From Falsiroseomonas sp. (GTDB lineage: Bacteria > Pseudomonadota > Alphaproteobacteria > Acetobacterales > Acetobacteraceae), in the NCBI RefSeq assembly GCF_041690465.1, contig NZ_JAWLHG010000009.1, positions 61,439 through 125,438 of the forward strand: a stretch of DNA of 64,000 bases, written 5' to 3'. The translations under genes and the position numbers were made by a program. The notes below the pieces were generated by a model. It ran no database searches. It was not told where the DNA came from and worked only from the letters and a program-made list of their open reading frames with translations. Below are positions 1 through 64,000 of the stretch, one piece after another; position 1 is the stretch's first letter, and each line of letters begins with the position of its first letter.

Positions 1-855
1 CATGCACGCTGGCGTGGCCTGGCTGCCCGCGCCGACCTGCGCTTCATCGGCGTCACCCTGCCGCGCCTGCTGGCGCGTGCGCCCTGGCGCGATGACCCGG
101 CACGGGTGGACCGTTTCCGCTACGCCGAGCATGCGCCGGGCTGGCGGAGCCGCGTCTGGATGTCGGCAGCCTACGCCTTCGCCGCCAGCGCCAGCCGCGC
201 CTTCGCCCAGCATGGATGGCCGGCCGATGTGCGCGGCGTGGAAACCGACCGCGTGGGCGGTGGCCTGGTCGAGCACCTGGCCGAGGAGCGTTTCGCCTCC
301 GGCCCAGCCGAGGCCTGGCACCGCATACCGGCCGAGATTTCGCTGACCGACCGGCAGGAGCGCGCGCTGGTGGATGCTGGTCTGATGCCGGTCTGCGCCA
401 TGCCCTATGGGCGGGAGATGGTGTTCGGCTCGGTGCGCAGCCTGCAGGCACCGGGGCGCTATGGCGGCCCCAATGCGGCGGCGGCGGACGCGAATGCGCG
501 GATGTCGGCGCAGGTCAATGCGCTGCTCTGCGCGGCGCGCTTCGCGCACTACCTCAAGGTGATCGGCCGCGACATGGTGGGCAGCTTCCAGGAGGCCGAC
601 CGCATCCAGCGCCGGCTGCACGAGTGGCTGCAGCGCTATGTCAACGCCAACAGGAACGCCACCGGCGACCAGCGTGCCCGCTACCCGCTCGCCGAGGGTC
701 GCATCTCCGTCGAGGAGAAGCCGGGCAAGCCCGGCGTGTACGGCTGCACGGTGCATCTGCGCCCGCACCACCAGCTTGACGACGTTTCCGCCACCTTCAT
801 CCTGCTGACCGAGATCTCGGCACCAGGCCGCAGAGGAGCCAACGCAGCACCATGA
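1..855 (+). CDS. tssC: T6SS contractile sheath large subunit TssC/VipB, 5'-truncated by the window edge (possibly the second, ImpD-like paralog)
   Basis: Frame is open from base 1 (HARWRGLAARADLRFIGVTLPRLLARAPW). It has the TssC C-terminal motifs CAARFAHYLKVIGRDMVGS, LHEWLQRYV, ARYPLAEGRISVEEKPGKPGVY and LRPHHQL. Confidence 0.93.
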   Translation, partial: HARWRGLAARADLRFIGVTLPRLLARAPWRDDPARVDRFRYAEHAPGWRSRVWMSAAYAFAASASRAFAQHGWPADVRGVETDRVGGGLVEHLAEERFASGPAEAWHRIPAEISLTDRQERALVDAGLMPVCAMPYGREMVFGSVRSLQAPGRYGGPNAAAADANARMSAQVNALLCAARFAHYLKVIGRDMVGSFQEADRIQRRLHEWLQRYVNANRNATGDQRARYPLAEGRISVEEKPGKPGVYGCTVHLRPHHQLDDVSATFILLTEISAPGRRGANAAP

Positions 856-1676
856 GTGGCAACGCTCCCAAGCCCGGCGAAGCCGGGAATTTGTTCCACG
901 CCGGAAAGCTGGCCGATGCCGTCGCCGCGGCCGGCGCGGCGGTGAAGCGAGCGCCGGGCGACCTCGGCGCGCGCATCCTGCTGGCCGAGCTGCTGGCCTT
1001 CTCCGGCAATGCGGAGCGGGCGGACGTGATCCTCGACGCCGCGGCCGATGTCGAGCCCGCGGCCGCGGTGGCGGTGGCGGAGTTCCGCCAGCTGCTGCGC
1101 GCCGAGGGGGCGCGCCGGCAGCTGTTCCGCGATGGTCGCGTGCCGGAATTCCTCGGCGAGCCGAATGCCGCGCAGCGCCACGCGCTGGCCGCGTTGGTGG
1201 CCTTGCGCGCCGGCGACGCGGCGGAGGCCGCGCGGCTCTCGGCGGAGGCGGAGGCGGCGCGACCCAAGGTCGCCGGCCGCCACGAGGGCCACGCATTCGA
1301 CGACATGCGCGACGCCGACGACCTGCTGGCCGCCAGCTTCGAGGTGCTGACCACCACGGGCAAGTATTTCTGGATCCCGGTCGAGCGCGTCGCGAGCGTG
1401 GAATTCCACGCGCCGCGGCGCCCGCGCGACCTGCTGTGGCGGCGCGCCAGCATGTCGGTGAACCAAGGGCCGGATGGCGACGTCTACATCCCGGCCATCT
1501 ATGCGCCGCCCGAGGGAATGGACGACGCCTCGCTGCTGCTCGGCCGCTCGACCGACTGGGTCGGGCCGGAGGAGGGGCCGGTGCGCGGCCTCGGCCAGCG
1601 CACCTTCCTGCTCGGCGAGGAGGCTGCGACGATCATGGAGCTGAAGACGCTGACCTTCGGCGCCGCAGAAGGCTGA
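852..1676 (+). CDS. tagJ: T6SS accessory protein TagJ/ImpE
   Basis: N-terminal helical 'VKRAPGDLGARILLAELL' region; DADDLL, GKYFWIP, PRRPRDLLWR, VYIPAIY and LGRSTDW motifs; ATGA overlap with tssC. Confidence 0.9.
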   Translation: MSGNAPKPGEAGNLFHAGKLADAVAAAGAAVKRAPGDLGARILLAELLAFSGNAERADVILDAAADVEPAAAVAVAEFRQLLRAEGARRQLFRDGRVPEFLGEPNAAQRHALAALVALRAGDAAEAARLSAEAEAARPKVAGRHEGHAFDDMRDADDLLAASFEVLTTTGKYFWIPVERVASVEFHAPRRPRDLLWRRASMSVNQGPDGDVYIPAIYAPPEGMDDASLLLGRSTDWVGPEEGPVRGLGQRTFLLGEEAATIMELKTLTFGAAEG

Positions 1677-1681
1677 GCGGG

Positions 1682-2197
1682 ATGTCCGGCCAGGGTAGCG
1701 GCGGGCGGCGGGAGCGCACCGAGCAGCGCGCCCAGCTGCCGCTGCTCGACCGGCTGCTGGATGACGCGCCCGACCAGGAGCGCGACCGCGTGCTGTCCAA
1801 CGCCGAGGTGCTTCAGAAGCTGCGCGAGGCGGTGCGGCGCGACCTGCAGTCGCTGCTCAACGCAAGGCGCCGCTGGCGCAGCTGGCCGCCGGCCTTGCGC
1901 GAGCTGGCGACCTCCCCGGTGGGCTATGGGTTGCCGGATTTCAGTTCCGGCGCCTTCGGCGATCCGGCGCGACGCGAGCTGCTGCGCCGCGAGGTGGAGG
2001 ACACGATCCGCCGCTTCGAGCCGCGCTTCCTGTCGCTGAAGGTGCACCTGGTGGATGCCAACGACCAGCTGAGCGGCACGCTGCGCCTGCGCATCGAGGC
2101 GCTGCTGGACGCCGACCCCGCTCCCGAGCCCGTCGGCTTCGACACCCTCCTCGACACCGCCAGAGACGACGTCGTGGTGCGCGAGACCGCGGCGTGA
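1682..2197 (+). CDS. tssE: T6SS baseplate subunit TssE (gp25-like)
   Basis: PLLDRLLDD, VRRDLQSLLNARR, YGLPD and IRRFEPR motifs; lies between tagJ and tssF. ATG at 1682 chosen within ORF 1436..2197. Confidence 0.92.
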   Translation: MSGQGSGGRRERTEQRAQLPLLDRLLDDAPDQERDRVLSNAEVLQKLREAVRRDLQSLLNARRRWRSWPPALRELATSPVGYGLPDFSSGAFGDPARRELLRREVEDTIRRFEPRFLSLKVHLVDANDQLSGTLRLRIEALLDADPAPEPVGFDTLLDTARDDVVVRETAA

Positions 2198-2344
2198 CCA
2201 ACATGTCGCACACTGCAGACGAGATCGGCGCCCAGGCCGGCAAGGCCGGCCCGCGCGCAGGGCGGCCATATGGCCCCACGCAACAGCGCGTAGGCGCGCT
2301 AGCCAAGCCCGCGGATGCGGGCGCCGGCGCCTGAGGCCAGAACA

Positions 2345-4171
2345 ATGTCCGACGCGCTGCTGCCCTATTACAACCGCGAGCTCGATGCGATCCGCAGGCT
2401 CGCAGCCGAGTTCGCCGTCGCGCATCCGAAGATCGCCGGCCGGCTGCGGCTGTCGCCCGACTCGGTGGACGATCCTCATGTGGCGCGGCTGCTGGAAGGC
2501 GTCGCCTTCCTCGCCGCGCGCGTCCACCATCGGCTGGACGACGAATTCCCCGAACTCACCGATGCGCTGCTGGAAGTGCTCTACCCGCACTACCTGGCGC
2601 CATTCCCTTCCTGCTTCGTGGCGCGGATGGCGCCGCAGGCGGGGCTGCAGAACGCTGCCTCGCTGCCCTCCGGCCTGATGGTGGACACCGAGCCCGTGCG
2701 CGGCGAGCGCTGTCGCTACCGCACCGCCTATCCGGTCACGGTCTTCCCGGTGGAGATCGAGGCGGCTCGGCTTTCCGGCCTGCCGATCATGGCGCCGGCC
2801 AACCCGCTGGCGACCGGCGCGGTGGCGTGCCTGCGGCTGACGCTGAAGGGGCTGGCGCCGGATGTCAGCTTCACCAAGCTCGGCATGGACCGGCTGCGGC
2901 TGTTCCTGCGCGGCGCCGGCGCGGCAGGACTGCATGAGCTGATCTGCGCCCATGCGATCTCGGTCGGCTATGCCGATGGCCCCTCCGATCCACGGCCGGT
3001 GATCCTCGGGCCGGAGGCGATCGAGCCGGTCGGCTTCGCGCCGGAGGAGGCGCTGCTGCCCTGGCCGGCACGCAGCTTCGCCGGCTTCCGCCTGCTTTCC
3101 GAATACTTCGCCTTCCCGGAGAAGTTCCTGTTCCTCGATCTCTGCCGGATGGACGCCAAGACGCTGGTCGGCGCCGGCAACAAGCTCGAGGTCTTCATCT
3201 GGCTGTCGCGTGCCGTGCCGGAGCTTGAGCGGGTGGTGGATGCCGGCAGCTTCGCGCTGGGCTGCACGCCGCTGGTCAACCTCTTCCCGCAGCGCTGCGA
3301 GCCGATCCGGCTGGACGACACCGCGATCGAGTACCGCGTCGTACCCGATTCGCGCCGCCCGACGGCGACCGAGGTGTGGTCCGTCACCCGCGTGCGGGAG
3401 CCGTTGCAGGATGGTGGCACGCGGCCCTGGCGGCCGTTCCATCGGCTGACGCATGCCGACCCCGATGCCGGAACGCCCGGCGGCTCCTACGCGGTGGTGC
3501 GCCGCGCGGCGCCGCCGCCGGATGCGGGCACCGAGATGCATCTGGCGCCGCACGACCCGGACCTCGCGCCACGGCGTGCGCGCGATGCCGTGCTGTCGGT
3601 GGATGCGCTGTGCCTGAACCGCGACCTGCCCACCGAACTCCCCTTCGGCGGCGGCCGCCCCGGGCTCAAGCTGGTGGAGGGTGCGACGGCGGTTTCGGGC
3701 GTGCATGCGATGACGGCGCCGACGCCGACGCTGCGCCGCACGCTGCGCGACCGCACCGCCTGGCGGCTGGTCTCGCAGCTGTCGCTCGGCCATCTCTCGG
3801 TGGTCGGCGGGGCGGAAGGCGCAGCGGCGCTGCGGGAGGTGCTGCGCCTGCACGATCTCCGCGATTCGGCCGAGACGCGGGCGGCGGTCGCGTCGCTGCT
3901 GGAAGTGGCCGCAGTGCCGGGCGCCGCCAGGCTGCCGGCCGGGCCGCGCGGCATGGGTGGGTCCTTCTGCCGCGGGCTGGACGTGACGCTCACCTTCGAT
4001 CAGCGCGGCTGGCAGACCGGCGGCCTCTATGTGTTGGCTTCGGTGCTGGATCGCTTCCTGGCGCTGCATGCCTCGGTGAATTCCTTCGTGCGGACGCGCG
4101 CCGTGCTGCGCGGCACCTCCGGCAACGCTGCCGCCTGGCCGGCGCGTGCCGGCTGGCGCGTGCTGCTGTGA
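2345..4171 (+). CDS. tssF: T6SS baseplate subunit TssF
   Basis: MSDALLPYYNREL, EFAVAHPKIAGRL, DDPHVARLLEGVAFL, LDDEFPE, YPHYLAPFPS, LLSEYFAFPEKFLF, LGCTPLVNLF and C-terminal LHASVNSF...WPARAG. Confidence 0.96.
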   Translation: MSDALLPYYNRELDAIRRLAAEFAVAHPKIAGRLRLSPDSVDDPHVARLLEGVAFLAARVHHRLDDEFPELTDALLEVLYPHYLAPFPSCFVARMAPQAGLQNAASLPSGLMVDTEPVRGERCRYRTAYPVTVFPVEIEAARLSGLPIMAPANPLATGAVACLRLTLKGLAPDVSFTKLGMDRLRLFLRGAGAAGLHELICAHAISVGYADGPSDPRPVILGPEAIEPVGFAPEEALLPWPARSFAGFRLLSEYFAFPEKFLFLDLCRMDAKTLVGAGNKLEVFIWLSRAVPELERVVDAGSFALGCTPLVNLFPQRCEPIRLDDTAIEYRVVPDSRRPTATEVWSVTRVREPLQDGGTRPWRPFHRLTHADPDAGTPGGSYAVVRRAAPPPDAGTEMHLAPHDPDLAPRRARDAVLSVDALCLNRDLPTELPFGGGRPGLKLVEGATAVSGVHAMTAPTPTLRRTLRDRTAWRLVSQLSLGHLSVVGGAEGAAALREVLRLHDLRDSAETRAAVASLLEVAAVPGAARLPAGPRGMGGSFCRGLDVTLTFDQRGWQTGGLYVLASVLDRFLALHASVNSFVRTRAVLRGTSGNAAAWPARAGWRVLL

Positions 4172-5379
4172 GCACGCCTGCCTCGCCGCTCGAGCGTCTG
4201 GCCAAGGAGCCGGAGCGCTTCTCCTTCGACGCCGCGGTCCGACTGCTCTGCGCCGATCGCGACACCGACGAGCCGGCGGAGGCGGCGCGCTTCCATGCGG
4301 CGCACGGGCTCGCCTATCCCGATGGCGACGTGCTGCGCTACACGCCCGGCAACGGGAAGGAGCCGGCGGCGCTCGCGCTTGGCCTGATCGGGCTGACCGG
4401 ACCCGCCGGTGTGCTGCCGCGCCACTATTCCGAGGCGGTGGTGCAGCAGGTGCGCGGCCGCGCGCGCGGCCTGCCGGATTTCCTCGACATGCTGGCGCAC
4501 CGGCTGGTCGCGCACTTCGCCACCTCGGGCACGAAATACCGCATGCACCGTGCCGCCGACATGGCGGCGCTGGCCGATTCGCCGGAAGCGGGGCCGGTCG
4601 CCGGCCTGCTGCTCGCGCTCGCCGGCCACGGAACGCCGCACCTTGCCGACAGGCTCGCCGCCGGGGCGGAGCCGCTGATGCACTATGCCGGCCTCTTCGC
4701 GATGCGACCGCGCTCGGCGGAGCGGCTGCGCGCGCTGGTCTCCGATTGGCTCGGCCAGCCGGTGGAGGTGCTGCAGTTCGCCGGCGCCTGGCTCTCGCTG
4801 CCAGCGGACCAGCGCACGCGGCTGCCGGTGGGCCTCGGCTCCGGCCGGCATGCGCGGCTCGGCGTGGATGCCACCATCGGCGTGCGTGCCTGGGACGCCT
4901 CGGCGCGGATCGTGCTGCGTCTGGGGCCGCTTTCGGGCCCTGCCTTCGACGCGCTGCTGCCCGACCGGCCGGCGCTGGCGCGGCTGGTTTCGCTGGTCCG
5001 CTCCTTCCTCGGCGTGGAGACGGGTTTCGCGGTCAATCCGGTGCTCGCTGCCGCTTCGGTGCAGCCGCTGCGGCTGGACGCGACGGCGGATCCGGCGCCG
5101 CGGCTCGGCTGGAACACCTGGCTTCCCGCAGTCGGGCGCCGCGCCGACGGCGTCGAGGCGGTGTTCGAAGCCGAGGTGGTCGAGGGCTTCCGACCGGCCG
5201 CGTCAGCGGCCACGAACCCCCGTGCCGCCGGGGTGGGGAGCGAAACCCGCGCCACCGAAGCGGCCCCCGAACCCCGTGCCGCTGCGGCGGCCCTTGAACC
5301 CCGTGCCGCTGGCGCGGCCCCTGAACCCCGTGCCGCTGGGGCGGCAACCCAATCCGCCGCTGGAGGCGCATCTTCATGA
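4168..5379 (+). CDS. tssG: T6SS baseplate subunit TssG with a low-complexity repetitive C-terminal extension
   Basis: GTG start overlaps the tssF stop (GTGA). Motifs FSFDAAVRLL, GLTGPAGVLPRHY, DFLDMLAHRL and LGWNTWL; about 403 aa. Confidence 0.93.
   Translation: MSTPASPLERLAKEPERFSFDAAVRLLCADRDTDEPAEAARFHAAHGLAYPDGDVLRYTPGNGKEPAALALGLIGLTGPAGVLPRHYSEAVVQQVRGRARGLPDFLDMLAHRLVAHFATSGTKYRMHRAADMAALADSPEAGPVAGLLLALAGHGTPHLADRLAAGAEPLMHYAGLFAMRPRSAERLRALVSDWLGQPVEVLQFAGAWLSLPADQRTRLPVGLGSGRHARLGVDATIGVRAWDASARIVLRLGPLSGPAFDALLPDRPALARLVSLVRSFLGVETGFAVNPVLAAASVQPLRLDATADPAPRLGWNTWLPAVGRRADGVEAVFEAEVVEGFRPAASAATNPRAAGVGSETRATEAAPEPRAAAAALEPRAAGAAPEPRAAGAATQSAAGGASS
5215..5349 (+). repeat. In-frame 27-bp degenerate tandem repeat (5 units) in the tssG 3' end
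   Basis: Units start at 5215, 5242, 5269, 5296 and 5323. The last three all begin GAACCCCGTGCCGCTG. They encode NPRAAGVGS/ETRATEAAP/EPRAAAAAL/EPRAAGAAP/EPRAAGAAT. Confidence 0.9.
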
Positions 5380-6890
5380 GCAATGCCTGGGGTGGCGGCT
5401 ACGTCACCGACATCACCTATGACTTCGGCTACTACCGTGAGCAGTCGCCGCAGCAGCTCAAGCTCACCTGCCTGCTCTCGGGCGTCGCCTGGGATGTGCC
5501 GGCGGAGGGCGCACACTACCTGGAGCTCGGCTGCGGTGTTGGCGTCGGCGCGCTGATCATCGCCGCGGCGAACCCGTCCTGGCGCGTCACCGCGCTGGAC
5601 TTCAACCCCGCCCATATCGCCCAGGCGCGCGGCATGGCGCAGGAGGCCGGGCTCGACAACATCACCTTCATCGAGGCGGACCTGACCGAGTTCGCCGAAG
5701 GGCCCGTTGCGGCAGGGCTGCCGCCGGCCGACATCATCACCACCCATGGCGTCTGGAGCTGGGTCTCGCCGGGCGTGCGGGCGGGCATCGTGCGGCTGGT
5801 GCATGCCAAGCTCACCGCCGGTGGCGCCTTCCATGTCAGCTACAACGCGCTGCCGGGCTGGCAGGGAATGCTGGCCCTGCAGCGCCTGGTGCGCGAATCC
5901 GGGCTTCGCCTTGCCGGGCGCAGCGACCGCCAGGCGCAGGCGGGCTTCGGCGTGCTGCGCGAGCTGGCGGCGGCGGAGGCGCAATCCTTCCGCGGTGATG
6001 CACGCCTGGCCAGCTGGCTGTCGGACCACCCGATCCACTCGCCGACCTACCTGGCGCATGAGTTCATGAACGAGCACTGGTCCCCCTGCTGGCACGCCGA
6101 TGTGGTGAAGGCGCTGTCGGCGGCGCGGCTCGACTGGGTCGGCTCGGCTGGGCTGGTCGAGAACTTCACCGAACTCGCGATGACCCCGCCGCAGCGCGCC
6201 GTCTATGACCGCTTCGAGGACCCGGTCATGCGGGAACTGGTCAAGGACATGTGCATGGGGCGGATGCTGCGGCACGACGTCTATGTGCGCGGTGCGTCCC
6301 GCATCTCCGCCGCGGCGCGGGATGCGGCGTTGCGGGAGCTGACGCTCGCGCTGGTGGTGCCGGCGCCGCGCGTGCAGCTCGAGGTGCAGGTGTCGGCTGG
6401 CAAGGCCGAGCTCTCGCCGGCCTTCTACCGCCCGGTGGTGGAGATGCTGGCCGCCGGCCCCGCGACCGTCGCCGCGCTGCTGAAGGCCCCGGGCGCGGCA
6501 GCCACCCGCGAAAACCCCGCCGAGCTGGCCGGCCTGCTCGTCGGCACGCGCCAGGCCGTGGTGATGGCGCGGCCCGGCGCCGCGGCGGAAGGCAGCGCGA
6601 TGCGGCTGAACGCGACGCTGGCGCGGCGGCTTGCCACCACCGAGAATCTCAACCGAGGCGTCGCGCTGGCCAGCACGGCGATCGGCGGCGGCTTCGGCTG
6701 CTCGACCAGCGAGCTGTTCATGGTCGGCCGCCTGCTGGCAGGCGAGACGCATGATCGGATACCGGCCTGGTCGGCCGAGCTCGGCGAGGGCCTGGACGAG
6801 GAGAACCAGGGCCGCGTGCGCGAGACGATGCAGCGCGGCCGGCAGGAGACGCTGCCGCTGATGCGCATGCTGTCCTGCGTGCCCGCGTGA
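5376..6890 (+). CDS. Class I SAM-dependent methyltransferase with a MethyTransf_Reg-like regulatory domain
   Basis: Motif [12 protein letters not shown], then [39 protein letters not shown] and [12 protein letters not shown]-terminal [19 protein letters not shown] is typical of this family. ATGA overlap with tssG. Confidence 0.85.
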
Positions 6891-7020
6891 CTCCTGTTCC
6901 GCTGACATTGCACGTCGGATGTGCTTTGCTTCGGCAGGGTACTGGATCTACGGCAGGGTCGCTGGACCGGCTCGCTCCGGTCAGGCGCGGCTGCGCCACA
7001 GAAGCAGGGGGGACGACCGG

Positions 7021-7587
7021 ATGCGGCACGCCATAGCGATCGCGGTCCTGCTGGGCGCCTTCGCGCTGCCCATCGGCGCCGGCGCGCAGCAGAATCCGAG
7101 CTCGCAGCAGATCATCGACGCGCTGCGCCCGGGCGGCAACGTGCTGGGCGGGGCGACGCGCGGCATCCGCCCGGTGACGCCTGGCGCACCCGCCGGGGCG
7201 CCGTCGCAGCCCGCGACGGCCGCCGCGCCGGAGGCCGCACCGTCCGTCAACCTGACGGTCAATTTCATGACCGGCTCTGCCGAGCTGACGCCGCAGGCGG
7301 TGCGCGCGCTCGACGAGCTCGGCCGCGCGCTCGCCAGCCCCGACCTCGCCGGCTACCGCTTCCGGGTCGAGGGCCACACCGACACGGTCGGCAGTTCCGA
7401 GCTGAATCAGGCGCTGTCGGAGCGCCGCGCGGCGGCGGTGGTGGCGTACCTTGCCTCGCGCTTCGGGATTCCCTCGGCGCGGCTGGAGGCGGTCGGGCTG
7501 GGCGAGAGCCAGCCCGCCGTCCCGACCGGCGACGGGGTGAACGAGCCGCGCAACCGCCGGGTCCAGGTGGTCAACATCGGCGCCTGA
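7021..7587 (+). CDS. Secreted OmpA-family peptidoglycan-binding protein (TagL-like position)
   Basis: Signal peptide [24 protein letters not shown]; OmpA_C motifs [34 protein letters not shown] and NRRV. Confidence 0.9.
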
Positions 7588-7612
7588 CCGCATCCCGGCA
7601 GGGCGGGCCGCG

Positions 7613-8626
7613 ATGCCGCCGCATGGCAAGGACGATACGGTCCGGCTGCGGCCGGCGACGCTGAAGCCGTCGCCGGCACCGCAAGCGGCGCGGAGTCACG
7701 GCGGCGCGCGTCCGCTGCTGCTGGCCGGGGCGCTTCTTCTGCTCGGCGCGATCGGCGCGGTGCTGTTGCTGCGGAGCGGCCCGGCACCCCTTGTCGAGGC
7801 GCCACCGGCACCGATGGTCGCGATGCCCGCGCCCCCGGCGCCCGCGCCGCCGCCCGTCGCCATCGCCCTGGCGAGCGAGGCGGAGATCCTGGCGAACCGC
7901 GCCCCGGAACTCGTCATCCGCCGCCTGGCGCCCAATCCCGATGTGCTGGTGCTGGACTTCCCGACGCTCGGCGAGCAGGCGCGCATGCTGAACCGGATCG
8001 CGGCGCTGGTGGAGAAGGCCGGCCTGCCGCGCGACCGTGTGCTGGACGATGTGGCACTCGATGCGGCGGTGCGCGCCGGCGGCGGCACGGCGGAGACCTT
8101 CTACTATGGCCACAACTACCGCGCCGCCGACCTGGCGCGGTTCTTCGCGCTGGCCCAACGGGACGGCGTGCGGCTGACCGCGGAGGAGGAGCGGCTGCGC
8201 GCGTTGCTGAGCGATCTCGGCTGGCTCCGGATGGATGCCGGCGGCGCGCTGGTCTCGGTGCCGCAGGAAGGCGTCGAGGCCTGGCTCGATGCGGGCGCCC
8301 GCGCGGCGATGCTGCGCCACGAGCTTTCGCATGGCGAGTTCTTCACCAATCCCGCCTATGCCGCGCAGGTCTGGCGCTTCTGGCGCGAAATGCTCACCGA
8401 GGAGGAGCGGCAGCGCTTCCGCGCCGTGCTCACGAACGCCAGCTACGACCCGGCGCAGGAGGAGGTGATGGCGAACGAGGCGCACGCCTTCCTGTTCCAC
8501 ACCGCGGATGAGCGCTTCTTCAGCCCGGCAATGGCCGGGCTTTCGCCTGAACGCGCAGCGGCGCTGCGGGACGCCTTCATCGCCGGGTTGCCGCCCGGCT
8601 GGTTGAGGGATGCGATGGCGCACTGA
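7613..8626 (+). CDS. Hypothetical single-pass membrane protein with Pro-rich linker and HExxH (zincin-like) domain
   Basis: Hydrophobic segment PLLLAGALLLLGAIGAVLLL, Pro-rich [15 protein letters not shown] at 8318-8332 and a downstream NEAHA at 8474. Confidence 0.7.
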   Translation: MPPHGKDDTVRLRPATLKPSPAPQAARSHGGARPLLLAGALLLLGAIGAVLLLRSGPAPLVEAPPAPMVAMPAPPAPAPPPVAIALASEAEILANRAPELVIRRLAPNPDVLVLDFPTLGEQARMLNRIAALVEKAGLPRDRVLDDVALDAAVRAGGGTAETFYYGHNYRAADLARFFALAQRDGVRLTAEEERLRALLSDLGWLRMDAGGALVSVPQEGVEAWLDAGARAAMLRHELSHGEFFTNPAYAAQVWRFWREMLTEEERQRFRAVLTNASYDPAQEEVMANEAHAFLFHTADERFFSPAMAGLSPERAAALRDAFIAGLPPGWLRDAMAH

Positions 8627-8688
8627 GCGCGCACCGGCCAGCTGCCCGATCGCGCAGATCGGTCACGATCCGCGGGATCTGTCATGCG

Positions 8689-9042
8689 TCACTGCGTGGC
8701 CTCCACCGCGGCCGGCGCCATTGGACAGAAGATCCCATGCAGCGCGGACAGCAGCTGGGTGACACGCGGATCGGCGATGCGGTAGTGGAGCGCCGTGCCC
8801 TGCCGGCGGGCCACCACCAGCCCATCCTCGCGAAGGCGCGTGAGATGCTGGGAGAGCGCAGGCTGGCTGAGGCCGGCGCTGTCCGCCAGCCGTCCGACCG
8901 TCACCTCGCCCTCCGCCGCCAGACGGCAGAGCACCAGCAGGCGCCGGTCGTTGCCGAGCTGGCGGAGAAGGGAGGCCGCTTCGAGCACCTGCGCTTCGAG
9001 CGCGGGCAGTCCGGCCGGTATGGGGGTATCCGTCGAGGTCAT
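8689..9042 (-). CDS. ArsR/SmtB-family regulator of the BigR/SqrR two-cysteine type
   Basis: LRQLGNDRRLLVLCRL...TVGRLADSAGLSQPALSQHLTRLREDGLV..RRQG...YRI and C-terminal LHGIFCP. Start placed at ATG 9042. Confidence 0.88.
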   Translation of the reverse strand: MTSTDTPIPAGLPALEAQVLEAASLLRQLGNDRRLLVLCRLAAEGEVTVGRLADSAGLSQPALSQHLTRLREDGLVVARRQGTALHYRIADPRVTQLLSALHGIFCPMAPAAVEATQ

Positions 9043-9114
9043 CGCCGTTCCATTCGCTTCTTCGCATCTTACCACATGCATCCGCGGATGTGATCGCGAA
9101 CAGCGGGCCGGCGC

Positions 9115-9765
9115 CTACTCCTTCGCGGGTGGCCAGGCGCGGCGTGCCTGGAAGGCATCCAGGCTGATGCGCGGCATTTCGAAGCGGTCCGTCGTCCGCA
9201 CATAGGCGTTCGGCGCCTCCATCCGGCCGATGAGCCGGAGCCTGGCCGTGTCGATGTAGTGGCGTTCGGCGTCCAGGACGCAGTCGTCCCGCACATGCAG
9301 GGCGAGCGCGCGTCCGAGCACCAGCAGATACGCGCCGATCGGGATCGTCTGGAAGGTTTCGCACTCCAGTGCGACCGCACTCTCGGCGATGCGCGGCGGT
9401 GCGACGCGGGTGGATGGCAGCGTGCCAAGACCGGCCTGTGCGATCTCGTCCACGCCCGGCGGGAACTCCACCGCCGTGACGTTCATCGCTTCGGTCGTGT
9501 CCTCCCCCACCAGGCAGACGACGAACTGGCCGGTCCTGCGGATGTTCCCGACGGTGTCCTTGCCGCCGCCCGACGCCCTGGGGCCGATGCTGAAGCCAAC
9601 GACGACCGGGTCGTTGGCGAGCACGTTGAAGAAGGAAAAGGGCGCCGCATTGCAGCGTCCCTCCTGGTCCAGCGTGACGACCCACGCGATGGGCCGCGGC
9701 ACGATGGTGGAGGTGACGAGCTTGTACTGCTCCTTGGGCGGCAGGCTGGGCAGGTCGAACAGCAT
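9115..9765 (-). CDS. Flavin reductase-like FMN-binding protein (DIM6/NTAB family)
   Basis: YKLVTSTIVPRPIAWV, NAAPFSFFN, KDTVGNIRRTGQFVV, PPRIAES..ALEC and LIGRM...Y. Confidence 0.9.
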   Translation of the reverse strand: MLFDLPSLPPKEQYKLVTSTIVPRPIAWVVTLDQEGRCNAAPFSFFNVLANDPVVVGFSIGPRASGGGKDTVGNIRRTGQFVVCLVGEDTTEAMNVTAVEFPPGVDEIAQAGLGTLPSTRVAPPRIAESAVALECETFQTIPIGAYLLVLGRALALHVRDDCVLDAERHYIDTARLRLIGRMEAPNAYVRTTDRFEMPRISLDAFQARRAWPPAKE

Positions 9766-9828
9766 GGCGGGTCCCCCGAAAGAGCTGAGCGGCGCGGTTC
9801 GGCCGGCCGCAGCCTGCCCCGCGTGCCG

Positions 9829-10605
9829 TCAGCTGCGGAAATGCTCCTCCGCCCGCGCCCAGAAGACGATGCGCCGCTGCGCCCATTGCAGCGTGGCGTG
9901 CAGGGTGACTCCCATGATCGAGAGCACCACGAACAGCGCGAAGGCCGCCGCGATGTCGAGAGAGAAATTCGCCTGCAGAATCAGGAAGCCGATTCCCTTA
10001 TTGGCCCCGACGAACTCGCCGACGATGGCGCCGATCACGCTGAACACGATGGCGGTGTTGAGCCCTGCGAAGATGAAGGGCAGGGCGTTCGGCAGCCGCA
10101 GGTAGCGCAGGATCTGCCACCGGCTGGCCGAGAGCGCGCTCATCAGGTCCAGCCGATCCTGGTCCACCGCCTTCAGCCCGGCGATCACGTTCACCAGCAC
10201 CGGGAACAGCGAGACCAGCGCCACGATGACGATCTTGGATTCGATCCCGAATCCGAACCACACGATGATCAGCGGCGCCACCGCCACCTTCGGCACGGTC
10301 TGCAGCGCGACCACGTAGGGGTAGACGATGCGCTCCGCCGTCGGGAAGACCACGACCATGGTGCCGATGGCCAGCCCCAGCAGGCTGCCGGCGACGAAGC
10401 CGGCGACCGCCTGGAAGGCAGTGATCGCGGCGTGGCCGAGGTAGTTCGCCTCCGCGAAGCCGTTGACGAAGGCGCTTGCCACCGCGCTCGGCGCCGGCAC
10501 CAGGTAGGGCGGCACCTCGAGGACACGGATCACCGCCTCCCACAGTGCGATGAAGGCCACGAAGGTGGCCAGTGGCAGTCCGGCGCTGCGCAGCCTGGCG
10601 CTCAC
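9829..10605 (-). CDS. ABC transporter permease (NitT/TauT/SsuC type)
   Basis: Multiple TM segments, PKVAVAPL and LRLPNALPFIFAGL EAA-like loop; in an operon with an ATPase and a binding protein. Confidence 0.92.
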   Translation of the reverse strand: MSARLRSAGLPLATFVAFIALWEAVIRVLEVPPYLVPAPSAVASAFVNGFAEANYLGHAAITAFQAVAGFVAGSLLGLAIGTMVVVFPTAERIVYPYVVALQTVPKVAVAPLIIVWFGFGIESKIVIVALVSLFPVLVNVIAGLKAVDQDRLDLMSALSASRWQILRYLRLPNALPFIFAGLNTAIVFSVIGAIVGEFVGANKGIGFLILQANFSLDIAAAFALFVVLSIMGVTLHATLQWAQRRIVFWARAEEHFRS

Positions 10606-11396
10606 AGCGCTGCCGCCGTCTGCGTGCCGCCGAGCAGACCGCGGATGTGGTGGACCATTCGGGCGAACTCCGGTGCCAGCGTGTCGTCCATGCTGCGCAG
10701 CCGCGGCATCGGGTTGGCGATCACGTCGATGATGCGGCCGGGGCGCGCCGACATCACGACGATGCGGTCTGCGAGGAACACCGCCTCCGCGATGCTGTGG
10801 GTGATGAACAGCACGGTCTTGCGGCTGGCTGCCCAGATCCGCTGCAGTTCGAGGTTCATCTGCTCGCGCGTCATCGCATCGAGCGCGCCGAACGGTTCGT
10901 CCATCAGCAGCAGCGGTGCGTCGTGCACCAGCGCGCGGGCGATTGCCGCACGCTGCTGCATGCCGCCCGACAGCTCCTGCGGGTAATTGTTCTCGAACCC
11001 GCCGAGCCCGACCAGCTCCAGCAGCGCCTTCGCTTTCGCCGTGTACTCGGCGCGCGGCAGCTTCAGCACGTCGGCCGGCAGCAGGACGTTGTCGAGCACC
11101 GTGCGCCAGGGGAACAGCACGGGTGTCTGGAAGACGATGCCGACGTCACTGCGGGGCCCGCTCACCGGCCGGCCATAGAGCATGATGGCTCCGGACGTCG
11201 CCGGCCGCAGTCCCGTGACCAGCTTGAGCAGCGTGCTCTTGCCGCAGCCGGACGGGCCGACGATGGCGACGAACTCCCGGTCGGCGATGTCGAGATCGAG
11301 CCCCGCCAGCGCCTCCACCGCGGACTCGCCGCGTCGATACACCATGCCGAGGTCGCGTATGGTCAGCGCGGCCCCGGTCGCGGCAGGCGACGCCAT
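10602..11396 (-). CDS. ABC transporter ATP-binding protein (NitT/TauT type)
   Basis: Walker A GPSGCGKST, signature LSGGMQQR and Walker B LLLMDEPFGALD. Confidence 0.95.
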   Translation of the reverse strand: MASPAATGAALTIRDLGMVYRRGESAVEALAGLDLDIADREFVAIVGPSGCGKSTLLKLVTGLRPATSGAIMLYGRPVSGPRSDVGIVFQTPVLFPWRTVLDNVLLPADVLKLPRAEYTAKAKALLELVGLGGFENNYPQELSGGMQQRAAIARALVHDAPLLLMDEPFGALDAMTREQMNLELQRIWAASRKTVLFITHSIAEAVFLADRIVVMSARPGRIIDVIANPMPRLRSMDDTLAPEFARMVHHIRGLLGGTQTAAAL

Positions 11397-11400
11397 CAGA

Positions 11401-12471
11401 TCAGGCCGCGCGTGCCCGCTGGACGATGGGCGCGGTATCCATCGCGTTCACCCGGTCGAGGAACTCCGTGGTGAACAGGCTGGCGCTGTCCACCGTCGCC
11501 GGCAGCAGCTTCTGGTCCACCATGAAGGCCTGGGTCGCATCCCATTGCGCCTTGGTCATGCTGCCCCAGGGCGTCGTGCTGTCGTCCCAGCGTTTCCACA
11601 GCTCGGCGGAGCGGGTCAGCACATGGGTGGCGCGCGCCATCGCCTCATCCTCCGAGAGGCCGGTCGGGCGGGTGAACATCTTCCAGTGCTCGCGCACCGT
11701 CGCCTGGGGCGCCACCTGCGCGAAGATGGAGCCGGCGACCACGCCGCGCAGCGCGCCGACGACCGCATCCGGGTTCTGCCGCATGAAGCCGGAATTGGCG
11801 ATCAGCACCGTGGAGGGCTGGTCGCGCTGGAAGTAGCGCAGCTTCACGCCGAGCGTCTCGATCACCGCATGCTGCGCGCGGAACAGCGAGAGCGCCTGCA
11901 CGCGGTTGGCGCGCAGCGCCGCGGCCGCCGCCGCGCCGTTGCCGACCGGCAGCATCTGCACATCCGATTGCGGGTCGAGCCCGGCATCGGCAAGCATGGC
12001 GCGCAGCGACGGGATGGCGCCGGAGGCCAGGTTGGCGACGCCGATGGACTTGCCCTTCAGGTCCGCGAGGCTGCGGATCATGCTCTCCTCCGGCACCACG
12101 ACCTCGTAGATGTTGCCGCGGTCTTGCAGGTAGACGGCCTGGATCGGCAGCGTCGGATTACGCTGCTTGGCGAGGATCATCACCTCCATCCCGATATAAC
12201 CGATCTGCGCCTGGTTGGTCGCGACCAGCTGCAACGTCGCCGCCGAGCCCGCTGCACTGCCGAATTCGGCCTCGATGCCCTGCTCGCGGTAGAAGCCGAG
12301 CGGAATGCCGAGGAAGAGGAAGCCGTGATAGGCCTCGATCGTCGCCGAGGCCCCCCAGATCCGCACCTTCGGCATGGCCTGTGCGCGTGCCACGCGCGCC
12401 CCGCCGAGGATCGCCGCCGCCGTGCCCGCGACGCCAGCCTTTGCGACACCGCGCCTGCTAATTCCGGTCAT
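11401..12471 (-). CDS. ABC transporter substrate-binding protein (NMT1/THI5/SsuA-like), Tat-type signal
   Basis: SRRGVAKAGVAG...ARAQA signal; GFYREQGIEAEF and IRSLADLKGKSIGV motifs. Confidence 0.88.
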   Translation of the reverse strand: MTGISRRGVAKAGVAGTAAAILGGARVARAQAMPKVRIWGASATIEAYHGFLFLGIPLGFYREQGIEAEFGSAAGSAATLQLVATNQAQIGYIGMEVMILAKQRNPTLPIQAVYLQDRGNIYEVVVPEESMIRSLADLKGKSIGVANLASGAIPSLRAMLADAGLDPQSDVQMLPVGNGAAAAAALRANRVQALSLFRAQHAVIETLGVKLRYFQRDQPSTVLIANSGFMRQNPDAVVGALRGVVAGSIFAQVAPQATVREHWKMFTRPTGLSEDEAMARATHVLTRSAELWKRWDDSTTPWGSMTKAQWDATQAFMVDQKLLPATVDSASLFTTEFLDRVNAMDTAPIVQRARAA

Positions 12472-12546
12472 TGCCGTCTCCCTCTTACCAAGCCCCCGTG
12501 ATGTTCCGCCTGTGCCGCTGCCCTTGTCGAGGGGCTTTCTCGCGGG

Positions 12547-13611
12547 TCAGTCGGCGAATCGCGGCATCACCTTCTCGCCGATCAGTTCGATGGATCGCAT
12601 CACCTGGTCGTGCGTCGTGTGGCCAGCCTGGAGGAAGAAGATCATCTGGTCGATCCCGACCTTGGCCCATTTCTCCACCTGCCGGCAGACCGTATCCGGG
12701 TTGCCGCCGATCGCCATCGCATCCTCGATCAGTTCGTCGTTGCTGCGCTTGCCGATCTTGTCGCTGATCCTGCCGACGCCGCCATCGGTGGCGAAGCGCA
12801 CCCGGTTCAGCTCCGCATCGTTGTCACCGTAGTACCACCGCGCCGCGGCGCAGGCGAGGTCGCGCCCGGTGCGGTCGTCGTCATGCACGCAACTGATCGC
12901 GAAGACGCCGGTCTGCGGGTTCGGCACGCGTGCGACCAGCGTGGAGGCATCGGCGTTGCGGATCGCCTCGCGGTAGGCGGCGATGGAGGGCGCGGTCTCC
13001 TCCGGCGTGTTGCGCGTCACGCCGATCACCCCGAAGCCCTGCCGGCCGGCATGCTGCCAGGTTTCCAGTGTGGAGGCGGCAACCCAGATCGGCGGATGCG
13101 GGCGCTGGACGGGGCGCGGCACGACATGGCGCGCGGGCAGGTCGAAATGCTCGCCCTTGAAGCCGGGGAACAGGTCGTTCTCCAGCATGCGCAGCACGGC
13201 TTCCATGGACTCGCGCCCGACATCGCGCCCGATCGCCGGGTCGTGGCCGAGGCCGGTGACGACATAGGGCGAGGTGCCGCGGCCGGCGCCGAAGTCGCAG
13301 CGGCCGTTGCTCAGCACATCGAGGGTCGCGACACGCTCGGCGATGTAGAAGGGGTTGTGCACGGGCATGAGGATCACGCCGAAGCCGAGACGCATGGTCT
13401 TCGTGCGCTGGCTGATCGCCGCCAGCACCATCTCCGGCTGGGAGCAGTGGCCGATCTCGATGAAGAAGTGCTGCTCGGTGATCCAGAAATGGTGGAAGCC
13501 GGCGGCATCGGCGGCTTCGGCCTGGGTCAGGCAGTTCCAGAAGCCGGTGCGTTCGGTGGTCTCGGTCCAGGGCCGCGGCATCTGGATCTGCGTCATCAGT
13601 CCGAACTTCAT
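12547..13611 (-). CDS. Luciferase-like (LLM-class) flavin-dependent oxidoreductase
   Basis: MKFGL start, AADAAGFHHFWITEQHF, LAAISQRTKTMRLG, HNPFYIAERVATLDVLSNGR..FGAGRG, PRPVQRPHPPIWVA and EKVMPRF. Confidence 0.92.
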   Translation of the reverse strand: MKFGLMTQIQMPRPWTETTERTGFWNCLTQAEAADAAGFHHFWITEQHFFIEIGHCSQPEMVLAAISQRTKTMRLGFGVILMPVHNPFYIAERVATLDVLSNGRCDFGAGRGTSPYVVTGLGHDPAIGRDVGRESMEAVLRMLENDLFPGFKGEHFDLPARHVVPRPVQRPHPPIWVAASTLETWQHAGRQGFGVIGVTRNTPEETAPSIAAYREAIRNADASTLVARVPNPQTGVFAISCVHDDDRTGRDLACAAARWYYGDNDAELNRVRFATDGGVGRISDKIGKRSNDELIEDAMAIGGNPDTVCRQVEKWAKVGIDQMIFFLQAGHTTHDQVMRSIELIGEKVMPRFAD

Positions 13612-13629
13612 GCGCCGGCCGGTCCCCAA

Positions 13630-13736
13630 GCTTTCTCGGAGTGGGAACGCTATGGCGCGGCCAGCCTTCCGTCAAAGGCATAACCGGCATAGCGTCCATA
13701 ACCCGGATGTTTGATCGCGCGGCGAAGGGAGACGCG
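13630..13736. promoter_or_regulatory. Divergent promoter region between the LLM operon and the LysR gene
   Basis: Divergent arrangement; direct repeat CATAACC(C)GG at 13679 and 13697; inverted GCTATG..CATAGC at 13649 and 13688. The binding role is inferred. Confidence 0.35.
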
Positions 13737-14672
13737 ATGGACACGCGTGCGCTGCGGTATTTCCAGGTAGTCGCGGAATACGGCTCCTACAGCCGCGGCG
13801 CGGAGTGGCTGCGCATCTCGCAGCCCGCCGTCAGCCGCCAGATCCGCCGGCTGGAGGAGGAACTCGGCTGCGAGCTGTTCCGCCGCAACGGCCATGGCGT
13901 GACGTTGACCGAGGCCGGGCGCGTGCTGCTGGAGCGCTCCCAGGCCGCGTTCCGCACGCTGGACCAGGCGCGCGCCGAAATCCGCGGCGGCGCGCAGGGC
14001 CCGACCGGCGCGGTTTCGATCGCCGTGCCGCCGGCGGCGGGGCGATGGCTGGTGCCGCCGCTCGCCGAGCAGATGGGGAAGCAACTGCCGGGCGTGCAGC
14101 TCCGCGTGCTCGGTGGCTTCTCCGGTACGATCGACGAATGGCTGGTACGCGGCCGCGTGGATCTCGCCCTGGTGCATGATCCGCTGCCGCGCCGCGGCTT
14201 TTCCATCACGCCGCTCGCGGAGGAGGAGGTGTGCCTGGTGGGCCTCCCGGGCGCGCCCGGCCTTGCGCGGCGGCATGTGCGGCCCGCCGACGTGCTGCGC
14301 CTGCCCTTGGTGCTACCGGGGCGGCCCAACGCCTCGCGCCGCCTCCTGGATGCCTGGCTGGCCGCGGAGGGAGGTGCGCCGCCGCCGCGGGTCGAGGCGG
14401 ACGACCACTCCGTGCTCCGCGCCCTGCTGCGCGCCGGCGCCGGCTACACCCTGCTCACACGCGGCGGCTTCGCGCAGGAGGCGCGGCGCGGCGAGCTTGC
14501 CGGTGTGCCGTTCCGCCCGCGCGTCTGCTGGACGCTGGCGCTGGTCGCCGCCTCGCAGCCGGCCGATCCGGATGTCATTATGCCGGTCGCACGGCTGCTG
14601 CGGCGTGTCGTCGGCGATTCGGTTCGCAAGGGCTGGCCGGCCCGTGCGCTTGCCGGCACCGCGCTGCCCTGA
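13737..14672 (+). CDS. LysR-family transcriptional regulator
   Basis: MDTRALRYFQVVAEYGSYSRGAEWLRISQPAVSRQIRRLEEELG..LFRRNGHGVTLTEAG HTH; AAGGGAGA RBS before ATG 13737. Confidence 0.95.
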   Translation: MDTRALRYFQVVAEYGSYSRGAEWLRISQPAVSRQIRRLEEELGCELFRRNGHGVTLTEAGRVLLERSQAAFRTLDQARAEIRGGAQGPTGAVSIAVPPAAGRWLVPPLAEQMGKQLPGVQLRVLGGFSGTIDEWLVRGRVDLALVHDPLPRRGFSITPLAEEEVCLVGLPGAPGLARRHVRPADVLRLPLVLPGRPNASRRLLDAWLAAEGGAPPPRVEADDHSVLRALLRAGAGYTLLTRGGFAQEARRGELAGVPFRPRVCWTLALVAASQPADPDVIMPVARLLRRVVGDSVRKGWPARALAGTALP

Positions 14673-14703
14673 CTAGCCTGCCCGCAACGGAGGGCAGGGC
14701 CGC

Positions 14704-15861
14704 ATGTCGAAGCACGATTTCACGCCGGAGGAATTTGCTGCCCGCCTGCGTCGCGCGCGCGAAGCGGTGGGCGCGGCCGGTCTCGACTGGCTGGTCGTGC
14801 TGCATCCCGTCTCGATCCACTGGCTGACCGGCGGCGAGGCGAAATCCTACCAGGCCTTCCAATGCCTGCTGCTGGCAGCGGAGGAGAAGCCGCTGACACT
14901 GCTCTCGCGCGGCTCCGATATCGGCGAGTGGCGGGACGACGCGCTGGTGGACGAGGCCGTGTCCTGGGGCGGGCCGGAGCCCGAGGATCCGATCGCCGCC
15001 TTCGCCCGGTTGGCGCGGGAGCGCGGGCTGCTTTCGGCGCGCGTCGGCATCGAGGTGCCGGGCTACTACCTGCACCCGCACCACTACGTCCAGTTGAAGG
15101 ACCTGCTTGGCGGCGCGCTGGTTGCGGAGCCGACCAACCTGATCCACGAGCTGAAGGCGGCGAAATCGCCAGCGGAACTCGTGCTGGTGCGCCAGGCTGC
15201 GGCGCATGCGGATGCGGCGCTGCACGCCTGCCGGGCCGTGGCGACCGCGGGCCGCAGCGAACTGGAGGTGGCGGCGGAGGCCTATCGCGCGCTGCTCGCC
15301 AGCGGCTGCGGCCTGCCGGCGAGCACGATGAACCTGGTGAGCGGCGAGCGGCTCTGCTACCCGCATGGCGCGCCGACACAGCGCGTGCTGCAGCCGGGCG
15401 ATGGCGGCAACATCGAACTCGGCGCGGCCTTCCGCCGCTACACCGCGACGCTCGGCCGCAATTTCCAACTCGGCAAGCCGCCGGTGCGGCTGCGCGAGAT
15501 CCATGCCGTGGTGCGGGAGGCCGGCGACGCGATGATGGCCGCGATCCGGCCCGGTGTTCCGGCGGTCGAGCCGCACCTCGCCGCGAAGCGAATCATTGCC
15601 AAGGCGGGCTTCGATGCGGGGCGGCTGCACACCTCCGGCTATGGGCTGGCGCCGGGCTTCCCGCCTTCCTGGGGCGAGCCGCTCAACATGTTCGGCGGCG
15701 CGACCGGCGTGATCGCGGAAGGCATGGTGCTGACGATCGAGCCGCCGATCTTCCTGCATGCGGAGCGACTTGGAGCGCGCCTGATCGACAACGTCGTCGT
15801 CACCGCGAGCGGCGCCGAGATTCTCTCACACGTGCCACGCGAAATCATCGAGGTCGGCTGA
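14704..15861 (+). CDS. M24 (pita-bread) family hydrolase, creatinase/ectoine-hydrolase-like
   Basis: Creatinase_N-like N-domain (EEFAARLRRAREAV...LDWLVV), KSPAELVLVRQAA, YPHG and MVLTIEP. Confidence 0.85.
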   Translation: MSKHDFTPEEFAARLRRAREAVGAAGLDWLVVLHPVSIHWLTGGEAKSYQAFQCLLLAAEEKPLTLLSRGSDIGEWRDDALVDEAVSWGGPEPEDPIAAFARLARERGLLSARVGIEVPGYYLHPHHYVQLKDLLGGALVAEPTNLIHELKAAKSPAELVLVRQAAAHADAALHACRAVATAGRSELEVAAEAYRALLASGCGLPASTMNLVSGERLCYPHGAPTQRVLQPGDGGNIELGAAFRRYTATLGRNFQLGKPPVRLREIHAVVREAGDAMMAAIRPGVPAVEPHLAAKRIIAKAGFDAGRLHTSGYGLAPGFPPSWGEPLNMFGGATGVIAEGMVLTIEPPIFLHAERLGARLIDNVVVTASGAEILSHVPREIIEVG

Positions 15862-16393
15862 CTGGCCGCGTGCGCCGCGGCTCGCCCTCCGGCGCGGCAA
15901 GTGCGGTCTGGCGGCGCGCTTCCGCTTCCAGCTTGCGCAGCGCGGAATCCATCACGCGCCGCTCCTCCTCGGACAGGCAGGCCTGGAAGGCGGCGTCGCG
16001 CTCCCGCGCGGCGGCGATCAGGCCGGCATAGGTGCGGCGACCCTCGGCCGAGAGGCGCAGCGCGACCTCGCGCGCGTCCTCCCGGCCGATCTCGCGCAGC
16101 ACCAGGCCGCGCTGCACCAGATCTGCGACCGCGCGGCTCGCCTGGCTCTTGTCCAGCCCGCTTTCCCTGGCGAGATCCTTGAGCGTCAGCGGCGCGAAAT
16201 CGCCGAGCAGGGCGAGGATGCGCCATTCCATCAGGCTGACGTCGAAGCCCTGGCGGTAGCGCAGCGCAGCACCACGCGAGAGCGCATTTGCCACGCGATG
16301 CATGCGGTAGGAGATCAGGTCCTTGATGGTCTGCGCGCCATCCGGCTCGGCATCCGGATCGGCGGGCGAGGTGCGGCGGCGCGCCGTGGGCAT
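15845..16393 (-). CDS. MarR-family transcriptional regulator
   Basis: EWRILALLGD...LTLKDLARESGLDKSQASRAVADLVQRGLV.R...DAREV.LRLS.EGR winged helix. Confidence 0.92.
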   Translation of the reverse strand: MPTARRRTSPADPDAEPDGAQTIKDLISYRMHRVANALSRGAALRYRQGFDVSLMEWRILALLGDFAPLTLKDLARESGLDKSQASRAVADLVQRGLVLREIGREDAREVALRLSAEGRRTYAGLIAAARERDAAFQACLSEEERRVMDSALRKLEAEARRQTALAAPEGEPRRTRPVSRPR

Positions 16394-16396
16394 GCG

Positions 16397-16975
16397 TCAA
16401 TCCTCGAAGAAGGGTGTCTCGGCCTCGGGCGGGCCGTGCAGCAGCAGGTCGAAGCGGAAGGCGGGGATGTTGTCCTCCATTCCGTCCGGGAGCGCCACGA
16501 GCCTGTGGCGCAGCGCTGGCGGCAGGGCGAGCAGCACCGGGTCCTGTGCGTTTGTCGGCTCGCCGGGGAAGAAGACGGTGGTCAGCAGTCGGCCCATGAT
16601 GCCGGAGCCGATCAGCAGCAGGTTTACATGCGGCGCACGCGTGCCGGCAGGATCGGCATAGGAGCCAGGCCGGATGGAACGGAAGCTGTAGCGCCCCTCC
16701 GCATCCGTCCAGGCGCGGCCCCAGCCGAGGAAGCCTGGATCGGCTTCACCAGCGGCGGCGTCGAGCGGGTGGGCGAAGCGGCCAGCGGCATCGGCCTGCC
16801 ACGCCTCCAGGACGACGTTGACGCAGGGGCGGCCGCCTTCCTCCAGCACGCGGCCGCGCAGCAGGATGCGCTCGCCATGCGCGGCGCCGCGCGCCATATC
16901 GCTGTCGCCTTCGCGAAAGAAGCTTTGCGGGAAGAAAGGGCCGATGGTGTGCCAGGGCGTCGGCGTGCGGGTCAT
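16397..16975 (-). CDS. pcaG: Protocatechuate 3,4-dioxygenase alpha subunit (intradiol)
   Basis: TPTPWHTIGPFF, ILLRGRVLEEGGRP, LEAWQADAAGRF, GWGRAWTD, RAPHVNLLLIGSGI...LLTTVFFPGE and ETPFFED; lies downstream of pcaH. Confidence 0.88.
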   Translation of the reverse strand: MTRTPTPWHTIGPFFPQSFFREGDSDMARGAAHGERILLRGRVLEEGGRPCVNVVLEAWQADAAGRFAHPLDAAAGEADPGFLGWGRAWTDAEGRYSFRSIRPGSYADPAGTRAPHVNLLLIGSGIMGRLLTTVFFPGEPTNAQDPVLLALPPALRHRLVALPDGMEDNIPAFRFDLLLHGPPEAETPFFED

Positions 16976-16986
16976 GGCGGCGCGCC

Positions 16987-17703
16987 TCAGGGCAGGGCGG
17001 GCGTGGCGCGGCGGCCGCGCAGCACCAGGTCGTGCACGAAGCCGAGCCACTCGCCGGGCACCTCGGCCGGCGGAAGCTGGCGCGCCATCAGGCTCTCGCG
17101 CGCCGCCGCGTCGGGCACGGCGTTGAGCAGCCGGTCATGCGCGTTCAACGGATCGCCCGGGAAATACATCTGCGTCACCAGCCGCGAGAGGCAGGAGGGG
17201 CCGAGCACCGACATGTGGATGTGCGGCGGCCGCCACCAGCGCCCGGACTCCGGCACGGGATAGGCGCCGGGCTTGATGGTGAAGAAGGCGTAGCTGCCTT
17301 CCTCGTCGGTGCGCGTGCGGCCATTGCCGATGAAGTCCGGATCGAGCGGCGCGTCCCGCGTGTCGAGCGGGTTCAGGTAGCGGCCGGCGGCGTTGGCCTG
17401 CCAGAGCTCGACGATGGCGCCGCGCACCGGCCGGCCATCCTCGTCCAGCACGCGGCCGGCGACATGGATGAGCTGGCCGATCGCGATGCGACCGGGCGCA
17501 GTGCGAGCGAGGTCGTTGTCGCCGGGGTGCAGCAGCGGGCCGAGGTCGCGCGGCCCGGTCAGCTCGGTGCGCGTGAGCGGGCGGCGGAACGGCGCGCGGT
17601 TCGGGTTGCGGCGCACCGTGTTGGGATAGCCGGCGATGGGCACGGCGGGCTGCACCTCTGCGCGCAGCGGGTCGAAGCAATTGGCGGGCAGATCGTCCGG
17701 CAT
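16987..17703 (-). CDS. pcaH: Protocatechuate 3,4-dioxygenase beta subunit (intradiol)
   Basis: TELTGP, IHVAGRVLDEDGRPV, VELWQANAAGRY (Tyr ligand), TIKPGAYP (Tyr ligand), WRPPHIH (Arg plus two His ligands) and LVTQMYFPGDP. AAGGAG RBS 9 nt before ATG 17703. Confidence 0.92.
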   Translation of the reverse strand: MPDDLPANCFDPLRAEVQPAVPIAGYPNTVRRNPNRAPFRRPLTRTELTGPRDLGPLLHPGDNDLARTAPGRIAIGQLIHVAGRVLDEDGRPVRGAIVELWQANAAGRYLNPLDTRDAPLDPDFIGNGRTRTDEEGSYAFFTIKPGAYPVPESGRWWRPPHIHMSVLGPSCLSRLVTQMYFPGDPLNAHDRLLNAVPDAAARESLMARQLPPAEVPGEWLGFVHDLVLRGRRATPALP

Positions 17704-17717
17704 GCGGTGCATCTCCT

Positions 17718-19493
17718 TCAACACACGACGATCGGCTCGGCGGTGGCCAGCGCGGCGAGGCGCGCGGGATCGGGTGTGAGGCCGAGGCCAGGGCCGGTCG
17801 GCGGCGTCAGACGGCCGTCGGCGATGGCGAAGGCATCCGGCGCGACGATGTCCTCCGCCAGCAGGGGCCAGCCGCAATCCACAGGGTGCGGATCATCGAG
17901 GCGCAGCGCCAGCGCCATCTGCGCATTGGCCGCGGTGCAGAGGCCCGTCTCGTAGAAGCTGTGCAGCGCCGGCGTGAGCCCGAGAAGCCGCGCCACCGCC
18001 ACCATGTCGCGCAGCGCCGCGACGCCGCCCCAGTAGAACAGGTCGCTGAGCACGATGCCGAGGCCCGGCCGCCGCGCCGCCGCGGCGAGATGCTCCGGCG
18101 ACAGGATGCACATGTTGGTGGCGAGCGGCGTCGTGACGTGATGCGCGAGGCGCGCCATGCCCTCGAGCCCGTCGGTCGGGTCTTCGAGGAACTCGAGGCT
18201 TAGCGGCTCGAGGGAGATGCAGAGGCGCCGCGCCTCCTCCACCGGATAGGCGGCGTTCGGATCAAAGCGCAGCCGCGCCGCGGGCCCGAGCGTGGCGCGC
18301 AGTGCGGCGAGCGCGGCGAGGTCCCAGGCGGCATTGCCGGCACTCTTGTACTTGAAGGCGGTGACGCCCCAGCGCGCGGCGATGCCACCGGCGAGATCGG
18401 CCACCCGCGCGGCGTTGCCGGCATCGGCCATGTGCGCGGCGAGTTCCGCCCGGTTCAGCATGCGCCCGGGGACGGCGGCGGGAAGCGGACAGGCAATGGG
18501 GACGGAGCCGCCTTCAACGTGATCGCCGAGTGCGGTGCGCAACGACAGGCCATCGTGCCGCGCCGCGGCGTCCCAGGCGGCGAGGTCGAGGCCGGCGAAG
18601 GCGGCCATACCGTCGCGACCCTGGCGGTTCTCGAAGCCGATGCGCGCGAAGCGGCGGCGCAGGGCGGCGCGGCCGCTGCCGATGTCCTGGCCGATCCAGC
18701 CGCGCGCCATGGTCGCGACCAGCGGCGCGATGGCGCCATGCGTCTCGCCCCAGCCGACGGTGCCACCGGCGGTGCGCAACTCCACCAGCGTGCGCGCCTG
18801 GCGGTCGGTGATGTACATCGAACTGACATAGAGATCGCGCAGCGGCAGGGCGATCCGGTGCAGTCGCACCTCACGCACGGCCAGCGCATCGCTCCCCGTG
18901 GTGATGGTGGGCGACGGGAAGGGAGAGGCGACGGCGGCGCCGATATGCGCGGCGAGGCGCGCGGTGCCGCCGGCCTCGCCGGGATCGGGCCGCAGTGCGA
19001 GCCGCACGTCGAAGGCGCGCGCCAGTGCCGCGAGATCGCGCAACCCTTCCGGCCCGCCGGTCCGCGCATCGGCGACGAGCAGCGTGCGCGCGGGGTCGAG
19101 GCAGGCGGCGACCGGGTCCTGTGTGGCCGGCTCGTCGTTCTCGAGCAGCGGCGGCGGCGCCATCGGCCCGCCGGGCAGCGGCGGCGCGCCGAGCGCGTCC
19201 CGCAAGGCGCCGCGGGCGGCGAGGACGGCGCCGAAGGCGGCACGCTCCACGCCATCCAGCGACAACCAATGCCGCAGCGCGCCTTCCGGCATCTGCGCCA
19301 GCGCTGGCGTATTCACCAGGTCGCGCGCCAGCCGCAATGCTGCCGCTGCCGCATCGGGCGGCAGCGCACAGGCGCCGTTCTCCCCGCTCCCGGCGCGCAG
19401 CACGATGCGATCGTCCAGCAGTTCCGCGGCGGTGATGCGCGGGCCGTGGATGTGGATGGTGGCAGGCATCGCGGGGGGCATGGCCCTTCCCAT
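17718..19493 (-). CDS. Enolase-superfamily (glucarate dehydratase-like) enzyme with an extra degenerate N-terminal module
   Basis: C-terminal ~390 aa has GWGET, FKYKSAG (KxK), RFDPNAA, LEDP, LATNM and ALHS. Start uncertain (ATG at 19493, 19481 or 19469). Confidence 0.8.
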   Translation of the reverse strand: MGRAMPPAMPATIHIHGPRITAAELLDDRIVLRAGSGENGACALPPDAAAAALRLARDLVNTPALAQMPEGALRHWLSLDGVERAAFGAVLAARGALRDALGAPPLPGGPMAPPPLLENDEPATQDPVAACLDPARTLLVADARTGGPEGLRDLAALARAFDVRLALRPDPGEAGGTARLAAHIGAAVASPFPSPTITTGSDALAVREVRLHRIALPLRDLYVSSMYITDRQARTLVELRTAGGTVGWGETHGAIAPLVATMARGWIGQDIGSGRAALRRRFARIGFENRQGRDGMAAFAGLDLAAWDAAARHDGLSLRTALGDHVEGGSVPIACPLPAAVPGRMLNRAELAAHMADAGNAARVADLAGGIAARWGVTAFKYKSAGNAAWDLAALAALRATLGPAARLRFDPNAAYPVEEARRLCISLEPLSLEFLEDPTDGLEGMARLAHHVTTPLATNMCILSPEHLAAAARRPGLGIVLSDLFYWGGVAALRDMVAVARLLGLTPALHSFYETGLCTAANAQMALALRLDDPHPVDCGWPLLAEDIVAPDAFAIADGRLTPPTGPGLGLTPDPARLAALATAEPIVVC

Positions 19494-19515
19494 GTTGACC
19501 GGCTTGACGGAGTTA

Positions 19516-19530
19516 GTTTACTTCCTCAAC
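19516..19530. promoter_or_regulatory. Candidate operator GTTTA-CTTCC-TCAAC (1 mismatch to GTTGA-N5-TCAAC)
   Basis: In the AT-rich 64-bp divergent intergenic region between the dehydratase-like and lyase genes. Confidence 0.55.
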
Positions 19531-19557
19531 CAATTCGTCGCAAGGTCCGATGCCGCC

Positions 19558-20487
19558 ATGTCCAACGGTCCCGAGGTTAATCTGTGCGAGTGCCTGGCCC
19601 GCGACGGGCTGCAGCATGAGGCGAAGGTGATTCCCGTCGAAGCAAAAGCCGCGATGCTGGAACGCATCGCCGATTGCGGCTTCCGCCGCATCGAGATCAC
19701 CTCCTTCGCGCACCCGAAATACGTGCCGCAATTCGCCGATGCCGATGCCGTGCTGGCGGCGGTTCGGCCGCGGCCGGGCGTGCTGTTCAAGGCGACCTGT
19801 CCGAACCCGCAGGCGGTGACCCGGGCGCTGGCCGCGCATGCGCGCGGGCGCGGGCCGGAGGAGCTGAGCTTCCTGGTCTCCGCCTCGGAAGGCCACACGC
19901 GGAAGAACCTGAGGCGCTCGCGGGAGGAGCAATGGGCGAATGTGGCGGAGATGGCGCGCCTTGCCGGCGATGCCTTCACGCTGGTCGGTACCATCTCGGT
20001 GGCCTTCGACTGTCCGTTCGATGGACCCGTTCCGCCGGACAGCGTGATCGCCGATGCGCAGCGCTTCGCCTCGCTCGGCGTCAGGCGCATCGCGATCGGC
20101 GATACCATCGGCAGCGGCACGCCGCCGCGCGTCAAGGAGCTGGTACGCCTGCTGCGGGAGGCTTTGCCGGACGCGCTGTTCATCGCGCATTTCCACGACA
20201 GCCGCGGCACCGGCATCGCCAATTGCGTTGCCGCGCTGGAGGCGGGGCTGCGCCATTTCGACACGGCGCTCGGCGGCACCGGCGGCCATCCCGCAGGCAT
20301 CGCCTATGGCGAGGGCTTCACCGGCAATGTCTGCACCGAGGATCTCGCGACGCTGTTCGCCGCGATGGGCGTCGAGATGGGCCTCGACCTCGACCGCGTG
20401 CGGGAAGCCGGCCGCGCGGCCGAGGCGCTGCTCGGCCGCCAGCTCTATGCGCGCACGGTGCGCATGGGCGAGAAGGCCACCGGCTGA
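19558..20487 (+). CDS. HMG-CoA lyase / citramalyl-CoA lyase-like (DRE-TIM) enzyme
   Basis: ECLARDGLQHE, IEITSFAHPKYVPQFADA, SASEGHTRKNL, GTISVAFDCPF, IGDTIG, AHFHDSRGTG and GNVCTEDL. Confidence 0.92.
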   Translation: MSNGPEVNLCECLARDGLQHEAKVIPVEAKAAMLERIADCGFRRIEITSFAHPKYVPQFADADAVLAAVRPRPGVLFKATCPNPQAVTRALAAHARGRGPEELSFLVSASEGHTRKNLRRSREEQWANVAEMARLAGDAFTLVGTISVAFDCPFDGPVPPDSVIADAQRFASLGVRRIAIGDTIGSGTPPRVKELVRLLREALPDALFIAHFHDSRGTGIANCVAALEAGLRHFDTALGGTGGHPAGIAYGEGFTGNVCTEDLATLFAAMGVEMGLDLDRVREAGRAAEALLGRQLYARTVRMGEKATG

Positions 20488-20498
20488 TCCCGACCGGA

Positions 20499-21494
20499 TC
20501 AGTTCGCCGTGATGCCGGCCCGCTGCACGACCTCTCGCCACATCGGCACTTCCTCGCGCAGCCGTGCCGCAAGGGGAGCGGGGCCGTCCAGCAGGAGGCG
20601 CCCACCGGAATCCCGCAGCCGCTGCGCCAGCACCGAACCCTGCGCGAGCGGCGCGACCTCGCGCGCGAGCAGGTCCACCACCTCCTGCGGCGTGCCGCGA
20701 GGGGCGAGGATGGCGTACCAGATGACCATGCTGTAGCCGGGCACGGCTTCGGCGATGGCGGGCACATCTGGGACAACCGGGCTGCGTTGCGGCGAGGTCA
20801 CGCCGATGCCGAGCAACCGTCCCTCGCGGATATGGGTGACGCCTTCGATCAGCCCGGTCACCATGAGGTCGGTGTCGCCCGCATAGAGCGCGTTGACGGC
20901 CTGCGCGACGCCGCGATAGGGCACGTGCATAAGGTCGATGCCCGCGCGCACCTTCAGCAACTCGCCCGCCAGGTGCGTGGTGGCACCGACACCGGAGGAG
21001 CCGTAGGTGATCTTGCCCGGCTCCGCCTTCGCGTGGGTCAGCAGGTCCTGCAGGCTCTTCACCCGACCATCCAGTCTGGCGAGAATCGCGAGCGGCACTT
21101 CCGAAACCAGCGTCACCGGGACCAGATCATTTAGGGGGTCGTAGCCGGGATTGCTGCGAAGCGCCGGGACGATCGCAACGGAGCCGGTCGTGAAGACGAA
21201 GCTGTGCTCATCGCGCGCCGCGAGCACCGCCTGGATGCCGAGCGCACCGCCCGCGCCAGGCCGCGCCTCCACGATCACCGGCTTGCCGAAGCGCTGGCTG
21301 AGGTGGTCCGCGATGAAGCGCGCCGGCACTTCGACAGGGCCGCCAGGCGCGAAGGGCACCACGAACCGGACGTTGCGGCTCGGCCAGCTGGCGCTGGTGG
21401 CGACCTGCGCCCGCGCCAATGCAGGCAGGGCGAGCGCCGGCAGGGCGGCGAGAAGCGTGCGTCGATCCGGGCGGATTTGGCGATCGCGGGGCAT
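20499..21494 (-). CDS. Bug/TctC tripartite tricarboxylate transporter substrate-binding protein
   Basis: WPSRNVRFVVPFAPGG, VIVEARPGAGG, ITYGSSGVG...HLAGE and HVPYRG; AGGAG RBS before ATG 21494. Confidence 0.93.
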   Translation of the reverse strand: MPRDRQIRPDRRTLLAALPALALPALARAQVATSASWPSRNVRFVVPFAPGGPVEVPARFIADHLSQRFGKPVIVEARPGAGGALGIQAVLAARDEHSFVFTTGSVAIVPALRSNPGYDPLNDLVPVTLVSEVPLAILARLDGRVKSLQDLLTHAKAEPGKITYGSSGVGATTHLAGELLKVRAGIDLMHVPYRGVAQAVNALYAGDTDLMVTGLIEGVTHIREGRLLGIGVTSPQRSPVVPDVPAIAEAVPGYSMVIWYAILAPRGTPQEVVDLLAREVAPLAQGSVLAQRLRDSGGRLLLDGPAPLAARLREEVPMWREVVQRAGITAN

Positions 21495-21516
21495 CCGGGC
21501 GTCTCCTCGGTTTATT

Positions 21517-21531
21517 GTTGACATCATCAAC
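21517..21531. promoter_or_regulatory. Candidate operator GTTGA-CATCA-TCAAC
   Basis: Palindrome (extends to TGTTGA..TCAACA) in the divergent Bug/NMO intergenic region. Confidence 0.7.
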
Positions 21532-21552
21532 AGACTGCTCCATTGCCGCCGA

Positions 21553-21571
21553 CCGTTGATATTGTCAACGG
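21553..21571. promoter_or_regulatory. Candidate operator CCGTTGA-TATTG-TCAACGG
   Basis: Palindrome with 7-bp arms, 38 bp from the 21517 site. Confidence 0.72.
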
Positions 21572-21622
21572 AAAATGCCGTCGCGTTTGTGAGTCGCGTT
21601 CGGGAGGAGTGAGATTTCGCGG

Positions 21623-22585
21623 ATGGTCGAGCGCCTGGGTTTCCCGAGCCGCCTGCCGGCGCTGCTCGGCATCCGCCTGCCGATCGTGCAGGGCGGCATG
21701 TCCTGGGCGTCCTCCTCGGCCGCGCTGCCACTGGCAGTGGCGCGTGCCGGCGCGCTCGGCACCATCGCGGCCGGGCCGATGCGGCCGGAGGCGCTGGTGG
21801 CCGCGATCCGGGAGCTGCGCGCCGGCACGGATGCGCCCTTCGCGGTGAACGTGCCGCTCTACAACAAGCGCTCGGCGGAGTTCCTCGACATCGTCGAGGC
21901 GGAGCGCGTGCCGATCATCATCGCGTCGCAGGGCGGTCCGAAGGCGCTGCCGCGCTTCCGCGCGATCGGGACGAAGTGGGTTCACGTCGTTGCCTCGCCG
22001 CTGCACGCCGCGAAGGCGGCGGAAGCGGGGGTGGACGCGGTGATCGCGGTGGGCGGGGAGGCTGGCGGCCATCCGGCGCCGGACGAGGTCTCCGCGATGG
22101 TGCTGGTGCGCGCGGTGGTGCGCGCGGTGACCATCCCCGTGATCGGCGCAGGGGGCGTCGCGGATGGCGCCGGCATCGCCGCGATGTTCGCGCTGGGTGC
22201 GGAGGGCGCGCAGCTCGGCACGCGCTTCCTGATGACGGAGGAGGCGACGGTGCACCCCGACTACAAGGCGCGCGTGCTGGCGGCGGGGATCAGCGACACG
22301 CGGCTGGTCGGGCGCGGGCGCCTGCCGATCCGCCAGCTCCGCAACCGGTTCACGGACGAGGTGGATGCCGCCGAGCGCGCCGGGCGGCCCGCGGAGGAAC
22401 TGGCTGCACTGCAGGCGAGCCGCTCGTTGCGCGAGGCGGCGCTGGAGGGCGATGTGGAGTTCGGCAAGGTGGAAGCCGGCCAGACCGCGGGCCTGATCGA
22501 CGACATCCCGCCCGCCGGCGAGCTGGTGCGGCGGCTGGCCGCGGAAGCCGAGGCGGTGCGGCTGCGCTTGGCGGGTGCGGCATGA
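21623..22585 (+). CDS. Nitronate monooxygenase / FabK-like FMN-dependent oxidoreductase
   Basis: LLGIRLPIVQGGM, PFAVN, AEAGVDAVIAVGGEAGGH, PVIGAGGVADG and GAEGAQLGTRF. Confidence 0.9.
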   Translation: MVERLGFPSRLPALLGIRLPIVQGGMSWASSSAALPLAVARAGALGTIAAGPMRPEALVAAIRELRAGTDAPFAVNVPLYNKRSAEFLDIVEAERVPIIIASQGGPKALPRFRAIGTKWVHVVASPLHAAKAAEAGVDAVIAVGGEAGGHPAPDEVSAMVLVRAVVRAVTIPVIGAGGVADGAGIAAMFALGAEGAQLGTRFLMTEEATVHPDYKARVLAAGISDTRLVGRGRLPIRQLRNRFTDEVDAAERAGRPAEELAALQASRSLREAALEGDVEFGKVEAGQTAGLIDDIPPAGELVRRLAAEAEAVRLRLAGAA

Positions 22586-23781
22586 AGCCGCTGGCGGGGA
22601 TCACCATCCTCGACCTCTCGCGCGTACTGGCCTGCCCCTTCGCCTCCATGGTGCTGGCGGAACTCGGCGCTGAGGTCATCAAGGTGGAGCAGCCCGGCAG
22701 CGGCGACGAGACGCGAGGCTTCGAGCCCTTCGCCGAAGGTCCGCAGGGCGAGCGCGTCAGCGGCTACTACATGGCCTGCAACCGATCCAAGCGCTCCATC
22801 ACCGTGAACATGCGCCATGCCGAAGGGCGCGCGATCATCCGCGGCCTGGCGGCGCAGGCGGATGTGCTGGTGGAGAACTTCCCGCCCGGCACGCTGAAGC
22901 GGCGCGAGCTGGACTGGCCTTCGCTGCGCGAGGTCAATCCGCGGCTGGTCTTTCTCTCCTGCACCGGCTTCGGGCAGAGCGGGCCATACGCCAAGCGCAA
23001 GGGCTACGACACGGTGTTCCAGGCGATGGGCGGGCTGATGTCGCTGACGGGCGAACGCGGCGGCGGGCCGGTGAAGCCGGGGCTGCCGGTGGCGGACCTG
23101 ACCTCCGGCCTGTGGGTGGCGATCGCGATCCTGTCGGCGCTGCGCGGGCGGGATGCAACGGGGCAGGGCGGCTTCGTGGATTTCTCGATGCTGGACGGGC
23201 AGGTCGCGCTGCTGACCATCGCCGCCGCACGGCTCTTCGCGCTTGGCGAGGTGCCGCCGCGGCTCGGTACCGAGCATCCCGGCCGCGTGCCGACCGCAAG
23301 CTTCCGCTGTGCCGATGGGCGCTTCCTGCACATCACCTGCAGCGACCAGCACTGGCTGCCGCTGTGCAAGGCATTGGGGCTGGAGGCGCTGGCGGCGGAT
23401 GCGGGCCTCGCCACCAACGCCGGCCGGCTGGCGCGGCGCGCGGAGGTGATGCAGGCGTTGGATGCGGCGATGGCCCGGCTGACGCGGGCGGAGGCGGTGG
23501 CGGCGCTGGATGCCGTCGACGTGCCGAACGGCCCGGTGCTGGCGCTGGACGAGGTGGTGGCCGACCCGCATGTGCAGGCGCGCGGCATGGTGCATCGCTT
23601 CGCGCATCCGGCGCTCGGGGAGTTCCCGGCGCTGCGCGTGCCGTTCCGCTTCGAGGGGTGGGACGATCCGGCGGTGGCGCGCCCGCCGCTGCTGGGCGAA
23701 CACACCGAGGAGGTGCTGGCGCAGCGCCTCGGCTACGATGCGGTGCGCATTGCGGCGCTGCGGGAGGAAGGCGCGATATGA
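22582..23781 (+). CDS. Family III (CaiB/BaiF) CoA-transferase
   Basis: PLAGITILDLSRVLACPF, ELGAEVIKVE, NRSKRSIT, ADVLVENFPPG, GFGQSGPY, PVADLTSG (catalytic Asp) and PPLLGEHT. Confidence 0.95.
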   Translation: MKPLAGITILDLSRVLACPFASMVLAELGAEVIKVEQPGSGDETRGFEPFAEGPQGERVSGYYMACNRSKRSITVNMRHAEGRAIIRGLAAQADVLVENFPPGTLKRRELDWPSLREVNPRLVFLSCTGFGQSGPYAKRKGYDTVFQAMGGLMSLTGERGGGPVKPGLPVADLTSGLWVAIAILSALRGRDATGQGGFVDFSMLDGQVALLTIAAARLFALGEVPPRLGTEHPGRVPTASFRCADGRFLHITCSDQHWLPLCKALGLEALAADAGLATNAGRLARRAEVMQALDAAMARLTRAEAVAALDAVDVPNGPVLALDEVVADPHVQARGMVHRFAHPALGEFPALRVPFRFEGWDDPAVARPPLLGEHTEEVLAQRLGYDAVRIAALREEGAI

Positions 23782-24521
23782 GCGATGATCCGATCCTGTT
23801 CGAGCTCTCCGCAGAGGGCGTGGCCACGGTCCGGCTGAACCGCCCGGCCGCGCGCAACGCCCTGAACACGGCGCTCGCCCTGGGGCTGCTGGAATCGGCG
23901 CAGCGCGCGGTGGCGGAGGGCGCGAAGCTGGTGCTGCTGCGCGCAGCCGGCACGGTGTTCTGCGCCGGCGCCGACCTCAAGGAACGCCAGGGCATGAGCG
24001 ACGACCAGGTGCGCGCCCGCCGCGTGAAGGCCTTTGCCGCCTACAACGCGATCGAGCGCCTGCCGATGCCGGCGATCGCCGTGGTGGAGGGGCCGGCGAT
24101 CGGGTCAGGCTGCGAGATCGCCGCCGCCTGCGACTTCGTCGTCGCCACGCCGGCTGCCAGCTTCCGCACGCCGGAGGCGCTGTGGGGCACGGTCGGCGCC
24201 ACGCAGCGCCTGCCGCGCGTCCTCGGCAAGCGGCTGGCGAAGGACATGATGTTCACCGGCCGCACGCTCTCCGCCGAGGAGGCGCGCGAAGCCGGGCTGG
24301 TGACGCGCGTGGTGGCGCCGGAGTCGCTGGAGACCACGCTCGCCGACATGGCCGCGACGATCGTGAAGGCGCCGGCTTCGGCGCTCGCCCTGGCGAAGCG
24401 CTGCGTTGACGAAGGCGTGGAGCGCGACCCGCGCGGCGCGCTGGCAACCGAACTGATGGCCATCGAGGAGAGCCTGGCCGCCGCCGAATGGCGCCGCACC
24501 ATGGCGGGCTTCGGGCGGTGA
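23778..24521 (+). CDS. Enoyl-CoA hydratase/isomerase (crotonase) family protein
   Basis: LNRPAARNAL, FCAGADLKE, GSGCEIAAACD and FRTPE (both catalytic Glu), GATQRLPRVLG. Confidence 0.93.
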   Translation: MSDDPILFELSAEGVATVRLNRPAARNALNTALALGLLESAQRAVAEGAKLVLLRAAGTVFCAGADLKERQGMSDDQVRARRVKAFAAYNAIERLPMPAIAVVEGPAIGSGCEIAAACDFVVATPAASFRTPEALWGTVGATQRLPRVLGKRLAKDMMFTGRTLSAEEAREAGLVTRVVAPESLETTLADMAATIVKAPASALALAKRCVDEGVERDPRGALATELMAIEESLAAAEWRRTMAGFGR

Positions 24522-26128
24522 GCGACTGGGTTCGGCGCCGGCTCTCGGACTTCCTGGACGCAAACGCCGCCGGGCGCGGCGCGGCCGAGGCGCTGGTCAC
24601 CGAGAAGGAACGCCTCAGCCACGCCGCGCTGCGGGAGGAGGCGCGGGCCGTCGCGCGTTCGCTGCTGGCGCTGGGCATCAGGCGTGGCGAGCATGTCGGC
24701 GTGCTGACCGGCAACGACGCCGACTGGGTGCGCATCTTCTATGGCGCGGCGCTGATCGGCGCGGTGACGGTGCCGGTGAACACGCGCTTCAAGGCGCCGG
24801 AGATCGCCTTCGCGCTACGCCAGGCGGATTGCCGCGCGGTGTTCGTGCGTGGCCGCTTCCTGAGGATCGACTTCGCCGCGGCGCTGGCCGAGGCGGAGCC
24901 CGCCGTCGCCACCGGGCTGCCGGGCGAGGCCCTGCCGCTGCTGCGCCAGGCCGTCGTCATGGGCGAGGAGGTGCCGGCCGGTGCGCTCCCATGGTCCGAC
25001 TTCCGCGCGCGCCAGGCGAGCGAAGCGGCACTGGAGGAGGCCATCGCCGCAGTCACGCCGGACGACCCTCTGCTGGTGCAGTTCACCTCCGGCACCACCG
25101 CCTATCCGAAGGGCGTGCTGCTGACGCATACCAACATGCTGCGCAACGCCTGGGCCGTGTCGCAGCGGCTCGGCGTGCGGCCCGATGACCGCTACCTGAA
25201 CTGCCGGCCGTTCTTCCATGTCGCCGGCTCGACGCTCTCGCTGCTGGTCTGCCTCGTCACCGGCGCGACGATGGTGACGCCCCCGACCTTCGAGGCGGGC
25301 GCCGCCCTGCGACTGCTGGAGCAGGAGCGCTGCACGCTGACCAGCGGCAATGACAGCATATTCCAGATGCTGATGGCGCATCCCGAGTACCGGCGCGAGC
25401 GCCTGCATCTGCGCGGCGGCTGGGCGGCAGCCGGTCCCATCACGATGCGCCGCGTGATCGAGGAGATGGGGGCGAAGGAGCTCTGCTGGGCCTATGGTCT
25501 TTCCGAAGCTTCGCCGAATGTGGTGCTGAGCGACCATCGCGACCCGGCGGAGCTGCGCATCTCCGGCCGCGCCGCCCCGCACCCCGGCGTGGAGGTGCGC
25601 ATCGCCGATCCCGCTACGGGCCGCATCCTGCCGCCCGAGGCGCGCGGCGAGATCCAGGTGCGCGGCTGGGGCATCATGCGCGGCTACTACAACAACGCGG
25701 ATGCGACGGCGAAGACCTTCACGCCGGATGGCTGGCTGCGCACCGGCGACCTGGGCGCGCTGGATGCAGAAGGCCGGCTTCGCATGGAAGGTCGGCTGAA
25801 GGACGTGCTGCGCGTTGGCGGCGAGAATGTCGCGCCGGCGGAGGTGGAGGAGGTGCTGCTCGCCCATCCCGCCATCGCCATGGCGCAGGTGGTCGGCGTG
25901 CCGGATGCGCGGCTTGGCGAGGTGCCGGCGGCCTTTGTCACGCTGCGCGCCGGTGCGGCCCTGACGGACGCCGAGTTGCTGGATTGGCTGCGCCCCAGGC
26001 TGGCGAATTTCCGCATGCCCCGGCACCTGCGGATCGTGCCGGATTTCGAGGCGATCGGCATGACCGCCAGCGGCAAGGTGCAGAAGACGAAGCTGCGCGA
26101 GCACGCGGTGGCGCTGTTCGCACGCTGA
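24518..26128 (+). CDS. AMP-forming acyl-CoA synthetase (adenylate-forming superfamily)
   Basis: QFTSGTTAYPKGVLLTH, RPFFHVAG, AYGLSEASP, GWLRTGDLG, GRLKDVLRVGGENVAPAEVE and TASGKVQK; GTGA overlap. Confidence 0.93.
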   Translation: MSDWVRRRLSDFLDANAAGRGAAEALVTEKERLSHAALREEARAVARSLLALGIRRGEHVGVLTGNDADWVRIFYGAALIGAVTVPVNTRFKAPEIAFALRQADCRAVFVRGRFLRIDFAAALAEAEPAVATGLPGEALPLLRQAVVMGEEVPAGALPWSDFRARQASEAALEEAIAAVTPDDPLLVQFTSGTTAYPKGVLLTHTNMLRNAWAVSQRLGVRPDDRYLNCRPFFHVAGSTLSLLVCLVTGATMVTPPTFEAGAALRLLEQERCTLTSGNDSIFQMLMAHPEYRRERLHLRGGWAAAGPITMRRVIEEMGAKELCWAYGLSEASPNVVLSDHRDPAELRISGRAAPHPGVEVRIADPATGRILPPEARGEIQVRGWGIMRGYYNNADATAKTFTPDGWLRTGDLGALDAEGRLRMEGRLKDVLRVGGENVAPAEVEEVLLAHPAIAMAQVVGVPDARLGEVPAAFVTLRAGAALTDAELLDWLRPRLANFRMPRHLRIVPDFEAIGMTASGKVQKTKLREHAVALFAR

Positions 26129-26134
26129 TCCGCG

Positions 26135-27004
26135 TCAGCGCGCCAGCAGCTTCTTCAGGATTGCGATGGCCTCGTAGGGCGTGTTCGCGGTGTGCGCGCC
26201 GGCTTCGCGCAGTGCGGCGAGCTTCGCTGCCGCACTCTCGCGCTCGCTGCCGATCAGCGCGCCGGCATGGCCCATCTGGCGGTCGGCCGGGGCGTGGCGT
26301 CCGACCAGCGTCGCCACCACGGGATGCGGGAAGCGCGCCAGCGCCTCGGCCAGCGCGTATTCCTTGTCGCCGCCGATCTCGCCGCAATAGAGCACGGCGC
26401 GGGTACGCGGATCATCGGCCAGCGCAGCCAGATACTCGTCCGGGTTGCGCCCGATCACTGCGTCGCCGCCGACATGGATGGCGATGCGCTGGCCGATGCC
26501 GGCCGCCGTCAGCAGCCGCGCGACGGTGAGCGTCAGCGTGCCGCTGCGGCCGATCAGCGCCACCTCGCCCGGGCTGCAGAAGGCCGGGGCGACGGAGCCG
26601 AGGAGACCTTCTTCCGGCACGCAGAGGCCGAGCGTGTTCGGCCCCACCAGCCAGCTTCCGGCCGCCCGCGCTTCCTCCGCCGCGCGCAGCGAGTCGTGCA
26701 GCGGCACGTATTCCGCCGCGGCGACGATGGTCGGGATGCCTGCGGCCGCGCATTGCCGGATGGCATCCGCCGTGCCCTCGGGCGGCGTGTAGAGCACGGC
26801 GGCGTCGGGCTGTTCCGGCAGCTGCGCCAAGCTGTCGAACAGCGGCAGGCCATCGAGGCTGCCGCCGCCACGGCCGAGCGCGATGCCGCCCAGCAGCTGC
26901 GTGCCGGCCTCCTTCATCGCCGTGACCTGCCGTGCGGCGTAGCCGCCGGTCGGGTTGAACACCACGACGCGTTGCGGGAAGCGCTCGAGGAAGGGGAGGG
27001 TCAT
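26135..27004 (-). CDS. Succinyl-CoA synthetase alpha-subunit-like CoA-binding protein
   Basis: CoA-binding Rossmann fold, LVGPNTLG, ALIGRSGTLT, IHVGGD, CGEIGG and QMGHAGA (phospho-His motif). Confidence 0.88.
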   Translation of the reverse strand: MTLPFLERFPQRVVVFNPTGGYAARQVTAMKEAGTQLLGGIALGRGGGSLDGLPLFDSLAQLPEQPDAAVLYTPPEGTADAIRQCAAAGIPTIVAAAEYVPLHDSLRAAEEARAAGSWLVGPNTLGLCVPEEGLLGSVAPAFCSPGEVALIGRSGTLTLTVARLLTAAGIGQRIAIHVGGDAVIGRNPDEYLAALADDPRTRAVLYCGEIGGDKEYALAEALARFPHPVVATLVGRHAPADRQMGHAGALIGSERESAAAKLAALREAGAHTANTPYEAIAILKKLLAR

Positions 27005-28137
27005 GCCACGTCCTCGGCCATCCGGCGCACCAGGGCCAGCGGGTCTTCCTCCAGCGCGGCGATTCCGGCGGCGCGCAGGCGCTGCGTCGCCGACGCCACG
27101 TCGAAGCCGCGCGTCGCGGAAGGCGCGGCGGCGAAGCCGACGAAGAGCGGCTTCGGCGCCGGCTGCTTCGCGAGGAAGGCCAGCAGGCCGTCGATGCGGT
27201 CGCTCAGTGGGCGGGAGGCGAGCGTGGTGTAGAAGAGGATGGCCTTCACCTCCGGTCTTGCCGCGATCTCGAAAGCGGCGGTGAGGCGCGCCTCGGTCGT
27301 GTCCATCGGGCCGCCATGCAGGTTGTCCATGAAGCAGGCGGCGCGCAGGCCGTGGTCGGCGATCAGGTCCATCAGGAACATGCCGAGGCCCGCGCCGGCC
27401 GAGACCAGCGCGACATCGCCGGGCATCTCCACCAGCGCGAAGCCGGCATTGCGCGCGCGGCGTTCGAGCGGCGTCAGGGCCGTGTCCTCCAGCGCCGCGC
27501 TCATCGCTGTGGCGTCCGCATCGTGGCGGCCGGCGGCGACGGCATCGCGCACCAGCTTGGCGTCGCAGGCGACAAGGCCCGCCCGCGTGACCGCGAGCGG
27601 ATTGATCTCCAGCAGCGCGAGGTCCTCGTCCCGCGCGATGCGGGCCAGCCGGGCGGCCAGCCGCGCCACGCGCGCCGCGAGTTGCGCCGGCAGGCGCTCG
27701 CGGATCGCCGGGAACACCTGCTCCGCGGCATCGGGGGCTTCGGCGTGCAGCGCGACGCGGCGGAGGTCGCCGGCGGTCTCGATCTCGACACCGCCTTCGG
27801 CGGCGAACAGCAATTCCTGCGTCTGCCGCGTGCCGTCCACCCGAAGCGCGAGGTACAGCTCCTGCTCGATCGGCACGGCCTGCTCGACCAGCACGGCGAC
27901 GGGACCGGCGATGGCGGCGATCGCCTCGCGCGCGGCGGCGAGTTCGGCGGGTGTCGTCCGGCGCACCAGGCAGCGCTTGCCGCGCCCGCCTTCGAGGACC
28001 TGGGCCTTGACCACCAGATCAGGCAGGGCGCCGAGCCATGGCGGCGCATCCTCCCCCGGCGCGAGAGCCACGCCGCGCGGCAGGGCGATGCCGTGGCGCC
28101 GCAGCAGGGCCTTGCCGTCGGCTTCCGTCAGCCGCAT
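27001..28137 (-). CDS. Succinyl-CoA synthetase beta-subunit-like ATP-grasp protein
   Basis: MRLTEADGKALLRRHGI, VVKAQVLEGGRGK, LVEQAVPIEQELYL, LLEINPL, ACDAKL and GAGLGMFLMD. Confidence 0.88.
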   Translation of the reverse strand: MRLTEADGKALLRRHGIALPRGVALAPGEDAPPWLGALPDLVVKAQVLEGGRGKRCLVRRTTPAELAAAREAIAAIAGPVAVLVEQAVPIEQELYLALRVDGTRQTQELLFAAEGGVEIETAGDLRRVALHAEAPDAAEQVFPAIRERLPAQLAARVARLAARLARIARDEDLALLEINPLAVTRAGLVACDAKLVRDAVAAGRHDADATAMSAALEDTALTPLERRARNAGFALVEMPGDVALVSAGAGLGMFLMDLIADHGLRAACFMDNLHGGPMDTTEARLTAAFEIAARPEVKAILFYTTLASRPLSDRIDGLLAFLAKQPAPKPLFVGFAAAPSATRGFDVASATQRLRAAGIAALEEDPLALVRRMAEDVA

Positions 28138-28166
28138 CCGCCTTCCTCCGCGTGACGTCGCAATTG

Positions 28167-28181
28167 GTTGATACGATCAAC
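28167..28181. promoter_or_regulatory. Candidate operator GTTGA-TACGA-TCAAC
   Basis: Same palindrome as at 21517 and 21555, 30 bp upstream of the SCS-beta-like start codon. Confidence 0.7.
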
Positions 28182-28220
28182 GATGGGGTGGTGCAATCGG
28201 GCGCGCGCTGCGCCCGTGTC

Positions 28221-29039
28221 TCAGCCGCCGCGCCTGGCCAGGAAATCCAGCAAGGTCCGCGTGCAGGTCTCCGGCGCCGCGTCGCCGATGTTGTGCGGCA
28301 TGCCCTCCAGCGAGACCAGCTGCGCATCGGGAATCAGCGCCTGCATGCGCTCGTACTGGTCGTTGGAGCCGATGGGCTCGTGCCCCGGCGCGACGATCAG
28401 CGTCGGGCACGCGATGCGCGGCAGCTCGTCCTCCCAGTCGCGGCTGCTCATGTGGGCGACGAAGCGGCCGACGAAGGGCAGGTCGTTGCTGCCGGTCTGG
28501 CGGCAGAACCAGTCCACCAAGCCAGGATCGGCATCGGGCGGGAAGCGTTCGGCGATGCCGGCGCGCATGAAGGCCTCGAGCCCCATCGCCGCGGCCTTGG
28601 CCGGCCAGGTGCCGGCTTGGCTGTTCTTGAGCCCCGGCGTGGAAGCGAACAGCGCCAGAGTGGCGACGCGGCCGGGATGTGCCATCGCCAGACGCTGCCC
28701 GACATAGCCGCCCGCCGAGAGCCCGACGACATGCGCGCGCGCGACGCCAAGGTGGTCCAGCAGCTCCACCACATCGGTGACCAGCCGTTCCACGGTCAGC
28801 GGCTGCGCTTCCGTCGGGATCTGCGAGGCGCCATGGCCGCGCAGCTCCAGGCTCAGCGTGGTCCAGTGGCGCGCCAGCTCCGGGATCCAGCCGAACCAGC
28901 GGCGATAGGCGCCCATGGCGGCATGCAGCAGCAGCACCGGCGTTTCCGGCGTGCGCCAGGGCGGCGTGAAGTCGTCCACGCGCCAGGCGAGCCGGATGCC
29001 GTCACTGGCCGTCAGGAAAGACATGTTCGGCTGCAGCAT
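28221..29039 (-). CDS. Alpha/beta-fold hydrolase (enol-lactonase-like)
   Basis: LLLHAAMG, LELRGHGAS, VVGLSAGG nucleophile elbow, CPTLIV and GMPHNI. Start at 29039 or 29024. Confidence 0.88.
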   Translation of the reverse strand: MLQPNMSFLTASDGIRLAWRVDDFTPPWRTPETPVLLLHAAMGAYRRWFGWIPELARHWTTLSLELRGHGASQIPTEAQPLTVERLVTDVVELLDHLGVARAHVVGLSAGGYVGQRLAMAHPGRVATLALFASTPGLKNSQAGTWPAKAAAMGLEAFMRAGIAERFPPDADPGLVDWFCRQTGSNDLPFVGRFVAHMSSRDWEDELPRIACPTLIVAPGHEPIGSNDQYERMQALIPDAQLVSLEGMPHNIGDAAPETCTRTLLDFLARRGG

Positions 29040-29158
29040 CAGTGGGTCCCGCCTCGGTTGCGAATGCTCGGGGCCGATGGTCACGCGACCGGCGCCATTG
29101 CGCAATCTGCCCCCGCGGTTACGATCGGGGCAGCCGGATAGGAAAGGGAGAGAACGAG

Positions 29159-30130
29159 ATGAAGATGCTCCATCGTCGTCATGTGCTGGCCGCCGCTGCC
29201 GCGCTGCCCCTGGTGCGCCCTGCCGTGGCGCAGAGCTATCCCGAGCGCCCGCTGCGCGTCGTCGTGCCCTTCGGTCCGGGCGGTGGCACCGACAACCTGG
29301 TGCGGGTGATCGAGCCGCATGTGCGCGAGGCCTTCGGCCAGGCGCTGGTGATCGAGAACCGCGCCGGTGCGGGCGGCACGATCGGTACCGACCTCGTCGC
29401 GCGCGCGCCGGCGGATGGCTACACGGTGCTGGTGGTGGACAGCAGCTTCGCCATCAACCCCTCGCTGTTCCCTAGCCTGCCCTTCGATCCGGCGAAGGAT
29501 TTCGTGCCGGTCAGCCTGCTGGCGACCGGGCCGGTGATCCTGCTGGCGCATCCGTCGCTGCCGGTGAACTCCGTGCAGGAGCTGGTGGCGATGGCGAAGG
29601 CGCAGCCGGGGCGGCTCAGCTACGCCTCCGGCGGCAACGGCGCCTCCACGCATCTGGCGGGCGAGCTGCTGAAGATGGTGGCCGGCATCGACCTCGTGCA
29701 TGTGCCCTATCGCGGCACCGGCCCGGCGACAACCGATGTGGTGGCCGGCCATGTGCCGCTGATGTTCAACGGCATCAGCGCCGCGCGGCCGCATGTGGAT
29801 GCCGGCAGGCTGAAGCCGCTGGCCGTTACCGGAGAGCGACGCGCCGGCGCGCTGCCGAATGTGCCGACATTCGCCGAGTCCGGGCTGGCGGGCGTTGCGG
29901 CCTCCACCTACTGGGGCGTGTTGGCGCCGGCTGGCACGCCGCAGGCGGCGGTGACCCGGATCGCTGAGGCGTTCCGCGCCGGCGTCACGCACGCGGCGGT
30001 GCAGGAGCGCCTGCGCAGCCTGGGCTTCGAATCGATCGGCGGGCCGCCTTCCGCCTATGCCGAGAACCTGCGCACCGAGACGGCGAAATGGGCCGAGGTG
30101 GTGCGCCGGGCCAATGTGAAGCTCGACTGA
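29159..30130 (+). CDS. Bug/TctC substrate-binding protein
   Basis: YPERPLRVVVPFGPGGGTD, VIENRAGAGG, SYASGGNGASTHLAGE and HVPYRGTGPA. Confidence 0.94.
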   Translation: MKMLHRRHVLAAAAALPLVRPAVAQSYPERPLRVVVPFGPGGGTDNLVRVIEPHVREAFGQALVIENRAGAGGTIGTDLVARAPADGYTVLVVDSSFAINPSLFPSLPFDPAKDFVPVSLLATGPVILLAHPSLPVNSVQELVAMAKAQPGRLSYASGGNGASTHLAGELLKMVAGIDLVHVPYRGTGPATTDVVAGHVPLMFNGISAARPHVDAGRLKPLAVTGERRAGALPNVPTFAESGLAGVAASTYWGVLAPAGTPQAAVTRIAEAFRAGVTHAAVQERLRSLGFESIGGPPSAYAENLRTETAKWAEVVRRANVKLD

Positions 30131-30133
30131 CGG

Positions 30134-31117
30134 ATGCGCTACGCAGCCGGAGAGGCGCGCGACTGGGTGCGGGCCAGCCTCTCCGGCTATCTCACCATCC
30201 TCTACACGCCCTTCCACGCCGACGGCGCGCTGGATGAGGCAGGGCTGCGGCACAATGTCCGCCGCACCATCGCGCTGCCGGGCGTCGGCGGGCTTTCCGT
30301 GCATTCCCTGCACCAGGAGTTCTGGGCGCTGACGCTCGCCGAGCGGAAGTGCGTGACGGAGATCGTGCTGGACGAAGCCGCCGGGCGCGTGCCGGTGGTG
30401 ATCGGCTGCTCCGATCCCGCGGCGGCGAATGTGGTGGAACTGGCCCGGCATGCGGAGGCCTCGGGCGCGGACCTGGTCATGGTCTGGCCGCCTTATTACG
30501 GGCCGCGCGATGCCGCCGGGGTGCGCGCCTTCTACGAGCATGTCGCGGCCCATATCGGCATCGGGATGGTGGTGTACAGCACCACGCTCTCCGAGCTCGG
30601 CTACTACCTGGCGCCGGAGCAGGTTGAGGCGCTGCTGCATCTGCCGAATGTCTGCGCGGTGCAGGACACCACGCTGAACTTCGCCAGCTATGCGCGCATG
30701 ATGGAGCGCGTGGGCGACCGCATCTGCGTCTCCACCTCGCTCGAGGAATACTTCCTGTTCGGCCGGCTGACCTTCGCGGAGCGCGCGCCGCGCTTCATGA
30801 TCGGGTCTTCCCGCCCGGTGCTATGCCAGACGCTGGAGGTGCCGCATTGCGGGCGCTTCGCGGACGCCGCGCTGCGCGACGACTTTGCCGCGGCCGCGGT
30901 CCACCTGCGCGAGATCAGCGCCATCGCCAGCCGGCTGCAGAGCCGCTATTTCGCGCAGGGCTTCCACCACGTCGCGCTGTTCAAGACCCTGGCGGGGCTG
31001 CTCGGCATGGAGGTGGGTGAGGGCTGGCGCCCGGCACTGGCGCCGCCCGATCCGCGGGACGTGTCGGAGTGCATTGCCTTGCTGCGGCGCGCAGGCCTGC
31101 TGGCGGAGACCGCATGA
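30134..31117 (+). CDS. DHDPS/class I aldolase-like TIM-barrel protein; Schiff-base Lys position appears to be Gln
   Basis: LYTPFHADGALDEAGLRHNV, EFWALTLAERK, GRVPVVIG, GADLVMVWPPYY, MVVYS and LPNVCAVQD. Confidence 0.82.
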   Translation: MRYAAGEARDWVRASLSGYLTILYTPFHADGALDEAGLRHNVRRTIALPGVGGLSVHSLHQEFWALTLAERKCVTEIVLDEAAGRVPVVIGCSDPAAANVVELARHAEASGADLVMVWPPYYGPRDAAGVRAFYEHVAAHIGIGMVVYSTTLSELGYYLAPEQVEALLHLPNVCAVQDTTLNFASYARMMERVGDRICVSTSLEEYFLFGRLTFAERAPRFMIGSSRPVLCQTLEVPHCGRFADAALRDDFAAAAVHLREISAIASRLQSRYFAQGFHHVALFKTLAGLLGMEVGEGWRPALAPPDPRDVSECIALLRRAGLLAETA

Positions 31118-32322
31118 GGGCACCCTGGATCGCGGCACTTGGCGCGACGCTGCTGATGCAGGTCATCGCCTCCTTCATGGCGCAGAGCCTGCCGGTGGTG
31201 GCGCCGCTGCTGACCGAAAGCCTGGACCTGGCGGCGGAATCGATCGGCAATCTCTCGGCGCTGAACGCGCTCGGCACGGTGCTGTTCCTGGCCTTCGGCG
31301 GACCGTTCCTGGCGCGGCTGGGGCCGGTGCGGATGCTGCAGGCGGGGGCGGCGCTGTCGGCGCTGGGGCTGCTGGCGCTCGACATCGGCACGGTGCCCGC
31401 CCTGGCCTTCGCGGCGCTGCTGCTGGGCATCGGCTACGGGCCGAGCCCGCCGGCGGGCAGCCGCATCCTGGCGGCGACGGCGCCACCGCAGCACCGGAGC
31501 CTGATCTTCTCGGTGAAGCAGGCGGGCGCGCCGCTGGGCGGCGTGCTGGCGGGGCTGATCACCGCGCCGATCGCCAGCGCCTTCGGATGGGGGACGGCGC
31601 TGATCGTCTGCGCGGCGACGGCCTTGGTCGCGGCGGCCTCGATCCAGGGGTTGCGACAGGAGTTGGACGCGGAGCGCGACCGCACGCGCTCCGTCTCGCT
31701 GGCGAGCGTGTTCAGCCGCGGCACGCTGGCCGCACCCTTCACAGCGTTGCGCGTGGCGCCGGCGATCCTGCCGCTGACCTGGCTGGCGATCTCGTTCGCC
31801 ATCGTGCAGGGCTGCCTGTTCACCTTCACCGTCACCTGGCTGGTGGAGACGCGCGGGCTCTCGCTGGTGCAGGCGGGCAGTGCCTTCGCGGCGATGCAGG
31901 GCTCGGGCGTGGTGGCGCGCATCGTGCTCGGCTGGCTGGCGGACCGCACGGGGCGGCCGGTCGTGAACCTGCTGGTGCAGGGGCTGGTGGCCTCGGGCGC
32001 CGTGCTGCTGCTGGCCGCAATGCCGGCCGCGCCAAGCCTTGCACTGGCGGCGACGCTCTCGGGCCTCGCCGGCTTCGTCGCGGCGAGCTGGAACGGCGTC
32101 TACATGGCGGAGGTGGCGCGGCTCTCGCCGCGCGACCGCGTTTCGGATGCGACGTCCGGGTCCACGCTGCTCACCTTCCTCGGCTATGTGGCCGGGCCGG
32201 CGCTTTACGGCGTGATCGTGACGCTCAGCGGCGGCTGGGTGGTGCCGATGATCGCGATCGCCGCACAGCTCGCGGTGGTGACGCTGCTGGTGGCGCCGTC
32301 GCTGCTGCGGGCGTCGCGGTAG
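31114..32322 (+). CDS. MFS transporter
   Basis: About 12 hydrophobic segments; LARLGPVR, FSVKQAG and LGWLADRTG loop motifs. Confidence 0.9.
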   Translation: MRAPWIAALGATLLMQVIASFMAQSLPVVAPLLTESLDLAAESIGNLSALNALGTVLFLAFGGPFLARLGPVRMLQAGAALSALGLLALDIGTVPALAFAALLLGIGYGPSPPAGSRILAATAPPQHRSLIFSVKQAGAPLGGVLAGLITAPIASAFGWGTALIVCAATALVAAASIQGLRQELDAERDRTRSVSLASVFSRGTLAAPFTALRVAPAILPLTWLAISFAIVQGCLFTFTVTWLVETRGLSLVQAGSAFAAMQGSGVVARIVLGWLADRTGRPVVNLLVQGLVASGAVLLLAAMPAAPSLALAATLSGLAGFVAASWNGVYMAEVARLSPRDRVSDATSGSTLLTFLGYVAGPALYGVIVTLSGGWVVPMIAIAAQLAVVTLLVAPSLLRASR

Positions 32323-32325
32323 CGC

Positions 32326-33186
32326 TCAAACGAACTTGCGCCGCCGCGTGCGCTTCGGCGGATCGGCGGGGAAGGCCAGGCCGCTGGCATCCACGCCAAG
32401 GTCCACCAGCATCTTCGCCTGCGCAACCGCGGCGCTGTAGCCCTCGAGCACCGGCACGTCCCAGCCGAGCGCGGCCAGCCGCTCGCGCAGCGGCGTCTGC
32501 AGCCAGTAGGCGGCGGAACAGCCGAGGATGATGCTCTCCGCGCCGTCCTCCTCGATCGCGGCGACGGCTTCCGTCACCGCGGATTCCAGCATGGCGGAGG
32601 GCTCGCCGCGGGCGTGGCGCTCGCTTTCTTCCTGCACGTTGGGGCGGCCGGCATGGGCGGGGCGGGGCAGGGGGAATTCCACGTTGCGGATCGAGGCGCA
32701 GCGGTCCGTCATGCGGTACTGCACGACCAGGTCCGCCATGCGCAGATTGTGGTTCTCCGAGATGTCGAGGACCGTGAAGCGCGTGCCAAGCAGGCAGGCC
32801 GCGTGCATCTGGGCATGCGCGCAGGCGGTGACGACGACGCGATGGCGATGGCCGATCTCGCGCGCCTCGACATAGCCGGGATCGCCGCCGCCGAGCAGGA
32901 TGATGGCATTCCACTTGCCGCTCTGGCAGGCCTCGCGCACCAGCGGCAGGCGGTTGACGCCGGTGATGGCGAATTCCTCGCGCATCTCGACGGGGTGCTG
33001 GCCATGCGTCGCCGGCGCGCCGGGATGCACGTCCCACTCCACATCCTGCAGCAGCGGCGCCAGGCGCTCGCCGTTCAGCAGCATGTCTTCCTTGCGGCCG
33101 CGGAAGGCGCGCATGCGATAGCCCGCGCCCTCCGGCAGGGAGAAGGCGCTTATCAGCAGGAAGCGGTAGCGCGCGGGCTCGCTCAT
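32326..33186 (-). CDS. Asp/Glu/hydantoin racemase-superfamily protein
   Basis: GGGDPG..EARE, VVVTACAHAQMHAACLLGTRFTVL, DGAESIILGCSA and VPVLEG. Confidence 0.78.
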   Translation of the reverse strand: MSEPARYRFLLISAFSLPEGAGYRMRAFRGRKEDMLLNGERLAPLLQDVEWDVHPGAPATHGQHPVEMREEFAITGVNRLPLVREACQSGKWNAIILLGGGDPGYVEAREIGHRHRVVVTACAHAQMHAACLLGTRFTVLDISENHNLRMADLVVQYRMTDRCASIRNVEFPLPRPAHAGRPNVQEESERHARGEPSAMLESAVTEAVAAIEEDGAESIILGCSAAYWLQTPLRERLAALGWDVPVLEGYSAAVAQAKMLVDLGVDASGLAFPADPPKRTRRRKFV

Positions 33187-33196
33187 GCGCTGGTCC

Positions 33197-33982
33197 TCAA
33201 TAGGCGGAACGGCCGCCATCAGCGGCGATGGTCGCACCGGTGATCATGCGCGCCGCATCCGACGCCAGAAAGACAGCGGTCGCCGCGATATGCTCCGGCT
33301 CGCCGACCCAGAAGGGGTATTCCTTGGCGCGGCCGACGGGATCCTGCGGGTCGCGGTGCGCGTCCTGCTCCGTCAGCTCGCCCCAGTCGCGTTTGATGCG
33401 GTCGGTTATCACCCGGCCGGAGGCGATGACGTTGGCGCGGATGCCCTGCTTCGCATAGGTGCCGGCCAGCGCGCGGGTCAGGCCGAGTACGGCGCTCTTC
33501 GCGGCGGTATAGACGTGGAAGGGGCTCGCCCCGCGCAGCGCGGCGCCGGAGGACATGTTGACGATGGCGCCGCCCCCGGCGCGGATCATGTGCGGGATGG
33601 CGTGGCGGCAGCAGAGAAAGGTGCCTCGCAGGTCGAGGCCGATGGTGCGGTCGAACACGTCGAGCCCCACATCGGTGATGTTGCCGTCCTGCGGATCGGT
33701 GCCGCCGGCGCAGTTGTAGAGGATGTCGAGCCGTCCGAAGCGCGCCACCGCGGCCGCGACGGCAGCGGCGACCTGCGCATCCTCGCGCAGGTCGGTGGGC
33801 AGCGCGATGGCTTCGCCGCCCGCGGCGACCACGGCCGCCGCGCTGCGTTCCGCCCGCGCGGGATCGAGCTCGCAGACCGCCACCTTGGCGCCGGCCGCGG
33901 CGAAGGCGAGGCAGGCGGCGTGGCCGATGCCGCCGCCGCCGCCGGAGATGAAGGCGACCTTGCCGTCGAGACGTGGGTTCAC
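33197..33982 (-). CDS. Short-chain dehydrogenase/reductase
   Basis: RLDGKVAFISGGGGGIG, FGRLDILYNCAG, IVNMSS, YTAAK and IRANVI. GTG start inferred. Confidence 0.93.
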   Translation of the reverse strand: MNPRLDGKVAFISGGGGGIGHAACLAFAAAGAKVAVCELDPARAERSAAAVVAAGGEAIALPTDLREDAQVAAAVAAAVARFGRLDILYNCAGGTDPQDGNITDVGLDVFDRTIGLDLRGTFLCCRHAIPHMIRAGGGAIVNMSSGAALRGASPFHVYTAAKSAVLGLTRALAGTYAKQGIRANVIASGRVITDRIKRDWGELTEQDAHRDPQDPVGRAKEYPFWVGEPEHIAATAVFLASDAARMITGATIAADGGRSAY

Positions 33983-33987
33983 CGCGT

Positions 33988-34959
33988 TCAACCCGCCTGG
34001 ATGCCGGCCTGACGGATGATCGGGCCCCATTTCGCAAGCTCCCGCTCGAAGCGGGCGCGGTACTCCTCGGGCGTGCTGCCGCGCGGGACGAAGCCGAGGG
34101 ATTCGACGCGCTCCTTCACCGCAGGCACCTTCAGCACCTCCGACAATTCGCGCGCAAAGCGCTCAGCCGCCGCGGCGGGCGCGGCGGCGGGCAGCCAGAA
34201 GCCCCACATCGTCTCGGCATCCATCTCGGGCAGGCCAGCCTCGGCAAAGGTCGGGATGTCCGGCATGGAAGGCGAGCGGGCGTCGCCGGTGACGGCAATG
34301 CCTTTCAGCCGGCCGGATTCCACATGCTGGCGGGTGGAGCTGATGCCGGCGAACATGATCTGGGTCTGCCCGCCGAGCAGGGCGGTGACGCCGGGGCCTG
34401 TGCCCTGGAAAGGCACGTGCACGATGTCGATCCGTCCGACATGGCGCAGCAGCTCGCCCGATAGATGGGTGGAGGTGCCGTTGCCGCCGGAAGCGAAGTT
34501 CACCCGGCCCGGATTGGCACGCGCATAGGCCAGCAGCTCAGCCACGGTGCTCGGCGGGAAGGTCGGCGCCGCCACCAGGATCACCGGCGCGGTCGCCGCC
34601 AGCGCCACCGGCCGCAGGTCCCGCTGCGTGTCGTAGGGCAGGTTGCGATAGAGCCAGGGATTCACCGCAATGGCGGTATCGATCATCAGCATGGTGTGGC
34701 CGTCGGGCTCAGCCTTCGCGACCATGTTGGTGCCGATCGTCATGCCGCCGCCGGCGCGGTTCTCGATCAGCACCGGCTGGCCGAGCCGTTCCTGCAGATG
34801 CGGCGCGACGATGCGGCCGAGGATGTCTGTGCCGCCGCCCGGCGGCACTGGCAGGATCACGCGGATCGGCCGGCTCGGCCAGGCCTGTGCGACCGCTGGC
34901 CGCGCGAGCGTGCCGAGGGCGAGCGCCGCCGTGGCGGTGCCGAGGCTGCGTCTGCGCAT
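33988..34959 (-). CDS. Bug/TctC substrate-binding protein
   Basis: WPSRPIRVILPVPPGGGTD, LIENRAGGG, NFASGGNGTSTHLSGE and HVPFQG. Confidence 0.94.
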   Translation of the reverse strand: MRRRSLGTATAALALGTLARPAVAQAWPSRPIRVILPVPPGGGTDILGRIVAPHLQERLGQPVLIENRAGGGMTIGTNMVAKAEPDGHTMLMIDTAIAVNPWLYRNLPYDTQRDLRPVALAATAPVILVAAPTFPPSTVAELLAYARANPGRVNFASGGNGTSTHLSGELLRHVGRIDIVHVPFQGTGPGVTALLGGQTQIMFAGISSTRQHVESGRLKGIAVTGDARSPSMPDIPTFAEAGLPEMDAETMWGFWLPAAAPAAAAERFARELSEVLKVPAVKERVESLGFVPRGSTPEEYRARFERELAKWGPIIRQAGIQAG

Positions 34960-34996
34960 AATGCGTGATCCCCTTCCCGTTCCATGCCTGGGCGAC

Positions 34997-35608
34997 TCAG
35001 GCGACGACGCGGCCGCCGACGCGCGGCTTCTTCTGCCATTCGCGCTCGATCGCCAGCACCTCCGGCGGCTCGACCTTCACGCCGAGGCCCATGATCAGCG
35101 CACCGGCGGCGATGTAATAGGCGGCGAGCACCGCGATGTCCGTCGCCTGGCGGGGTGTGAAGCTGCGTTGCACGGCCTGCCAGGTCGCATCCGGCGTGCC
35201 GCCGAAGCCGGTGACGGCGAAGGTGAAGTCGCAGAGCGCGGTGTCGGCGGCGTTCATTCCGTCCGGCGTGCGGCCCGCCTTGATGGCCGCGAGTTCCGCC
35301 TCGGTGACGCCGGCATCGAGTGCCAGCGGCGAGTGATGCGCCCAGGCATAGGGGATGTTGCGGCCGACGATGCAGATCACCAGCTCGCGCTGGCGCTCGT
35401 TCAGCTCCGTGCCGTAGCGGCCGTAGTGGCCGACGGCGGAGAAGCGCGCCAGCGCTTCCGGCGCATGGCCGAGCGAGGTGAGCAGGTTGGAAACCCAGCC
35501 CCGGCTTTCCGCCACCTTCGCGAAGACGCCGGCGGTCTCGGGCGCCGTCTCGGGCGTCGGGTCGGGCAGGTTGCAGGCGCGGGCGGGGCCGGTCCAGTCG
35601 GCGCTCAT
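34997..35608 (-). CDS. Carboxymuconolactone decarboxylase / AhpD-like family protein
   Basis: NLLTSLGHAPEAL, LNERQRELVIC.VG...YAWAHH..LALDAGVTEAELAAI; ATGC overlap region with the upstream deacetylase. Confidence 0.8.
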   Translation of the reverse strand: MSADWTGPARACNLPDPTPETAPETAGVFAKVAESRGWVSNLLTSLGHAPEALARFSAVGHYGRYGTELNERQRELVICIVGRNIPYAWAHHSPLALDAGVTEAELAAIKAGRTPDGMNAADTALCDFTFAVTGFGGTPDATWQAVQRSFTPRQATDIAVLAAYYIAAGALIMGLGVKVEPPEVLAIEREWQKKPRVGGRVVA

Positions 35609-36447
35609 GCCTGGCCTCCCGCCACACGGGCCCGGAACTCCTGCTGCAACTCGTCCAGGGTGAGGAACACGGCGCCCTCCGCGGTCAGGGTGTCGATCAG
35701 CTTCTCGAGCATCAGCATGCGGTGGCCGCGCCCGACGACATAGGGGTGGAAGGTGTAGACCAGCGCGCCCCATTCCTCGGTGCGCTTCATGTAGGCGAAG
35801 TCGGCCACCCAGTTCTCCAGCACGGCGTTGGCGTTGGACAGGCCGGGCAGCACCTCGGTCTTGGCGCGGATGAACTCGAAATGCGGGTGGTCGTCTAGCG
35901 ACCAGCTGATGGGGATCTCCACCAGATCCGTGGTCTCGCCGAACTTCATCGGCTGGTCGGCCGCCACCACATCGCCACGTCGCGCGAAATAGGGCTGGCA
36001 GTCATGCCCCATCATGCTGCTGTCGTAGCGTAGGCCGTGCTGCGCGATCAGGTCGATGGTGCGGTCGCTGATGTCCCAGGAGGGCGAGCGGTAGCCCACG
36101 GGCTTGCGGCCGGTGAGCTTCACGATGGTTTCCACGGCTCGGCCGAACTCGTCGGCCTCCCGCTCGGCTTCCAGCCAGGCGGGCGGTACGTGGCTCCAGC
36201 CGTGATGGCCGACTTCATGGCCTTCCTTCACCACGCGCTCGCAGGCGGCGGGATAGGTCTCGATCACCACGCCGGGGATGTACCAGCTCGACCTGATGCC
36301 GCGCGCGTGAAGCAGGTCCAGCAGGCGCGCGGCGCCGACCACGCCGAACTCGCCGCGCGAGGTGGGCGTCGGTGTGGTCATGCCGCGGGCGGCAAAGCCG
36401 GACCAGGTGTCGAAGTCGAAGGAGAGGCAGGCGATGTGGCGTGGCAT
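35605..36447 (-). CDS. Polysaccharide deacetylase (CE4) family, PuuE/HpPgdA-like amidohydrolase
   Basis: CLSFDFD, EFGVVGAARLL, SSWYIPG, HEVGHHGWSH, GYRSPSW, RYDSS, EIPISW..DD and TFHPYVVGR. Confidence 0.9.
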   Translation of the reverse strand: MPRHIACLSFDFDTWSGFAARGMTTPTPTSRGEFGVVGAARLLDLLHARGIRSSWYIPGVVIETYPAACERVVKEGHEVGHHGWSHVPPAWLEAEREADEFGRAVETIVKLTGRKPVGYRSPSWDISDRTIDLIAQHGLRYDSSMMGHDCQPYFARRGDVVAADQPMKFGETTDLVEIPISWSLDDHPHFEFIRAKTEVLPGLSNANAVLENWVADFAYMKRTEEWGALVYTFHPYVVGRGHRMLMLEKLIDTLTAEGAVFLTLDELQQEFRARVAGGQA

Positions 36448-36450
36448 GGC

Positions 36451-37272
36451 TCAGACCTTCGGATGGCCGAACTTCGCCGAGAGGAAGGCCAGGATGTCGC
36501 TCACGCAGCGATCGGCCATCATGTCGGCGATGTTGTGCGGCATGTGGGGATACTCGATCATCTTCACGTCCGGGATGCGCTCGCGCATCGTATCGTAGCT
36601 GTTGGCGCTGCCGACGGTCTCGCCGCCGGGATAGATCACCAGGGTCGGCGCCTTGATGCGCGGAAGCTCCTCGCTCCATTCCTGGGTCGCCATGTAGCCG
36701 ATGAAGCGCACGACATAGGCGGGGTCGTTCTCCGCCGTCTGCTTCAGGAACCACTGCACCATGCCGGGATCGGTGCTCTCCAGGTCGAAGCGCATGGCGA
36801 TGGTGCGCGTCAGGAAGGGTGTCAGGCCCTCCTTCTCGATCATCGGCAGCCAGTCCAGCGCGCTGGGGCTGAGGCCGGGGGTGGAGCCGACGACCGCGAG
36901 TCCCAGCACGCGCTCCGGCCGGGTGATCGCCAGCTTCTGCGCCAGGTAGCCGCCGGCGGAATTGGCGACGATGTGCGCCTGCTTCGCGCCCACGGTGTCC
37001 ATGAGCTCCTCGACGTCCTTCACGAAGCGGTCCATCGAGAGTGGTGTTTCGGGCTTCGGAACCTCTGATCCGCCGTGGCCGCGAAGATCCATTCGCACGA
37101 CGCGGAAGTGCCGTGCCAGGCCGGGCACCCAGGAGTAGAAGCGCTGCGAGTCGCCCATCGCCGAATGCAGCAGCACCAGCGTCGGCGGCGACGTCCAGGG
37201 GTCGGTGAAGTCATCGATGTAGTAGGCGATCTTCAGGCCGTCGCTCGCCGTGAAGCTCTGGCGTTCCGTCAT
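36451..37272 (-). CDS. Alpha/beta-fold hydrolase (paralog of 28221..29039)
   Basis: LVLLHSAMG, MDLRGHGGS, IVANSAGG, IKAPTLVI and HMPHNI. Confidence 0.88.
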   Translation of the reverse strand: MTERQSFTASDGLKIAYYIDDFTDPWTSPPTLVLLHSAMGDSQRFYSWVPGLARHFRVVRMDLRGHGGSEVPKPETPLSMDRFVKDVEELMDTVGAKQAHIVANSAGGYLAQKLAITRPERVLGLAVVGSTPGLSPSALDWLPMIEKEGLTPFLTRTIAMRFDLESTDPGMVQWFLKQTAENDPAYVVRFIGYMATQEWSEELPRIKAPTLVIYPGGETVGSANSYDTMRERIPDVKMIEYPHMPHNIADMMADRCVSDILAFLSAKFGHPKV

Positions 37273-38354
37273 GCGGTGGTGCTCTCCGTCTGCCCGGCGA
37301 TGCGGGCGATGTTGCCGGGATCGAGGGGCAGGCGCCCGCGCTCGGCCTCGGCGATCAGCGCGGCGATGCGCGCATGGGTAGGCGCGGGAAGGCCGAGGCG
37401 CGCGGCCTCCTGCGCGATGTAGCCGTTGAAGAAGGCGACCTCCGTGGGACGGCCCTTGGAAAGGTCCTGCAGCGTGCCGGACATGCCGCCCTCCGCCATG
37501 CTCGCCGCCTGCACGGCCATGGCCGCGAGCGCCGCCGTCTTTGCCTGCGGATCGCCCTGGGCGGCGTGTCGCCAGGTTTCCGGCGGTTCGCCGAACAGCT
37601 TCTGGAGTCGGAAGCCCAGCGCCTCGCCCACAGCGATCGCCTCGGCGGCGAGGCGGATGGCGATGCGGCGGGTGTCCTCTCGCGAATAGACCTGCTTCAG
37701 CGAGAGGCCGGTCAGCCCGGACAGACCGGAGGTCATCGTGTTGGCCGTCAGCTTCGACCAGCGCTCGGTCCAGAGATCGGTGGTGACCGCGCTGGTATCG
37801 GCGGCAGAGAGCAACGCCGCGATCCGCTCCGCGCGCGGCGTGCGGCGGCCATGCACCTCGCCCACCTTGAACACCGTCCCGCCGGCGGCACCACGCTTGC
37901 GCGACCGCTGCATCTCGCCGGGGCCGGCGAGCAGCACGTCGAGTCCGCTGCCGATGGCGCCCAGCACGCGCCCCCACCCGAGGGCACGTGCCACCCGCTC
38001 CTCCACCAGTGCATTCTGCAGCGTCACCACCGGCACCGAGGGCGAAAGCCACGTGGCGAGCAGCGCGGCCGCCCAGTCGGTGTCGTAGAGCTTCACGGTG
38101 AGGAAGGCGACCTCCGCGTCCAGCGATCGCAAGCGATGCGCCTCGCCGAGATGCCAGGCCTCCGGATGGGTGCGCTGCGCGCCTTCGGGGCTGTTCAGCA
38201 GCAGGCCGTTGGCCTGGATGGCGGCGACATGCTCGGGCCAAGCGTCGATCAGCACCACCTCGTGGCCGGCAGCCGCGAGGCTGCCGGCGACAAAGCTGCC
38301 GACCGCGCCGCCGCCGAGCAGCGCGATGCGGCCCGGGGCGGCCGCGCCGCTCAT
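37269..38354 (-). CDS. Ketopantoate reductase (ApbA/PanE) family oxidoreductase
   Basis: IALLGGGAVG, TVKLYD, VVTLQNA, WSKLTAN and GTLQDL..GRPTEVAFFNG. Confidence 0.9.
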   Translation of the reverse strand: MSGAAAPGRIALLGGGAVGSFVAGSLAAAGHEVVLIDAWPEHVAAIQANGLLLNSPEGAQRTHPEAWHLGEAHRLRSLDAEVAFLTVKLYDTDWAAALLATWLSPSVPVVTLQNALVEERVARALGWGRVLGAIGSGLDVLLAGPGEMQRSRKRGAAGGTVFKVGEVHGRRTPRAERIAALLSAADTSAVTTDLWTERWSKLTANTMTSGLSGLTGLSLKQVYSREDTRRIAIRLAAEAIAVGEALGFRLQKLFGEPPETWRHAAQGDPQAKTAALAAMAVQAASMAEGGMSGTLQDLSKGRPTEVAFFNGYIAQEAARLGLPAPTHARIAALIAEAERGRLPLDPGNIARIAGQTESTTA

Positions 38355-39352
38355 GTCGGCGTGATGCCGGCCCGCCGCACGATATCCGCGAACTTCACCT
38401 TGTCGGCGGCGATGCGCTGCGCGAAGGCGTCGGGGCCCAGCTTGCCCGGAGTGATGCCTTGCGCCGCGAAGCGTTCGCCGAAGGCTGCACCGTCGAGGAT
38501 CGGCCGCACCGCGCCATGCGCCTTCTCCACGATCGCGCGCGGAAGCCCCTTCGGACCGACCAGACCCCACCAGGCGCCCATGTCGAAGCCCGGATAGCCG
38601 CTCTCGGCGACGGTCGGGATGTTGGGCGCCATGGCGAGGCGCTCGGCGCTGGAAACGGCCAAGCCGCGCAGCGTACCGGCCTGGATGTGCGGCCAGGTGG
38701 GCGGCACGGAGATGAAGGAGACCTGCACGCGGCCGGCGGTGAGGTCCACCATCGCGTCGGCGTCGCCGCGATAGGGCACGTGGTTCATCTCGATGCCCGT
38801 CACCGCCATGAACAGGCTTGAGGTGAGATGCGGGCCGGCGCCGACGCCGGAGGAGGCGTAGCTCAGCGCTCCAGGCCGCGATTTCGCCAGAGCCACCAGT
38901 TCCGCGACGTTGCGCGCCGGCACGCTGCTATGCACGACGAGGAAGTAGGGCGCGGAGGCGCAGAGGGCGATCGGCGTGAAGTCGGCGACCGGGTCGAAGC
39001 TCACATCGCGTCGCACGAAGGGGGCCAGCACCTGCGCGCTCGACATCATGTAGAGCGTCTCGCCGTCCGGCGCGGCGCGCTTCGCCGTGTCGGCGGCGAT
39101 GGTCCCGGCGGCACCGGTGCGGTTCTCCACCGTGAAGGGCTGCTTCAGCGCCTCGGCGAGCGGCGCGGCGACGGCACGTGCGACCAGGTCGTTGGCGCCG
39201 CCGGCGGGATAGCCGACAAGGATGCGGACCGGCCGTGTCGGCCAGTCGGTCGCCTGCGCCCAGGCGGGGCCCGCGAGTGCGGCGCTACCGAGCCCGAGCA
39301 ACGCGCCGCGGCGCGTGATGGCGCCGCCGGGTGCCTTCGACTGATCATGCAT
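38351..39352 (-). CDS. Bug/TctC substrate-binding protein
   Basis: WPTRPVRILVGYPAGGAND, VENRTGAAG, SYASSGVGAGPHL and HVPYRG. Confidence 0.93.
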   Translation of the reverse strand: MHDQSKAPGGAITRRGALLGLGSAALAGPAWAQATDWPTRPVRILVGYPAGGANDLVARAVAAPLAEALKQPFTVENRTGAAGTIAADTAKRAAPDGETLYMMSSAQVLAPFVRRDVSFDPVADFTPIALCASAPYFLVVHSSVPARNVAELVALAKSRPGALSYASSGVGAGPHLTSSLFMAVTGIEMNHVPYRGDADAMVDLTAGRVQVSFISVPPTWPHIQAGTLRGLAVSSAERLAMAPNIPTVAESGYPGFDMGAWWGLVGPKGLPRAIVEKAHGAVRPILDGAAFGERFAAQGITPGKLGPDAFAQRIAADKVKFADIVRRAGITPT

Positions 39353-39459
39353 GGTGCTGTTCTCCCTGTCTTGTCGCGCAGACCGTAGCGTGATGCGCCG
39401 GCGCACTGGAATCGCCTGCTGGCCGCCTTGCATGCCCAGCCTTACCCGAGCGTCATACG

Positions 39460-39469
39460 TGATATATCA
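39460..39469. promoter_or_regulatory. Perfect palindrome TGATATATCA, candidate GntR/FCD operator
   Basis: AT-rich palindrome 7 nt upstream of the GntR ATG, in the divergent promoter region. Confidence 0.55.
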
Positions 39470-39476
39470 GTTGAGC

Positions 39477-40157
39477 ATGACACTCGACCCACGCCAGCGC
39501 AAGCGGGCCTCCGCAGCGCAGCCGATCGTCTTCCCGAGCCGGCAGGAGACCGTGGCCGCGGCCTTGCGGCTCGACATCCTGCGTGGCCGCGCGAGCGCCG
39601 GATCGCGGCTGGACATCGACGAGATCGCCGCCCGGCACGGCGTCAGCCGCACGCCGGTCCGCGACGCGCTGAAACAACTCGAGGGTGAGGGCCTGGTGCA
39701 GGTCCTGCCTTACCGCGGCGTGGAGGTGACGCGACTTTCCGGCGAGGATCTGCGGGAGCTCTTTTCCATCCGCATCGCGCTGGAGCGGTTGGCGGTGGCG
39801 CGGGCCGCCGCGAATGTCTCGCTCGCGGAATTGGAAGGGCTGCGGAAGATCCTGCGGCGGATGGATCGCGCGCGTGGGCGCGATCAGTCATGGACCACGC
39901 TGAACACCTCGTTCCACGACGCGGTGCATGCGGCCTCTCGCTCGCCACGCCTTATCGAGATGATCCGCGTGCAGAGGACGAATGTGGACCGCTACGTCCG
40001 GGCCGGCGCCGCCGACCTCGGGACCGAGGCACAGCAGCAGGAGCATTGGGCGCTGCTGGAGTCGCTGGCCGCGCGCGATGCCGCGGCCGCACAGTCCGTC
40101 ATCGAGCGCCATCTGACCCGTACGGCGGAGACGCTGGTGCGCCTGGCCGGCGCCTGA
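39477..40157 (+). CDS. GntR-family (FCD subfamily) transcriptional regulator
   Basis: LRLDILRG...GSRLDIDEIAARHGVSRTPVRDALKQLEGEGLV; FCD domain LNTSFHDAV..AS and EHWALLESL. Confidence 0.94.
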   Translation: MTLDPRQRKRASAAQPIVFPSRQETVAAALRLDILRGRASAGSRLDIDEIAARHGVSRTPVRDALKQLEGEGLVQVLPYRGVEVTRLSGEDLRELFSIRIALERLAVARAAANVSLAELEGLRKILRRMDRARGRDQSWTTLNTSFHDAVHAASRSPRLIEMIRVQRTNVDRYVRAGAADLGTEAQQQEHWALLESLAARDAAAAQSVIERHLTRTAETLVRLAGA

Positions 40158-40166
40158 CGGCCCCGC

Positions 40167-40934
40167 TCAACTCCGCGCTCGGGTGGAGGCGCCGTCCCGA
40201 CGGTTGATGTGCCCGCCGGCGCCGACATCGAGCACTGATCCGGTCATGAAGGCCGCCTCGTCCGAGCAGAGGAACAGGATCGCGCCCGCGAAATCCTCCG
40301 GACGGTTGGCACGGCCGAGCAGGTTGCGCGCACGGATCGCATCGGCATAGCCCGCCGGCATGGTCACTTCGGCGCTGCCCTCGGCGAACCCCGGCCGGGC
40401 GGAGTTCACCCGCACGCCGGAGGGGCCGAGTTCCAGGGCGAAGGCGCGCGTCAGGTACTCCAGCGCGCATTTGGAGGCGCCGTACGGCACGCCGTTGCCG
40501 CGGATCACCTCGGCGGCGGAAGAGGTGACGTTGACGATCGAGCCGCGCCCGGCCGCCGCCATCGCACGGCCGATGCCCTGCATGAGCCGGAATGGCGCGC
40601 GGGTGTTGACGTCGAGGATCAGGTCGTATTCCGCAGGCGTCACCTCCATCAACGGGATGAAGGGGTAGAGGCCGGCATTGTTGATCAACACCTCGGGCGC
40701 GCCGCCCGCGGTCGCGGCCGCCACCAGCCCGTCGAGCGCCGCGTCGTCGCGCAGGTCGGCGGCGTGCAGCGCGAGGCGCGATGCCGGCAGGTCCGGCGCA
40801 CCGGCGGCGAGCGCGGCGGGGTCACGGTCCGAGAGCAGCAGCATGGCGCCTTCGGATGCGAAGGCGGCGGCCAGGGCACGGCCATAGACCCCGGCGGCAC
40901 CGGTGATGACGACCTTGCGATTCTCGTAGCGCAT
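40167..40934 (-). CDS. Short-chain dehydrogenase/reductase
   Basis: KVVITGAAGVYG, VLINNAG, IVNVTS, YGASK and VRVNSARPG. Confidence 0.92.
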   Translation of the reverse strand: MRYENRKVVITGAAGVYGRALAAAFASEGAMLLLSDRDPAALAAGAPDLPASRLALHAADLRDDAALDGLVAAATAGGAPEVLINNAGLYPFIPLMEVTPAEYDLILDVNTRAPFRLMQGIGRAMAAAGRGSIVNVTSSAAEVIRGNGVPYGASKCALEYLTRAFALELGPSGVRVNSARPGFAEGSAEVTMPAGYADAIRARNLLGRANRPEDFAGAILFLCSDEAAFMTGSVLDVGAGGHINRRDGASTRARS

Positions 40935-40946
40935 CGGCGTGGTCCT

Positions 40947-42908
40947 TCAGGCGATCTGCGGGAACTCGGCATGCAGCGCGGCGCGGGCCGCCCGCACCTC
41001 GGTGCCGTCGCCGCGCCGGTTCGGATCCGCGGCGACGGCGGCGAAGATCCGGCGCTTGGCATAGTGGCGCCAATGCACAGGCAGGCCAGCAAGCGCTTCG
41101 GTCAGCACGGCGTAGTTGGCTTCCGTCCAGACCAGCTCGAAAGCCGCGCGTTCGGGGCCAGCGTCGAAGGCGGGCTGCGGCGCGGCGGCCATCGCCGCGC
41201 GGCGGGCTTCGGTGGCGAGGGGATCGCCGGGCACCACGCCATAGTCGCGCGCCGCCGCTTCGGCGCTGACCTTGCCGGCCGCGACATCATCGAGCACCGC
41301 CTCGACAGGCCGCTGCCAGGGCGGGCCCCAGCCGGACGCGCCGGAGCAGACGATGCGGATCACGTCGCCGGGATCGAGCGCGACGACATCGGTGTTGCCC
41401 AGGTTCTCGGCGCGCGGCGTCCCCGGGTTGCGCCAGAACTCCGAAGGCGCACCGGCACGCCCGCCCAGCACGCCCCAGGAGCGGAAATGCGTGCGGTCGC
41501 GGTTGCGCGCCGTCACCACCGTGCCCGGCGCCTGCACGCGGAACTCCAGCACCGTCGCCAGCCCGCCGCGATGCAACCCGGCCCCGCCGGAGTCCGGCGA
41601 GAGGCCGTAGCGCAGCACGCGTATCGGCACCTCCGCCTCGTTGATCTCGACCGGCGTGTTCTTGAGGAAGCCGCTATTCGCGCCGGAGCCGTCCATCCCA
41701 TCGCCGAAGGGCGAGCCACCGGCGCCGCCGGTGATCGGGTCGATCGCCGCCATCACGCGGCGGCCGGTGCGGTTGTCGGTGGTATTGACGTTGGTCATCG
41801 GCCCGCCGCTCGCTGGGCCGGCGGGCAGCCGCTCCGGCACGGCACGCTGGAAGGCGCCCATGACCACGCCCTGCAGCCGCATGCAGGTCATGGACCGCAT
41901 GCCGACCGCGGCGGGGAAGACCGGGTTGAGAACCGTCCCCTCGGGCACGATGCAGGTCGCCGGGCGCGTGAGCCCGCTGTTCAGCAGCACCGTCGGGTCG
42001 AGCGTGTAGAGAACGTAGTTCCAGCCGACCATGAGCAGGATGTGCCGCGGATCACCTCCCGTCGGCATGTTGAGCGATGCGGCGAGCTGCGGGTCGGAGC
42101 CGGTGAAGTCCAGCTCCGCCGCCTCGCCGCGGATGCGCAGCGTCAGCTTGAGTCGGCAGGGAAGGCCGCCGGGGCTGTCCTCGTCCATGTAGTCGGTGAA
42201 TGCATATTCGCCGTCCGGGATGGTGGCGAGCACGCGGCGCGCCTGGCGCTCCGCCAGGTCGAGAAGCTCGGCGATGCCGGTGCGGAAGGTCTCGATGCCG
42301 AAGCGCCGGATCATCTCATGGACCTTGCGTTCGCCGGTGTTCATGGCGGCGAGCTGCGCCTTCAGGTCGCCCCAGTTCTGTGTCGGCGCGCGCACGTTGG
42401 TGAGCATGATGTCGAGCAGGCCTTCGTCGAGCACGCCCTCCCGCACCAGCTTGCGCGGCGGGAAGCGGATGCCTTCCTGATGCACCTCGGTGAGCGCACG
42501 CGAGAGCGAGGCAGGCACCGCACCGCCGACATCGGTGTTGTGGATGTGGCCGACCGCGAAGCAGACCAGCTCACCCTGCCAGAACACCGGCTTCCACAGA
42601 TGGATGTCCGGTGAGTGGGTGCAGACGAAGCCGCTGTAGGGGTCGTTCGTCATGCAGACATCGCCTTCGCGATACTCCGCAATGGCACGGATCACCGGCC
42701 CGTAATCGAGGCCGACGAACCAGGTGGCGCCGAGCTCGCGCGGCGAGGCGAAGGTCTGCCCGCTCGGCGTGGTGAGGCCGGTGGTGAAGTCTTCCGTTTC
42801 CTTCACGAAGGTGGAATGGGCGGTGCGGAACAGCGTGAAGGCCATGCTCTCGGCCGCGGCCTGGGCGTGGTTGGCCAGGATCTGCAGCGTGACAGGATCG
42901 ATGCTCAC
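40947..42908 (-). CDS. Hydantoinase B / oxoprolinase family protein
   Basis: IDPVTLQIL, RTAHSTFVKETEDF, NDPYSG..THSPD, HNTDVGGAVPAS, QEGIRFPP, NTPVEINE and PDSGGAG.HRGG. GTG start with GAGGGA RBS (alternative ATG 42923). Confidence 0.93.
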   Translation of the reverse strand: MSIDPVTLQILANHAQAAAESMAFTLFRTAHSTFVKETEDFTTGLTTPSGQTFASPRELGATWFVGLDYGPVIRAIAEYREGDVCMTNDPYSGFVCTHSPDIHLWKPVFWQGELVCFAVGHIHNTDVGGAVPASLSRALTEVHQEGIRFPPRKLVREGVLDEGLLDIMLTNVRAPTQNWGDLKAQLAAMNTGERKVHEMIRRFGIETFRTGIAELLDLAERQARRVLATIPDGEYAFTDYMDEDSPGGLPCRLKLTLRIRGEAAELDFTGSDPQLAASLNMPTGGDPRHILLMVGWNYVLYTLDPTVLLNSGLTRPATCIVPEGTVLNPVFPAAVGMRSMTCMRLQGVVMGAFQRAVPERLPAGPASGGPMTNVNTTDNRTGRRVMAAIDPITGGAGGSPFGDGMDGSGANSGFLKNTPVEINEAEVPIRVLRYGLSPDSGGAGLHRGGLATVLEFRVQAPGTVVTARNRDRTHFRSWGVLGGRAGAPSEFWRNPGTPRAENLGNTDVVALDPGDVIRIVCSGASGWGPPWQRPVEAVLDDVAAGKVSAEAAARDYGVVPGDPLATEARRAAMAAAPQPAFDAGPERAAFELVWTEANYAVLTEALAGLPVHWRHYAKRRIFAAVAADPNRRGDGTEVRAARAALHAEFPQIA

Positions 42909-42936
42909 AGTCGGTTCCCTCATCTGCGCGGCCGGT

Positions 42937-45018
42937 TCAGACCCGCGCACCTTGCGGCGCTTTGGTCGTCGGAGGCGGTGCGGCAGTTCCCAGGCGCAGA
43001 TTGCCGAAGCGATCCACCTCGCCCGACATGCCGGGCGGGATGCAGGTGGTGCAATCCTCCTGCAGCACGATGCAGGGGCCGGCGAAGCGGTGGCCGTGGC
43101 GGAGCGCCTCGCGGCGATAGAGCGGCGCGCGGCGGCTGGCGCCGTCGAGGAAAACCGCGGTCTCGCCGATCGGCTCCGGCGTTCCGGAGACGCGCTCCTG
43201 CTCCGGGAAGCGCGGGATGGGGACTGCGCCGGCGGCCACCATGCGCAACGCGATCGCCTGGATCGGCGCAGCGCGGTCGGCATGGCCGTAGAGCTGCTCA
43301 TGCGCCTGGTGGAAGGCGTCCGCCATGGCGGGCAGGTCGCCGGCTGCGAGCCATTCGGGCCGGAGCTTCACCTCGATCTCGAAGGACTGGCCGCGGTAGC
43401 GCATCTCTGCGGCTGGCAGCAGCTGGGCCTCGCCGGAGAAGCCCTGTTCCTCGCGCAGCCATCGAAGTGCCTGCGCCTCCAGCCGTGAGAAGCTGGCCAG
43501 CAGACCGGGCAGGGAGGGCGCGTCGAGATCGGCATAGACGGTCTCGAGGAAATCGTTGCGGATGTCGGCGATCAGCCCGCCCAGCGCCGAGAGCACGCCG
43601 GGTGTCGCCGGTACCAGCACCTCGCGCATGCCGAGTTCGCGCGCGAGCAATCCGCCGAGCATCGGGCCGGCGCCACCGAAGGGCATCAGGCAGAAATCGC
43701 GCGCGTCCACGCCCTGCCGCGCGGCGAGCTTGCTGACCTCCTTGTACATGCCGCTGACCGCGACCTGCACGATGGCCTCCGCTGCCGCCTCGCGCGAGCG
43801 GCCGAGCGCCGCGGCGATGCTGTCCACCGCCTGTTCCGCCAGGTCGCGGCGAACGGTGACGCTGCCATAGCCGAGCTCGCCATGCCCGATCCAGCCGAGC
43901 ACGCACATCGCATCCGTGATGGTGGGCCGCGTGCCGCCGCGGCCGTAGCAGGCCGGGCCGGGCGTGGAGCCGGCGCTCTCCGGCCCAACGGTCAGGCGAC
44001 CCAGCGCGTCCACCGCCGCGATCGAACCGCCGCCCTCGCCGATGGAGGAAACGGCCACGGTCGGAATGTAGACGGGGAAATCCCCCACGCGCTCCCCCGT
44101 GCCATAGCCCGGCGCGCCCTCCAGGATGACCGCGACATCGGCGCTGGTGCCGCCGATGTCGAGGCTCATCGCCCGCGCCACGCCTGCCTGGCGCGCGACG
44201 AAGCCGGCGCCGATCGCGCCGGCGGCGGTGCCGGAGAGCAGCATCTCGACGCAGCGTGTCTTGCCGAGCTCGGCGCGCATCACGCCGCCATTGGATTTGG
44301 TGACCATCGCCTCCGCCTGCACGCCGGCGCGCTTCAGCGCGGCCTGCAGCGAGCCGAGGTAATGCGCCACGCGTGGCTGCACATGGCCATGCACGCAGGC
44401 GGTGACGGTTCGCTCGTATTCGCGGATGATCGGCCAGACCTCGGCCGAGCAGAACACCGGCAGGTCCGGGCGCCGCGCGGCGATGATCGCCCTGGCGGCG
44501 TGCTCATGCGCCGGGTTGCGCCACGCATGCAGCAGCGCGAGGACGATGCCCTCGGCGCCGGCCGCTTCCGCCGCGGCCAGCGCCGCTTCCACGCTGGCGG
44601 CATCGAGCGGCTCCGCCTCGCTGCCATCGGCGAGCAGGCGGCCGTCCACCTCCAGCACGCGTTCCCGCGGCACCAGGGGGGGCGGGCGGCGCGAAAGCAG
44701 GTGGTAGGGGTCCGGCGTCTTCAGGCGTGCGAGCTCCAGCACGTCACGGAAGTGCCGCGTCACGAACAGTGCGAGCGGGATCCCCTTGCGCTGGATCACC
44801 GCATTGACGCCGACCGTGGTGCCGTGGGTGAACCAGGTTATCGCGTCGGGGCCGATGCCGAAGCGCTGCTCCAGGCCCTGCAGCCCGGCGATCACCTCGG
44901 CGCCCGGCGTGGCCGGTGTGGAGAGGACCTTGAGAGTCGAGAGCGCGCCGGTCGCCTCGTCCAGAAGGCAGAAATCAGCGAAGGTGCCGCCGATGTCAAC
45001 GCCGACGCGGTGGGCCAT
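42937..45018 (-). CDS. Hydantoinase A / oxoprolinase family (ATP-dependent amidohydrolase subunit)
   Basis: HRVGVDIGGTFAD, HGTTVGVNA, LLSGTAAG, LDIGGTSAD, IGEGGGSIA, GPESAG.TPGPACYG, FGGAGPM and MRYRGQSFEI. Confidence 0.94.
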   Translation of the reverse strand: MAHRVGVDIGGTFADFCLLDEATGALSTLKVLSTPATPGAEVIAGLQGLEQRFGIGPDAITWFTHGTTVGVNAVIQRKGIPLALFVTRHFRDVLELARLKTPDPYHLLSRRPPPLVPRERVLEVDGRLLADGSEAEPLDAASVEAALAAAEAAGAEGIVLALLHAWRNPAHEHAARAIIAARRPDLPVFCSAEVWPIIREYERTVTACVHGHVQPRVAHYLGSLQAALKRAGVQAEAMVTKSNGGVMRAELGKTRCVEMLLSGTAAGAIGAGFVARQAGVARAMSLDIGGTSADVAVILEGAPGYGTGERVGDFPVYIPTVAVSSIGEGGGSIAAVDALGRLTVGPESAGSTPGPACYGRGGTRPTITDAMCVLGWIGHGELGYGSVTVRRDLAEQAVDSIAAALGRSREAAAEAIVQVAVSGMYKEVSKLAARQGVDARDFCLMPFGGAGPMLGGLLARELGMREVLVPATPGVLSALGGLIADIRNDFLETVYADLDAPSLPGLLASFSRLEAQALRWLREEQGFSGEAQLLPAAEMRYRGQSFEIEVKLRPEWLAAGDLPAMADAFHQAHEQLYGHADRAAPIQAIALRMVAAGAVPIPRFPEQERVSGTPEPIGETAVFLDGASRRAPLYRREALRHGHRFAGPCIVLQEDCTTCIPPGMSGEVDRFGNLRLGTAAPPPTTKAPQGARV

Positions 45019-45311
45019 GCGGGTCGGATCTCCAGAGCCGGGAACGGTGCGGCACCACGCTAGGCGGGCGGGCGAGGGGCGGCAATGTCCACCTCCGGCG
45101 ATCCTCGGTCGGCACCCCGCTATGCGCGGCCGGATCGCCTCTGCCAGCGCGTTCGACACCATGGGCCCGCAAGGTCGCTGCTCGGCGCATGCCGCTGACG
45201 AGTCGCGGCTCCGCAAGCCGGCGAGTTGGCCGGGCGATAGGTTGAGCGGGCCGCGCGGCACCCGGCCGAGGCGATCGTGCGAGACAACATGCGCGGGCTG
45301 GACACGGCGGC

Positions 45312-45341
45312 TTGACGTGCCTCGCCGCTGGTGGCCAGCAT
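45312..45341 (+). promoter_or_regulatory. Possible sigma70 promoter (TTGACG-N18-CAGCAT) for the ABC operon
   Basis: -35-like hexamer at 45312 and weak -10 at 45336, about 60 nt upstream of the SBP start. Confidence 0.3.
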
Positions 45342-45399
45342 TGGCGCGGGAGACGACGGCGTCGGCGCTCCGGCGCATGCAGGCAAGGAGGCGGAAGCG

Positions 45400-46992
45400 A
45401 TGCAGGACGTAATGAGGGCGGCAAGCGCCGCCGGCGCTGGCCGGCGCAACCTGTTGCGTGCGGGAGTGGCGGGCGCCGCCCTGGGTGCCCTCGGCATGCC
45501 GGGCGCCGCCATGGCGCAGTCGCGCGGGCGCATCGCCTTCGCGAACGGCAGCGCCTACGACACCATGGACCCGCATGCGACCTTCGATGTCGGCCGTGTG
45601 GCCTATCGGCTCAACCTGTATGATGGGCTGATGCGCTGGCTCGGCAACCCGCCGCAGCTGGAGCCTTGGCTGGCGGAGAGCTTCACAGTCTCCGAAGACG
45701 GCAAGCAGTACGTTTTCAAGTTGCGCCAGGGCGCCAAGTTTCACGACGGCACGGACCTCACCGCAGAGGACGTGGTGTATTCGATGGAGCGTATCCTGGC
45801 CGTGAAGAAGGGAGCCTACCCGCTCTTCGCGACCCTGGTGGACCCCGGCTCGACCAAGGCGCGGGACCGCCACACGGTCGAATTCAACCTTAAGGCGGCC
45901 TCGGCGATCTTTGCGGCGACCACGCACGACATCTACGTGGTGAACAGTGCGCTGCTGAAGCGCAACGAGCGCGACGGGGACTGGGGCCAGGGCTGGATCG
46001 CGCGCAACGACGCGGGCTCCGGCTCCTACATCCTGCGTCGCTTCGACCCGGCGCGCGGCTTCCTCGCGCAGCGCTTCGACGGCCACTTCAAGGGGCCGGC
46101 CGGGCTGCAGGAAATCGACTTCCGCTACGTGGCGGAGGTAAACAGCCGTGTGCTCGGCCTGATCCGTGGCGATTTCCAGGGGACTGATCCCTACATGCCG
46201 CAGGACCAGATCACGCGCCTGCAGGGCGACCCCAACATGAACGTCATGGAGGCGGAATCCACGCGCCTCTTCTATGCCACGATGCACCACAAGCGGCCGC
46301 CCTTCAACGACATCAACTTCCGCAAGGCCATCTGCCACTGCTTCGACTATGATGGCTGGATCAACAACATCCTCAGCGGCTCCGTCGTCCGCAACACGCA
46401 CGTCATCCCCAATCCGATGTGGGGGGCGCCGACGGATGTCGCGGGCTACACATTCGATATCGACAAGGCCAAGTGGTACCTTGGGCGGGTGCAGGCGCCG
46501 CTGCGCGAGATCACGGTGGCCGGCATGATCGGCTACGAGCAGTCCATGCAGGCTGCGGCGCTGCTGCAGAATGGGCTGACGCGGGCCGGCATCCAGAGCC
46601 GGCTGGTGAACGAGCCATGGCCGGTGGTGTCCAACAAGATGCGCGATCCGGAGCAGATGTACGACATGCTGTTCCTGTGGCGCAGCACCTACTACGCGGA
46701 CCCGCACAACTGGGCGGGTGAGCTTCTCGCGACCGAGCGCCACCGCGGGGGCAACGCCAGCTACTACAGCAACCCCGAGGTTGACAGCCTGCTCGCCCGG
46801 GCGCTCGCCGAATCCGACCAGGCGAAACGCAAGCCGCTCTACGAGCAGGTTGCGCGGATCACCAGCGAGGATGCGGCCGCGCTCTTCATCCACAACACGA
46901 AATGGTACGGCCCGTTCCGCAAGAACGTGCAAGGCGTGCGGTTCTGCCCGATCGGCGACGGGCAGGAGATGCGCTGGCTCAGCATCACGTGA
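45400..46992 (+). CDS. Family 5 (Opp/Dpp/Nik) ABC substrate-binding protein, Tat-type signal
   Basis: GRRNLLRAG signal, DTMDPH, PWLAES, FKLRQGAKFHDG, GSGSY, PPFNDINFRKAI and YSNPEVD; AAGGAGG RBS. Confidence 0.93.
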   Translation: MQDVMRAASAAGAGRRNLLRAGVAGAALGALGMPGAAMAQSRGRIAFANGSAYDTMDPHATFDVGRVAYRLNLYDGLMRWLGNPPQLEPWLAESFTVSEDGKQYVFKLRQGAKFHDGTDLTAEDVVYSMERILAVKKGAYPLFATLVDPGSTKARDRHTVEFNLKAASAIFAATTHDIYVVNSALLKRNERDGDWGQGWIARNDAGSGSYILRRFDPARGFLAQRFDGHFKGPAGLQEIDFRYVAEVNSRVLGLIRGDFQGTDPYMPQDQITRLQGDPNMNVMEAESTRLFYATMHHKRPPFNDINFRKAICHCFDYDGWINNILSGSVVRNTHVIPNPMWGAPTDVAGYTFDIDKAKWYLGRVQAPLREITVAGMIGYEQSMQAAALLQNGLTRAGIQSRLVNEPWPVVSNKMRDPEQMYDMLFLWRSTYYADPHNWAGELLATERHRGGNASYYSNPEVDSLLARALAESDQAKRKPLYEQVARITSEDAAALFIHNTKWYGPFRKNVQGVRFCPIGDGQEMRWLSIT

Positions 46993-47009
46993 GGGCTGCG
47001 GCTGCAGGC

Positions 47010-47032
47010 GGGGCGGCGGAGAGCGCCGCCCC
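47010..47032 (+). promoter_or_regulatory. Intercistronic GC hairpin GGGGCGGCG-GAGAG-CGCCGCCCC directly before the permease start
   Basis: Perfect 9-bp stem; it ends 1 nt before GTG 47033. Confidence 0.65.
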
Positions 47033-48037
47033 GTGAAGACGCTTGTCCTGGTCGTCAACCGGCTTGCCTGGTTCATCCCGACGCTGCTCGGGCTGCTGGC
47101 GATCGTATTCTTCATCTCGCACGTCATCCCCGCCGATCCGGCGGCCTTCGTCGCCGGGGAGAACGCATCGCCGGCGACGATCGCCGAGATCCGCGCGCGG
47201 CTCGGGCTCGACCAGCCGCTGCACATCCAGTTCTGGCGCTACATCCAATCCATATTCTCCGGGGAGATGGGGCGCAGCATCTACACCGGCCGGCCAGTCG
47301 CCGAGGATCTTCTGAGTCGCTTGCCGGCGACGCTGGAACTCGCGCTTGCCGCGGTGGTGGTGGCGAGCATCATCGGCGTGCCCCTTGGCGTTCTCAGCGC
47401 ACTTCGCCGCAACTCGATGCTCGACCACGGGCTGCGCGTGGTGACGATCGCGGGGCTGGCCATCGCCAGCTTCTGGTTCGCGATCCTGCTGCAGCTGTTC
47501 TTCTCGATGCGCCTCGGCATCACGCCACTTCACGGCCGGATCGAGGGCTGGGGGCCGGAGCAGATCACCGGCTTCTACACCATCGATGCGCTGATCCTGC
47601 GGGACACGGAGGTGCTGTTCGACGCGCTGCGCCACATGATCCTGCCGGTGGCAACGCTTGCGCTGCCGGCAACGGCGACCATCGTGCGCTTCACCCGCGC
47701 GGGCGTGCTGAACGCGCTGCAATCGAACTACGTGCTGTATGAGACGGCGATGGGCTATCCGCGGCGCCTGGTGGTGTGGAAATACGTGCTGCGCAACGCA
47801 CTGATCGGCACTGTGACGCAGATCGGCCTGATCTTCGGCATCCTCCTCGCCGGCGCGGTGGTGGTGGAGGCGGTGTTCGACTGGCCCGGCCTCGGCATGT
47901 TTGCCGTCAACTCCATCCTCAACTCGGACTACAACGCCGTGATGGGGTTCACCCTGATCGCCGGCGCCATGTTCATCGTGGTGAACCTGCTGGTGGACAT
48001 CCTGCACGGCATGATCGACCCGCGGGAAACCCGCTGA
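47033..48037 (+). CDS. Opp/Dpp ABC permease (DppB-like)
   Basis: IPADPA, LGLDQPL..QFWRY, GEMGRS, RLPATLELA and YVLRNALI. Confidence 0.93.
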   Translation: MKTLVLVVNRLAWFIPTLLGLLAIVFFISHVIPADPAAFVAGENASPATIAEIRARLGLDQPLHIQFWRYIQSIFSGEMGRSIYTGRPVAEDLLSRLPATLELALAAVVVASIIGVPLGVLSALRRNSMLDHGLRVVTIAGLAIASFWFAILLQLFFSMRLGITPLHGRIEGWGPEQITGFYTIDALILRDTEVLFDALRHMILPVATLALPATATIVRFTRAGVLNALQSNYVLYETAMGYPRRLVVWKYVLRNALIGTVTQIGLIFGILLAGAVVVEAVFDWPGLGMFAVNSILNSDYNAVMGFTLIAGAMFIVVNLLVDILHGMIDPRETR

Positions 48038-48891
48038 TGCTCTTCATCCTGCGCAAGCTGGCGGAGGACCGCGCCGCACTGGTCGGCCTCGGGCTGATCC
48101 TGCTGCTGGTGCTGGCGGCCATCCTGGCGCCAGTTCTCTCGACGCATCCCGGTGATGTGACGGAGTTCCACACCGCCAGGCGGCTCAGCCCGCCAGGTCC
48201 GGAGAACTGGCTCGGCACCGACCGGATGGGCAGCGACATCTATTCGCGCCTGCTCTATGGCGCGCGTATCACCATCACCATCGCGGTTACCGCGATCACC
48301 GTCGCGGTCGTCATCGGCGTGCCGATCGGGCTGATCGCCGGCTATTACGAGGGCCTCGGCAGCGATCTTCTGATGCGCCTCTCGGACGTCTTCCTCGCCG
48401 TGCCGCAGATCGTCCTGGCGATTGCGATCGCCCAGACCCTCGGTCCTTCCATCGAGAACGTCATCCTGGCCTTGTCGGCGACCTACTGGCCGTTCTGGGC
48501 GCGGCTGGTCTATGCCGAGACGCGCTCGATGAAGAACGAGCCCTTTGTGGAAGCGGCAATCGCACTCGGCTGCTCGCCGCTGCGGGTGATGGTGCTGCAC
48601 ATCCTGCCTTCGATCTCCTCCTCGATCATCGTGCGCACCACGATCGGGATGGGCGGCACCATCCTCACGGCGGCGACGCTCGGCTTCCTTGGCCTCGGCC
48701 CGCCACCGCCGACGCCGGAATGGGGGCGCACCATCGCGGAATCGCGGGAATTCCTGCCGATGGCCTGGTGGTACGCAGCGTTCCCGGGGCTGGCGATCTT
48801 CCTGGTGGTGATGGGATTCAACCTGCTCGGCGACGGGCTGCGCGACGTGCTCGATCCACGGCTTCGGCGGGCGGCCCGGCATGGCAAGTGA
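48037..48891 (+). CDS. Opp/Dpp ABC permease (DppC-like)
   Basis: NWLGTDRMGSDIYSRLLYGAR, GLIAGYY, LMRLSDVFLAVP, HILPS, LGFLGLG...PEWG and FNLLGDGLRD.LDPR. Confidence 0.94.
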   Translation: MLFILRKLAEDRAALVGLGLILLLVLAAILAPVLSTHPGDVTEFHTARRLSPPGPENWLGTDRMGSDIYSRLLYGARITITIAVTAITVAVVIGVPIGLIAGYYEGLGSDLLMRLSDVFLAVPQIVLAIAIAQTLGPSIENVILALSATYWPFWARLVYAETRSMKNEPFVEAAIALGCSPLRVMVLHILPSISSSIIVRTTIGMGGTILTAATLGFLGLGPPPPTPEWGRTIAESREFLPMAWWYAAFPGLAIFLVVMGFNLLGDGLRDVLDPRLRRAARHGK

Positions 48892-49897
48892 GCTGATCGC
48901 CGTTCGCGGGTTGCGGGTCTCCTTCGCCTCCGATGCCGGCCTCGCACGCGTGCTGGATGGCGTGGATTTCGGCATCCGCCGCGGTGAGATCATGGGCCTT
49001 GTCGGCGAATCCGGCTGCGGCAAGACGACGCTCGCGCGCGCCATCCTTGGCATCCTGCCGGGCAACAACGCACGCATAGATGGTGGCGAGATCCTGTTCG
49101 AGGGGCGCAATCTGCTCGAACTGAGCGAGGATCGCCTTGCGACGGAACTGCGCGGGCGGGAGATCGCCTACATTCCGCAGGATCCCTTCACGGCGTTCAA
49201 TCCGGTCTTCACCATCGGCACGCAGATCGACGACCTGATGCGCTTCAAGTCGCCGCTGCTGCGCACCCAGCCGGAGATGCCGCGCCGCGAGCGGCAGCGT
49301 GCCGACCGCGCGCGCGTTGTCGAAATGCTGCGCCTCGTGCAACTGCCGGATCCGGAGGGCGTGCTGCGGAAATACCCGCACGAGGTCTCCGGCGGCCAGC
49401 GTCAGCGCTTGATGATTGCCATGGCGCTGCTGCCGGATCCGAAGCTCGTGATCGCCGACGAACCGACCACGGCGCTCGACGTGACCGTGCAGGCGCAGAT
49501 CCTGAAGATCCTGAAACAGCTCGCACGGGAGCGCGGCGTGGCGGTACTCTTCACCACCCACGACCTCGGCACCGCCTACGAGATCTGCGACCGCATCACC
49601 GTGATGTATGCCGGGCAGGAAGTGGAAGAAGCGCCGGTCGCCAGCTTCTTCGAGCGGCCTTCGCATCCGTACACGCGCAAGCTGCTCGACAGCCTGCCGT
49701 CATCCGAGAACGGGATACGCGGCATCGCCGGCGAGATACCTCGGCTGGTGGATCCACCCTCCGGGTGTCGCTTCCATCCGCGCTGCGATCGTGCAACGGA
49801 GGCATGCCAGGCGCAGCGCCCGCCGCCTTCCGCGGTGGACGAGGCGCACAGCGTGCGATGCCACCATCCTCTGCTGGCGACGGGAAACGCCGTATGA
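48881..49897 (+). CDS. Opp/Dpp ABC ATPase (DppD-like)
   Basis: [35 protein letters not shown] and PPSGCRFHPRC. Confidence 0.95.
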   Translation: MASELIAVRGLRVSFASDAGLARVLDGVDFGIRRGEIMGLVGESGCGKTTLARAILGILPGNNARIDGGEILFEGRNLLELSEDRLATELRGREIAYIPQDPFTAFNPVFTIGTQIDDLMRFKSPLLRTQPEMPRRERQRADRARVVEMLRLVQLPDPEGVLRKYPHEVSGGQRQRLMIAMALLPDPKLVIADEPTTALDVTVQAQILKILKQLARERGVAVLFTTHDLGTAYEICDRITVMYAGQEVEEAPVASFFERPSHPYTRKLLDSLPSSENGIRGIAGEIPRLVDPPSGCRFHPRCDRATEACQAQRPPPSAVDEAHSVRCHHPLLATGNAV

Positions 49898-50865
49898 GGC
49901 CCGCCGAGCCGATCCTGCGGATCGAGAACCTCAGCAAGCACTTCCCGGTGCGCAATGTGTGGAAGCGCCGGATCGGCTGGCTTCGGGCAGTGGACGATGT
50001 TTCGCTCGAGGTCGGGCGCGGCGAGATCCTTGGCATTGTCGGGGAATCGGGGTGCGGGAAATCCACGCTCGGCAAGACGCTGATGGGCATCCATCCCGCC
50101 TCTGCCGGCCGCGTCGTGTACGAGGGCAACGACATCGTCGGCCTCAAGCCGCATCAGAGCCGCAAATACCGGGAGCATGTGCAGTACTGCTACCAGGATC
50201 CCGGCGCTTCGCTCGATCCGCGCTGGACCATCCGCAATTCGCTCCATGAGCCGCTGATCGTCCACACCAGCCTGCCCGAGGACGAACGCGAGCGGCGCGT
50301 GCGCGAGATCCTGCGCGCGGTCGGACTGCCGGAGACACATCTCGATCTGTATCCGCACGAGATCAGCGGCGGCCAGCAGCGGCGCGTCGGGCTGGCGCGC
50401 ATTCTCACGCTTAAGCCCTCCGTCGTGATCCTGGACGAGCCGACCTCGGGCCTGGACGTCTCGGTGCAGGCGACGATCCTGAACCTGTTCCTCGACCTGC
50501 AGCGCGCCTTCGGCCTGACCTACCTCTTCATCTCGCACGATCTGTCGGTGGTGCGGCTGATCTGCGACCGGGTGGCGGTCATGTATCTCGGCCGCATCGT
50601 GGAGATCGGCGAGACGCAGGCGGTGTTCGAGAACCCGCGGCACCCCTATACGCAGTCGCTGCTGGCAGCGATCCCGAAGATCGGCGGCCCCCGCGTGACC
50701 GACACCTTCGCCCTCGAAGGCGAGCCGCCGAGCCCGACCAACATGCCCTCCGGCTGCCGCTTCCGCACGCGCTGCCCTCGTGCGCAGGCGCTGTGCGCCG
50801 AGCAGGACCCGCCGCTGCGCGCGGACTGGCCGAAGCAGCAGGCCGCCTGCCACTTCGCGGAGTGA
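49894..50865 (+). CDS. Opp/Dpp ABC ATPase (DppF-like)
   Basis: GESGCGKST, YPHEISGGQQRR, LDEPTSGLDVS and PSGCRFRTRC. Confidence 0.95.
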   Translation: MRPAEPILRIENLSKHFPVRNVWKRRIGWLRAVDDVSLEVGRGEILGIVGESGCGKSTLGKTLMGIHPASAGRVVYEGNDIVGLKPHQSRKYREHVQYCYQDPGASLDPRWTIRNSLHEPLIVHTSLPEDERERRVREILRAVGLPETHLDLYPHEISGGQQRRVGLARILTLKPSVVILDEPTSGLDVSVQATILNLFLDLQRAFGLTYLFISHDLSVVRLICDRVAVMYLGRIVEIGETQAVFENPRHPYTQSLLAAIPKIGGPRVTDTFALEGEPPSPTNMPSGCRFRTRCPRAQALCAEQDPPLRADWPKQQAACHFAE

Positions 50866-50871
50866 TCGGCC

Positions 50872-51372
50872 TCAGCGCGTCGGGGTCTGTTCCGCCCAGC
50901 CGAACACGGTGCGGCGCTCGATCTCCGCGACGTCCGCCGGGCGCGGGAAGGCCTCTGGTGCGGGCTCGCCTGGGCTGCGGGGGCGCCCGATGGCGGCGAA
51001 GAAATCTTCCAGTCCGCCGGGGGTCAGGAACCACACGAAGGTCAGCGGCTGCGGGCCCGGGTTGATGAAGGCGTGCCGCCGGTTGCGGCCGAGGTAAAGG
51101 GTTGAGCCCGGCTCGATGGCGCGGTCCTCGCCGTCCAGCCGTGCGAGACCGTGGCCGGAGACGACGTGGATCACCTCCTCGTGCCGGTCATGCGCGTGCT
51201 CGCGGACCATGCAGCCGGGCGCCACGGTCTGGGTGCCCATGGAGAAGTTGGTGCCGAGCTCCCGCCCGCTGAGGATGCAGCGTACGAAGCCGTTCGCTGG
51301 CACGGGCTGCCAGTAGCTTGCGCCCTCCTCCGGACCGACGAGCCGGACCTCGCCTCTTTCGCCGTCCATCAC
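50872..51372 (-). CDS. Cupin domain protein
   Basis: PGCMVREHAHDRHEEVIHVVSG and GRNRRHAFINPG cupin motifs 1 and 2. Confidence 0.88.
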   Translation of the reverse strand: MMDGERGEVRLVGPEEGASYWQPVPANGFVRCILSGRELGTNFSMGTQTVAPGCMVREHAHDRHEEVIHVVSGHGLARLDGEDRAIEPGSTLYLGRNRRHAFINPGPQPLTFVWFLTPGGLEDFFAAIGRPRSPGEPAPEAFPRPADVAEIERRTVFGWAEQTPTR

Positions 51373-52673
51373 GCCACCTCCCTTGCATCACGCCAGCGAT
51401 ACAGCATCAGCATCAGCGGTGCGACGCGGCGCGCCACGCCGTGCAGCGGCATCGGCGTCGGCTCGGTGAAGGGAAGGCCGAGCTCGGTCTCGGGCGTCCC
51501 CTGCACGGCGCGCGCGAACTCGCGCCCGAGCGCGACCGAGAGCGCCACGGCGCGGCCGTTGCAGCCGGCCCAGGCATAGCCGTCCGGCCCCAGCCGATGC
51601 AGCCGCGGGAAGTAGTCGGGCGTCATGCTGAGATTGCCGCTCCAGACATGGTCGAAGCGTATCTCGCCGATCTGCGGCCAGAGCCGTTGCAGGCGTGCGG
51701 CGATGAGCGGCCGCAGGCGCCGCGCCTGGTCCATCTGCAGCGCCAGAGCGCCGCCGGTGACGAGCCGGCCGCGTGCATCCCAGCGGGAGAAGTACAGCTC
51801 GCCATGCGTGTCGGACATCGCCTGGCGGCCGGGGATGATCGTCGCCGCGACGTTGTGCGAGATCGGCTGCGTCGCCAGCTGCCACGAGAGCGTCGGCACC
51901 ATCTCGCGCGCGACATCCGGTGCGAGTTCACTGCTGAACGCGCCGGTATAGGCGTTGGTCGCCAGCACGAGCGCGCGCGCGGTCACGCTGCCGCCGGCCG
52001 TCGTCACCACCCAGCTTCCGTCGCGATGCTCGATCCGCTCTGCGGGTGAGCGGGCGAAGATGCGGGCACCGAGCGCGAGCGCGGTCTGCGCCATGCCGCG
52101 GGCCAGCGCGAGCGGGTTCACATGGCCGCCGCTGCGGTTCCACCAGCCGCCATGCCAGGCCTCGGAGCCGAGCATGTCGCGCACCCGCGCGCGGTCCAGC
52201 AGCTCGACCGGTGCGCCGCGGCCTCCCCATTCGCGGACGCGCTTCTCCGCGACCTTCATGCGCCCCGGCGTGTGTACGGGCTGCACCCAGCCGGTCTGCT
52301 CCGCCTCCGCCGGGATCGCGTGCCGGCGAACCAGGTCGAACAGCGTCGAGGCGCTGTCGCGTAGCACGGCTACGAAGCGCTCGCCGGCCTCGCCATGCCG
52401 CGCGACAATGGCGGAAGGGTCGTGCTTTGAGAGCGTCGGGATCACCTGGCCGTTGTTGCGCCCGGAGGCACCCCAGCCGGGCTCCGCGGCTTCCACCACC
52501 ATCACCGGCACGCCCGCCTCGCGCAGGTGGATGGCGGTGGAGAGGCCGGTGAAGCCGGCGCCGATCACCACCACCTCGGCCTGCTCCGGGCCGTGCAGCA
52601 CCGGCAGCTCCGGCCCGGGCGGGGTCACCGCGGCCCAGAGGGAGGGCGGCCAGGTGACGCCCGTGCTTGTCAT
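51369..52673 (-). CDS. FAD-dependent oxidoreductase (DadA/PuuB D-amino-acid/amine oxidase family)
   Basis: VVVIGAGFTGLSTA, GWGASGRNNG, VLATNAY, VWSG and GCNGRAV. Confidence 0.92.
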   Translation of the reverse strand: MTSTGVTWPPSLWAAVTPPGPELPVLHGPEQAEVVVIGAGFTGLSTAIHLREAGVPVMVVEAAEPGWGASGRNNGQVIPTLSKHDPSAIVARHGEAGERFVAVLRDSASTLFDLVRRHAIPAEAEQTGWVQPVHTPGRMKVAEKRVREWGGRGAPVELLDRARVRDMLGSEAWHGGWWNRSGGHVNPLALARGMAQTALALGARIFARSPAERIEHRDGSWVVTTAGGSVTARALVLATNAYTGAFSSELAPDVAREMVPTLSWQLATQPISHNVAATIIPGRQAMSDTHGELYFSRWDARGRLVTGGALALQMDQARRLRPLIAARLQRLWPQIGEIRFDHVWSGNLSMTPDYFPRLHRLGPDGYAWAGCNGRAVALSVALGREFARAVQGTPETELGLPFTEPTPMPLHGVARRVAPLMLMLYRWRDAREVA

Positions 52674-52797
52674 CGCGATTCCGTCCTCGCTGCGTTCGCT
52701 CACTGCATCAAAGCCAAGGGCGGGCTGAGGCTCAAGAGACGTTGCGCGCGCCGCCGCCATGCGCTGCTATCCCGACAAGGCGATGGAGGCGGTGGCG

Positions 52798-53643
52798 ATG
52801 GCATTGCGGCATGTGATCGGGCTCGACCATGTGGTCGTCTCGGTGCGGGATCTGGATGCCGCGGCGGCGGCCTGGCGGAAGCTCGGTTTCACCGTCTCGC
52901 CGCGCGGCACGCACAGCGCGCATATGGGCTCGGGCAACTACACGATGATGTTCGGCGAGGACTACATCGAACTCCTGGGCGTGCTGACACCGACACCGCA
53001 CAATGCCCCGATGCGCGCCTTCCTGGAGACACGGGAAGGGCTGGAGCGCGCCGCCTTCACCACCGATGACGCCGCGGCCGGGGCCGAGGAACTGCGCGCA
53101 CGAGGCATCGCTGCGATCGGCCCGGTCCATTTCGGTCGGCCGGTGACGCTGCCCGACGGAGGCCAGGCGGAGGCCCGCTTCAACGTCTTCCAGTGGCCTG
53201 TCGAGGAGAAGCCGGGCGGCCTGCGGATCTTCGCCTGCCAGCATCTGACGCGCGAGAATGTGTGGATCCCTGCGCTGCAGTCGCACCCCAACGGCGCTGC
53301 GCGCATCCTGCGGCTCGAGGTGCTGACGGCCGATCCTGCCGGGGCTTCCGCGCACATGGCCATGCTGCTCGACCGCGCGGCGGAGCAGGAATCGGACGGC
53401 GCACAGCGCGTGCCGACGGGCAGCGGACGCGCCGACATTGTCTTTCTGGACCGCACCATGCTGGCCGCGCGCCATCCGGGCGTGACGCTGGAGGGCCTGC
53501 CGGCCGAAGGTGCGGCTGCGCTGGTGCTCGGCACGCACGATGCCGAGGCAACGGCGCGCAGCCTCGGCGTCGCGCCCGGCGCAACGCTTGCCGTGCCGGC
53601 GACCGCCGCCAGCGGCATCATGCTCCGCTTCCTGCCCATGTGA
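52798..53643 (+). CDS. VOC/glyoxalase-like (Glyoxalase_3) protein
   Basis: GLDHVVVSVRDL, LGFTVSPRGTHSAHMGSGN, YIELL, FACQHLT and HPNGA; GGAGG RBS. Confidence 0.88.
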   Translation: MALRHVIGLDHVVVSVRDLDAAAAAWRKLGFTVSPRGTHSAHMGSGNYTMMFGEDYIELLGVLTPTPHNAPMRAFLETREGLERAAFTTDDAAAGAEELRARGIAAIGPVHFGRPVTLPDGGQAEARFNVFQWPVEEKPGGLRIFACQHLTRENVWIPALQSHPNGAARILRLEVLTADPAGASAHMAMLLDRAAEQESDGAQRVPTGSGRADIVFLDRTMLAARHPGVTLEGLPAEGAAALVLGTHDAEATARSLGVAPGATLAVPATAASGIMLRFLPM

Positions 53644-53737
53644 GCAGGTTCTTCTTATTCCGGGGCGCGCGTTGACGGAGCGCCCCCCGGCACATCATGT
53701 TGCATCGCAACACAGGCCGTCCTGGAGCTTCACCGCC

Positions 53738-55339
53738 ATGACCCTCACCCGCCGTGCCGCCCTGGCCACCTCCGCCGCGCTCGCTTCCAGCGTGCTGATG
53801 CCGCAGCGCACCTTCGCGCAAGAGCAGCCGCGCCGTGGCGGCGTGATGACGGTGCATTTCGCCACCGAGCAACGCATTCTCAACCCCAGCCTGCAGGCCT
53901 CCACCGGCGTCTATATCGTCGGCGGCAAGATCCAGGAGCCGATGCTGGACCTGGACGAAGCGGGCAACCCGACGCCGTGCCTGGCCGAAAGCTGGGAGAG
54001 CTCGCCGGATGGCAAGGCCATCACCTTCAGGCTGCGCCGTGGCGTGACCTGGCACGACGGCAAGCCCTTCACCTCCGCCGACGTGCAGTTCACGGCGATG
54101 GAGATGTGGAAGAAGATCCAGAACTACGGCACTGCGCTGCAGCTGTTCCTGACCGCGGTGGACACGCCGGATCCGCACACGGCAGTGTTCCGCTACGAGC
54201 GGCCGATGCCACTGAACCTGCTTCTGCGTGCGCTGACCGATCTCGGCTATGTCTCGGCGAAGCACGTCTATGAAGGCAGCAACATCCGGCAGAACCCGGC
54301 GAACACCGCTCCGGTCGGCACGGGTCCCTTCAAGTTCATGCAGTATGAGCGCGGGCAGTTCATCATCGCCGAGCGCAACCCGAACTACTGGCGCAACAAT
54401 TTCCCCTATCTCGACCGCATCGTCTGGCGCGTCGTGGGCGACCGGTCGGCGGCGGCGGCGCAGATGGAGGCGGGGCAGATCCTGTTCGCGCCCTATTCCT
54501 CGCTGGCGATCGCGGATTTCCAGCGCCTGGGCGACGACCCCCGCTTCGAAGTGACGACGCGCGGCAACGAGGGGAATGCCCGCACCAACACGCTGGAGTT
54601 CAACTTCCGCAACCCGCTCCTGGCCGACATCCGCGTGCGCCGGGCCATAGCGCACGCGATCGACGTGCCGTTCTTCATCGAGAACTTCCTCGGCGACTTC
54701 GCCAAGCGCGGTACCGGCCCGATCCCCTCCGTCTCGACCGACTACTATCCAGGCGCCGACATGCCGCAATATGCGTTCGACCGGCGCAAGGCGAACGCGC
54801 TGCTGGACGAGGCCGGCCACCGCCGCGGGGCGGGCGGGGTGCGCTTCAACCTGCGCCTGCACCCGGCACCCTGGGGCGAGGACATCGCGCTGTGGTCCAC
54901 CTTCATCCAGCAGTCGCTGCAGGAGGTCGGAATCCGCGTGGAGGTCGTGCGGCTGGATGCAGCGGGTTTCCTGCGCACCGTCTACAACGACTGGAACTTC
55001 GACCTTGCGACCGGCTGGCACCAGTACCGCAGCGATCCCGCGGTCTCGACGACCGTCTGGTACCGCTCCGGCCAGCCGAAGGGTGCGCCCTGGACCAACC
55101 AGTGGGGCTGGGAGGACCCGGAGACCGACCGGATCATCGATGCTGCGCAGACCGAGCTCGACCCCGCGAAGCGCAAGGCCCTCTACGCAGACTTCGTTCG
55201 CCGCGTGAACACCGAGCTGCCGCTGTGGATGCCCATCGAGCAGATCTTCGTCTCGGTGTTCAACAAGCGACTGCGCAACTATGCCAACAACCCGCGCTGG
55301 GCGTCGTCCTCCTGGCACGATCTCTGGCTCGCTGAGTGA
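53738..55339 (+). CDS. Family 5 ABC substrate-binding protein, Tat-type signal
   Basis: LTRRAALA signal, LAESWE, FRLRRGVTWHDG, GTGPFK, NPLLADIRVRRAIAHAID and ELDPAKRKALY. Confidence 0.94.
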   Translation: MTLTRRAALATSAALASSVLMPQRTFAQEQPRRGGVMTVHFATEQRILNPSLQASTGVYIVGGKIQEPMLDLDEAGNPTPCLAESWESSPDGKAITFRLRRGVTWHDGKPFTSADVQFTAMEMWKKIQNYGTALQLFLTAVDTPDPHTAVFRYERPMPLNLLLRALTDLGYVSAKHVYEGSNIRQNPANTAPVGTGPFKFMQYERGQFIIAERNPNYWRNNFPYLDRIVWRVVGDRSAAAAQMEAGQILFAPYSSLAIADFQRLGDDPRFEVTTRGNEGNARTNTLEFNFRNPLLADIRVRRAIAHAIDVPFFIENFLGDFAKRGTGPIPSVSTDYYPGADMPQYAFDRRKANALLDEAGHRRGAGGVRFNLRLHPAPWGEDIALWSTFIQQSLQEVGIRVEVVRLDAAGFLRTVYNDWNFDLATGWHQYRSDPAVSTTVWYRSGQPKGAPWTNQWGWEDPETDRIIDAAQTELDPAKRKALYADFVRRVNTELPLWMPIEQIFVSVFNKRLRNYANNPRWASSSWHDLWLAE

Positions 55340-55343
55340 TCCG

Positions 55344-56324
55344 ATGCGGGTTCTTGCGCTGGCAGGAAGGCGGCTAGCCGCCTCCCTACCTACGCTGCTG
55401 ATCATCCTGGTCGGCATGTTCCTGCTGCTGCAGCTTGCGCCGGGTGACACGGTGGATGCGCTGATCGCGCAGACGGGCGGCGGCGGCGATGCACGCGTCG
55501 CGGCGGAGCTGCGCGCCTTCTATGGGCTCGATCTCTCGGTCCCGGCGCAGCTCGGCAATTACCTCTGGCGCCTGGTGCGGCTCGACCTTGGCTTCTCGTC
55601 GATCTACGGCAAGCCGGTTTCGACGGTGATCCTGGAACGGCTGCCGGCGACGCTGCTGCTGATGACGGCGGCGCTTTCCTTCGCCTTCTTCGTCGGGCTG
55701 GTGCTGGGCGTGCTGGCGGCGCGGCGGGTGAATGGCTGGCCGGACACGCTGATCTCCACGCTCGGCCTGGTCTTCTATGCGACACCTTCCTTCTGGTTCG
55801 GGCTGATGGCGATCGTGCTGTTTGCCGTACACCTGGAATGGCTGCCGGCCGGCGGCTTCGAGGAGATCGGCGCCGGCTATACGGGTCTGCGCCGCGCGCT
55901 CGACATCGCGAAGCACCTTGTGCTGCCGACGCTGACCCTCGGGCTGATCTTCCTGGCGATCTACCTGCGCATCATGCGTGCCTCCATGCTGGAGGTGCTG
56001 AGCCTCGATTTCGTGCGCACCGCGCGCGCCAAGGGGCTGGACGAGACGCGGGTGGTGGTGCGTCACGTGCTGCGCAACGCACTGCTGCCGATGGTGACCC
56101 TGGTCGGGCTGCAGGCCGGCACCATGCTCGGCGGATCGGTGGTGGTGGAGAGCGTCTTCTCCCTGCCGGGGCTCGGGCGGCTTGCCTATGAATCCGTGGT
56201 GCAGCGGGATCTCAACACGCTGCTCGGCATCGTCTTCGTCTCCGCCATCCTGGTGATCAGCGTGAACTTTCTGGTGGACCTGCTCTATGCGCGGCTGGAT
56301 CCGCGGATCGGGGCGGGCCAGTGA
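55344..56324 (+). CDS. Opp/Dpp ABC permease (DppB-like)
   Basis: LAPGD, YGLDLS, ERLPATLLL and DFVRTARAKGL...HVLRNA. Confidence 0.94.
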   Translation: MRVLALAGRRLAASLPTLLIILVGMFLLLQLAPGDTVDALIAQTGGGGDARVAAELRAFYGLDLSVPAQLGNYLWRLVRLDLGFSSIYGKPVSTVILERLPATLLLMTAALSFAFFVGLVLGVLAARRVNGWPDTLISTLGLVFYATPSFWFGLMAIVLFAVHLEWLPAGGFEEIGAGYTGLRRALDIAKHLVLPTLTLGLIFLAIYLRIMRASMLEVLSLDFVRTARAKGLDETRVVVRHVLRNALLPMVTLVGLQAGTMLGGSVVVESVFSLPGLGRLAYESVVQRDLNTLLGIVFVSAILVISVNFLVDLLYARLDPRIGAGQ

Positions 56325-57154
56325 GGCGGACCCTTTTCGCCTATCTGCGCAGCCCTTCTGCGATCCTCGGGCTGCTTCTGCTGCTGGCGGTGATCGGCAT
56401 GGCTTTGACCGCCGACTGGTTCTTCCCGCGCGATCCGCTCTCGCTCGCCGGGCGGCCGCTGCAATGGCCAGGCGCAAGCCCGCGCTTTCCGCTGGGAACC
56501 GACAATTCCGGGCGCGACATCGCGGCGCAGATCTTCCACGGCGCGCGGATCTCGCTGCTGATCGGGGTGGTCGCCACCTCCATCGCCATCGCGGTCGGCA
56601 TCGTGGTGGGCGCGCTGGCCGGCTATCATGGCGGCTGGGTGGACGACGTGCTGATGCGTGTCACCGAGGCCTTCCAGACGCTGCCCAATTTCCTGCTGCT
56701 GCTCGTCTTCGTCGCCGTCTTCGGCTCCGACATCATGACCGTCACCGTCGCCATCGGCGCCGTCTCCTGGCCTGCGCCGGCGCGGCTGACCCGGGCGGAA
56801 TTCCTCAGCCTGCGCAACAGGGAGTTCGTCCAGGCATGCCGCACGCTGGGGATGGGCGACGGGCGGATCATCTTCCGCGAGGTGCTGCCCAACGCGCTGC
56901 CGCCGGTGATCGTCTATGCCTCGGTCGTCATGGCGGTGGCGATCCTGCTGGAGAGCGCGCTGGCCTTCCTGCGCCTGTCCGATCCGAACGTCGCCTCCTG
57001 GGGCAACCTGATCGGGCTGGGGCGCGACGTGCTGCGCGCGCAATGGTACGTCTCCGCCATCCCGGGTGTCGCGATCCTCGTCACTGTGCTGGCGGTGTCG
57101 CTGGTCGGGCAGGGGCTGAACGACGCGCTGAACCCCAGGCTGCGCGGCCGATGA
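56321..57154 (+). CDS. Opp/Dpp ABC permease (DppC-like)
   Basis: FPLGTDNSGRD, GARISL, LMRVTE.FQTLP, LPNALPP and SWG; GTGA overlap. Confidence 0.94.
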   Translation: MRRTLFAYLRSPSAILGLLLLLAVIGMALTADWFFPRDPLSLAGRPLQWPGASPRFPLGTDNSGRDIAAQIFHGARISLLIGVVATSIAIAVGIVVGALAGYHGGWVDDVLMRVTEAFQTLPNFLLLLVFVAVFGSDIMTVTVAIGAVSWPAPARLTRAEFLSLRNREFVQACRTLGMGDGRIIFREVLPNALPPVIVYASVVMAVAILLESALAFLRLSDPNVASWGNLIGLGRDVLRAQWYVSAIPGVAILVTVLAVSLVGQGLNDALNPRLRGR

Positions 57155-58767
57155 GCGCGGTGCTGACGCTGGAGGGCCTGACCGTCGCGCTGCCGAAGGG
57201 CGCCGACCGGCCGCATGCGCTGAAGGATGTCTCGCTCACCCTGAATGCCAACGAGATCCTCTGCGTGGTCGGCGAATCGGGCTCCGGCAAGTCCATGACG
57301 GCCAGCGCCATCATGCGCCTGCTGCCGCACGGCGTGCGCATCGAGGGGGGCGCGATCCGCTTCGAGGGTCGTGACCTCGCCACGGTTGATGAGCGCACCA
57401 TGCGGGCGATCCGTGGTGCCGGCATCGCCATGGTGTTCCAGGAGCCGATGACGGCGCTGAACCCGCTGCACACCGTTGGCGACCAGATCGGCGAGATGTT
57501 CCGCATCCATGGCGGCGTGCCCGCACGGGAAGTCGCCGCCCGCACGCTCGCGCTGCTGGAAGAGGTGCGGATTCCCGATCCGGCGCAGGCGGCGCGCGCC
57601 TATCCGCACGAGCTGTCCGGCGGCCAGCGCCAGCGCGCGATGATCGCCATGGCGCTGGCGCTCGATCCCAGGGTGCTGATCGCCGACGAGCCGACGACGG
57701 CGCTGGACGTGACCACCCAGGCGCAGATCCTGCACCTGATCCGTGAGCTCCAGCGCCGCAAGGGCACCGCCGTGCTGTTCATCACCCATGATTTCGGCGT
57801 GGTGGCGGAAATCGCGGACCGCGTGGCGGTGATGCAGCATGGCCTGGTGGTGGAGCAGGGGCCGGCGGAGAAGGTGCTGAACGCGCCGGCGCATCCCTAC
57901 ACGCGCGCCCTCGTCGCCGCGGTGCCGCCACTCGCCGCACCGCCACCACGTCCCATCGCGGCGGAGCCGATCCTCGTGATGGAGGATGTGCGCAAGACCT
58001 ACCGCACCGGCGGCTTCCTCGGCCGTGGCAGCCGCGTGACGCATGCGGTGCGCGGCGTCTCGCTGACCTTGCCGCGGGGTGCGACGCTCGGCGTGGTGGG
58101 GGAGTCGGGCTCCGGGAAGTCGACGCTCGCGCGCTGCATCGTGCGGCTGATCGAGCCCGACGGCGGCGCCATCCGGCTGGGCGGGAAGGACCTGCTCGGC
58201 CTGCGCCGGCGGGAGATGCGCGCGGCGGCGCGGCGGGTGCAGATGGTGTTCCAGGACCCCTTCGGCTCGCTCAACCCGCGCCGCCGCGCGGGCGAGCTGG
58301 TGGCGCAGGGGCCGATCGTGCACGGCGCGAACCCGGCCGCCGCCATGGCGCGGGCGAAGGAGCTGTTCGCGCTGGTCGGCCTAGACCCCGCCTCCACCGA
58401 CCGCTTCCCGCACGAATTCAGTGGCGGGCAGCGCCAGCGCATCGGCCTGGCACGCGCGTTGGCGCTGGAGCCGGAGGTGCTGGTGGCGGATGAGCCGGTG
58501 TCTGCCCTCGACGTCTCGGTGCAGGCGCAGGTGCTGCGACTACTGGCGGAGCTGCGGGAGCGGCTCGGCCTGTCCATTGTGTTCATCACCCACGATCTCC
58601 GCGTCGCCGCACAGGTCTGCGATCTTGTCGCGGTGATGAAGGATGGCGAGGTGGTGGAGCACGGCCCGATCGGCGCGGTGTTCAACAGCCCGCAGCATGC
58701 CTACACGCAGGCATTGCTGGCCTCGGTTCCCGGTCGGCATTTCGCGCTGGCGGCGCAGGAAGCCTGA
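57151..58767 (+). CDS. Fused dual-NBD Opp/Dpp ABC ATPase
   Basis: Two Walker A motifs (GESGSGKS x2), two signatures ([24 protein letters not shown]) and two ADEP motifs. Confidence 0.95.
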
Positions 58768-58773
58768 CGGCGT

Positions 58774-59763
58774 TCAGGCCAGATGGCAGGCGGCCAGCAC
58801 ACCGTCGCCGACCGGCCGCAGCGGCGGATCCTCCTCGGCGCAGCGCGGCACGGCGACCGGGCAGCGGTCCCGGAAGCGGCAGCCGGAAGGCGGCGTGCGC
58901 GCATCCGGGACATTGCCCTTGATCGGCAGCGGATCGCGCGGCTGATCCACGCGCGGCAGCGGCACGGCGCGGACCAGCGCGCGCGTGTAGGGGTGGCGCG
59001 GGTGGCGCACCACCTCCTCTGTTGGCCCCTCCTCCACGATGCGGCCGAGATACATCACCAGCGTGCGGTCACAGACATAGCGCACCAGCGCCAGGTCGTG
59101 GCTGATGTAGAGCGCCGCGACGCCGAGCGTCTCGCGCGCCTCCCGCATCAGGTTGAGGATGCCGGCCCGGACCGAGACATCCAGCATCGAGACGGGCTCG
59201 TCGGCGACCAGGAAGCTCGGCTCCAGGATGAGCGCGCGGGCCAGCACCACGCGCTGCAGCTGCCCGCCCGAGAGCTCGTGCGGGAAACGCGGCAGGTAGC
59301 CCTCGGCCGCGCCGAGCCGGACCCGGCGCATCGCCAGCGCGACGCGGTCATCCCACTCGGCGCGCGGGATGCGCATATTGCGCAGCGGCTCCACCAGGCT
59401 GTCGCGGATGGTCAGGCGCGGGTTGAGGGCGTCGAAGGGGTTCTGGAACACCAGCTGCGCCTGGCGGCGGAAGCCGCGCATCCCCTCGCGATCGAGCTGC
59501 GCGATGTCCTGGCCGCGGAAGGTAATGCTGCCGGCGCTCGGCTCCAGCAGGCGCAGCAGCAGGCGGGCGGTGGTGGTCTTGCCGCAGCCGGACTCGCCGA
59601 CGATTGCCGCCGTCTCGCGCGGCGCGAGGCGTAGCGAGACGCCGTCCACCGCGCGCACCATCGGCCGGCGGCCGGCCAGCGCATCGGCCAGGCTGCGCGG
59701 CACGGCGAAGTGTCGCGCGAGGTTGCTCGCTTCGACCAGGACCGTGCCGTCTAGCGGCGCCAT
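58774..59763 (-). CDS. Opp/Dpp ABC ATPase (DppF-like)
   Basis: [31 protein letters not shown] and PPSGCRFRDRC. Confidence 0.95.
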   Translation of the reverse strand: MAPLDGTVLVEASNLARHFAVPRSLADALAGRRPMVRAVDGVSLRLAPRETAAIVGESGCGKTTTARLLLRLLEPSAGSITFRGQDIAQLDREGMRGFRRQAQLVFQNPFDALNPRLTIRDSLVEPLRNMRIPRAEWDDRVALAMRRVRLGAAEGYLPRFPHELSGGQLQRVVLARALILEPSFLVADEPVSMLDVSVRAGILNLMREARETLGVAALYISHDLALVRYVCDRTLVMYLGRIVEEGPTEEVVRHPRHPYTRALVRAVPLPRVDQPRDPLPIKGNVPDARTPPSGCRFRDRCPVAVPRCAEEDPPLRPVGDGVLAACHLA

Positions 59764-60758
59764 GTCGCGGCCTCCGCAGCCTGTATGCGCAGCGCCGGCG
59801 CCTCCTCCGCGCGCCAGCAGGCGGCGGCGTGGTCTTCTCCATCGGTCAGCAGCGGCGGCTCCGACGCGGTGCAGCGCGGCTGCGCGAAGGGGCAGCGCGG
59901 GGCGAACCGGCAGCCGCGTGGCGGGTCGAGCAGCGAGGGCGGGCTGCCTTCGATCGGCACCAACTCGCCAGCGGCGCTCTCGAGGTCGGGGAAGGCGTTG
60001 GTGAGGCCCATCGTGTAGGGGTGGCGCGGGCGCTCCAGCACCTCGGCGACGCGACCGGTCTCGACGACGCGGCCGGCATACATCACCACCACCCGGTCGC
60101 AGGCATAGGCGACGACACTGATGTCGTGCGTAACCAGCACAACGGAAAGGTGCATCCGCGCCTGCAACGCCTTCAGCACGTCGAGCACCTGGCGCTGCAC
60201 GATGACGTCGAGCGCGGTCACTGGCTCGTCGGCTAGCACCAGCTTCGGCTCCAGCGCCAGCGCGATGGCAATGGAGGCGCGCTGCTTCATCCCGCCGGAG
60301 AACTGGTGCGGATAGTCGTCCAGCCGACGCGCATCGATGCCGACCAGCCCGAAGAGCTCCGCGGCGCGGGCGCGGGCCACGGTGCGGCTGCGGCCGCCGC
60401 GCTCCACCAGCACCTCCTCGATCTGGCGGCCAACGCGATAGACGGGATCGAGCGCGCTCATCGCCGTCTGCGGGATGAAGGCCATCTCGCGCCAGCGCAA
60501 CGCGCGCCGCTCGCGCTCCGAAAGGCGGATCAGGTCGCGGCCCTCGAACAGCACGGGGCCGCCGAGGATCTCCGCGCTGCGCGGCACCACGCCCATCACG
60601 GCACGCGCGACGGTGGTCTTGCCGCAGCCGGACTCGCCGACCAGCCCGACCACCTCGCCGCGCGGCACGGCGAAGCTGGCTGCATCCACCGCGCGCACCG
60701 GCCCCTGCGGCGTGCGGTAGGACACGGTTAGATCACGGATGTCGAGCAGCGGCTCCAT
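59751..60758 (-). CDS. Opp/Dpp ABC ATPase (DppD-like)
   Basis: GESGCGKT, YPHQFSGGMKQR, ADEPVTALDV and PPRGCRFAPRC. Confidence 0.95.
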   Translation of the reverse strand: MEPLLDIRDLTVSYRTPQGPVRAVDAASFAVPRGEVVGLVGESGCGKTTVARAVMGVVPRSAEILGGPVLFEGRDLIRLSERERRALRWREMAFIPQTAMSALDPVYRVGRQIEEVLVERGGRSRTVARARAAELFGLVGIDARRLDDYPHQFSGGMKQRASIAIALALEPKLVLADEPVTALDVIVQRQVLDVLKALQARMHLSVVLVTHDISVVAYACDRVVVMYAGRVVETGRVAEVLERPRHPYTMGLTNAFPDLESAAGELVPIEGSPPSLLDPPRGCRFAPRCPFAQPRCTASEPPLLTDGEDHAAACWRAEEAPALRIQAAEAATWRR

Positions 60759-60761
60759 GGC

Positions 60762-61688
60762 TCAGGACCGCAGCCGGGGGAACAGGATCTCCTCGTAGCC
60801 GCGGCTTATGAAGAAGCCGGCGAGCACGACCAGGACAATGCAGATTCCGGGCGGGATGAACCAGTAGTAGGCACCGCGGCCCATCGCCTGGTTGGCATAG
60901 GCATCCTGCAGCATGCCGCCCCAGGAGATCACCGTGGGATCGCCGAAGCCGAGGAAGGAGGCGGAGGCCTCTGTCAGGATCGCCCAGCCCACTGCGATCG
61001 AGCCGTAGAGGAAGGAAAGCGGCAGGATTGAGGGTGCGACATGCACGAAGAGGATGCGTGCCGTCGAGCAGCCGGTGATGCGCGCGGCCTCGACGAAGCT
61101 ACGTTCACGCACCGTCAGCACCTGACTGCGGATCACGCGCGCGGTGTTCGGCCAGAGCAGCACCGCGACCGCGAAGACGATGGTGCCGGTGCCGGGCCGG
61201 GTCAGTGCGGCGAGAACGATGACGAAGGGCAGGAAGGGCAGGCCGAGCACCACATCGGCAAGGCGCATGACGATGGTGTCCACCCAGCCCCGGAAGTAGC
61301 CCGAGACGAGGCCGAGCAGCGTGCCGATCGCCGCAACGCAGACGGCGGCGGAGAGTCCGACGATGACCGCGCTGCGTGTGCCATGGACCAGCTGCGAGAA
61401 GATATCGCGGCCGCCATGCGTCGTGCCCAGCAGGTGGTCCCAGGAGGGCGGCAGGTTGCGGGCGATGCGGTAGCGGCCAGTGTAGAGGATCTCGCCCGGG
61501 TCGTGCGTCGCGATCTGGTCCGCGAAGATCGCGGTCAGCACCAGCGCCAGGTAGATCAGCGTGCCGACCAGGGCGAAGCGGTCGCGCGCGGCAATGCCGG
61601 CGACGCGTGCCACAGGGCGCAGCGCGCCACGCCAACCGAGCGTCGGCGCCACTGGCAAGCCGATGCGTTCGTCAGCCCTTGCGTCCAT
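60762..61688 (-). CDS. Opp/Dpp ABC permease (DppC-like)
   Basis: HLLGTTHGGRDIFSQLVHG, SGYFRGWVD, RSQVL..RER.FVEAAR and SFLGFGDP..ISWG. Start 61688 or 61715. Confidence 0.93.
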   Translation of the reverse strand: MDARADERIGLPVAPTLGWRGALRPVARVAGIAARDRFALVGTLIYLALVLTAIFADQIATHDPGEILYTGRYRIARNLPPSWDHLLGTTHGGRDIFSQLVHGTRSAVIVGLSAAVCVAAIGTLLGLVSGYFRGWVDTIVMRLADVVLGLPFLPFVIVLAALTRPGTGTIVFAVAVLLWPNTARVIRSQVLTVRERSFVEAARITGCSTARILFVHVAPSILPLSFLYGSIAVGWAILTEASASFLGFGDPTVISWGGMLQDAYANQAMGRGAYYWFIPPGICIVLVVLAGFFISRGYEEILFPRLRS

Positions 61689-62649
61689 GCGACACCCGCG
61701 GATCGAGCCAGCCATAGAGCAGGTCGGCGATCAGGTTCATCAGCACCAGCACCGCGGCGATGATCAGGAAGGCGCCCTGCGCCAGCGGATAGTCCGACCC
61801 CTGCACCGCCGTGACCAGTGTGCGCCCGAGCCCGGGCCAGGAGAACACCGTCTCGATCACCACATTGCCGCCGACCGAGCCGCCGACGCCAAGCGCGAAG
61901 GCGGTGGCCACCGGCAACAGTGCGTTACGCGCCGCGTGGCGGATCACGATGGTCCATTCCGAAAGGCCCTTCATGCGGGCCATGGTGACGAACTCGTCCT
62001 GCATCACCTCCAGCATGGTGGAACGCATCAACAGCAGCGGCAGGCCCTGCAGATAGACGGCCAGCGCGATCGCCGGCAGCGCCAGGTGATGCAGGAAGTC
62101 GAGGCTGAGGAAACGCTCGATCTCCGAGCCGTATTCGGCGCCGGCGCTCGCTGCGCCGCCGGAGGGGAACCAGCCATAGCCGAAGGCGAAGATCGTCAGC
62201 AGGATCATGCCGAGCCAGAATTCCGGCGCGGCGCGCGTGGCCAGCACCAGCGGGATGGCGATGCCTTCCGCCACGCTGCCGCGCTTCCAGGCCAGGAAGG
62301 CGCCGGCGACCACGCCGAAGGCGTAGGCGACGAGCAGGGCCGACAGGGTGAGGACCAGCGTGTTGGGCAGCGCCTCAAGCACCAGCTCCAGCACCGGCCG
62401 GCCCTGCAGGAAGCTCGATCCCAGCTCACCCTGCAGCAGGTTGCGCAGGTAGATCAGGTACTGCACGTGCAGCGGCTGGTCGAGACCGAAGGCGACCAGC
62501 ATGGACTGCCGCTGCTCCTCTGTCATCGACGTATCGATGTAGTTGAGCGTGGGGTCGCCCGGCATCAGCCGGAACATCAGGAAGCACAGCGTCGCCACCA
62601 CCCAGAGGACGAAGGCCGCCTGGACCAGCCGCTGCCCGAGATATCCCAC
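61672..62649 (-). CDS. Opp/Dpp ABC permease (DppB-like)
   Basis: MPGDP, FGLDQPL..QY, GELGSS, ALPNTLVL and EFVTMARMKGL...HAARNA. Confidence 0.94.
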   Translation of the reverse strand: MGYLGQRLVQAAFVLWVVATLCFLMFRLMPGDPTLNYIDTSMTEEQRQSMLVAFGLDQPLHVQYLIYLRNLLQGELGSSFLQGRPVLELVLEALPNTLVLTLSALLVAYAFGVVAGAFLAWKRGSVAEGIAIPLVLATRAAPEFWLGMILLTIFAFGYGWFPSGGAASAGAEYGSEIERFLSLDFLHHLALPAIALAVYLQGLPLLLMRSTMLEVMQDEFVTMARMKGLSEWTIVIRHAARNALLPVATAFALGVGGSVGGNVVIETVFSWPGLGRTLVTAVQGSDYPLAQGAFLIIAAVLVLMNLIADLLYGWLDPRVSHGRKG

Positions 62650-62667
62650 GCGCCTGGCCGTGCCGCT

Positions 62668-63999
62668 TCAGTTCGGCGTCGTCTGCTCGCGCACGCCCGC
62701 GGGATAGTGCAGCCGCCCGTTCACGACGCGGTAGCCGGCCTCCTGCAGGATCCGTTGCGCAGTCTCAAGGCCGGTCGGCAGCATCTCGACGATACCCTCG
62801 CGGTGCCAGAAGGGCAGCGCGGGGGAGACGTGGCTGTTCGCGGGCTCCGCATAGCCGTTCCAGGCGGCGCCGGCCATCAGCTCGCGGTTCACCGCGGCCG
62901 ACAGGGCGCGGCGGAAGGCTGGGTCGTTGAAGGGCGGGCGGCGATGGTTCCAGCCGAGGAACTGGAATCCGACATCCACTGCCTCGGACATCACGATGTT
63001 TCGGTTGCGCTGGGTGAGCTGCTTCACCAAGTCGGCATCGCCGGTGTAGTCAGCGAGAAAGTTGATCTCGCCGCGGTTCAGCATCCCGAGCGTCGCCTCG
63101 ACATTCTGCACGATGCGCAGGATCCAGCGATCGATCTTCGGCGGCGACCAGTGCTGGGCGTTCTTCTCCAGCACCACCTCCTCGTTCAGGCGGGCACGCG
63201 TGACCTTGAACGGACCTGAGCCGATCGGGCGTTCCACCACGAAGCGCTCGATATTCTCAGGGCGGTTCTCATAGTCGCGCAGCACCGGCTCCCAGAAGGC
63301 CTTCGGGATGATGTTGAGCTTGGCGAAGCAGGAGGTGAGGAAGCCCGCATCGGCGCGGTTGAGCGCGACCCGGAAGCTGCGCTCGCCGGTCTTCTCGACA
63401 TTGGCGATATTCAGGACGAAGGGGCGATACATCGGCGCTTCACGGCCGGTTGCCGGTGCCTGCAGGCTGAAGATGCAGTCCTCCACGGTGACCGGGGCGC
63501 CGTCGTGGAACTGCATGCCCTGGCGGATGGTCACGTCGATGGTGGTGGGATTCGCATAGGTGACGCTCTCCGCCGCCCAGGGGCGCGGCAGGCCATCGGG
63601 GCCAATCCGCATCAGCCGATCCCACACCAGCTCGGTCACCCAGGAATCGGTCGCGCCGCTGATCCATAGCGGGTGGATCGCCTGCAGCGGCTCCGAGGCA
63701 TTCAGAACCAGGTCACGGCGGTTGCCGACCGGCTCCACGCCGAGATAGGTCCAGATATTCCTCAGACCGAGGCCGGCCTGGGAGACCAGCGTGCCCTCCT
63801 TCAGCTGCGTCTTGTTGAAAGCATGCACCTGCAGCGGGTGGACGAGGAAGAGGTAGGGCTGGGCTGCGTTCACACGCTCCTGCGCTTGGTGGATCAGGGC
63901 ACGGCGACGGTCCCGGTCGGTTTCCGCGCGCTGCGCCTCGGCGATGCGGTCGTATTCCTGGTCGGTCCAGCCAACGAAGTTGAAGCCGGTGGGAGCCGT
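62668..63999 (-). CDS. Family 5 ABC substrate-binding protein, 5'-truncated by the window edge, apparently circularly permuted
   Basis: Frame is open from 63999 (TAPTGFNFVGWTDQEYDRIAEAQRAETDRDRRRALIHQAQE...). It contains PWAAES, IRQGMQFHDG, GSGPFK and PPFNDPAFRRALS, in a non-canonical order. Confidence 0.88.
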   Translation of the reverse strand, partial: TAPTGFNFVGWTDQEYDRIAEAQRAETDRDRRRALIHQAQERVNAAQPYLFLVHPLQVHAFNKTQLKEGTLVSQAGLGLRNIWTYLGVEPVGNRRDLVLNASEPLQAIHPLWISGATDSWVTELVWDRLMRIGPDGLPRPWAAESVTYANPTTIDVTIRQGMQFHDGAPVTVEDCIFSLQAPATGREAPMYRPFVLNIANVEKTGERSFRVALNRADAGFLTSCFAKLNIIPKAFWEPVLRDYENRPENIERFVVERPIGSGPFKVTRARLNEEVVLEKNAQHWSPPKIDRWILRIVQNVEATLGMLNRGEINFLADYTGDADLVKQLTQRNRNIVMSEAVDVGFQFLGWNHRRPPFNDPAFRRALSAAVNRELMAGAAWNGYAEPANSHVSPALPFWHREGIVEMLPTGLETAQRILQEAGYRVVNGRLHYPAGVREQTTPN

Positions 64000-64000
64000 G

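What the first reader, a model, noticed from the sequence alone, without database searches (positions are those of the whole stretch)
15845..29039. Protocatechuate dioxygenase embedded in a CoA-dependent cluster with no pcaB/pcaIJ/pcaF: candidate novel aromatic lower pathway
Seen: pcaH and pcaG with intact Fe ligands are co-oriented with a glucarate-dehydratase-like gene and marR. Around them are an HMG-CoA-lyase-like enzyme, family III CoA-transferase, crotonase, AMP-forming ligase, an SCS-like ADP-forming ligase pair, an FMN oxidoreductase and an enol-lactonase-like hydrolase. Established: the canonical beta-ketoadipate route needs PcaB (fumarase fold), PcaC, PcaD, PcaIJ and thiolase PcaF; no PcaB-, PcaIJ- or thiolase-like gene is in this 64 kb. 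Inference: the ring-cleavage product (carboxymuconate or a substituted analogue) may be hydrated, CoA-activated and split by a retro-Claisen lyase, as in itaconate/citramalate metabolism. Alternatively, the CoA enzymes shorten a side chain upstream of ring cleavage.
Basis: partly seen in the sequence, partly recalled or inferred. Interest (0 to 1): 0.72.

Follow-up and report, generated by a model that had tools for sequence, protein, structure and literature searches.

The report
Ring-cleavage dioxygenase wired to CoA pathway
A diverged copy of the ring-opening enzyme protocatechuate dioxygenase, with an unusual enolase-type partner, shares one regulatory switch with a widespread but unstudied coenzyme-A pathway, which probably makes this an undescribed way for bacteria to break down a plant-type aromatic compound.

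Summary
The genes are there as described. No PcaB, PcaIJ or thiolase gene lies in the 64 kb. The cluster is one unit: the palindrome GTTGA-N5-TCAAC sits in three of its promoter regions here. In 4.7 Mb of related loci, 48 of 49 copies lie just upstream of cluster genes.

Three corrections:
- **The "pcaHG" is a paralogue.** It belongs to a monophyletic clade (200/200 bootstraps). Iron ligands are intact, but two pocket residues kept by all 55 canonical pairs are replaced: beta-Trp449 by Val, alpha-Arg133 by Ser or Ala. Sister genomes also carry a canonical pcaH-pcaG-pcaB locus. Protocatechuate is therefore probably not its substrate.
- **The CoA genes form an autonomous operon.** MarR, a FabK-like reductase, an SUGCT-like CoA-transferase, a hydratase, an AMP ligase and a variant HMG-CoA-lyase-like enzyme (catalytic Cys replaced by His) also occur without the dioxygenase, in Pseudomonas, Achromobacter, Bordetella and Cupriavidus.
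- **The hydrolase is not conserved** with the cluster.

Best reading (inferred, about 0.45): a catechol whose para substituent cannot leave is cleaved intradiol. The enolase-type enzyme isomerises or lactonises the product. The CoA module then reduces, hydrates and splits it into acetyl-CoA plus a 4-oxo acid. I found no description in the literature searched.

The parts
15845..16393 (-). MarR-family regulator, last gene of the Eno-pcaH-pcaG-marR operon. It is the likely binder of the GTTGA-N5-TCAAC operator.
   Evidence: Pfam MarR_2/MarR. Orthologues (34-76% identity) accompany the CoA module in nearly all loci, with or without the dioxygenase. Binding to the operator is inferred, not shown.
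16397..16975 (-). Alpha subunit of a PcaHG-like intradiol dioxygenase, clade A (192 aa from ATG 16975).
   Evidence: TIGR02423 136.5 bits against a cut-off of 126. Position Arg133 is Ser. Clade A is monophyletic, 200/200 bootstraps.
16987..17712 (-). Beta (catalytic) subunit of the PcaHG-like intradiol dioxygenase, clade A. Start ATG 17712, preceded by GAAGGAG.
   Evidence: TIGR02422 234 bits, below the cut-off of 296. Aligned to 2PCD chain M: Tyr324, Trp400, Tyr408, Tyr447, Arg457, His460, His462 and Gln477 are kept; Trp449 is Val and the loop after Tyr447 is remodelled. Start codon.
17718..19493 (-). 'Eno': a 591-aa enolase-superfamily enzyme of the mandelate racemase/glucarate dehydratase type. 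It has a degenerate enolase-like N-terminal domain (about residues 11-200) and is translationally coupled to pcaH.
   Evidence: Pfam MR_MLE_N/C. Invariant KxK (K377, K379), D407, E433, N456, D480 and H507. AlphaFold2 pLDDT 92.9 including the N-terminal domain. Best structures are unassigned enolases 4DYE, 2OQH and 3VC5. About 67 close homologues, then a gap to about 33% identity. Adjacent to pcaHG in at least 25 loci.
19516..19530 (.). Operator-like site GTTTACTTCCTCAAC (1 mismatch) in the 64-bp divergent intergenic region between Eno and HMGL.
19558..20487 (+). HMG-CoA-lyase-like retro-Claisen lyase, a variant subfamily in which the catalytic Cys is replaced by His.
   Evidence: NF004283 263 bits against a cut-off of 246. 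Best structures are HMG-CoA lyases 1YDN and 2CW6. RDG and HxH are kept, but GG[TV]GGHP replaces GLGGCP, here and in most of the 60 full-length module orthologues.
20499..21494 (-). TctC/Bug periplasmic carboxylate-binding protein, transcribed divergently from the NMO operon.
   Evidence: Pfam TctC. Orthologues at 52-79% identity in related clusters.
21517..21569 (.). Two perfect operator palindromes, GTTGACATCATCAAC (21517-21531) and GTTGATATTGTCAAC (21555-21569), in the TctC|NMO divergent promoter region.
   Evidence: 5 hits at up to 1 mismatch against 0.45 expected; 0 of 100 shuffles reached 5. Conserved upstream of NMO, Eno, pcaH, HMGL or SCS-beta in 45 loci.
21623..22585 (+). FMN-dependent FabK-like enoyl-thioester reductase (NMO family).
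   Evidence: Pfam NMO. TIGR03151 FabK 263 bits, below the cut-off of 453. Best structures are FabK enzymes 4IQL and 5GVH.
22582..23781 (+). Family III CoA-transferase, SUGCT-like.
   Evidence: Pfam CoA_transf_3 401 bits. Best structures are 4ED9 and human succinate-hydroxymethylglutarate CoA-transferase 9BR7. Orthologues at 60-84% identity in Alpha-, Beta- and Gammaproteobacteria.
23778..24521 (+). Crotonase-fold enoyl-CoA hydratase (ECH1) with both catalytic glutamates.
   Evidence: Pfam ECH_1. Alignment to the rat enzyme motif shows the equivalents of Glu144 and Glu164.
24488..26128 (+). AMP-forming acyl-CoA ligase.
   Evidence: Pfam AMP-binding. Nearest NCBIfam models are fatty-acid and FadD3-type ligases, all below cut-off. 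Best structures are a feruloyl-CoA synthetase (8WEV) and FadD13.
26135..28137 (-). ADP-forming succinyl-CoA-synthetase-like ligase: beta subunit 27001-28137, alpha subunit 26135-27004.
   Evidence: Pfam and NCBIfam. Phospho-histidine motif GHAGA is present. The pair recurs next to the module or to the clade A pcaHG in L001, L172, L174, L177, L183, L184, L190 and the P0064 locus.
28167..28181 (.). Perfect operator palindrome GTTGATACGATCAAC, 30 bp upstream of the SCS-beta start.
   Evidence: The same arrangement is seen in Pseudoroseomonas coralli, L177.
28221..29105 (-). Alpha/beta hydrolase, a distant PcaD relative. Probably not part of the unit.
   Evidence: TIGR02427 111 bits against a cut-off of 256. 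No orthologue next to the cluster in any related locus. It lies upstream of the SCS operator and has no motif in its own promoter region.

Best explanation
The region is one MarR-controlled regulon made of two modules that evolution has joined repeatedly.

Module A is a two-subunit intradiol dioxygenase plus a fused two-domain enolase-superfamily enzyme ('Eno'). The dioxygenase descends from protocatechuate 3,4-dioxygenase, but its substrate pocket has been remodelled.

Module B is an autonomous CoA-dependent acid-degradation operon: AMP ligase, SUGCT-like CoA-transferase, FabK-like enoyl-thioester reductase, enoyl-CoA hydratase and a variant HMG-CoA-lyase-like enzyme. In this lineage it also has an SCS-like ADP-forming ligase.

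Most likely mechanism (inferred):
1. A catechol whose para substituent R cannot leave as CO2 is cleaved between its hydroxyls to a 3-R-cis,cis-muconate. R is probably not the carboxylate of protocatechuate. Candidates are homoprotocatechuate, dihydrocaffeate or caffeate, and 4-alkylcatechols.
2. Eno, which takes the place that CatB or PcaB holds next to other intradiol dioxygenases, lactonises or isomerises this product.
3. The ligase primes it as a CoA thioester and the transferase recycles the CoA.
4. The FabK-like enzyme reduces the C4=C5 bond of the dienoyl thioester.
5. The hydratase adds water at C3, giving a 3-hydroxy-3-R-acyl-CoA with a tertiary alcohol.
6. The lyase splits this into acetyl-CoA and R-CO-CH2CH2-COOH. 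That is 3-oxoadipate if R is CH2COOH, 2-oxoglutarate if R is COOH, and levulinate if R is CH3.

This route would avoid the dead-end 4-substituted muconolactone of the classical ortho pathway.

Shown: gene content, conservation, shared operator, paralogy, pocket changes, catalytic motifs. Inferred: the order of the modules, the substrate and every chemical step.
For: **Unit and co-regulation**
- The palindrome GTTGA-N5-TCAAC occurs 5 times in the window at up to 1 mismatch, against 0.45 expected. Four copies lie in the promoter regions Eno|HMGL, TctC|NMO (two copies) and upstream of SCS-beta.
- In 4.7 Mb of fetched loci, 48 of 49 perfect copies lie within 250 bp upstream of a core gene start and none lies inside a gene. 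The motif is upstream of NMO where module B stands alone, and upstream of Eno or pcaH in the Burkholderiales operons.
- Modules A and B are co-located in at least 30 loci of Acetobacteraceae and Burkholderiales, in different gene orders. These include the operon Eno-pcaH-pcaG-MarR-NMO-ECH-CoAT-ECH-ligase-TctC-HMGL.

**Paralogy and changed pocket**
- Clade A is monophyletic, 200/200 bootstraps.
- All 23 clade A pairs have Val at beta-449. At alpha-133, 20 have Ser and 3 have Ala. All 55 canonical pairs keep Trp and Arg.
- Further clade-specific changes flank Arg457.
- Canonical pcaH(W)-pcaG(R)-pcaB loci exist in genomes that carry clade A pcaHG, for example MAG SKYG43 and Falsiroseomonas frigidaquae.

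**Eno next to the dioxygenase**
- No clade A locus has a PcaB-type ORF, against 52 of 76 canonical loci.
- Eno is adjacent in at least 25 loci and its full catalytic set is invariant.

**Chemistry of module B**
- Nearest characterised relatives are HMG-CoA lyases, SUGCT and FabK.
- ECH1 has both catalytic glutamates.
- The SCS-alpha-like subunit has the phospho-histidine motif.

**Module A as the ring-opening hub**
- Enzymes that make catechols cluster beside module A, not module B: HpaB, Rieske oxygenases, a ring-hydroxylating dioxygenase with its dehydrogenase, and a class II-aldolase-type protein.
Against: - No enzyme has been assayed. The substrate of the dioxygenase and the reaction of Eno are unknown.
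- Eno has the His-Asp and KxK machinery of dehydratases and racemases, not the strand-6 Lys of known muconate cycloisomerases. A lactonising role is an analogy only.
- Module B on its own comes with an importer and a porin. Its native substrate is therefore an external acid and need not be a ring-cleavage product.
- The TctC gene stays inside the joined clusters, which also fits a model in which module B acts first.
- Tyr324, which I recall contacting the substrate carboxylate in the Pseudomonas putida enzyme, is kept. A carboxylated substrate, even protocatechuate, is not excluded.
- The roles I give to Trp449 and Arg133 rest on my memory of the P. putida and Acinetobacter structural papers. 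I did not check them here.
- The window's own genome could not be searched for a canonical pca locus.
- Some clade A loci lack module B within 10 kb (L088/L171, L110, L111).
Confidence: 0.45

Rival explanations
1. Protocatechuate is the real substrate, and the cluster is a second, CoA-dependent protocatechuate route. In it, 3-carboxymuconate is activated, reduced to homoaconityl-CoA, hydrated to homocitryl-CoA and split into acetyl-CoA plus 2-oxoglutarate. This is homocitrate synthase logic run backwards.
For: - The alpha subunit passes the PcaG equivalog cut-off, and the beta subunit is about 50% identical to Pseudomonas PcaH.
- Tyr324 and all catalytic residues are kept.
- The TctC binding proteins and an OpdH/OprE-like porin suit tricarboxylates.
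- The HMGL fold also includes homocitrate and citramalate synthases.
- The end products would be central metabolites and would need no further enzymes.
Against: - Alpha-Arg133 and beta-Trp449, invariant in 55 canonical enzymes, are replaced in every clade member.
- Sister genomes keep a complete canonical pcaHG-pcaB locus as well. A second enzyme for the same substrate is unexpected.
- The beta subunit scores below the equivalog cut-off.
Confidence: 0.15
2. The CoA module acts before ring cleavage. It imports an aromatic acid with a side chain, activates it and removes acetyl-CoA, which yields the catechol that PcaHG-like then opens.
For: - MarR regulators commonly sense aromatic acids or their CoA esters (general knowledge).
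- The best solved structure for the ligase is a feruloyl-CoA synthetase.
- Module B has its own importer and keeps TctC inside the joined clusters.
- Organisms with module B alone could pass the product to their ordinary pathways.
Against: - No aldehyde dehydrogenase, 3-hydroxyacyl-CoA dehydrogenase or thiolase is in the conserved set.
- An enoyl-thioester reductase and an SUGCT-like dicarboxylate transferase have no obvious role in side-chain shortening.
- The ligase's nearest NCBIfam families are aliphatic: fatty-acid and FadD3 types.
- Catechol-forming hydroxylases and oxygenases beside module A would be redundant.
Confidence: 0.15
3. The two modules are co-regulated but biochemically parallel. 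For example, they could degrade two halves of one natural conjugate, or two compounds that occur together. The product of the dioxygenase and Eno would then go to the canonical beta-ketoadipate enzymes elsewhere in the genome.
For: - Each module occurs alone in some genomes.
- Canonical pca genes exist elsewhere in sister genomes.
- Eno paralogues occur without any dioxygenase.
Against: - The modules were joined independently in two bacterial classes, with different gene orders.
- pcaH or Eno sits directly behind the module B operator.
- Gene junctions are translationally coupled in the single operons.
- No PcaC or PcaD partner is conserved next to module A.
Confidence: 0.15

Closest known systems
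Protocatechuate branch of the beta-ketoadipate pathway (PcaHG, PcaB, PcaC, PcaD, PcaIJ, PcaF)
   Same: A two-subunit non-haem Fe(III) intradiol dioxygenase with identical iron ligands opens the ring. The gene for an enzyme that presumably acts on the muconate lies next to it.
   Different: - The pocket residues beta-Trp449 and alpha-Arg133 are replaced.
- No PcaB, PcaIJ or PcaF is in the window, and no PcaB-type ORF is in any clade A locus.
- The partner is an enolase-superfamily protein, not a fumarase-fold one.
- The downstream genes encode a reductase, hydratase and retro-Claisen lyase instead of a decarboxylase, lactonase and thiolase.
Modified ortho pathway for 4-methylcatechol: the mml genes of Cupriavidus and Pseudomonas reinekei, and the CoA-activated 3-methylmuconolactone route of Rhodococcus rhodochrous N75
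   Same: It addresses the same problem. A 4-substituted muconolactone is a dead end for the classical pathway (PMC6449761, citing Marin et al. 2010). From memory, the Rhodococcus route activates a muconolactone as its CoA ester.
   Different: The mml route uses methylmuconolactone isomerases, a lactone hydrolase, a family I CoA-transferase and a thiolase (PMC6449761). None of these families is in this cluster. Carbon-carbon cleavage here would be by an HMG-CoA-lyase-type enzyme.
Last steps of leucine degradation (3-methylglutaconyl-CoA hydratase and HMG-CoA lyase), together with SUGCT
   Same: A crotonase hydrates a 3-substituted 2-enoyl-CoA to a tertiary 3-hydroxyacyl-CoA. An HMGL-fold lyase splits it into acetyl-CoA plus a ketone. 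The nearest solved structures are HMG-CoA lyases and human SUGCT.
   Different: - The lyase lacks the catalytic Cys signature: GGxGGHP stands in place of GLGGCP.
- The module has no carboxylase or acyl-CoA dehydrogenase.
- It adds a FabK-like reductase.
- It is under MarR control and linked to an aromatic ring-cleavage enzyme.
Carnitine (cai) operon logic
   Same: An AMP ligase primes, a family III CoA-transferase cycles CoA between product and substrate, a crotonase adds or removes water, and an enoyl-CoA reductase acts on the thioester.
   Different: The reductase belongs to a different family (FabK-like, not acyl-CoA-dehydrogenase-like). This module ends with a carbon-carbon lyase. The sequences are not orthologous: the L-carnitine CoA-transferase model scores 112 bits against a cut-off of 413.
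Protocatechuate 4,5-cleavage lower pathway (LigJ hydratase and LigK aldolase)
   Same: The strategy is the same: hydrate the ring-cleavage product to a tertiary alcohol, then cleave it by a retro-aldol reaction.
   Different: That pathway works on free acids after extradiol cleavage, with unrelated enzyme families. Here cleavage is intradiol and the chemistry is at the CoA-thioester level.
Unassigned enolase-superfamily proteins 4DYE/2OQH (Streptomyces coelicolor) and 3VC5 (Thermobispora), and the GudD/GudX pair
   Same: They share the fold and the catalytic set: KxK, Asp/Glu/Asn metal ligands and a His-Asp dyad. As with GudX, a degenerate enolase-like partner is present. It is a separate ORF in L110 and L111 and is fused here.
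   Different: Identity is only 29-36% over the aligned core. Those proteins have no assigned function. The link to an intradiol dioxygenase is specific to this subfamily.

Membership tests
Protocatechuate 3,4-dioxygenase (PcaH/PcaG equivalogs TIGR02422/TIGR02423) | Adjacent beta and alpha subunit genes of the Dioxygenase_C fold | tested here: met
Protocatechuate 3,4-dioxygenase (PcaH/PcaG equivalogs TIGR02422/TIGR02423) | Iron ligands Tyr408, Tyr447, His460 and His462, plus Arg457 and Gln477 | tested here: met
   Alignment to 2PCD chain M. Conserved in all 78 pairs compared.
Protocatechuate 3,4-dioxygenase (PcaH/PcaG equivalogs TIGR02422/TIGR02423) | Score above NCBIfam's curated equivalog cut-off | tested here: inconclusive
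   Beta subunit 234 bits, below 296.4. Alpha subunit 136.5 bits, above 126.25.
Protocatechuate 3,4-dioxygenase (PcaH/PcaG equivalogs TIGR02422/TIGR02423) | Substrate-pocket residues beta-Trp449 and alpha-Arg133, invariant in canonical enzymes | tested here: not met
   Val and Ser here. Val with Ser or Ala in all 23 clade A pairs; Trp and Arg in all 55 canonical pairs.
Protocatechuate 3,4-dioxygenase (PcaH/PcaG equivalogs TIGR02422/TIGR02423) | Activity on protocatechuate | not testable with these tools
   Needs an enzyme assay.
Canonical beta-ketoadipate gene set | PcaB (class II lyase fold), PcaIJ (family I CoA-transferase) and PcaF (thiolase) present with pcaHG | tested here: not met
   None of these families appears in Pfam scans of all called genes of the window. 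A PcaB-signature ORF is found in 52 of 76 canonical loci and in none of the clade A loci checked.
Enolase superfamily, mandelate racemase/glucarate dehydratase subgroup | KxK on strand 2, Asp/Glu/Asn metal ligands, His-Asp dyad on strands 7 and 6 | tested here: met
   K377, K379, D407, E433, N456, D480 and H507 are invariant in 35 homologues.
Glucarate dehydratase (TIGR03247) | Equivalog-level similarity | tested here: not met
   47 bits against a cut-off of 829.
Muconate/chloromuconate cycloisomerase (TIGR02534) | Subfamily-level similarity and a strand-6 catalytic Lys | tested here: not met
   55 bits against a cut-off of 335. The strand-6 position is Asp480.
HMG-CoA lyase | HMGL TIM barrel; Arg-Asp (RDG) and HxH metal-binding motifs; score above the NF004283 cut-off | tested here: met
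   263 bits against a cut-off of 246. ARDGLQ and HFHD are present. Best solved structures are HMG-CoA lyases.
HMG-CoA lyase | Active-site signature S-V-x-G-L-G-G-C-P (catalytic Cys266 of the human enzyme; signature recalled from PROSITE) | tested here: not met
   ALGGTGGHP here, and GG[TV]GGHP in most of the 60 full-length module B orthologues. A non-module paralogue in L016 has SVAGLGGCP.
Family III CoA-transferase (SUGCT/CaiB/Frc) | Full-length CoA_transf_3 domain | tested here: met
   401 bits. No equivalog cut-off is reached; the best is SucGlutTfsCaiB at 342 bits against 750.
FabK enoyl-ACP reductase II (TIGR03151) | Equivalog-level similarity | tested here: not met
   263 bits against a cut-off of 453. 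FabK structures are nevertheless the nearest.
Enoyl-CoA hydratase (crotonase hydratases) | Both catalytic glutamates (rat Glu144 and Glu164) | tested here: met
   GSGCEIA and TPEALWG in ECH1. The extra crotonases ECH2 and ECH3 of related loci have only the second glutamate.

The most novel reading that the evidence does not exclude
An undescribed CoA-dependent lower pathway for intradiol (ortho) ring cleavage. A neofunctionalised PcaHG paralogue opens a 4-substituted catechol. A new enolase-superfamily (cyclo)isomerase processes the 3-substituted muconate. A widespread, uncharacterised module then cuts off acetyl-CoA by a retro-Claisen reaction. That module consists of a ligase, a transferase, a FabK-like reductase, a hydratase and a His-variant HMG-CoA-lyase-like enzyme. 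The route would solve the classical dead-end problem of 4-substituted muconolactones. The same module, in Pseudomonas, Achromobacter, Bordetella and Cupriavidus, would be a new pathway for imported 3-substituted unsaturated acids.
Probability: 0.4. Interest if true: 0.85.

Novelty: new variant of a known kind. Interest (0 to 1): 0.72.

Why it matters
Textbook aerobic aromatic degradation has few lower pathways after ring opening: beta-ketoadipate, the meta routes and the gentisate and homogentisate routes. If this reading holds, it adds another, and it would matter in four ways.
- It would show how bacteria deal with ortho-cleavage products that carry a substituent unable to leave.
- It would assign functions to a new clade of PcaHG-type dioxygenases, a new enolase-superfamily subfamily and a Cys-to-His variant of HMG-CoA lyase.
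- It would give a function to a MarR-controlled operon that is common in soil, plant-associated and opportunistic Proteobacteria and is at present annotated only by family names.
- It is of practical interest for lignin and aromatic valorisation, because the predicted products are acetyl-CoA plus 3-oxoadipate, 2-oxoglutarate or levulinate.

The predicted operator and several cultured carriers make it directly testable. Carriers include Falsiroseomonas frigidaquae JCM 15073, F. selenitidurans BU-1, Muricoccus vinaceus, Pseudoroseomonas coralli and strains of the Pseudomonas fluorescens group.

Tried and rejected
- **Actinomycete origin.** The 72% GC suggested it, but the many TctC/Bug genes and the relatives (Acetobacteraceae) rule it out.
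- **Eno as a muconate cycloisomerase family member or a true glucarate dehydratase.** Both rejected on scores and on the strand-6 residue.
- **The alpha/beta hydrolase as the pathway's lactonase.** It is not conserved and lies outside the operator-controlled units.
- **4-Sulfocatechol type II dioxygenase.** From memory, its distinguishing changes lie near alpha-105, not at positions 133 and 449, and its partners (PcaB2, a lactone hydrolase) are absent. Not pursued.
- **Module B as an abscisic-acid side-chain pathway.** The chemistry would fit, but the literature search found no gene cluster to compare with. Left as a thought only.
- **Public sequencing runs** covering the locus, for expression evidence: none listed.
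- **Literature searches** on the gene combination, on intradiol homoprotocatechuate cleavage and on muconolactone with an HMG-CoA lyase found nothing relevant. One search was malformed.
- **Solved-structure search with the MarR** gave no effector hint.
- **Nearest solved structure for the ligase** is ambiguous between aromatic and fatty-acid types.
- **Technical failures.** A Pfam call with a wrong frame failed and was repeated.

Full report
**1. What is in the window**

The window is about 72% GC. I called genes by third-codon-position GC and assigned them with Pfam and NCBIfam.

On the minus strand lie four genes that overlap or are at most 5 nt apart:
- a 591-aa enolase-superfamily gene, 'Eno' (17718-19493)
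- pcaH-like (16987-17712)
- pcaG-like (16397-16975)
- marR (15845-16393)

An HMG-CoA-lyase-like gene (19558-20487) runs divergently from Eno. Then come a TctC binding protein (20499-21494, minus strand) and, divergent from it, four plus-strand genes:
- an NMO/FabK-like gene (21623-22585)
- a family III CoA-transferase (22582-23781)
- a crotonase (23778-24521)
- an AMP ligase (24488-26128)

Converging on these is a succinyl-CoA-synthetase-like pair, beta 27001-28137 and alpha 26135-27004. An alpha/beta hydrolase (28221-29105) lies upstream of that pair.

Pfam scans of every other called gene found no fumarase-fold lyase, no family I CoA-transferase and no thiolase. They found type VI secretion genes, ABC transporters, hydantoinases and the like. 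The one ORF I had missed carries an ABC-ATPase Walker A motif. One footnote: a weak CMD-family gene and a second hydrolase sit in a separate operon at 35-37 kb.

**2. The cluster is a conserved unit**

The Eno subfamily is small. It has about 67 homologues at 47% identity or more, mostly from Acetobacteraceae such as Caldovatus, Muricoccus and Falsiroseomonas. The next relatives, 'glucarate dehydratase family' proteins of actinomycetes, are only about 33% identical.

Fetching loci through Eno, PcaH and the CoA-transferase gave 332 loci.
- Eno-pcaH-pcaG adjacency recurs in at least 25 loci.
- The dioxygenase genes lie with the CoA genes in at least 30 loci of two classes, Acetobacteraceae and Burkholderiales metagenome-assembled genomes (MAGs), in different arrangements.
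- The Burkholderiales type is a single co-directional operon: Eno-pcaH-pcaG-MarR-NMO-ECH-CoAT-ECH-ligase-TctC-HMGL, followed by a YgiD-type DOPA extradiol dioxygenase gene.
- The SCS-like pair recurs next to the lyase or next to pcaHG in eight further loci.
- The hydrolase never recurs.

**3. A shared operator**

The intergenic regions of the window contain the palindrome GTTGA-N5-TCAAC.
- Two perfect copies lie between TctC and NMO.
- One perfect copy lies 30 bp upstream of the SCS-beta gene.
- A one-mismatch copy lies in the 64-bp Eno|HMGL spacer.
- The window holds 5 hits at up to one mismatch, against 0.45 expected. None of 100 shuffles reached 5.

In the 4.7 Mb of fetched loci the perfect motif occurs 49 times in 45 loci, all of which carry the CoA module. 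Of these copies, 48 lie within 250 bp upstream of a core gene start and none lies inside a gene. The motif is upstream of NMO in genomes that have the CoA module alone. It is upstream of Eno or pcaH in the Burkholderiales operons, and upstream of SCS-beta in Pseudoroseomonas coralli. The MarR gene travels with the module everywhere. It is therefore the likely binder, but that is an inference. On this evidence the dioxygenase, Eno and the SCS-like ligase belong to the same regulon as the CoA genes.

**4. The dioxygenase is a paralogue with a remodelled pocket**

I aligned 78 PcaH/PcaG pairs and mapped Pseudomonas putida numbering through the 2PCD alignment.
- All pairs keep the iron ligands, Arg457, Gln477, Tyr324 and Trp400.
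- All 23 pairs of the clade that contains the window have Val at beta-449. At alpha-133, 20 have Ser and 3 have Ala.
- All 55 canonical pairs keep Trp449 and Arg133. These include pairs from other Acetobacteraceae.
- The loop after Tyr447 and the residue before Arg457 also differ in a clade-specific way.
- The clade is monophyletic in 200 of 200 bootstraps.

From memory of the P. putida and Acinetobacter structural work, Trp449 lines the substrate ring pocket. Arg133 provides the positive charge near the substrate carboxylate, and an Arg133His mutant was isolated as a loss-of-function allele. I did not verify this with the tools.

No clade A locus has a PcaB-type ORF, whereas 52 of 76 canonical loci do. 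Using a canonical PcaB as query, I found canonical pcaH(Trp449)-pcaG(Arg133)-pcaB loci in genomes that carry clade A genes. Examples are MAG SKYG43 (L273 against L002) and Falsiroseomonas frigidaquae JCM 15073 (L316 against L184). Four further genomes with clade A pcaHG or module B also have a canonical pcaB elsewhere; two of these loci show canonical pcaH or pcaHG as well. So the cluster does not replace the beta-ketoadipate pathway. It sits beside it, which argues for a different substrate.

**5. The CoA genes are an autonomous, widespread module**

The CoA-transferase has orthologues at 60-81% identity in Pandoraea, Cupriavidus, Achromobacter, Bordetella, Paraburkholderia, Pigmentiphaga, Advenella and the Pseudomonas fluorescens group. 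There the set MarR, NMO, ECH2, CoAT, ECH1, ligase and HMGL is intact but has no dioxygenase or Eno within 10 kb. It is flanked by an MFS or TctC importer, and in the loci checked in detail by a porin as well: an OccK-type porin in Pseudomonas and a general porin in Pandoraea. By itself, then, the module degrades an imported acid. I found no description of this operon in the literature library.

Enzyme-level details:
- The lyase passes the NCBIfam HMG-CoA-lyase subfamily cut-off, and its best structures are HMG-CoA lyases.
- Most of the 60 full-length module orthologues, including the window's, have GG[TV]GGHP where the family signature has GLGGCP. The catalytic Cys is replaced by His, with a two-residue insert.
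- The transferase is closest to human SUGCT and the NMO protein to FabK.
- ECH1 has both catalytic glutamates. ECH2 and ECH3, which the window lacks, have only one.
- The SCS-alpha-like protein has the phospho-histidine motif.

**6. Eno**

The catalytic set is that of the mandelate racemase/glucarate dehydratase subgroup: KxK, Asp407/Glu433/Asn456 and Asp480-His507. It is invariant in 35 homologues. It is not the set of known muconate cycloisomerases.

The AlphaFold2 model is confident (pLDDT 92.9). The N-terminal 200 residues form a reduced enolase-like domain. In two distant loci, L110 and L111, a degenerate enolase-like ORF is a separate gene directly upstream. This suggests a fused heteromer, reminiscent of GudD/GudX. 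The best structural matches have no assigned function. Eno paralogues in Caldovatus and Falsiroseomonas stagni occur without a dioxygenase, next to a GST, another CoA-transferase and a MaoC hydratase.

**7. How it most likely works (inference)**

Beside module A, different genomes carry different catechol-forming enzymes:
- HpaB in L110
- single-component Rieske oxygenases in L172 and the P0064 locus
- a two-component ring-hydroxylating dioxygenase with a dihydrodiol dehydrogenase and a flavin hydroxylase in Muricoccus vinaceus
- a class II-aldolase-type protein and a MetE-like protein in the Burkholderiales loci

This is the pattern of a central ring-opening step fed by peripheral routes, so I place module B downstream.

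Intradiol cleavage of a 4-R-catechol gives a 3-R-muconate. Adding water or a carboxylate at C3 creates a quaternary carbon, which the classical pathway resolves only if R leaves as CO2. PMC6449761 summarises the dead-end status of 4-methylmuconolactone.

The module's enzymes fit a different solution:
1. CoA activation, with the ligase priming and the transferase recycling, as in the cai operon.
2. Reduction of the distal double bond by the FabK-like enzyme.
3. Where present, a single-glutamate crotonase for double-bond or ring-opening isomerisation.
4. Hydration by ECH1 to a 3-hydroxy-3-R-acyl-CoA.
5. HMG-CoA-lyase-type cleavage to acetyl-CoA plus R-CO-CH2CH2-COOH.

With R = CH2COOH (homoprotocatechuate) this copies the end of leucine degradation and yields 3-oxoadipate, which the co-resident canonical pathway can finish. 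With R = COOH it yields 2-oxoglutarate through a homocitryl-CoA-like intermediate. With R = CH3 it yields levulinate.

Eno, in the position of CatB or PcaB, would lactonise or cis-trans isomerise the muconate. Its two-faced acid-base set would suit an isomerisation through the lactone.

I give this overall reading about 0.45. The rivals are protocatechuate as the true substrate (0.15), the CoA module acting upstream on a side chain (0.15) and co-regulated but parallel functions (0.15).

**8. Comparison with known systems, and novelty**

The nearest known systems are:
- the protocatechuate branch of the beta-ketoadipate pathway
- the mml-type modified ortho pathway
- the hydratase and lyase steps of leucine degradation
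- the cai operon logic
- the hydratase and aldolase steps of the 4,5-cleavage pathway

The cluster shares parts or logic with each but is a member of none. Defining features fail for PcaHG (pocket residues, the beta-subunit equivalog score, pca context), for HMG-CoA lyase (Cys signature), for glucarate dehydratase and muconate cycloisomerase (scores, strand-6 residue) and for FabK (score).

I rate it a new variant of a known kind: an ortho-cleavage pathway with a new lower half. It contains at least three uncharacterised enzyme subfamilies and a predicted regulator-operator pair.

Noticed in passing
window 106-5376: Part of a type VI secretion gene cluster: the C-terminal part of TssC/VipB, ImpE, TssE (gp25-like), TssF and TssG.
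   Followed up: no
window 33988-39406 (minus strand): A separate operon: TctC, a CMD-family protein (PcaC-type fold, weak, 28 bits), a polysaccharide deacetylase, an alpha/beta hydrolase, an ApbA/ketopantoate-reductase-like protein and another TctC, next to a GntR regulator. These are PcaC/PcaD-type families, but no operator motif lies nearby.
   Followed up: partly
window 17718-19493; L110 8885-9979; L111 1660-2640: The N-terminal 200 residues or so of Eno fold as a reduced enolase-like domain (pLDDT above 90). In two distant loci the equivalent is a separate, degenerate enolase-like ORF just upstream. This suggests a gene fusion of a heteromeric enolase-superfamily enzyme.
   Followed up: partly
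window 19558-20487 and 60 orthologues (e.g. L229 14247-15203): The lyases of the CoA module replace the HMG-CoA-lyase active-site Cys motif GLGGCP with GG[TV]GGHP. This defines a distinct, uncharacterised subfamily.
   Followed up: yes
L229 6726-16675 (Pseudomonas fluorescens PS918); L216, L185, L191 and others: The CoA module (MarR, NMO, ECH2, CoAT, ECH1, ligase, HMGL) is a self-contained island in many Beta- and Gammaproteobacteria. It has an MFS or TctC importer and, in the loci checked in detail, a porin, and no ring-cleavage gene nearby. Its substrate is unknown.
   Followed up: partly
L006 13324-14112; L167 10973-11749: A YgiD-type 4,5-DOPA extradiol dioxygenase (373 bits against a cut-off of 233) ends the Burkholderiales operon. 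That operon therefore encodes both an intradiol and an extradiol catechol dioxygenase.
   Followed up: no
L003 (Caldovatus sediminis), L004/L005 (Falsiroseomonas stagni), L089, L090: Eno paralogues (57-68% identity) occur without any dioxygenase. Their neighbours are a GST, a second MR/MLE protein, a different family III CoA-transferase, a MaoC hydratase, a class II aldolase-like protein and a TPP enzyme.
   Followed up: no
L008, L009 (about 7780-11220): Clade A pcaHG lies without Eno but next to a GST and three TctC genes. The GST might substitute for Eno as a cis-trans isomerase; this is speculation.
   Followed up: no
L169-L172, L001, L171: A TPP-dependent 2-oxoacid-decarboxylase-like gene (PRK08266 family, 672 bits) with a TctC gene often lies just downstream of pcaG or MarR in Acetobacteraceae. 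In L172 an FMN-dependent 2-hydroxyacid dehydrogenase is also present. The window has no such gene.
   Followed up: no
window 15845-15861: The 3' ends of marR (minus strand) and of the M24/creatinase-like gene (plus strand, 14704-15861) overlap convergently by 17 nt.
   Followed up: no
window 9115-13629; 40947-45378; 45400-63999: Other catabolic content:
- a flavin reductase, an NMT1-type ABC system and a luciferase-like monooxygenase
- a hydantoinase/oxoprolinase A and B pair
- three Dpp/Opp-type ABC transporter sets, with a DAO-family oxidase and a cupin protein

   Followed up: no
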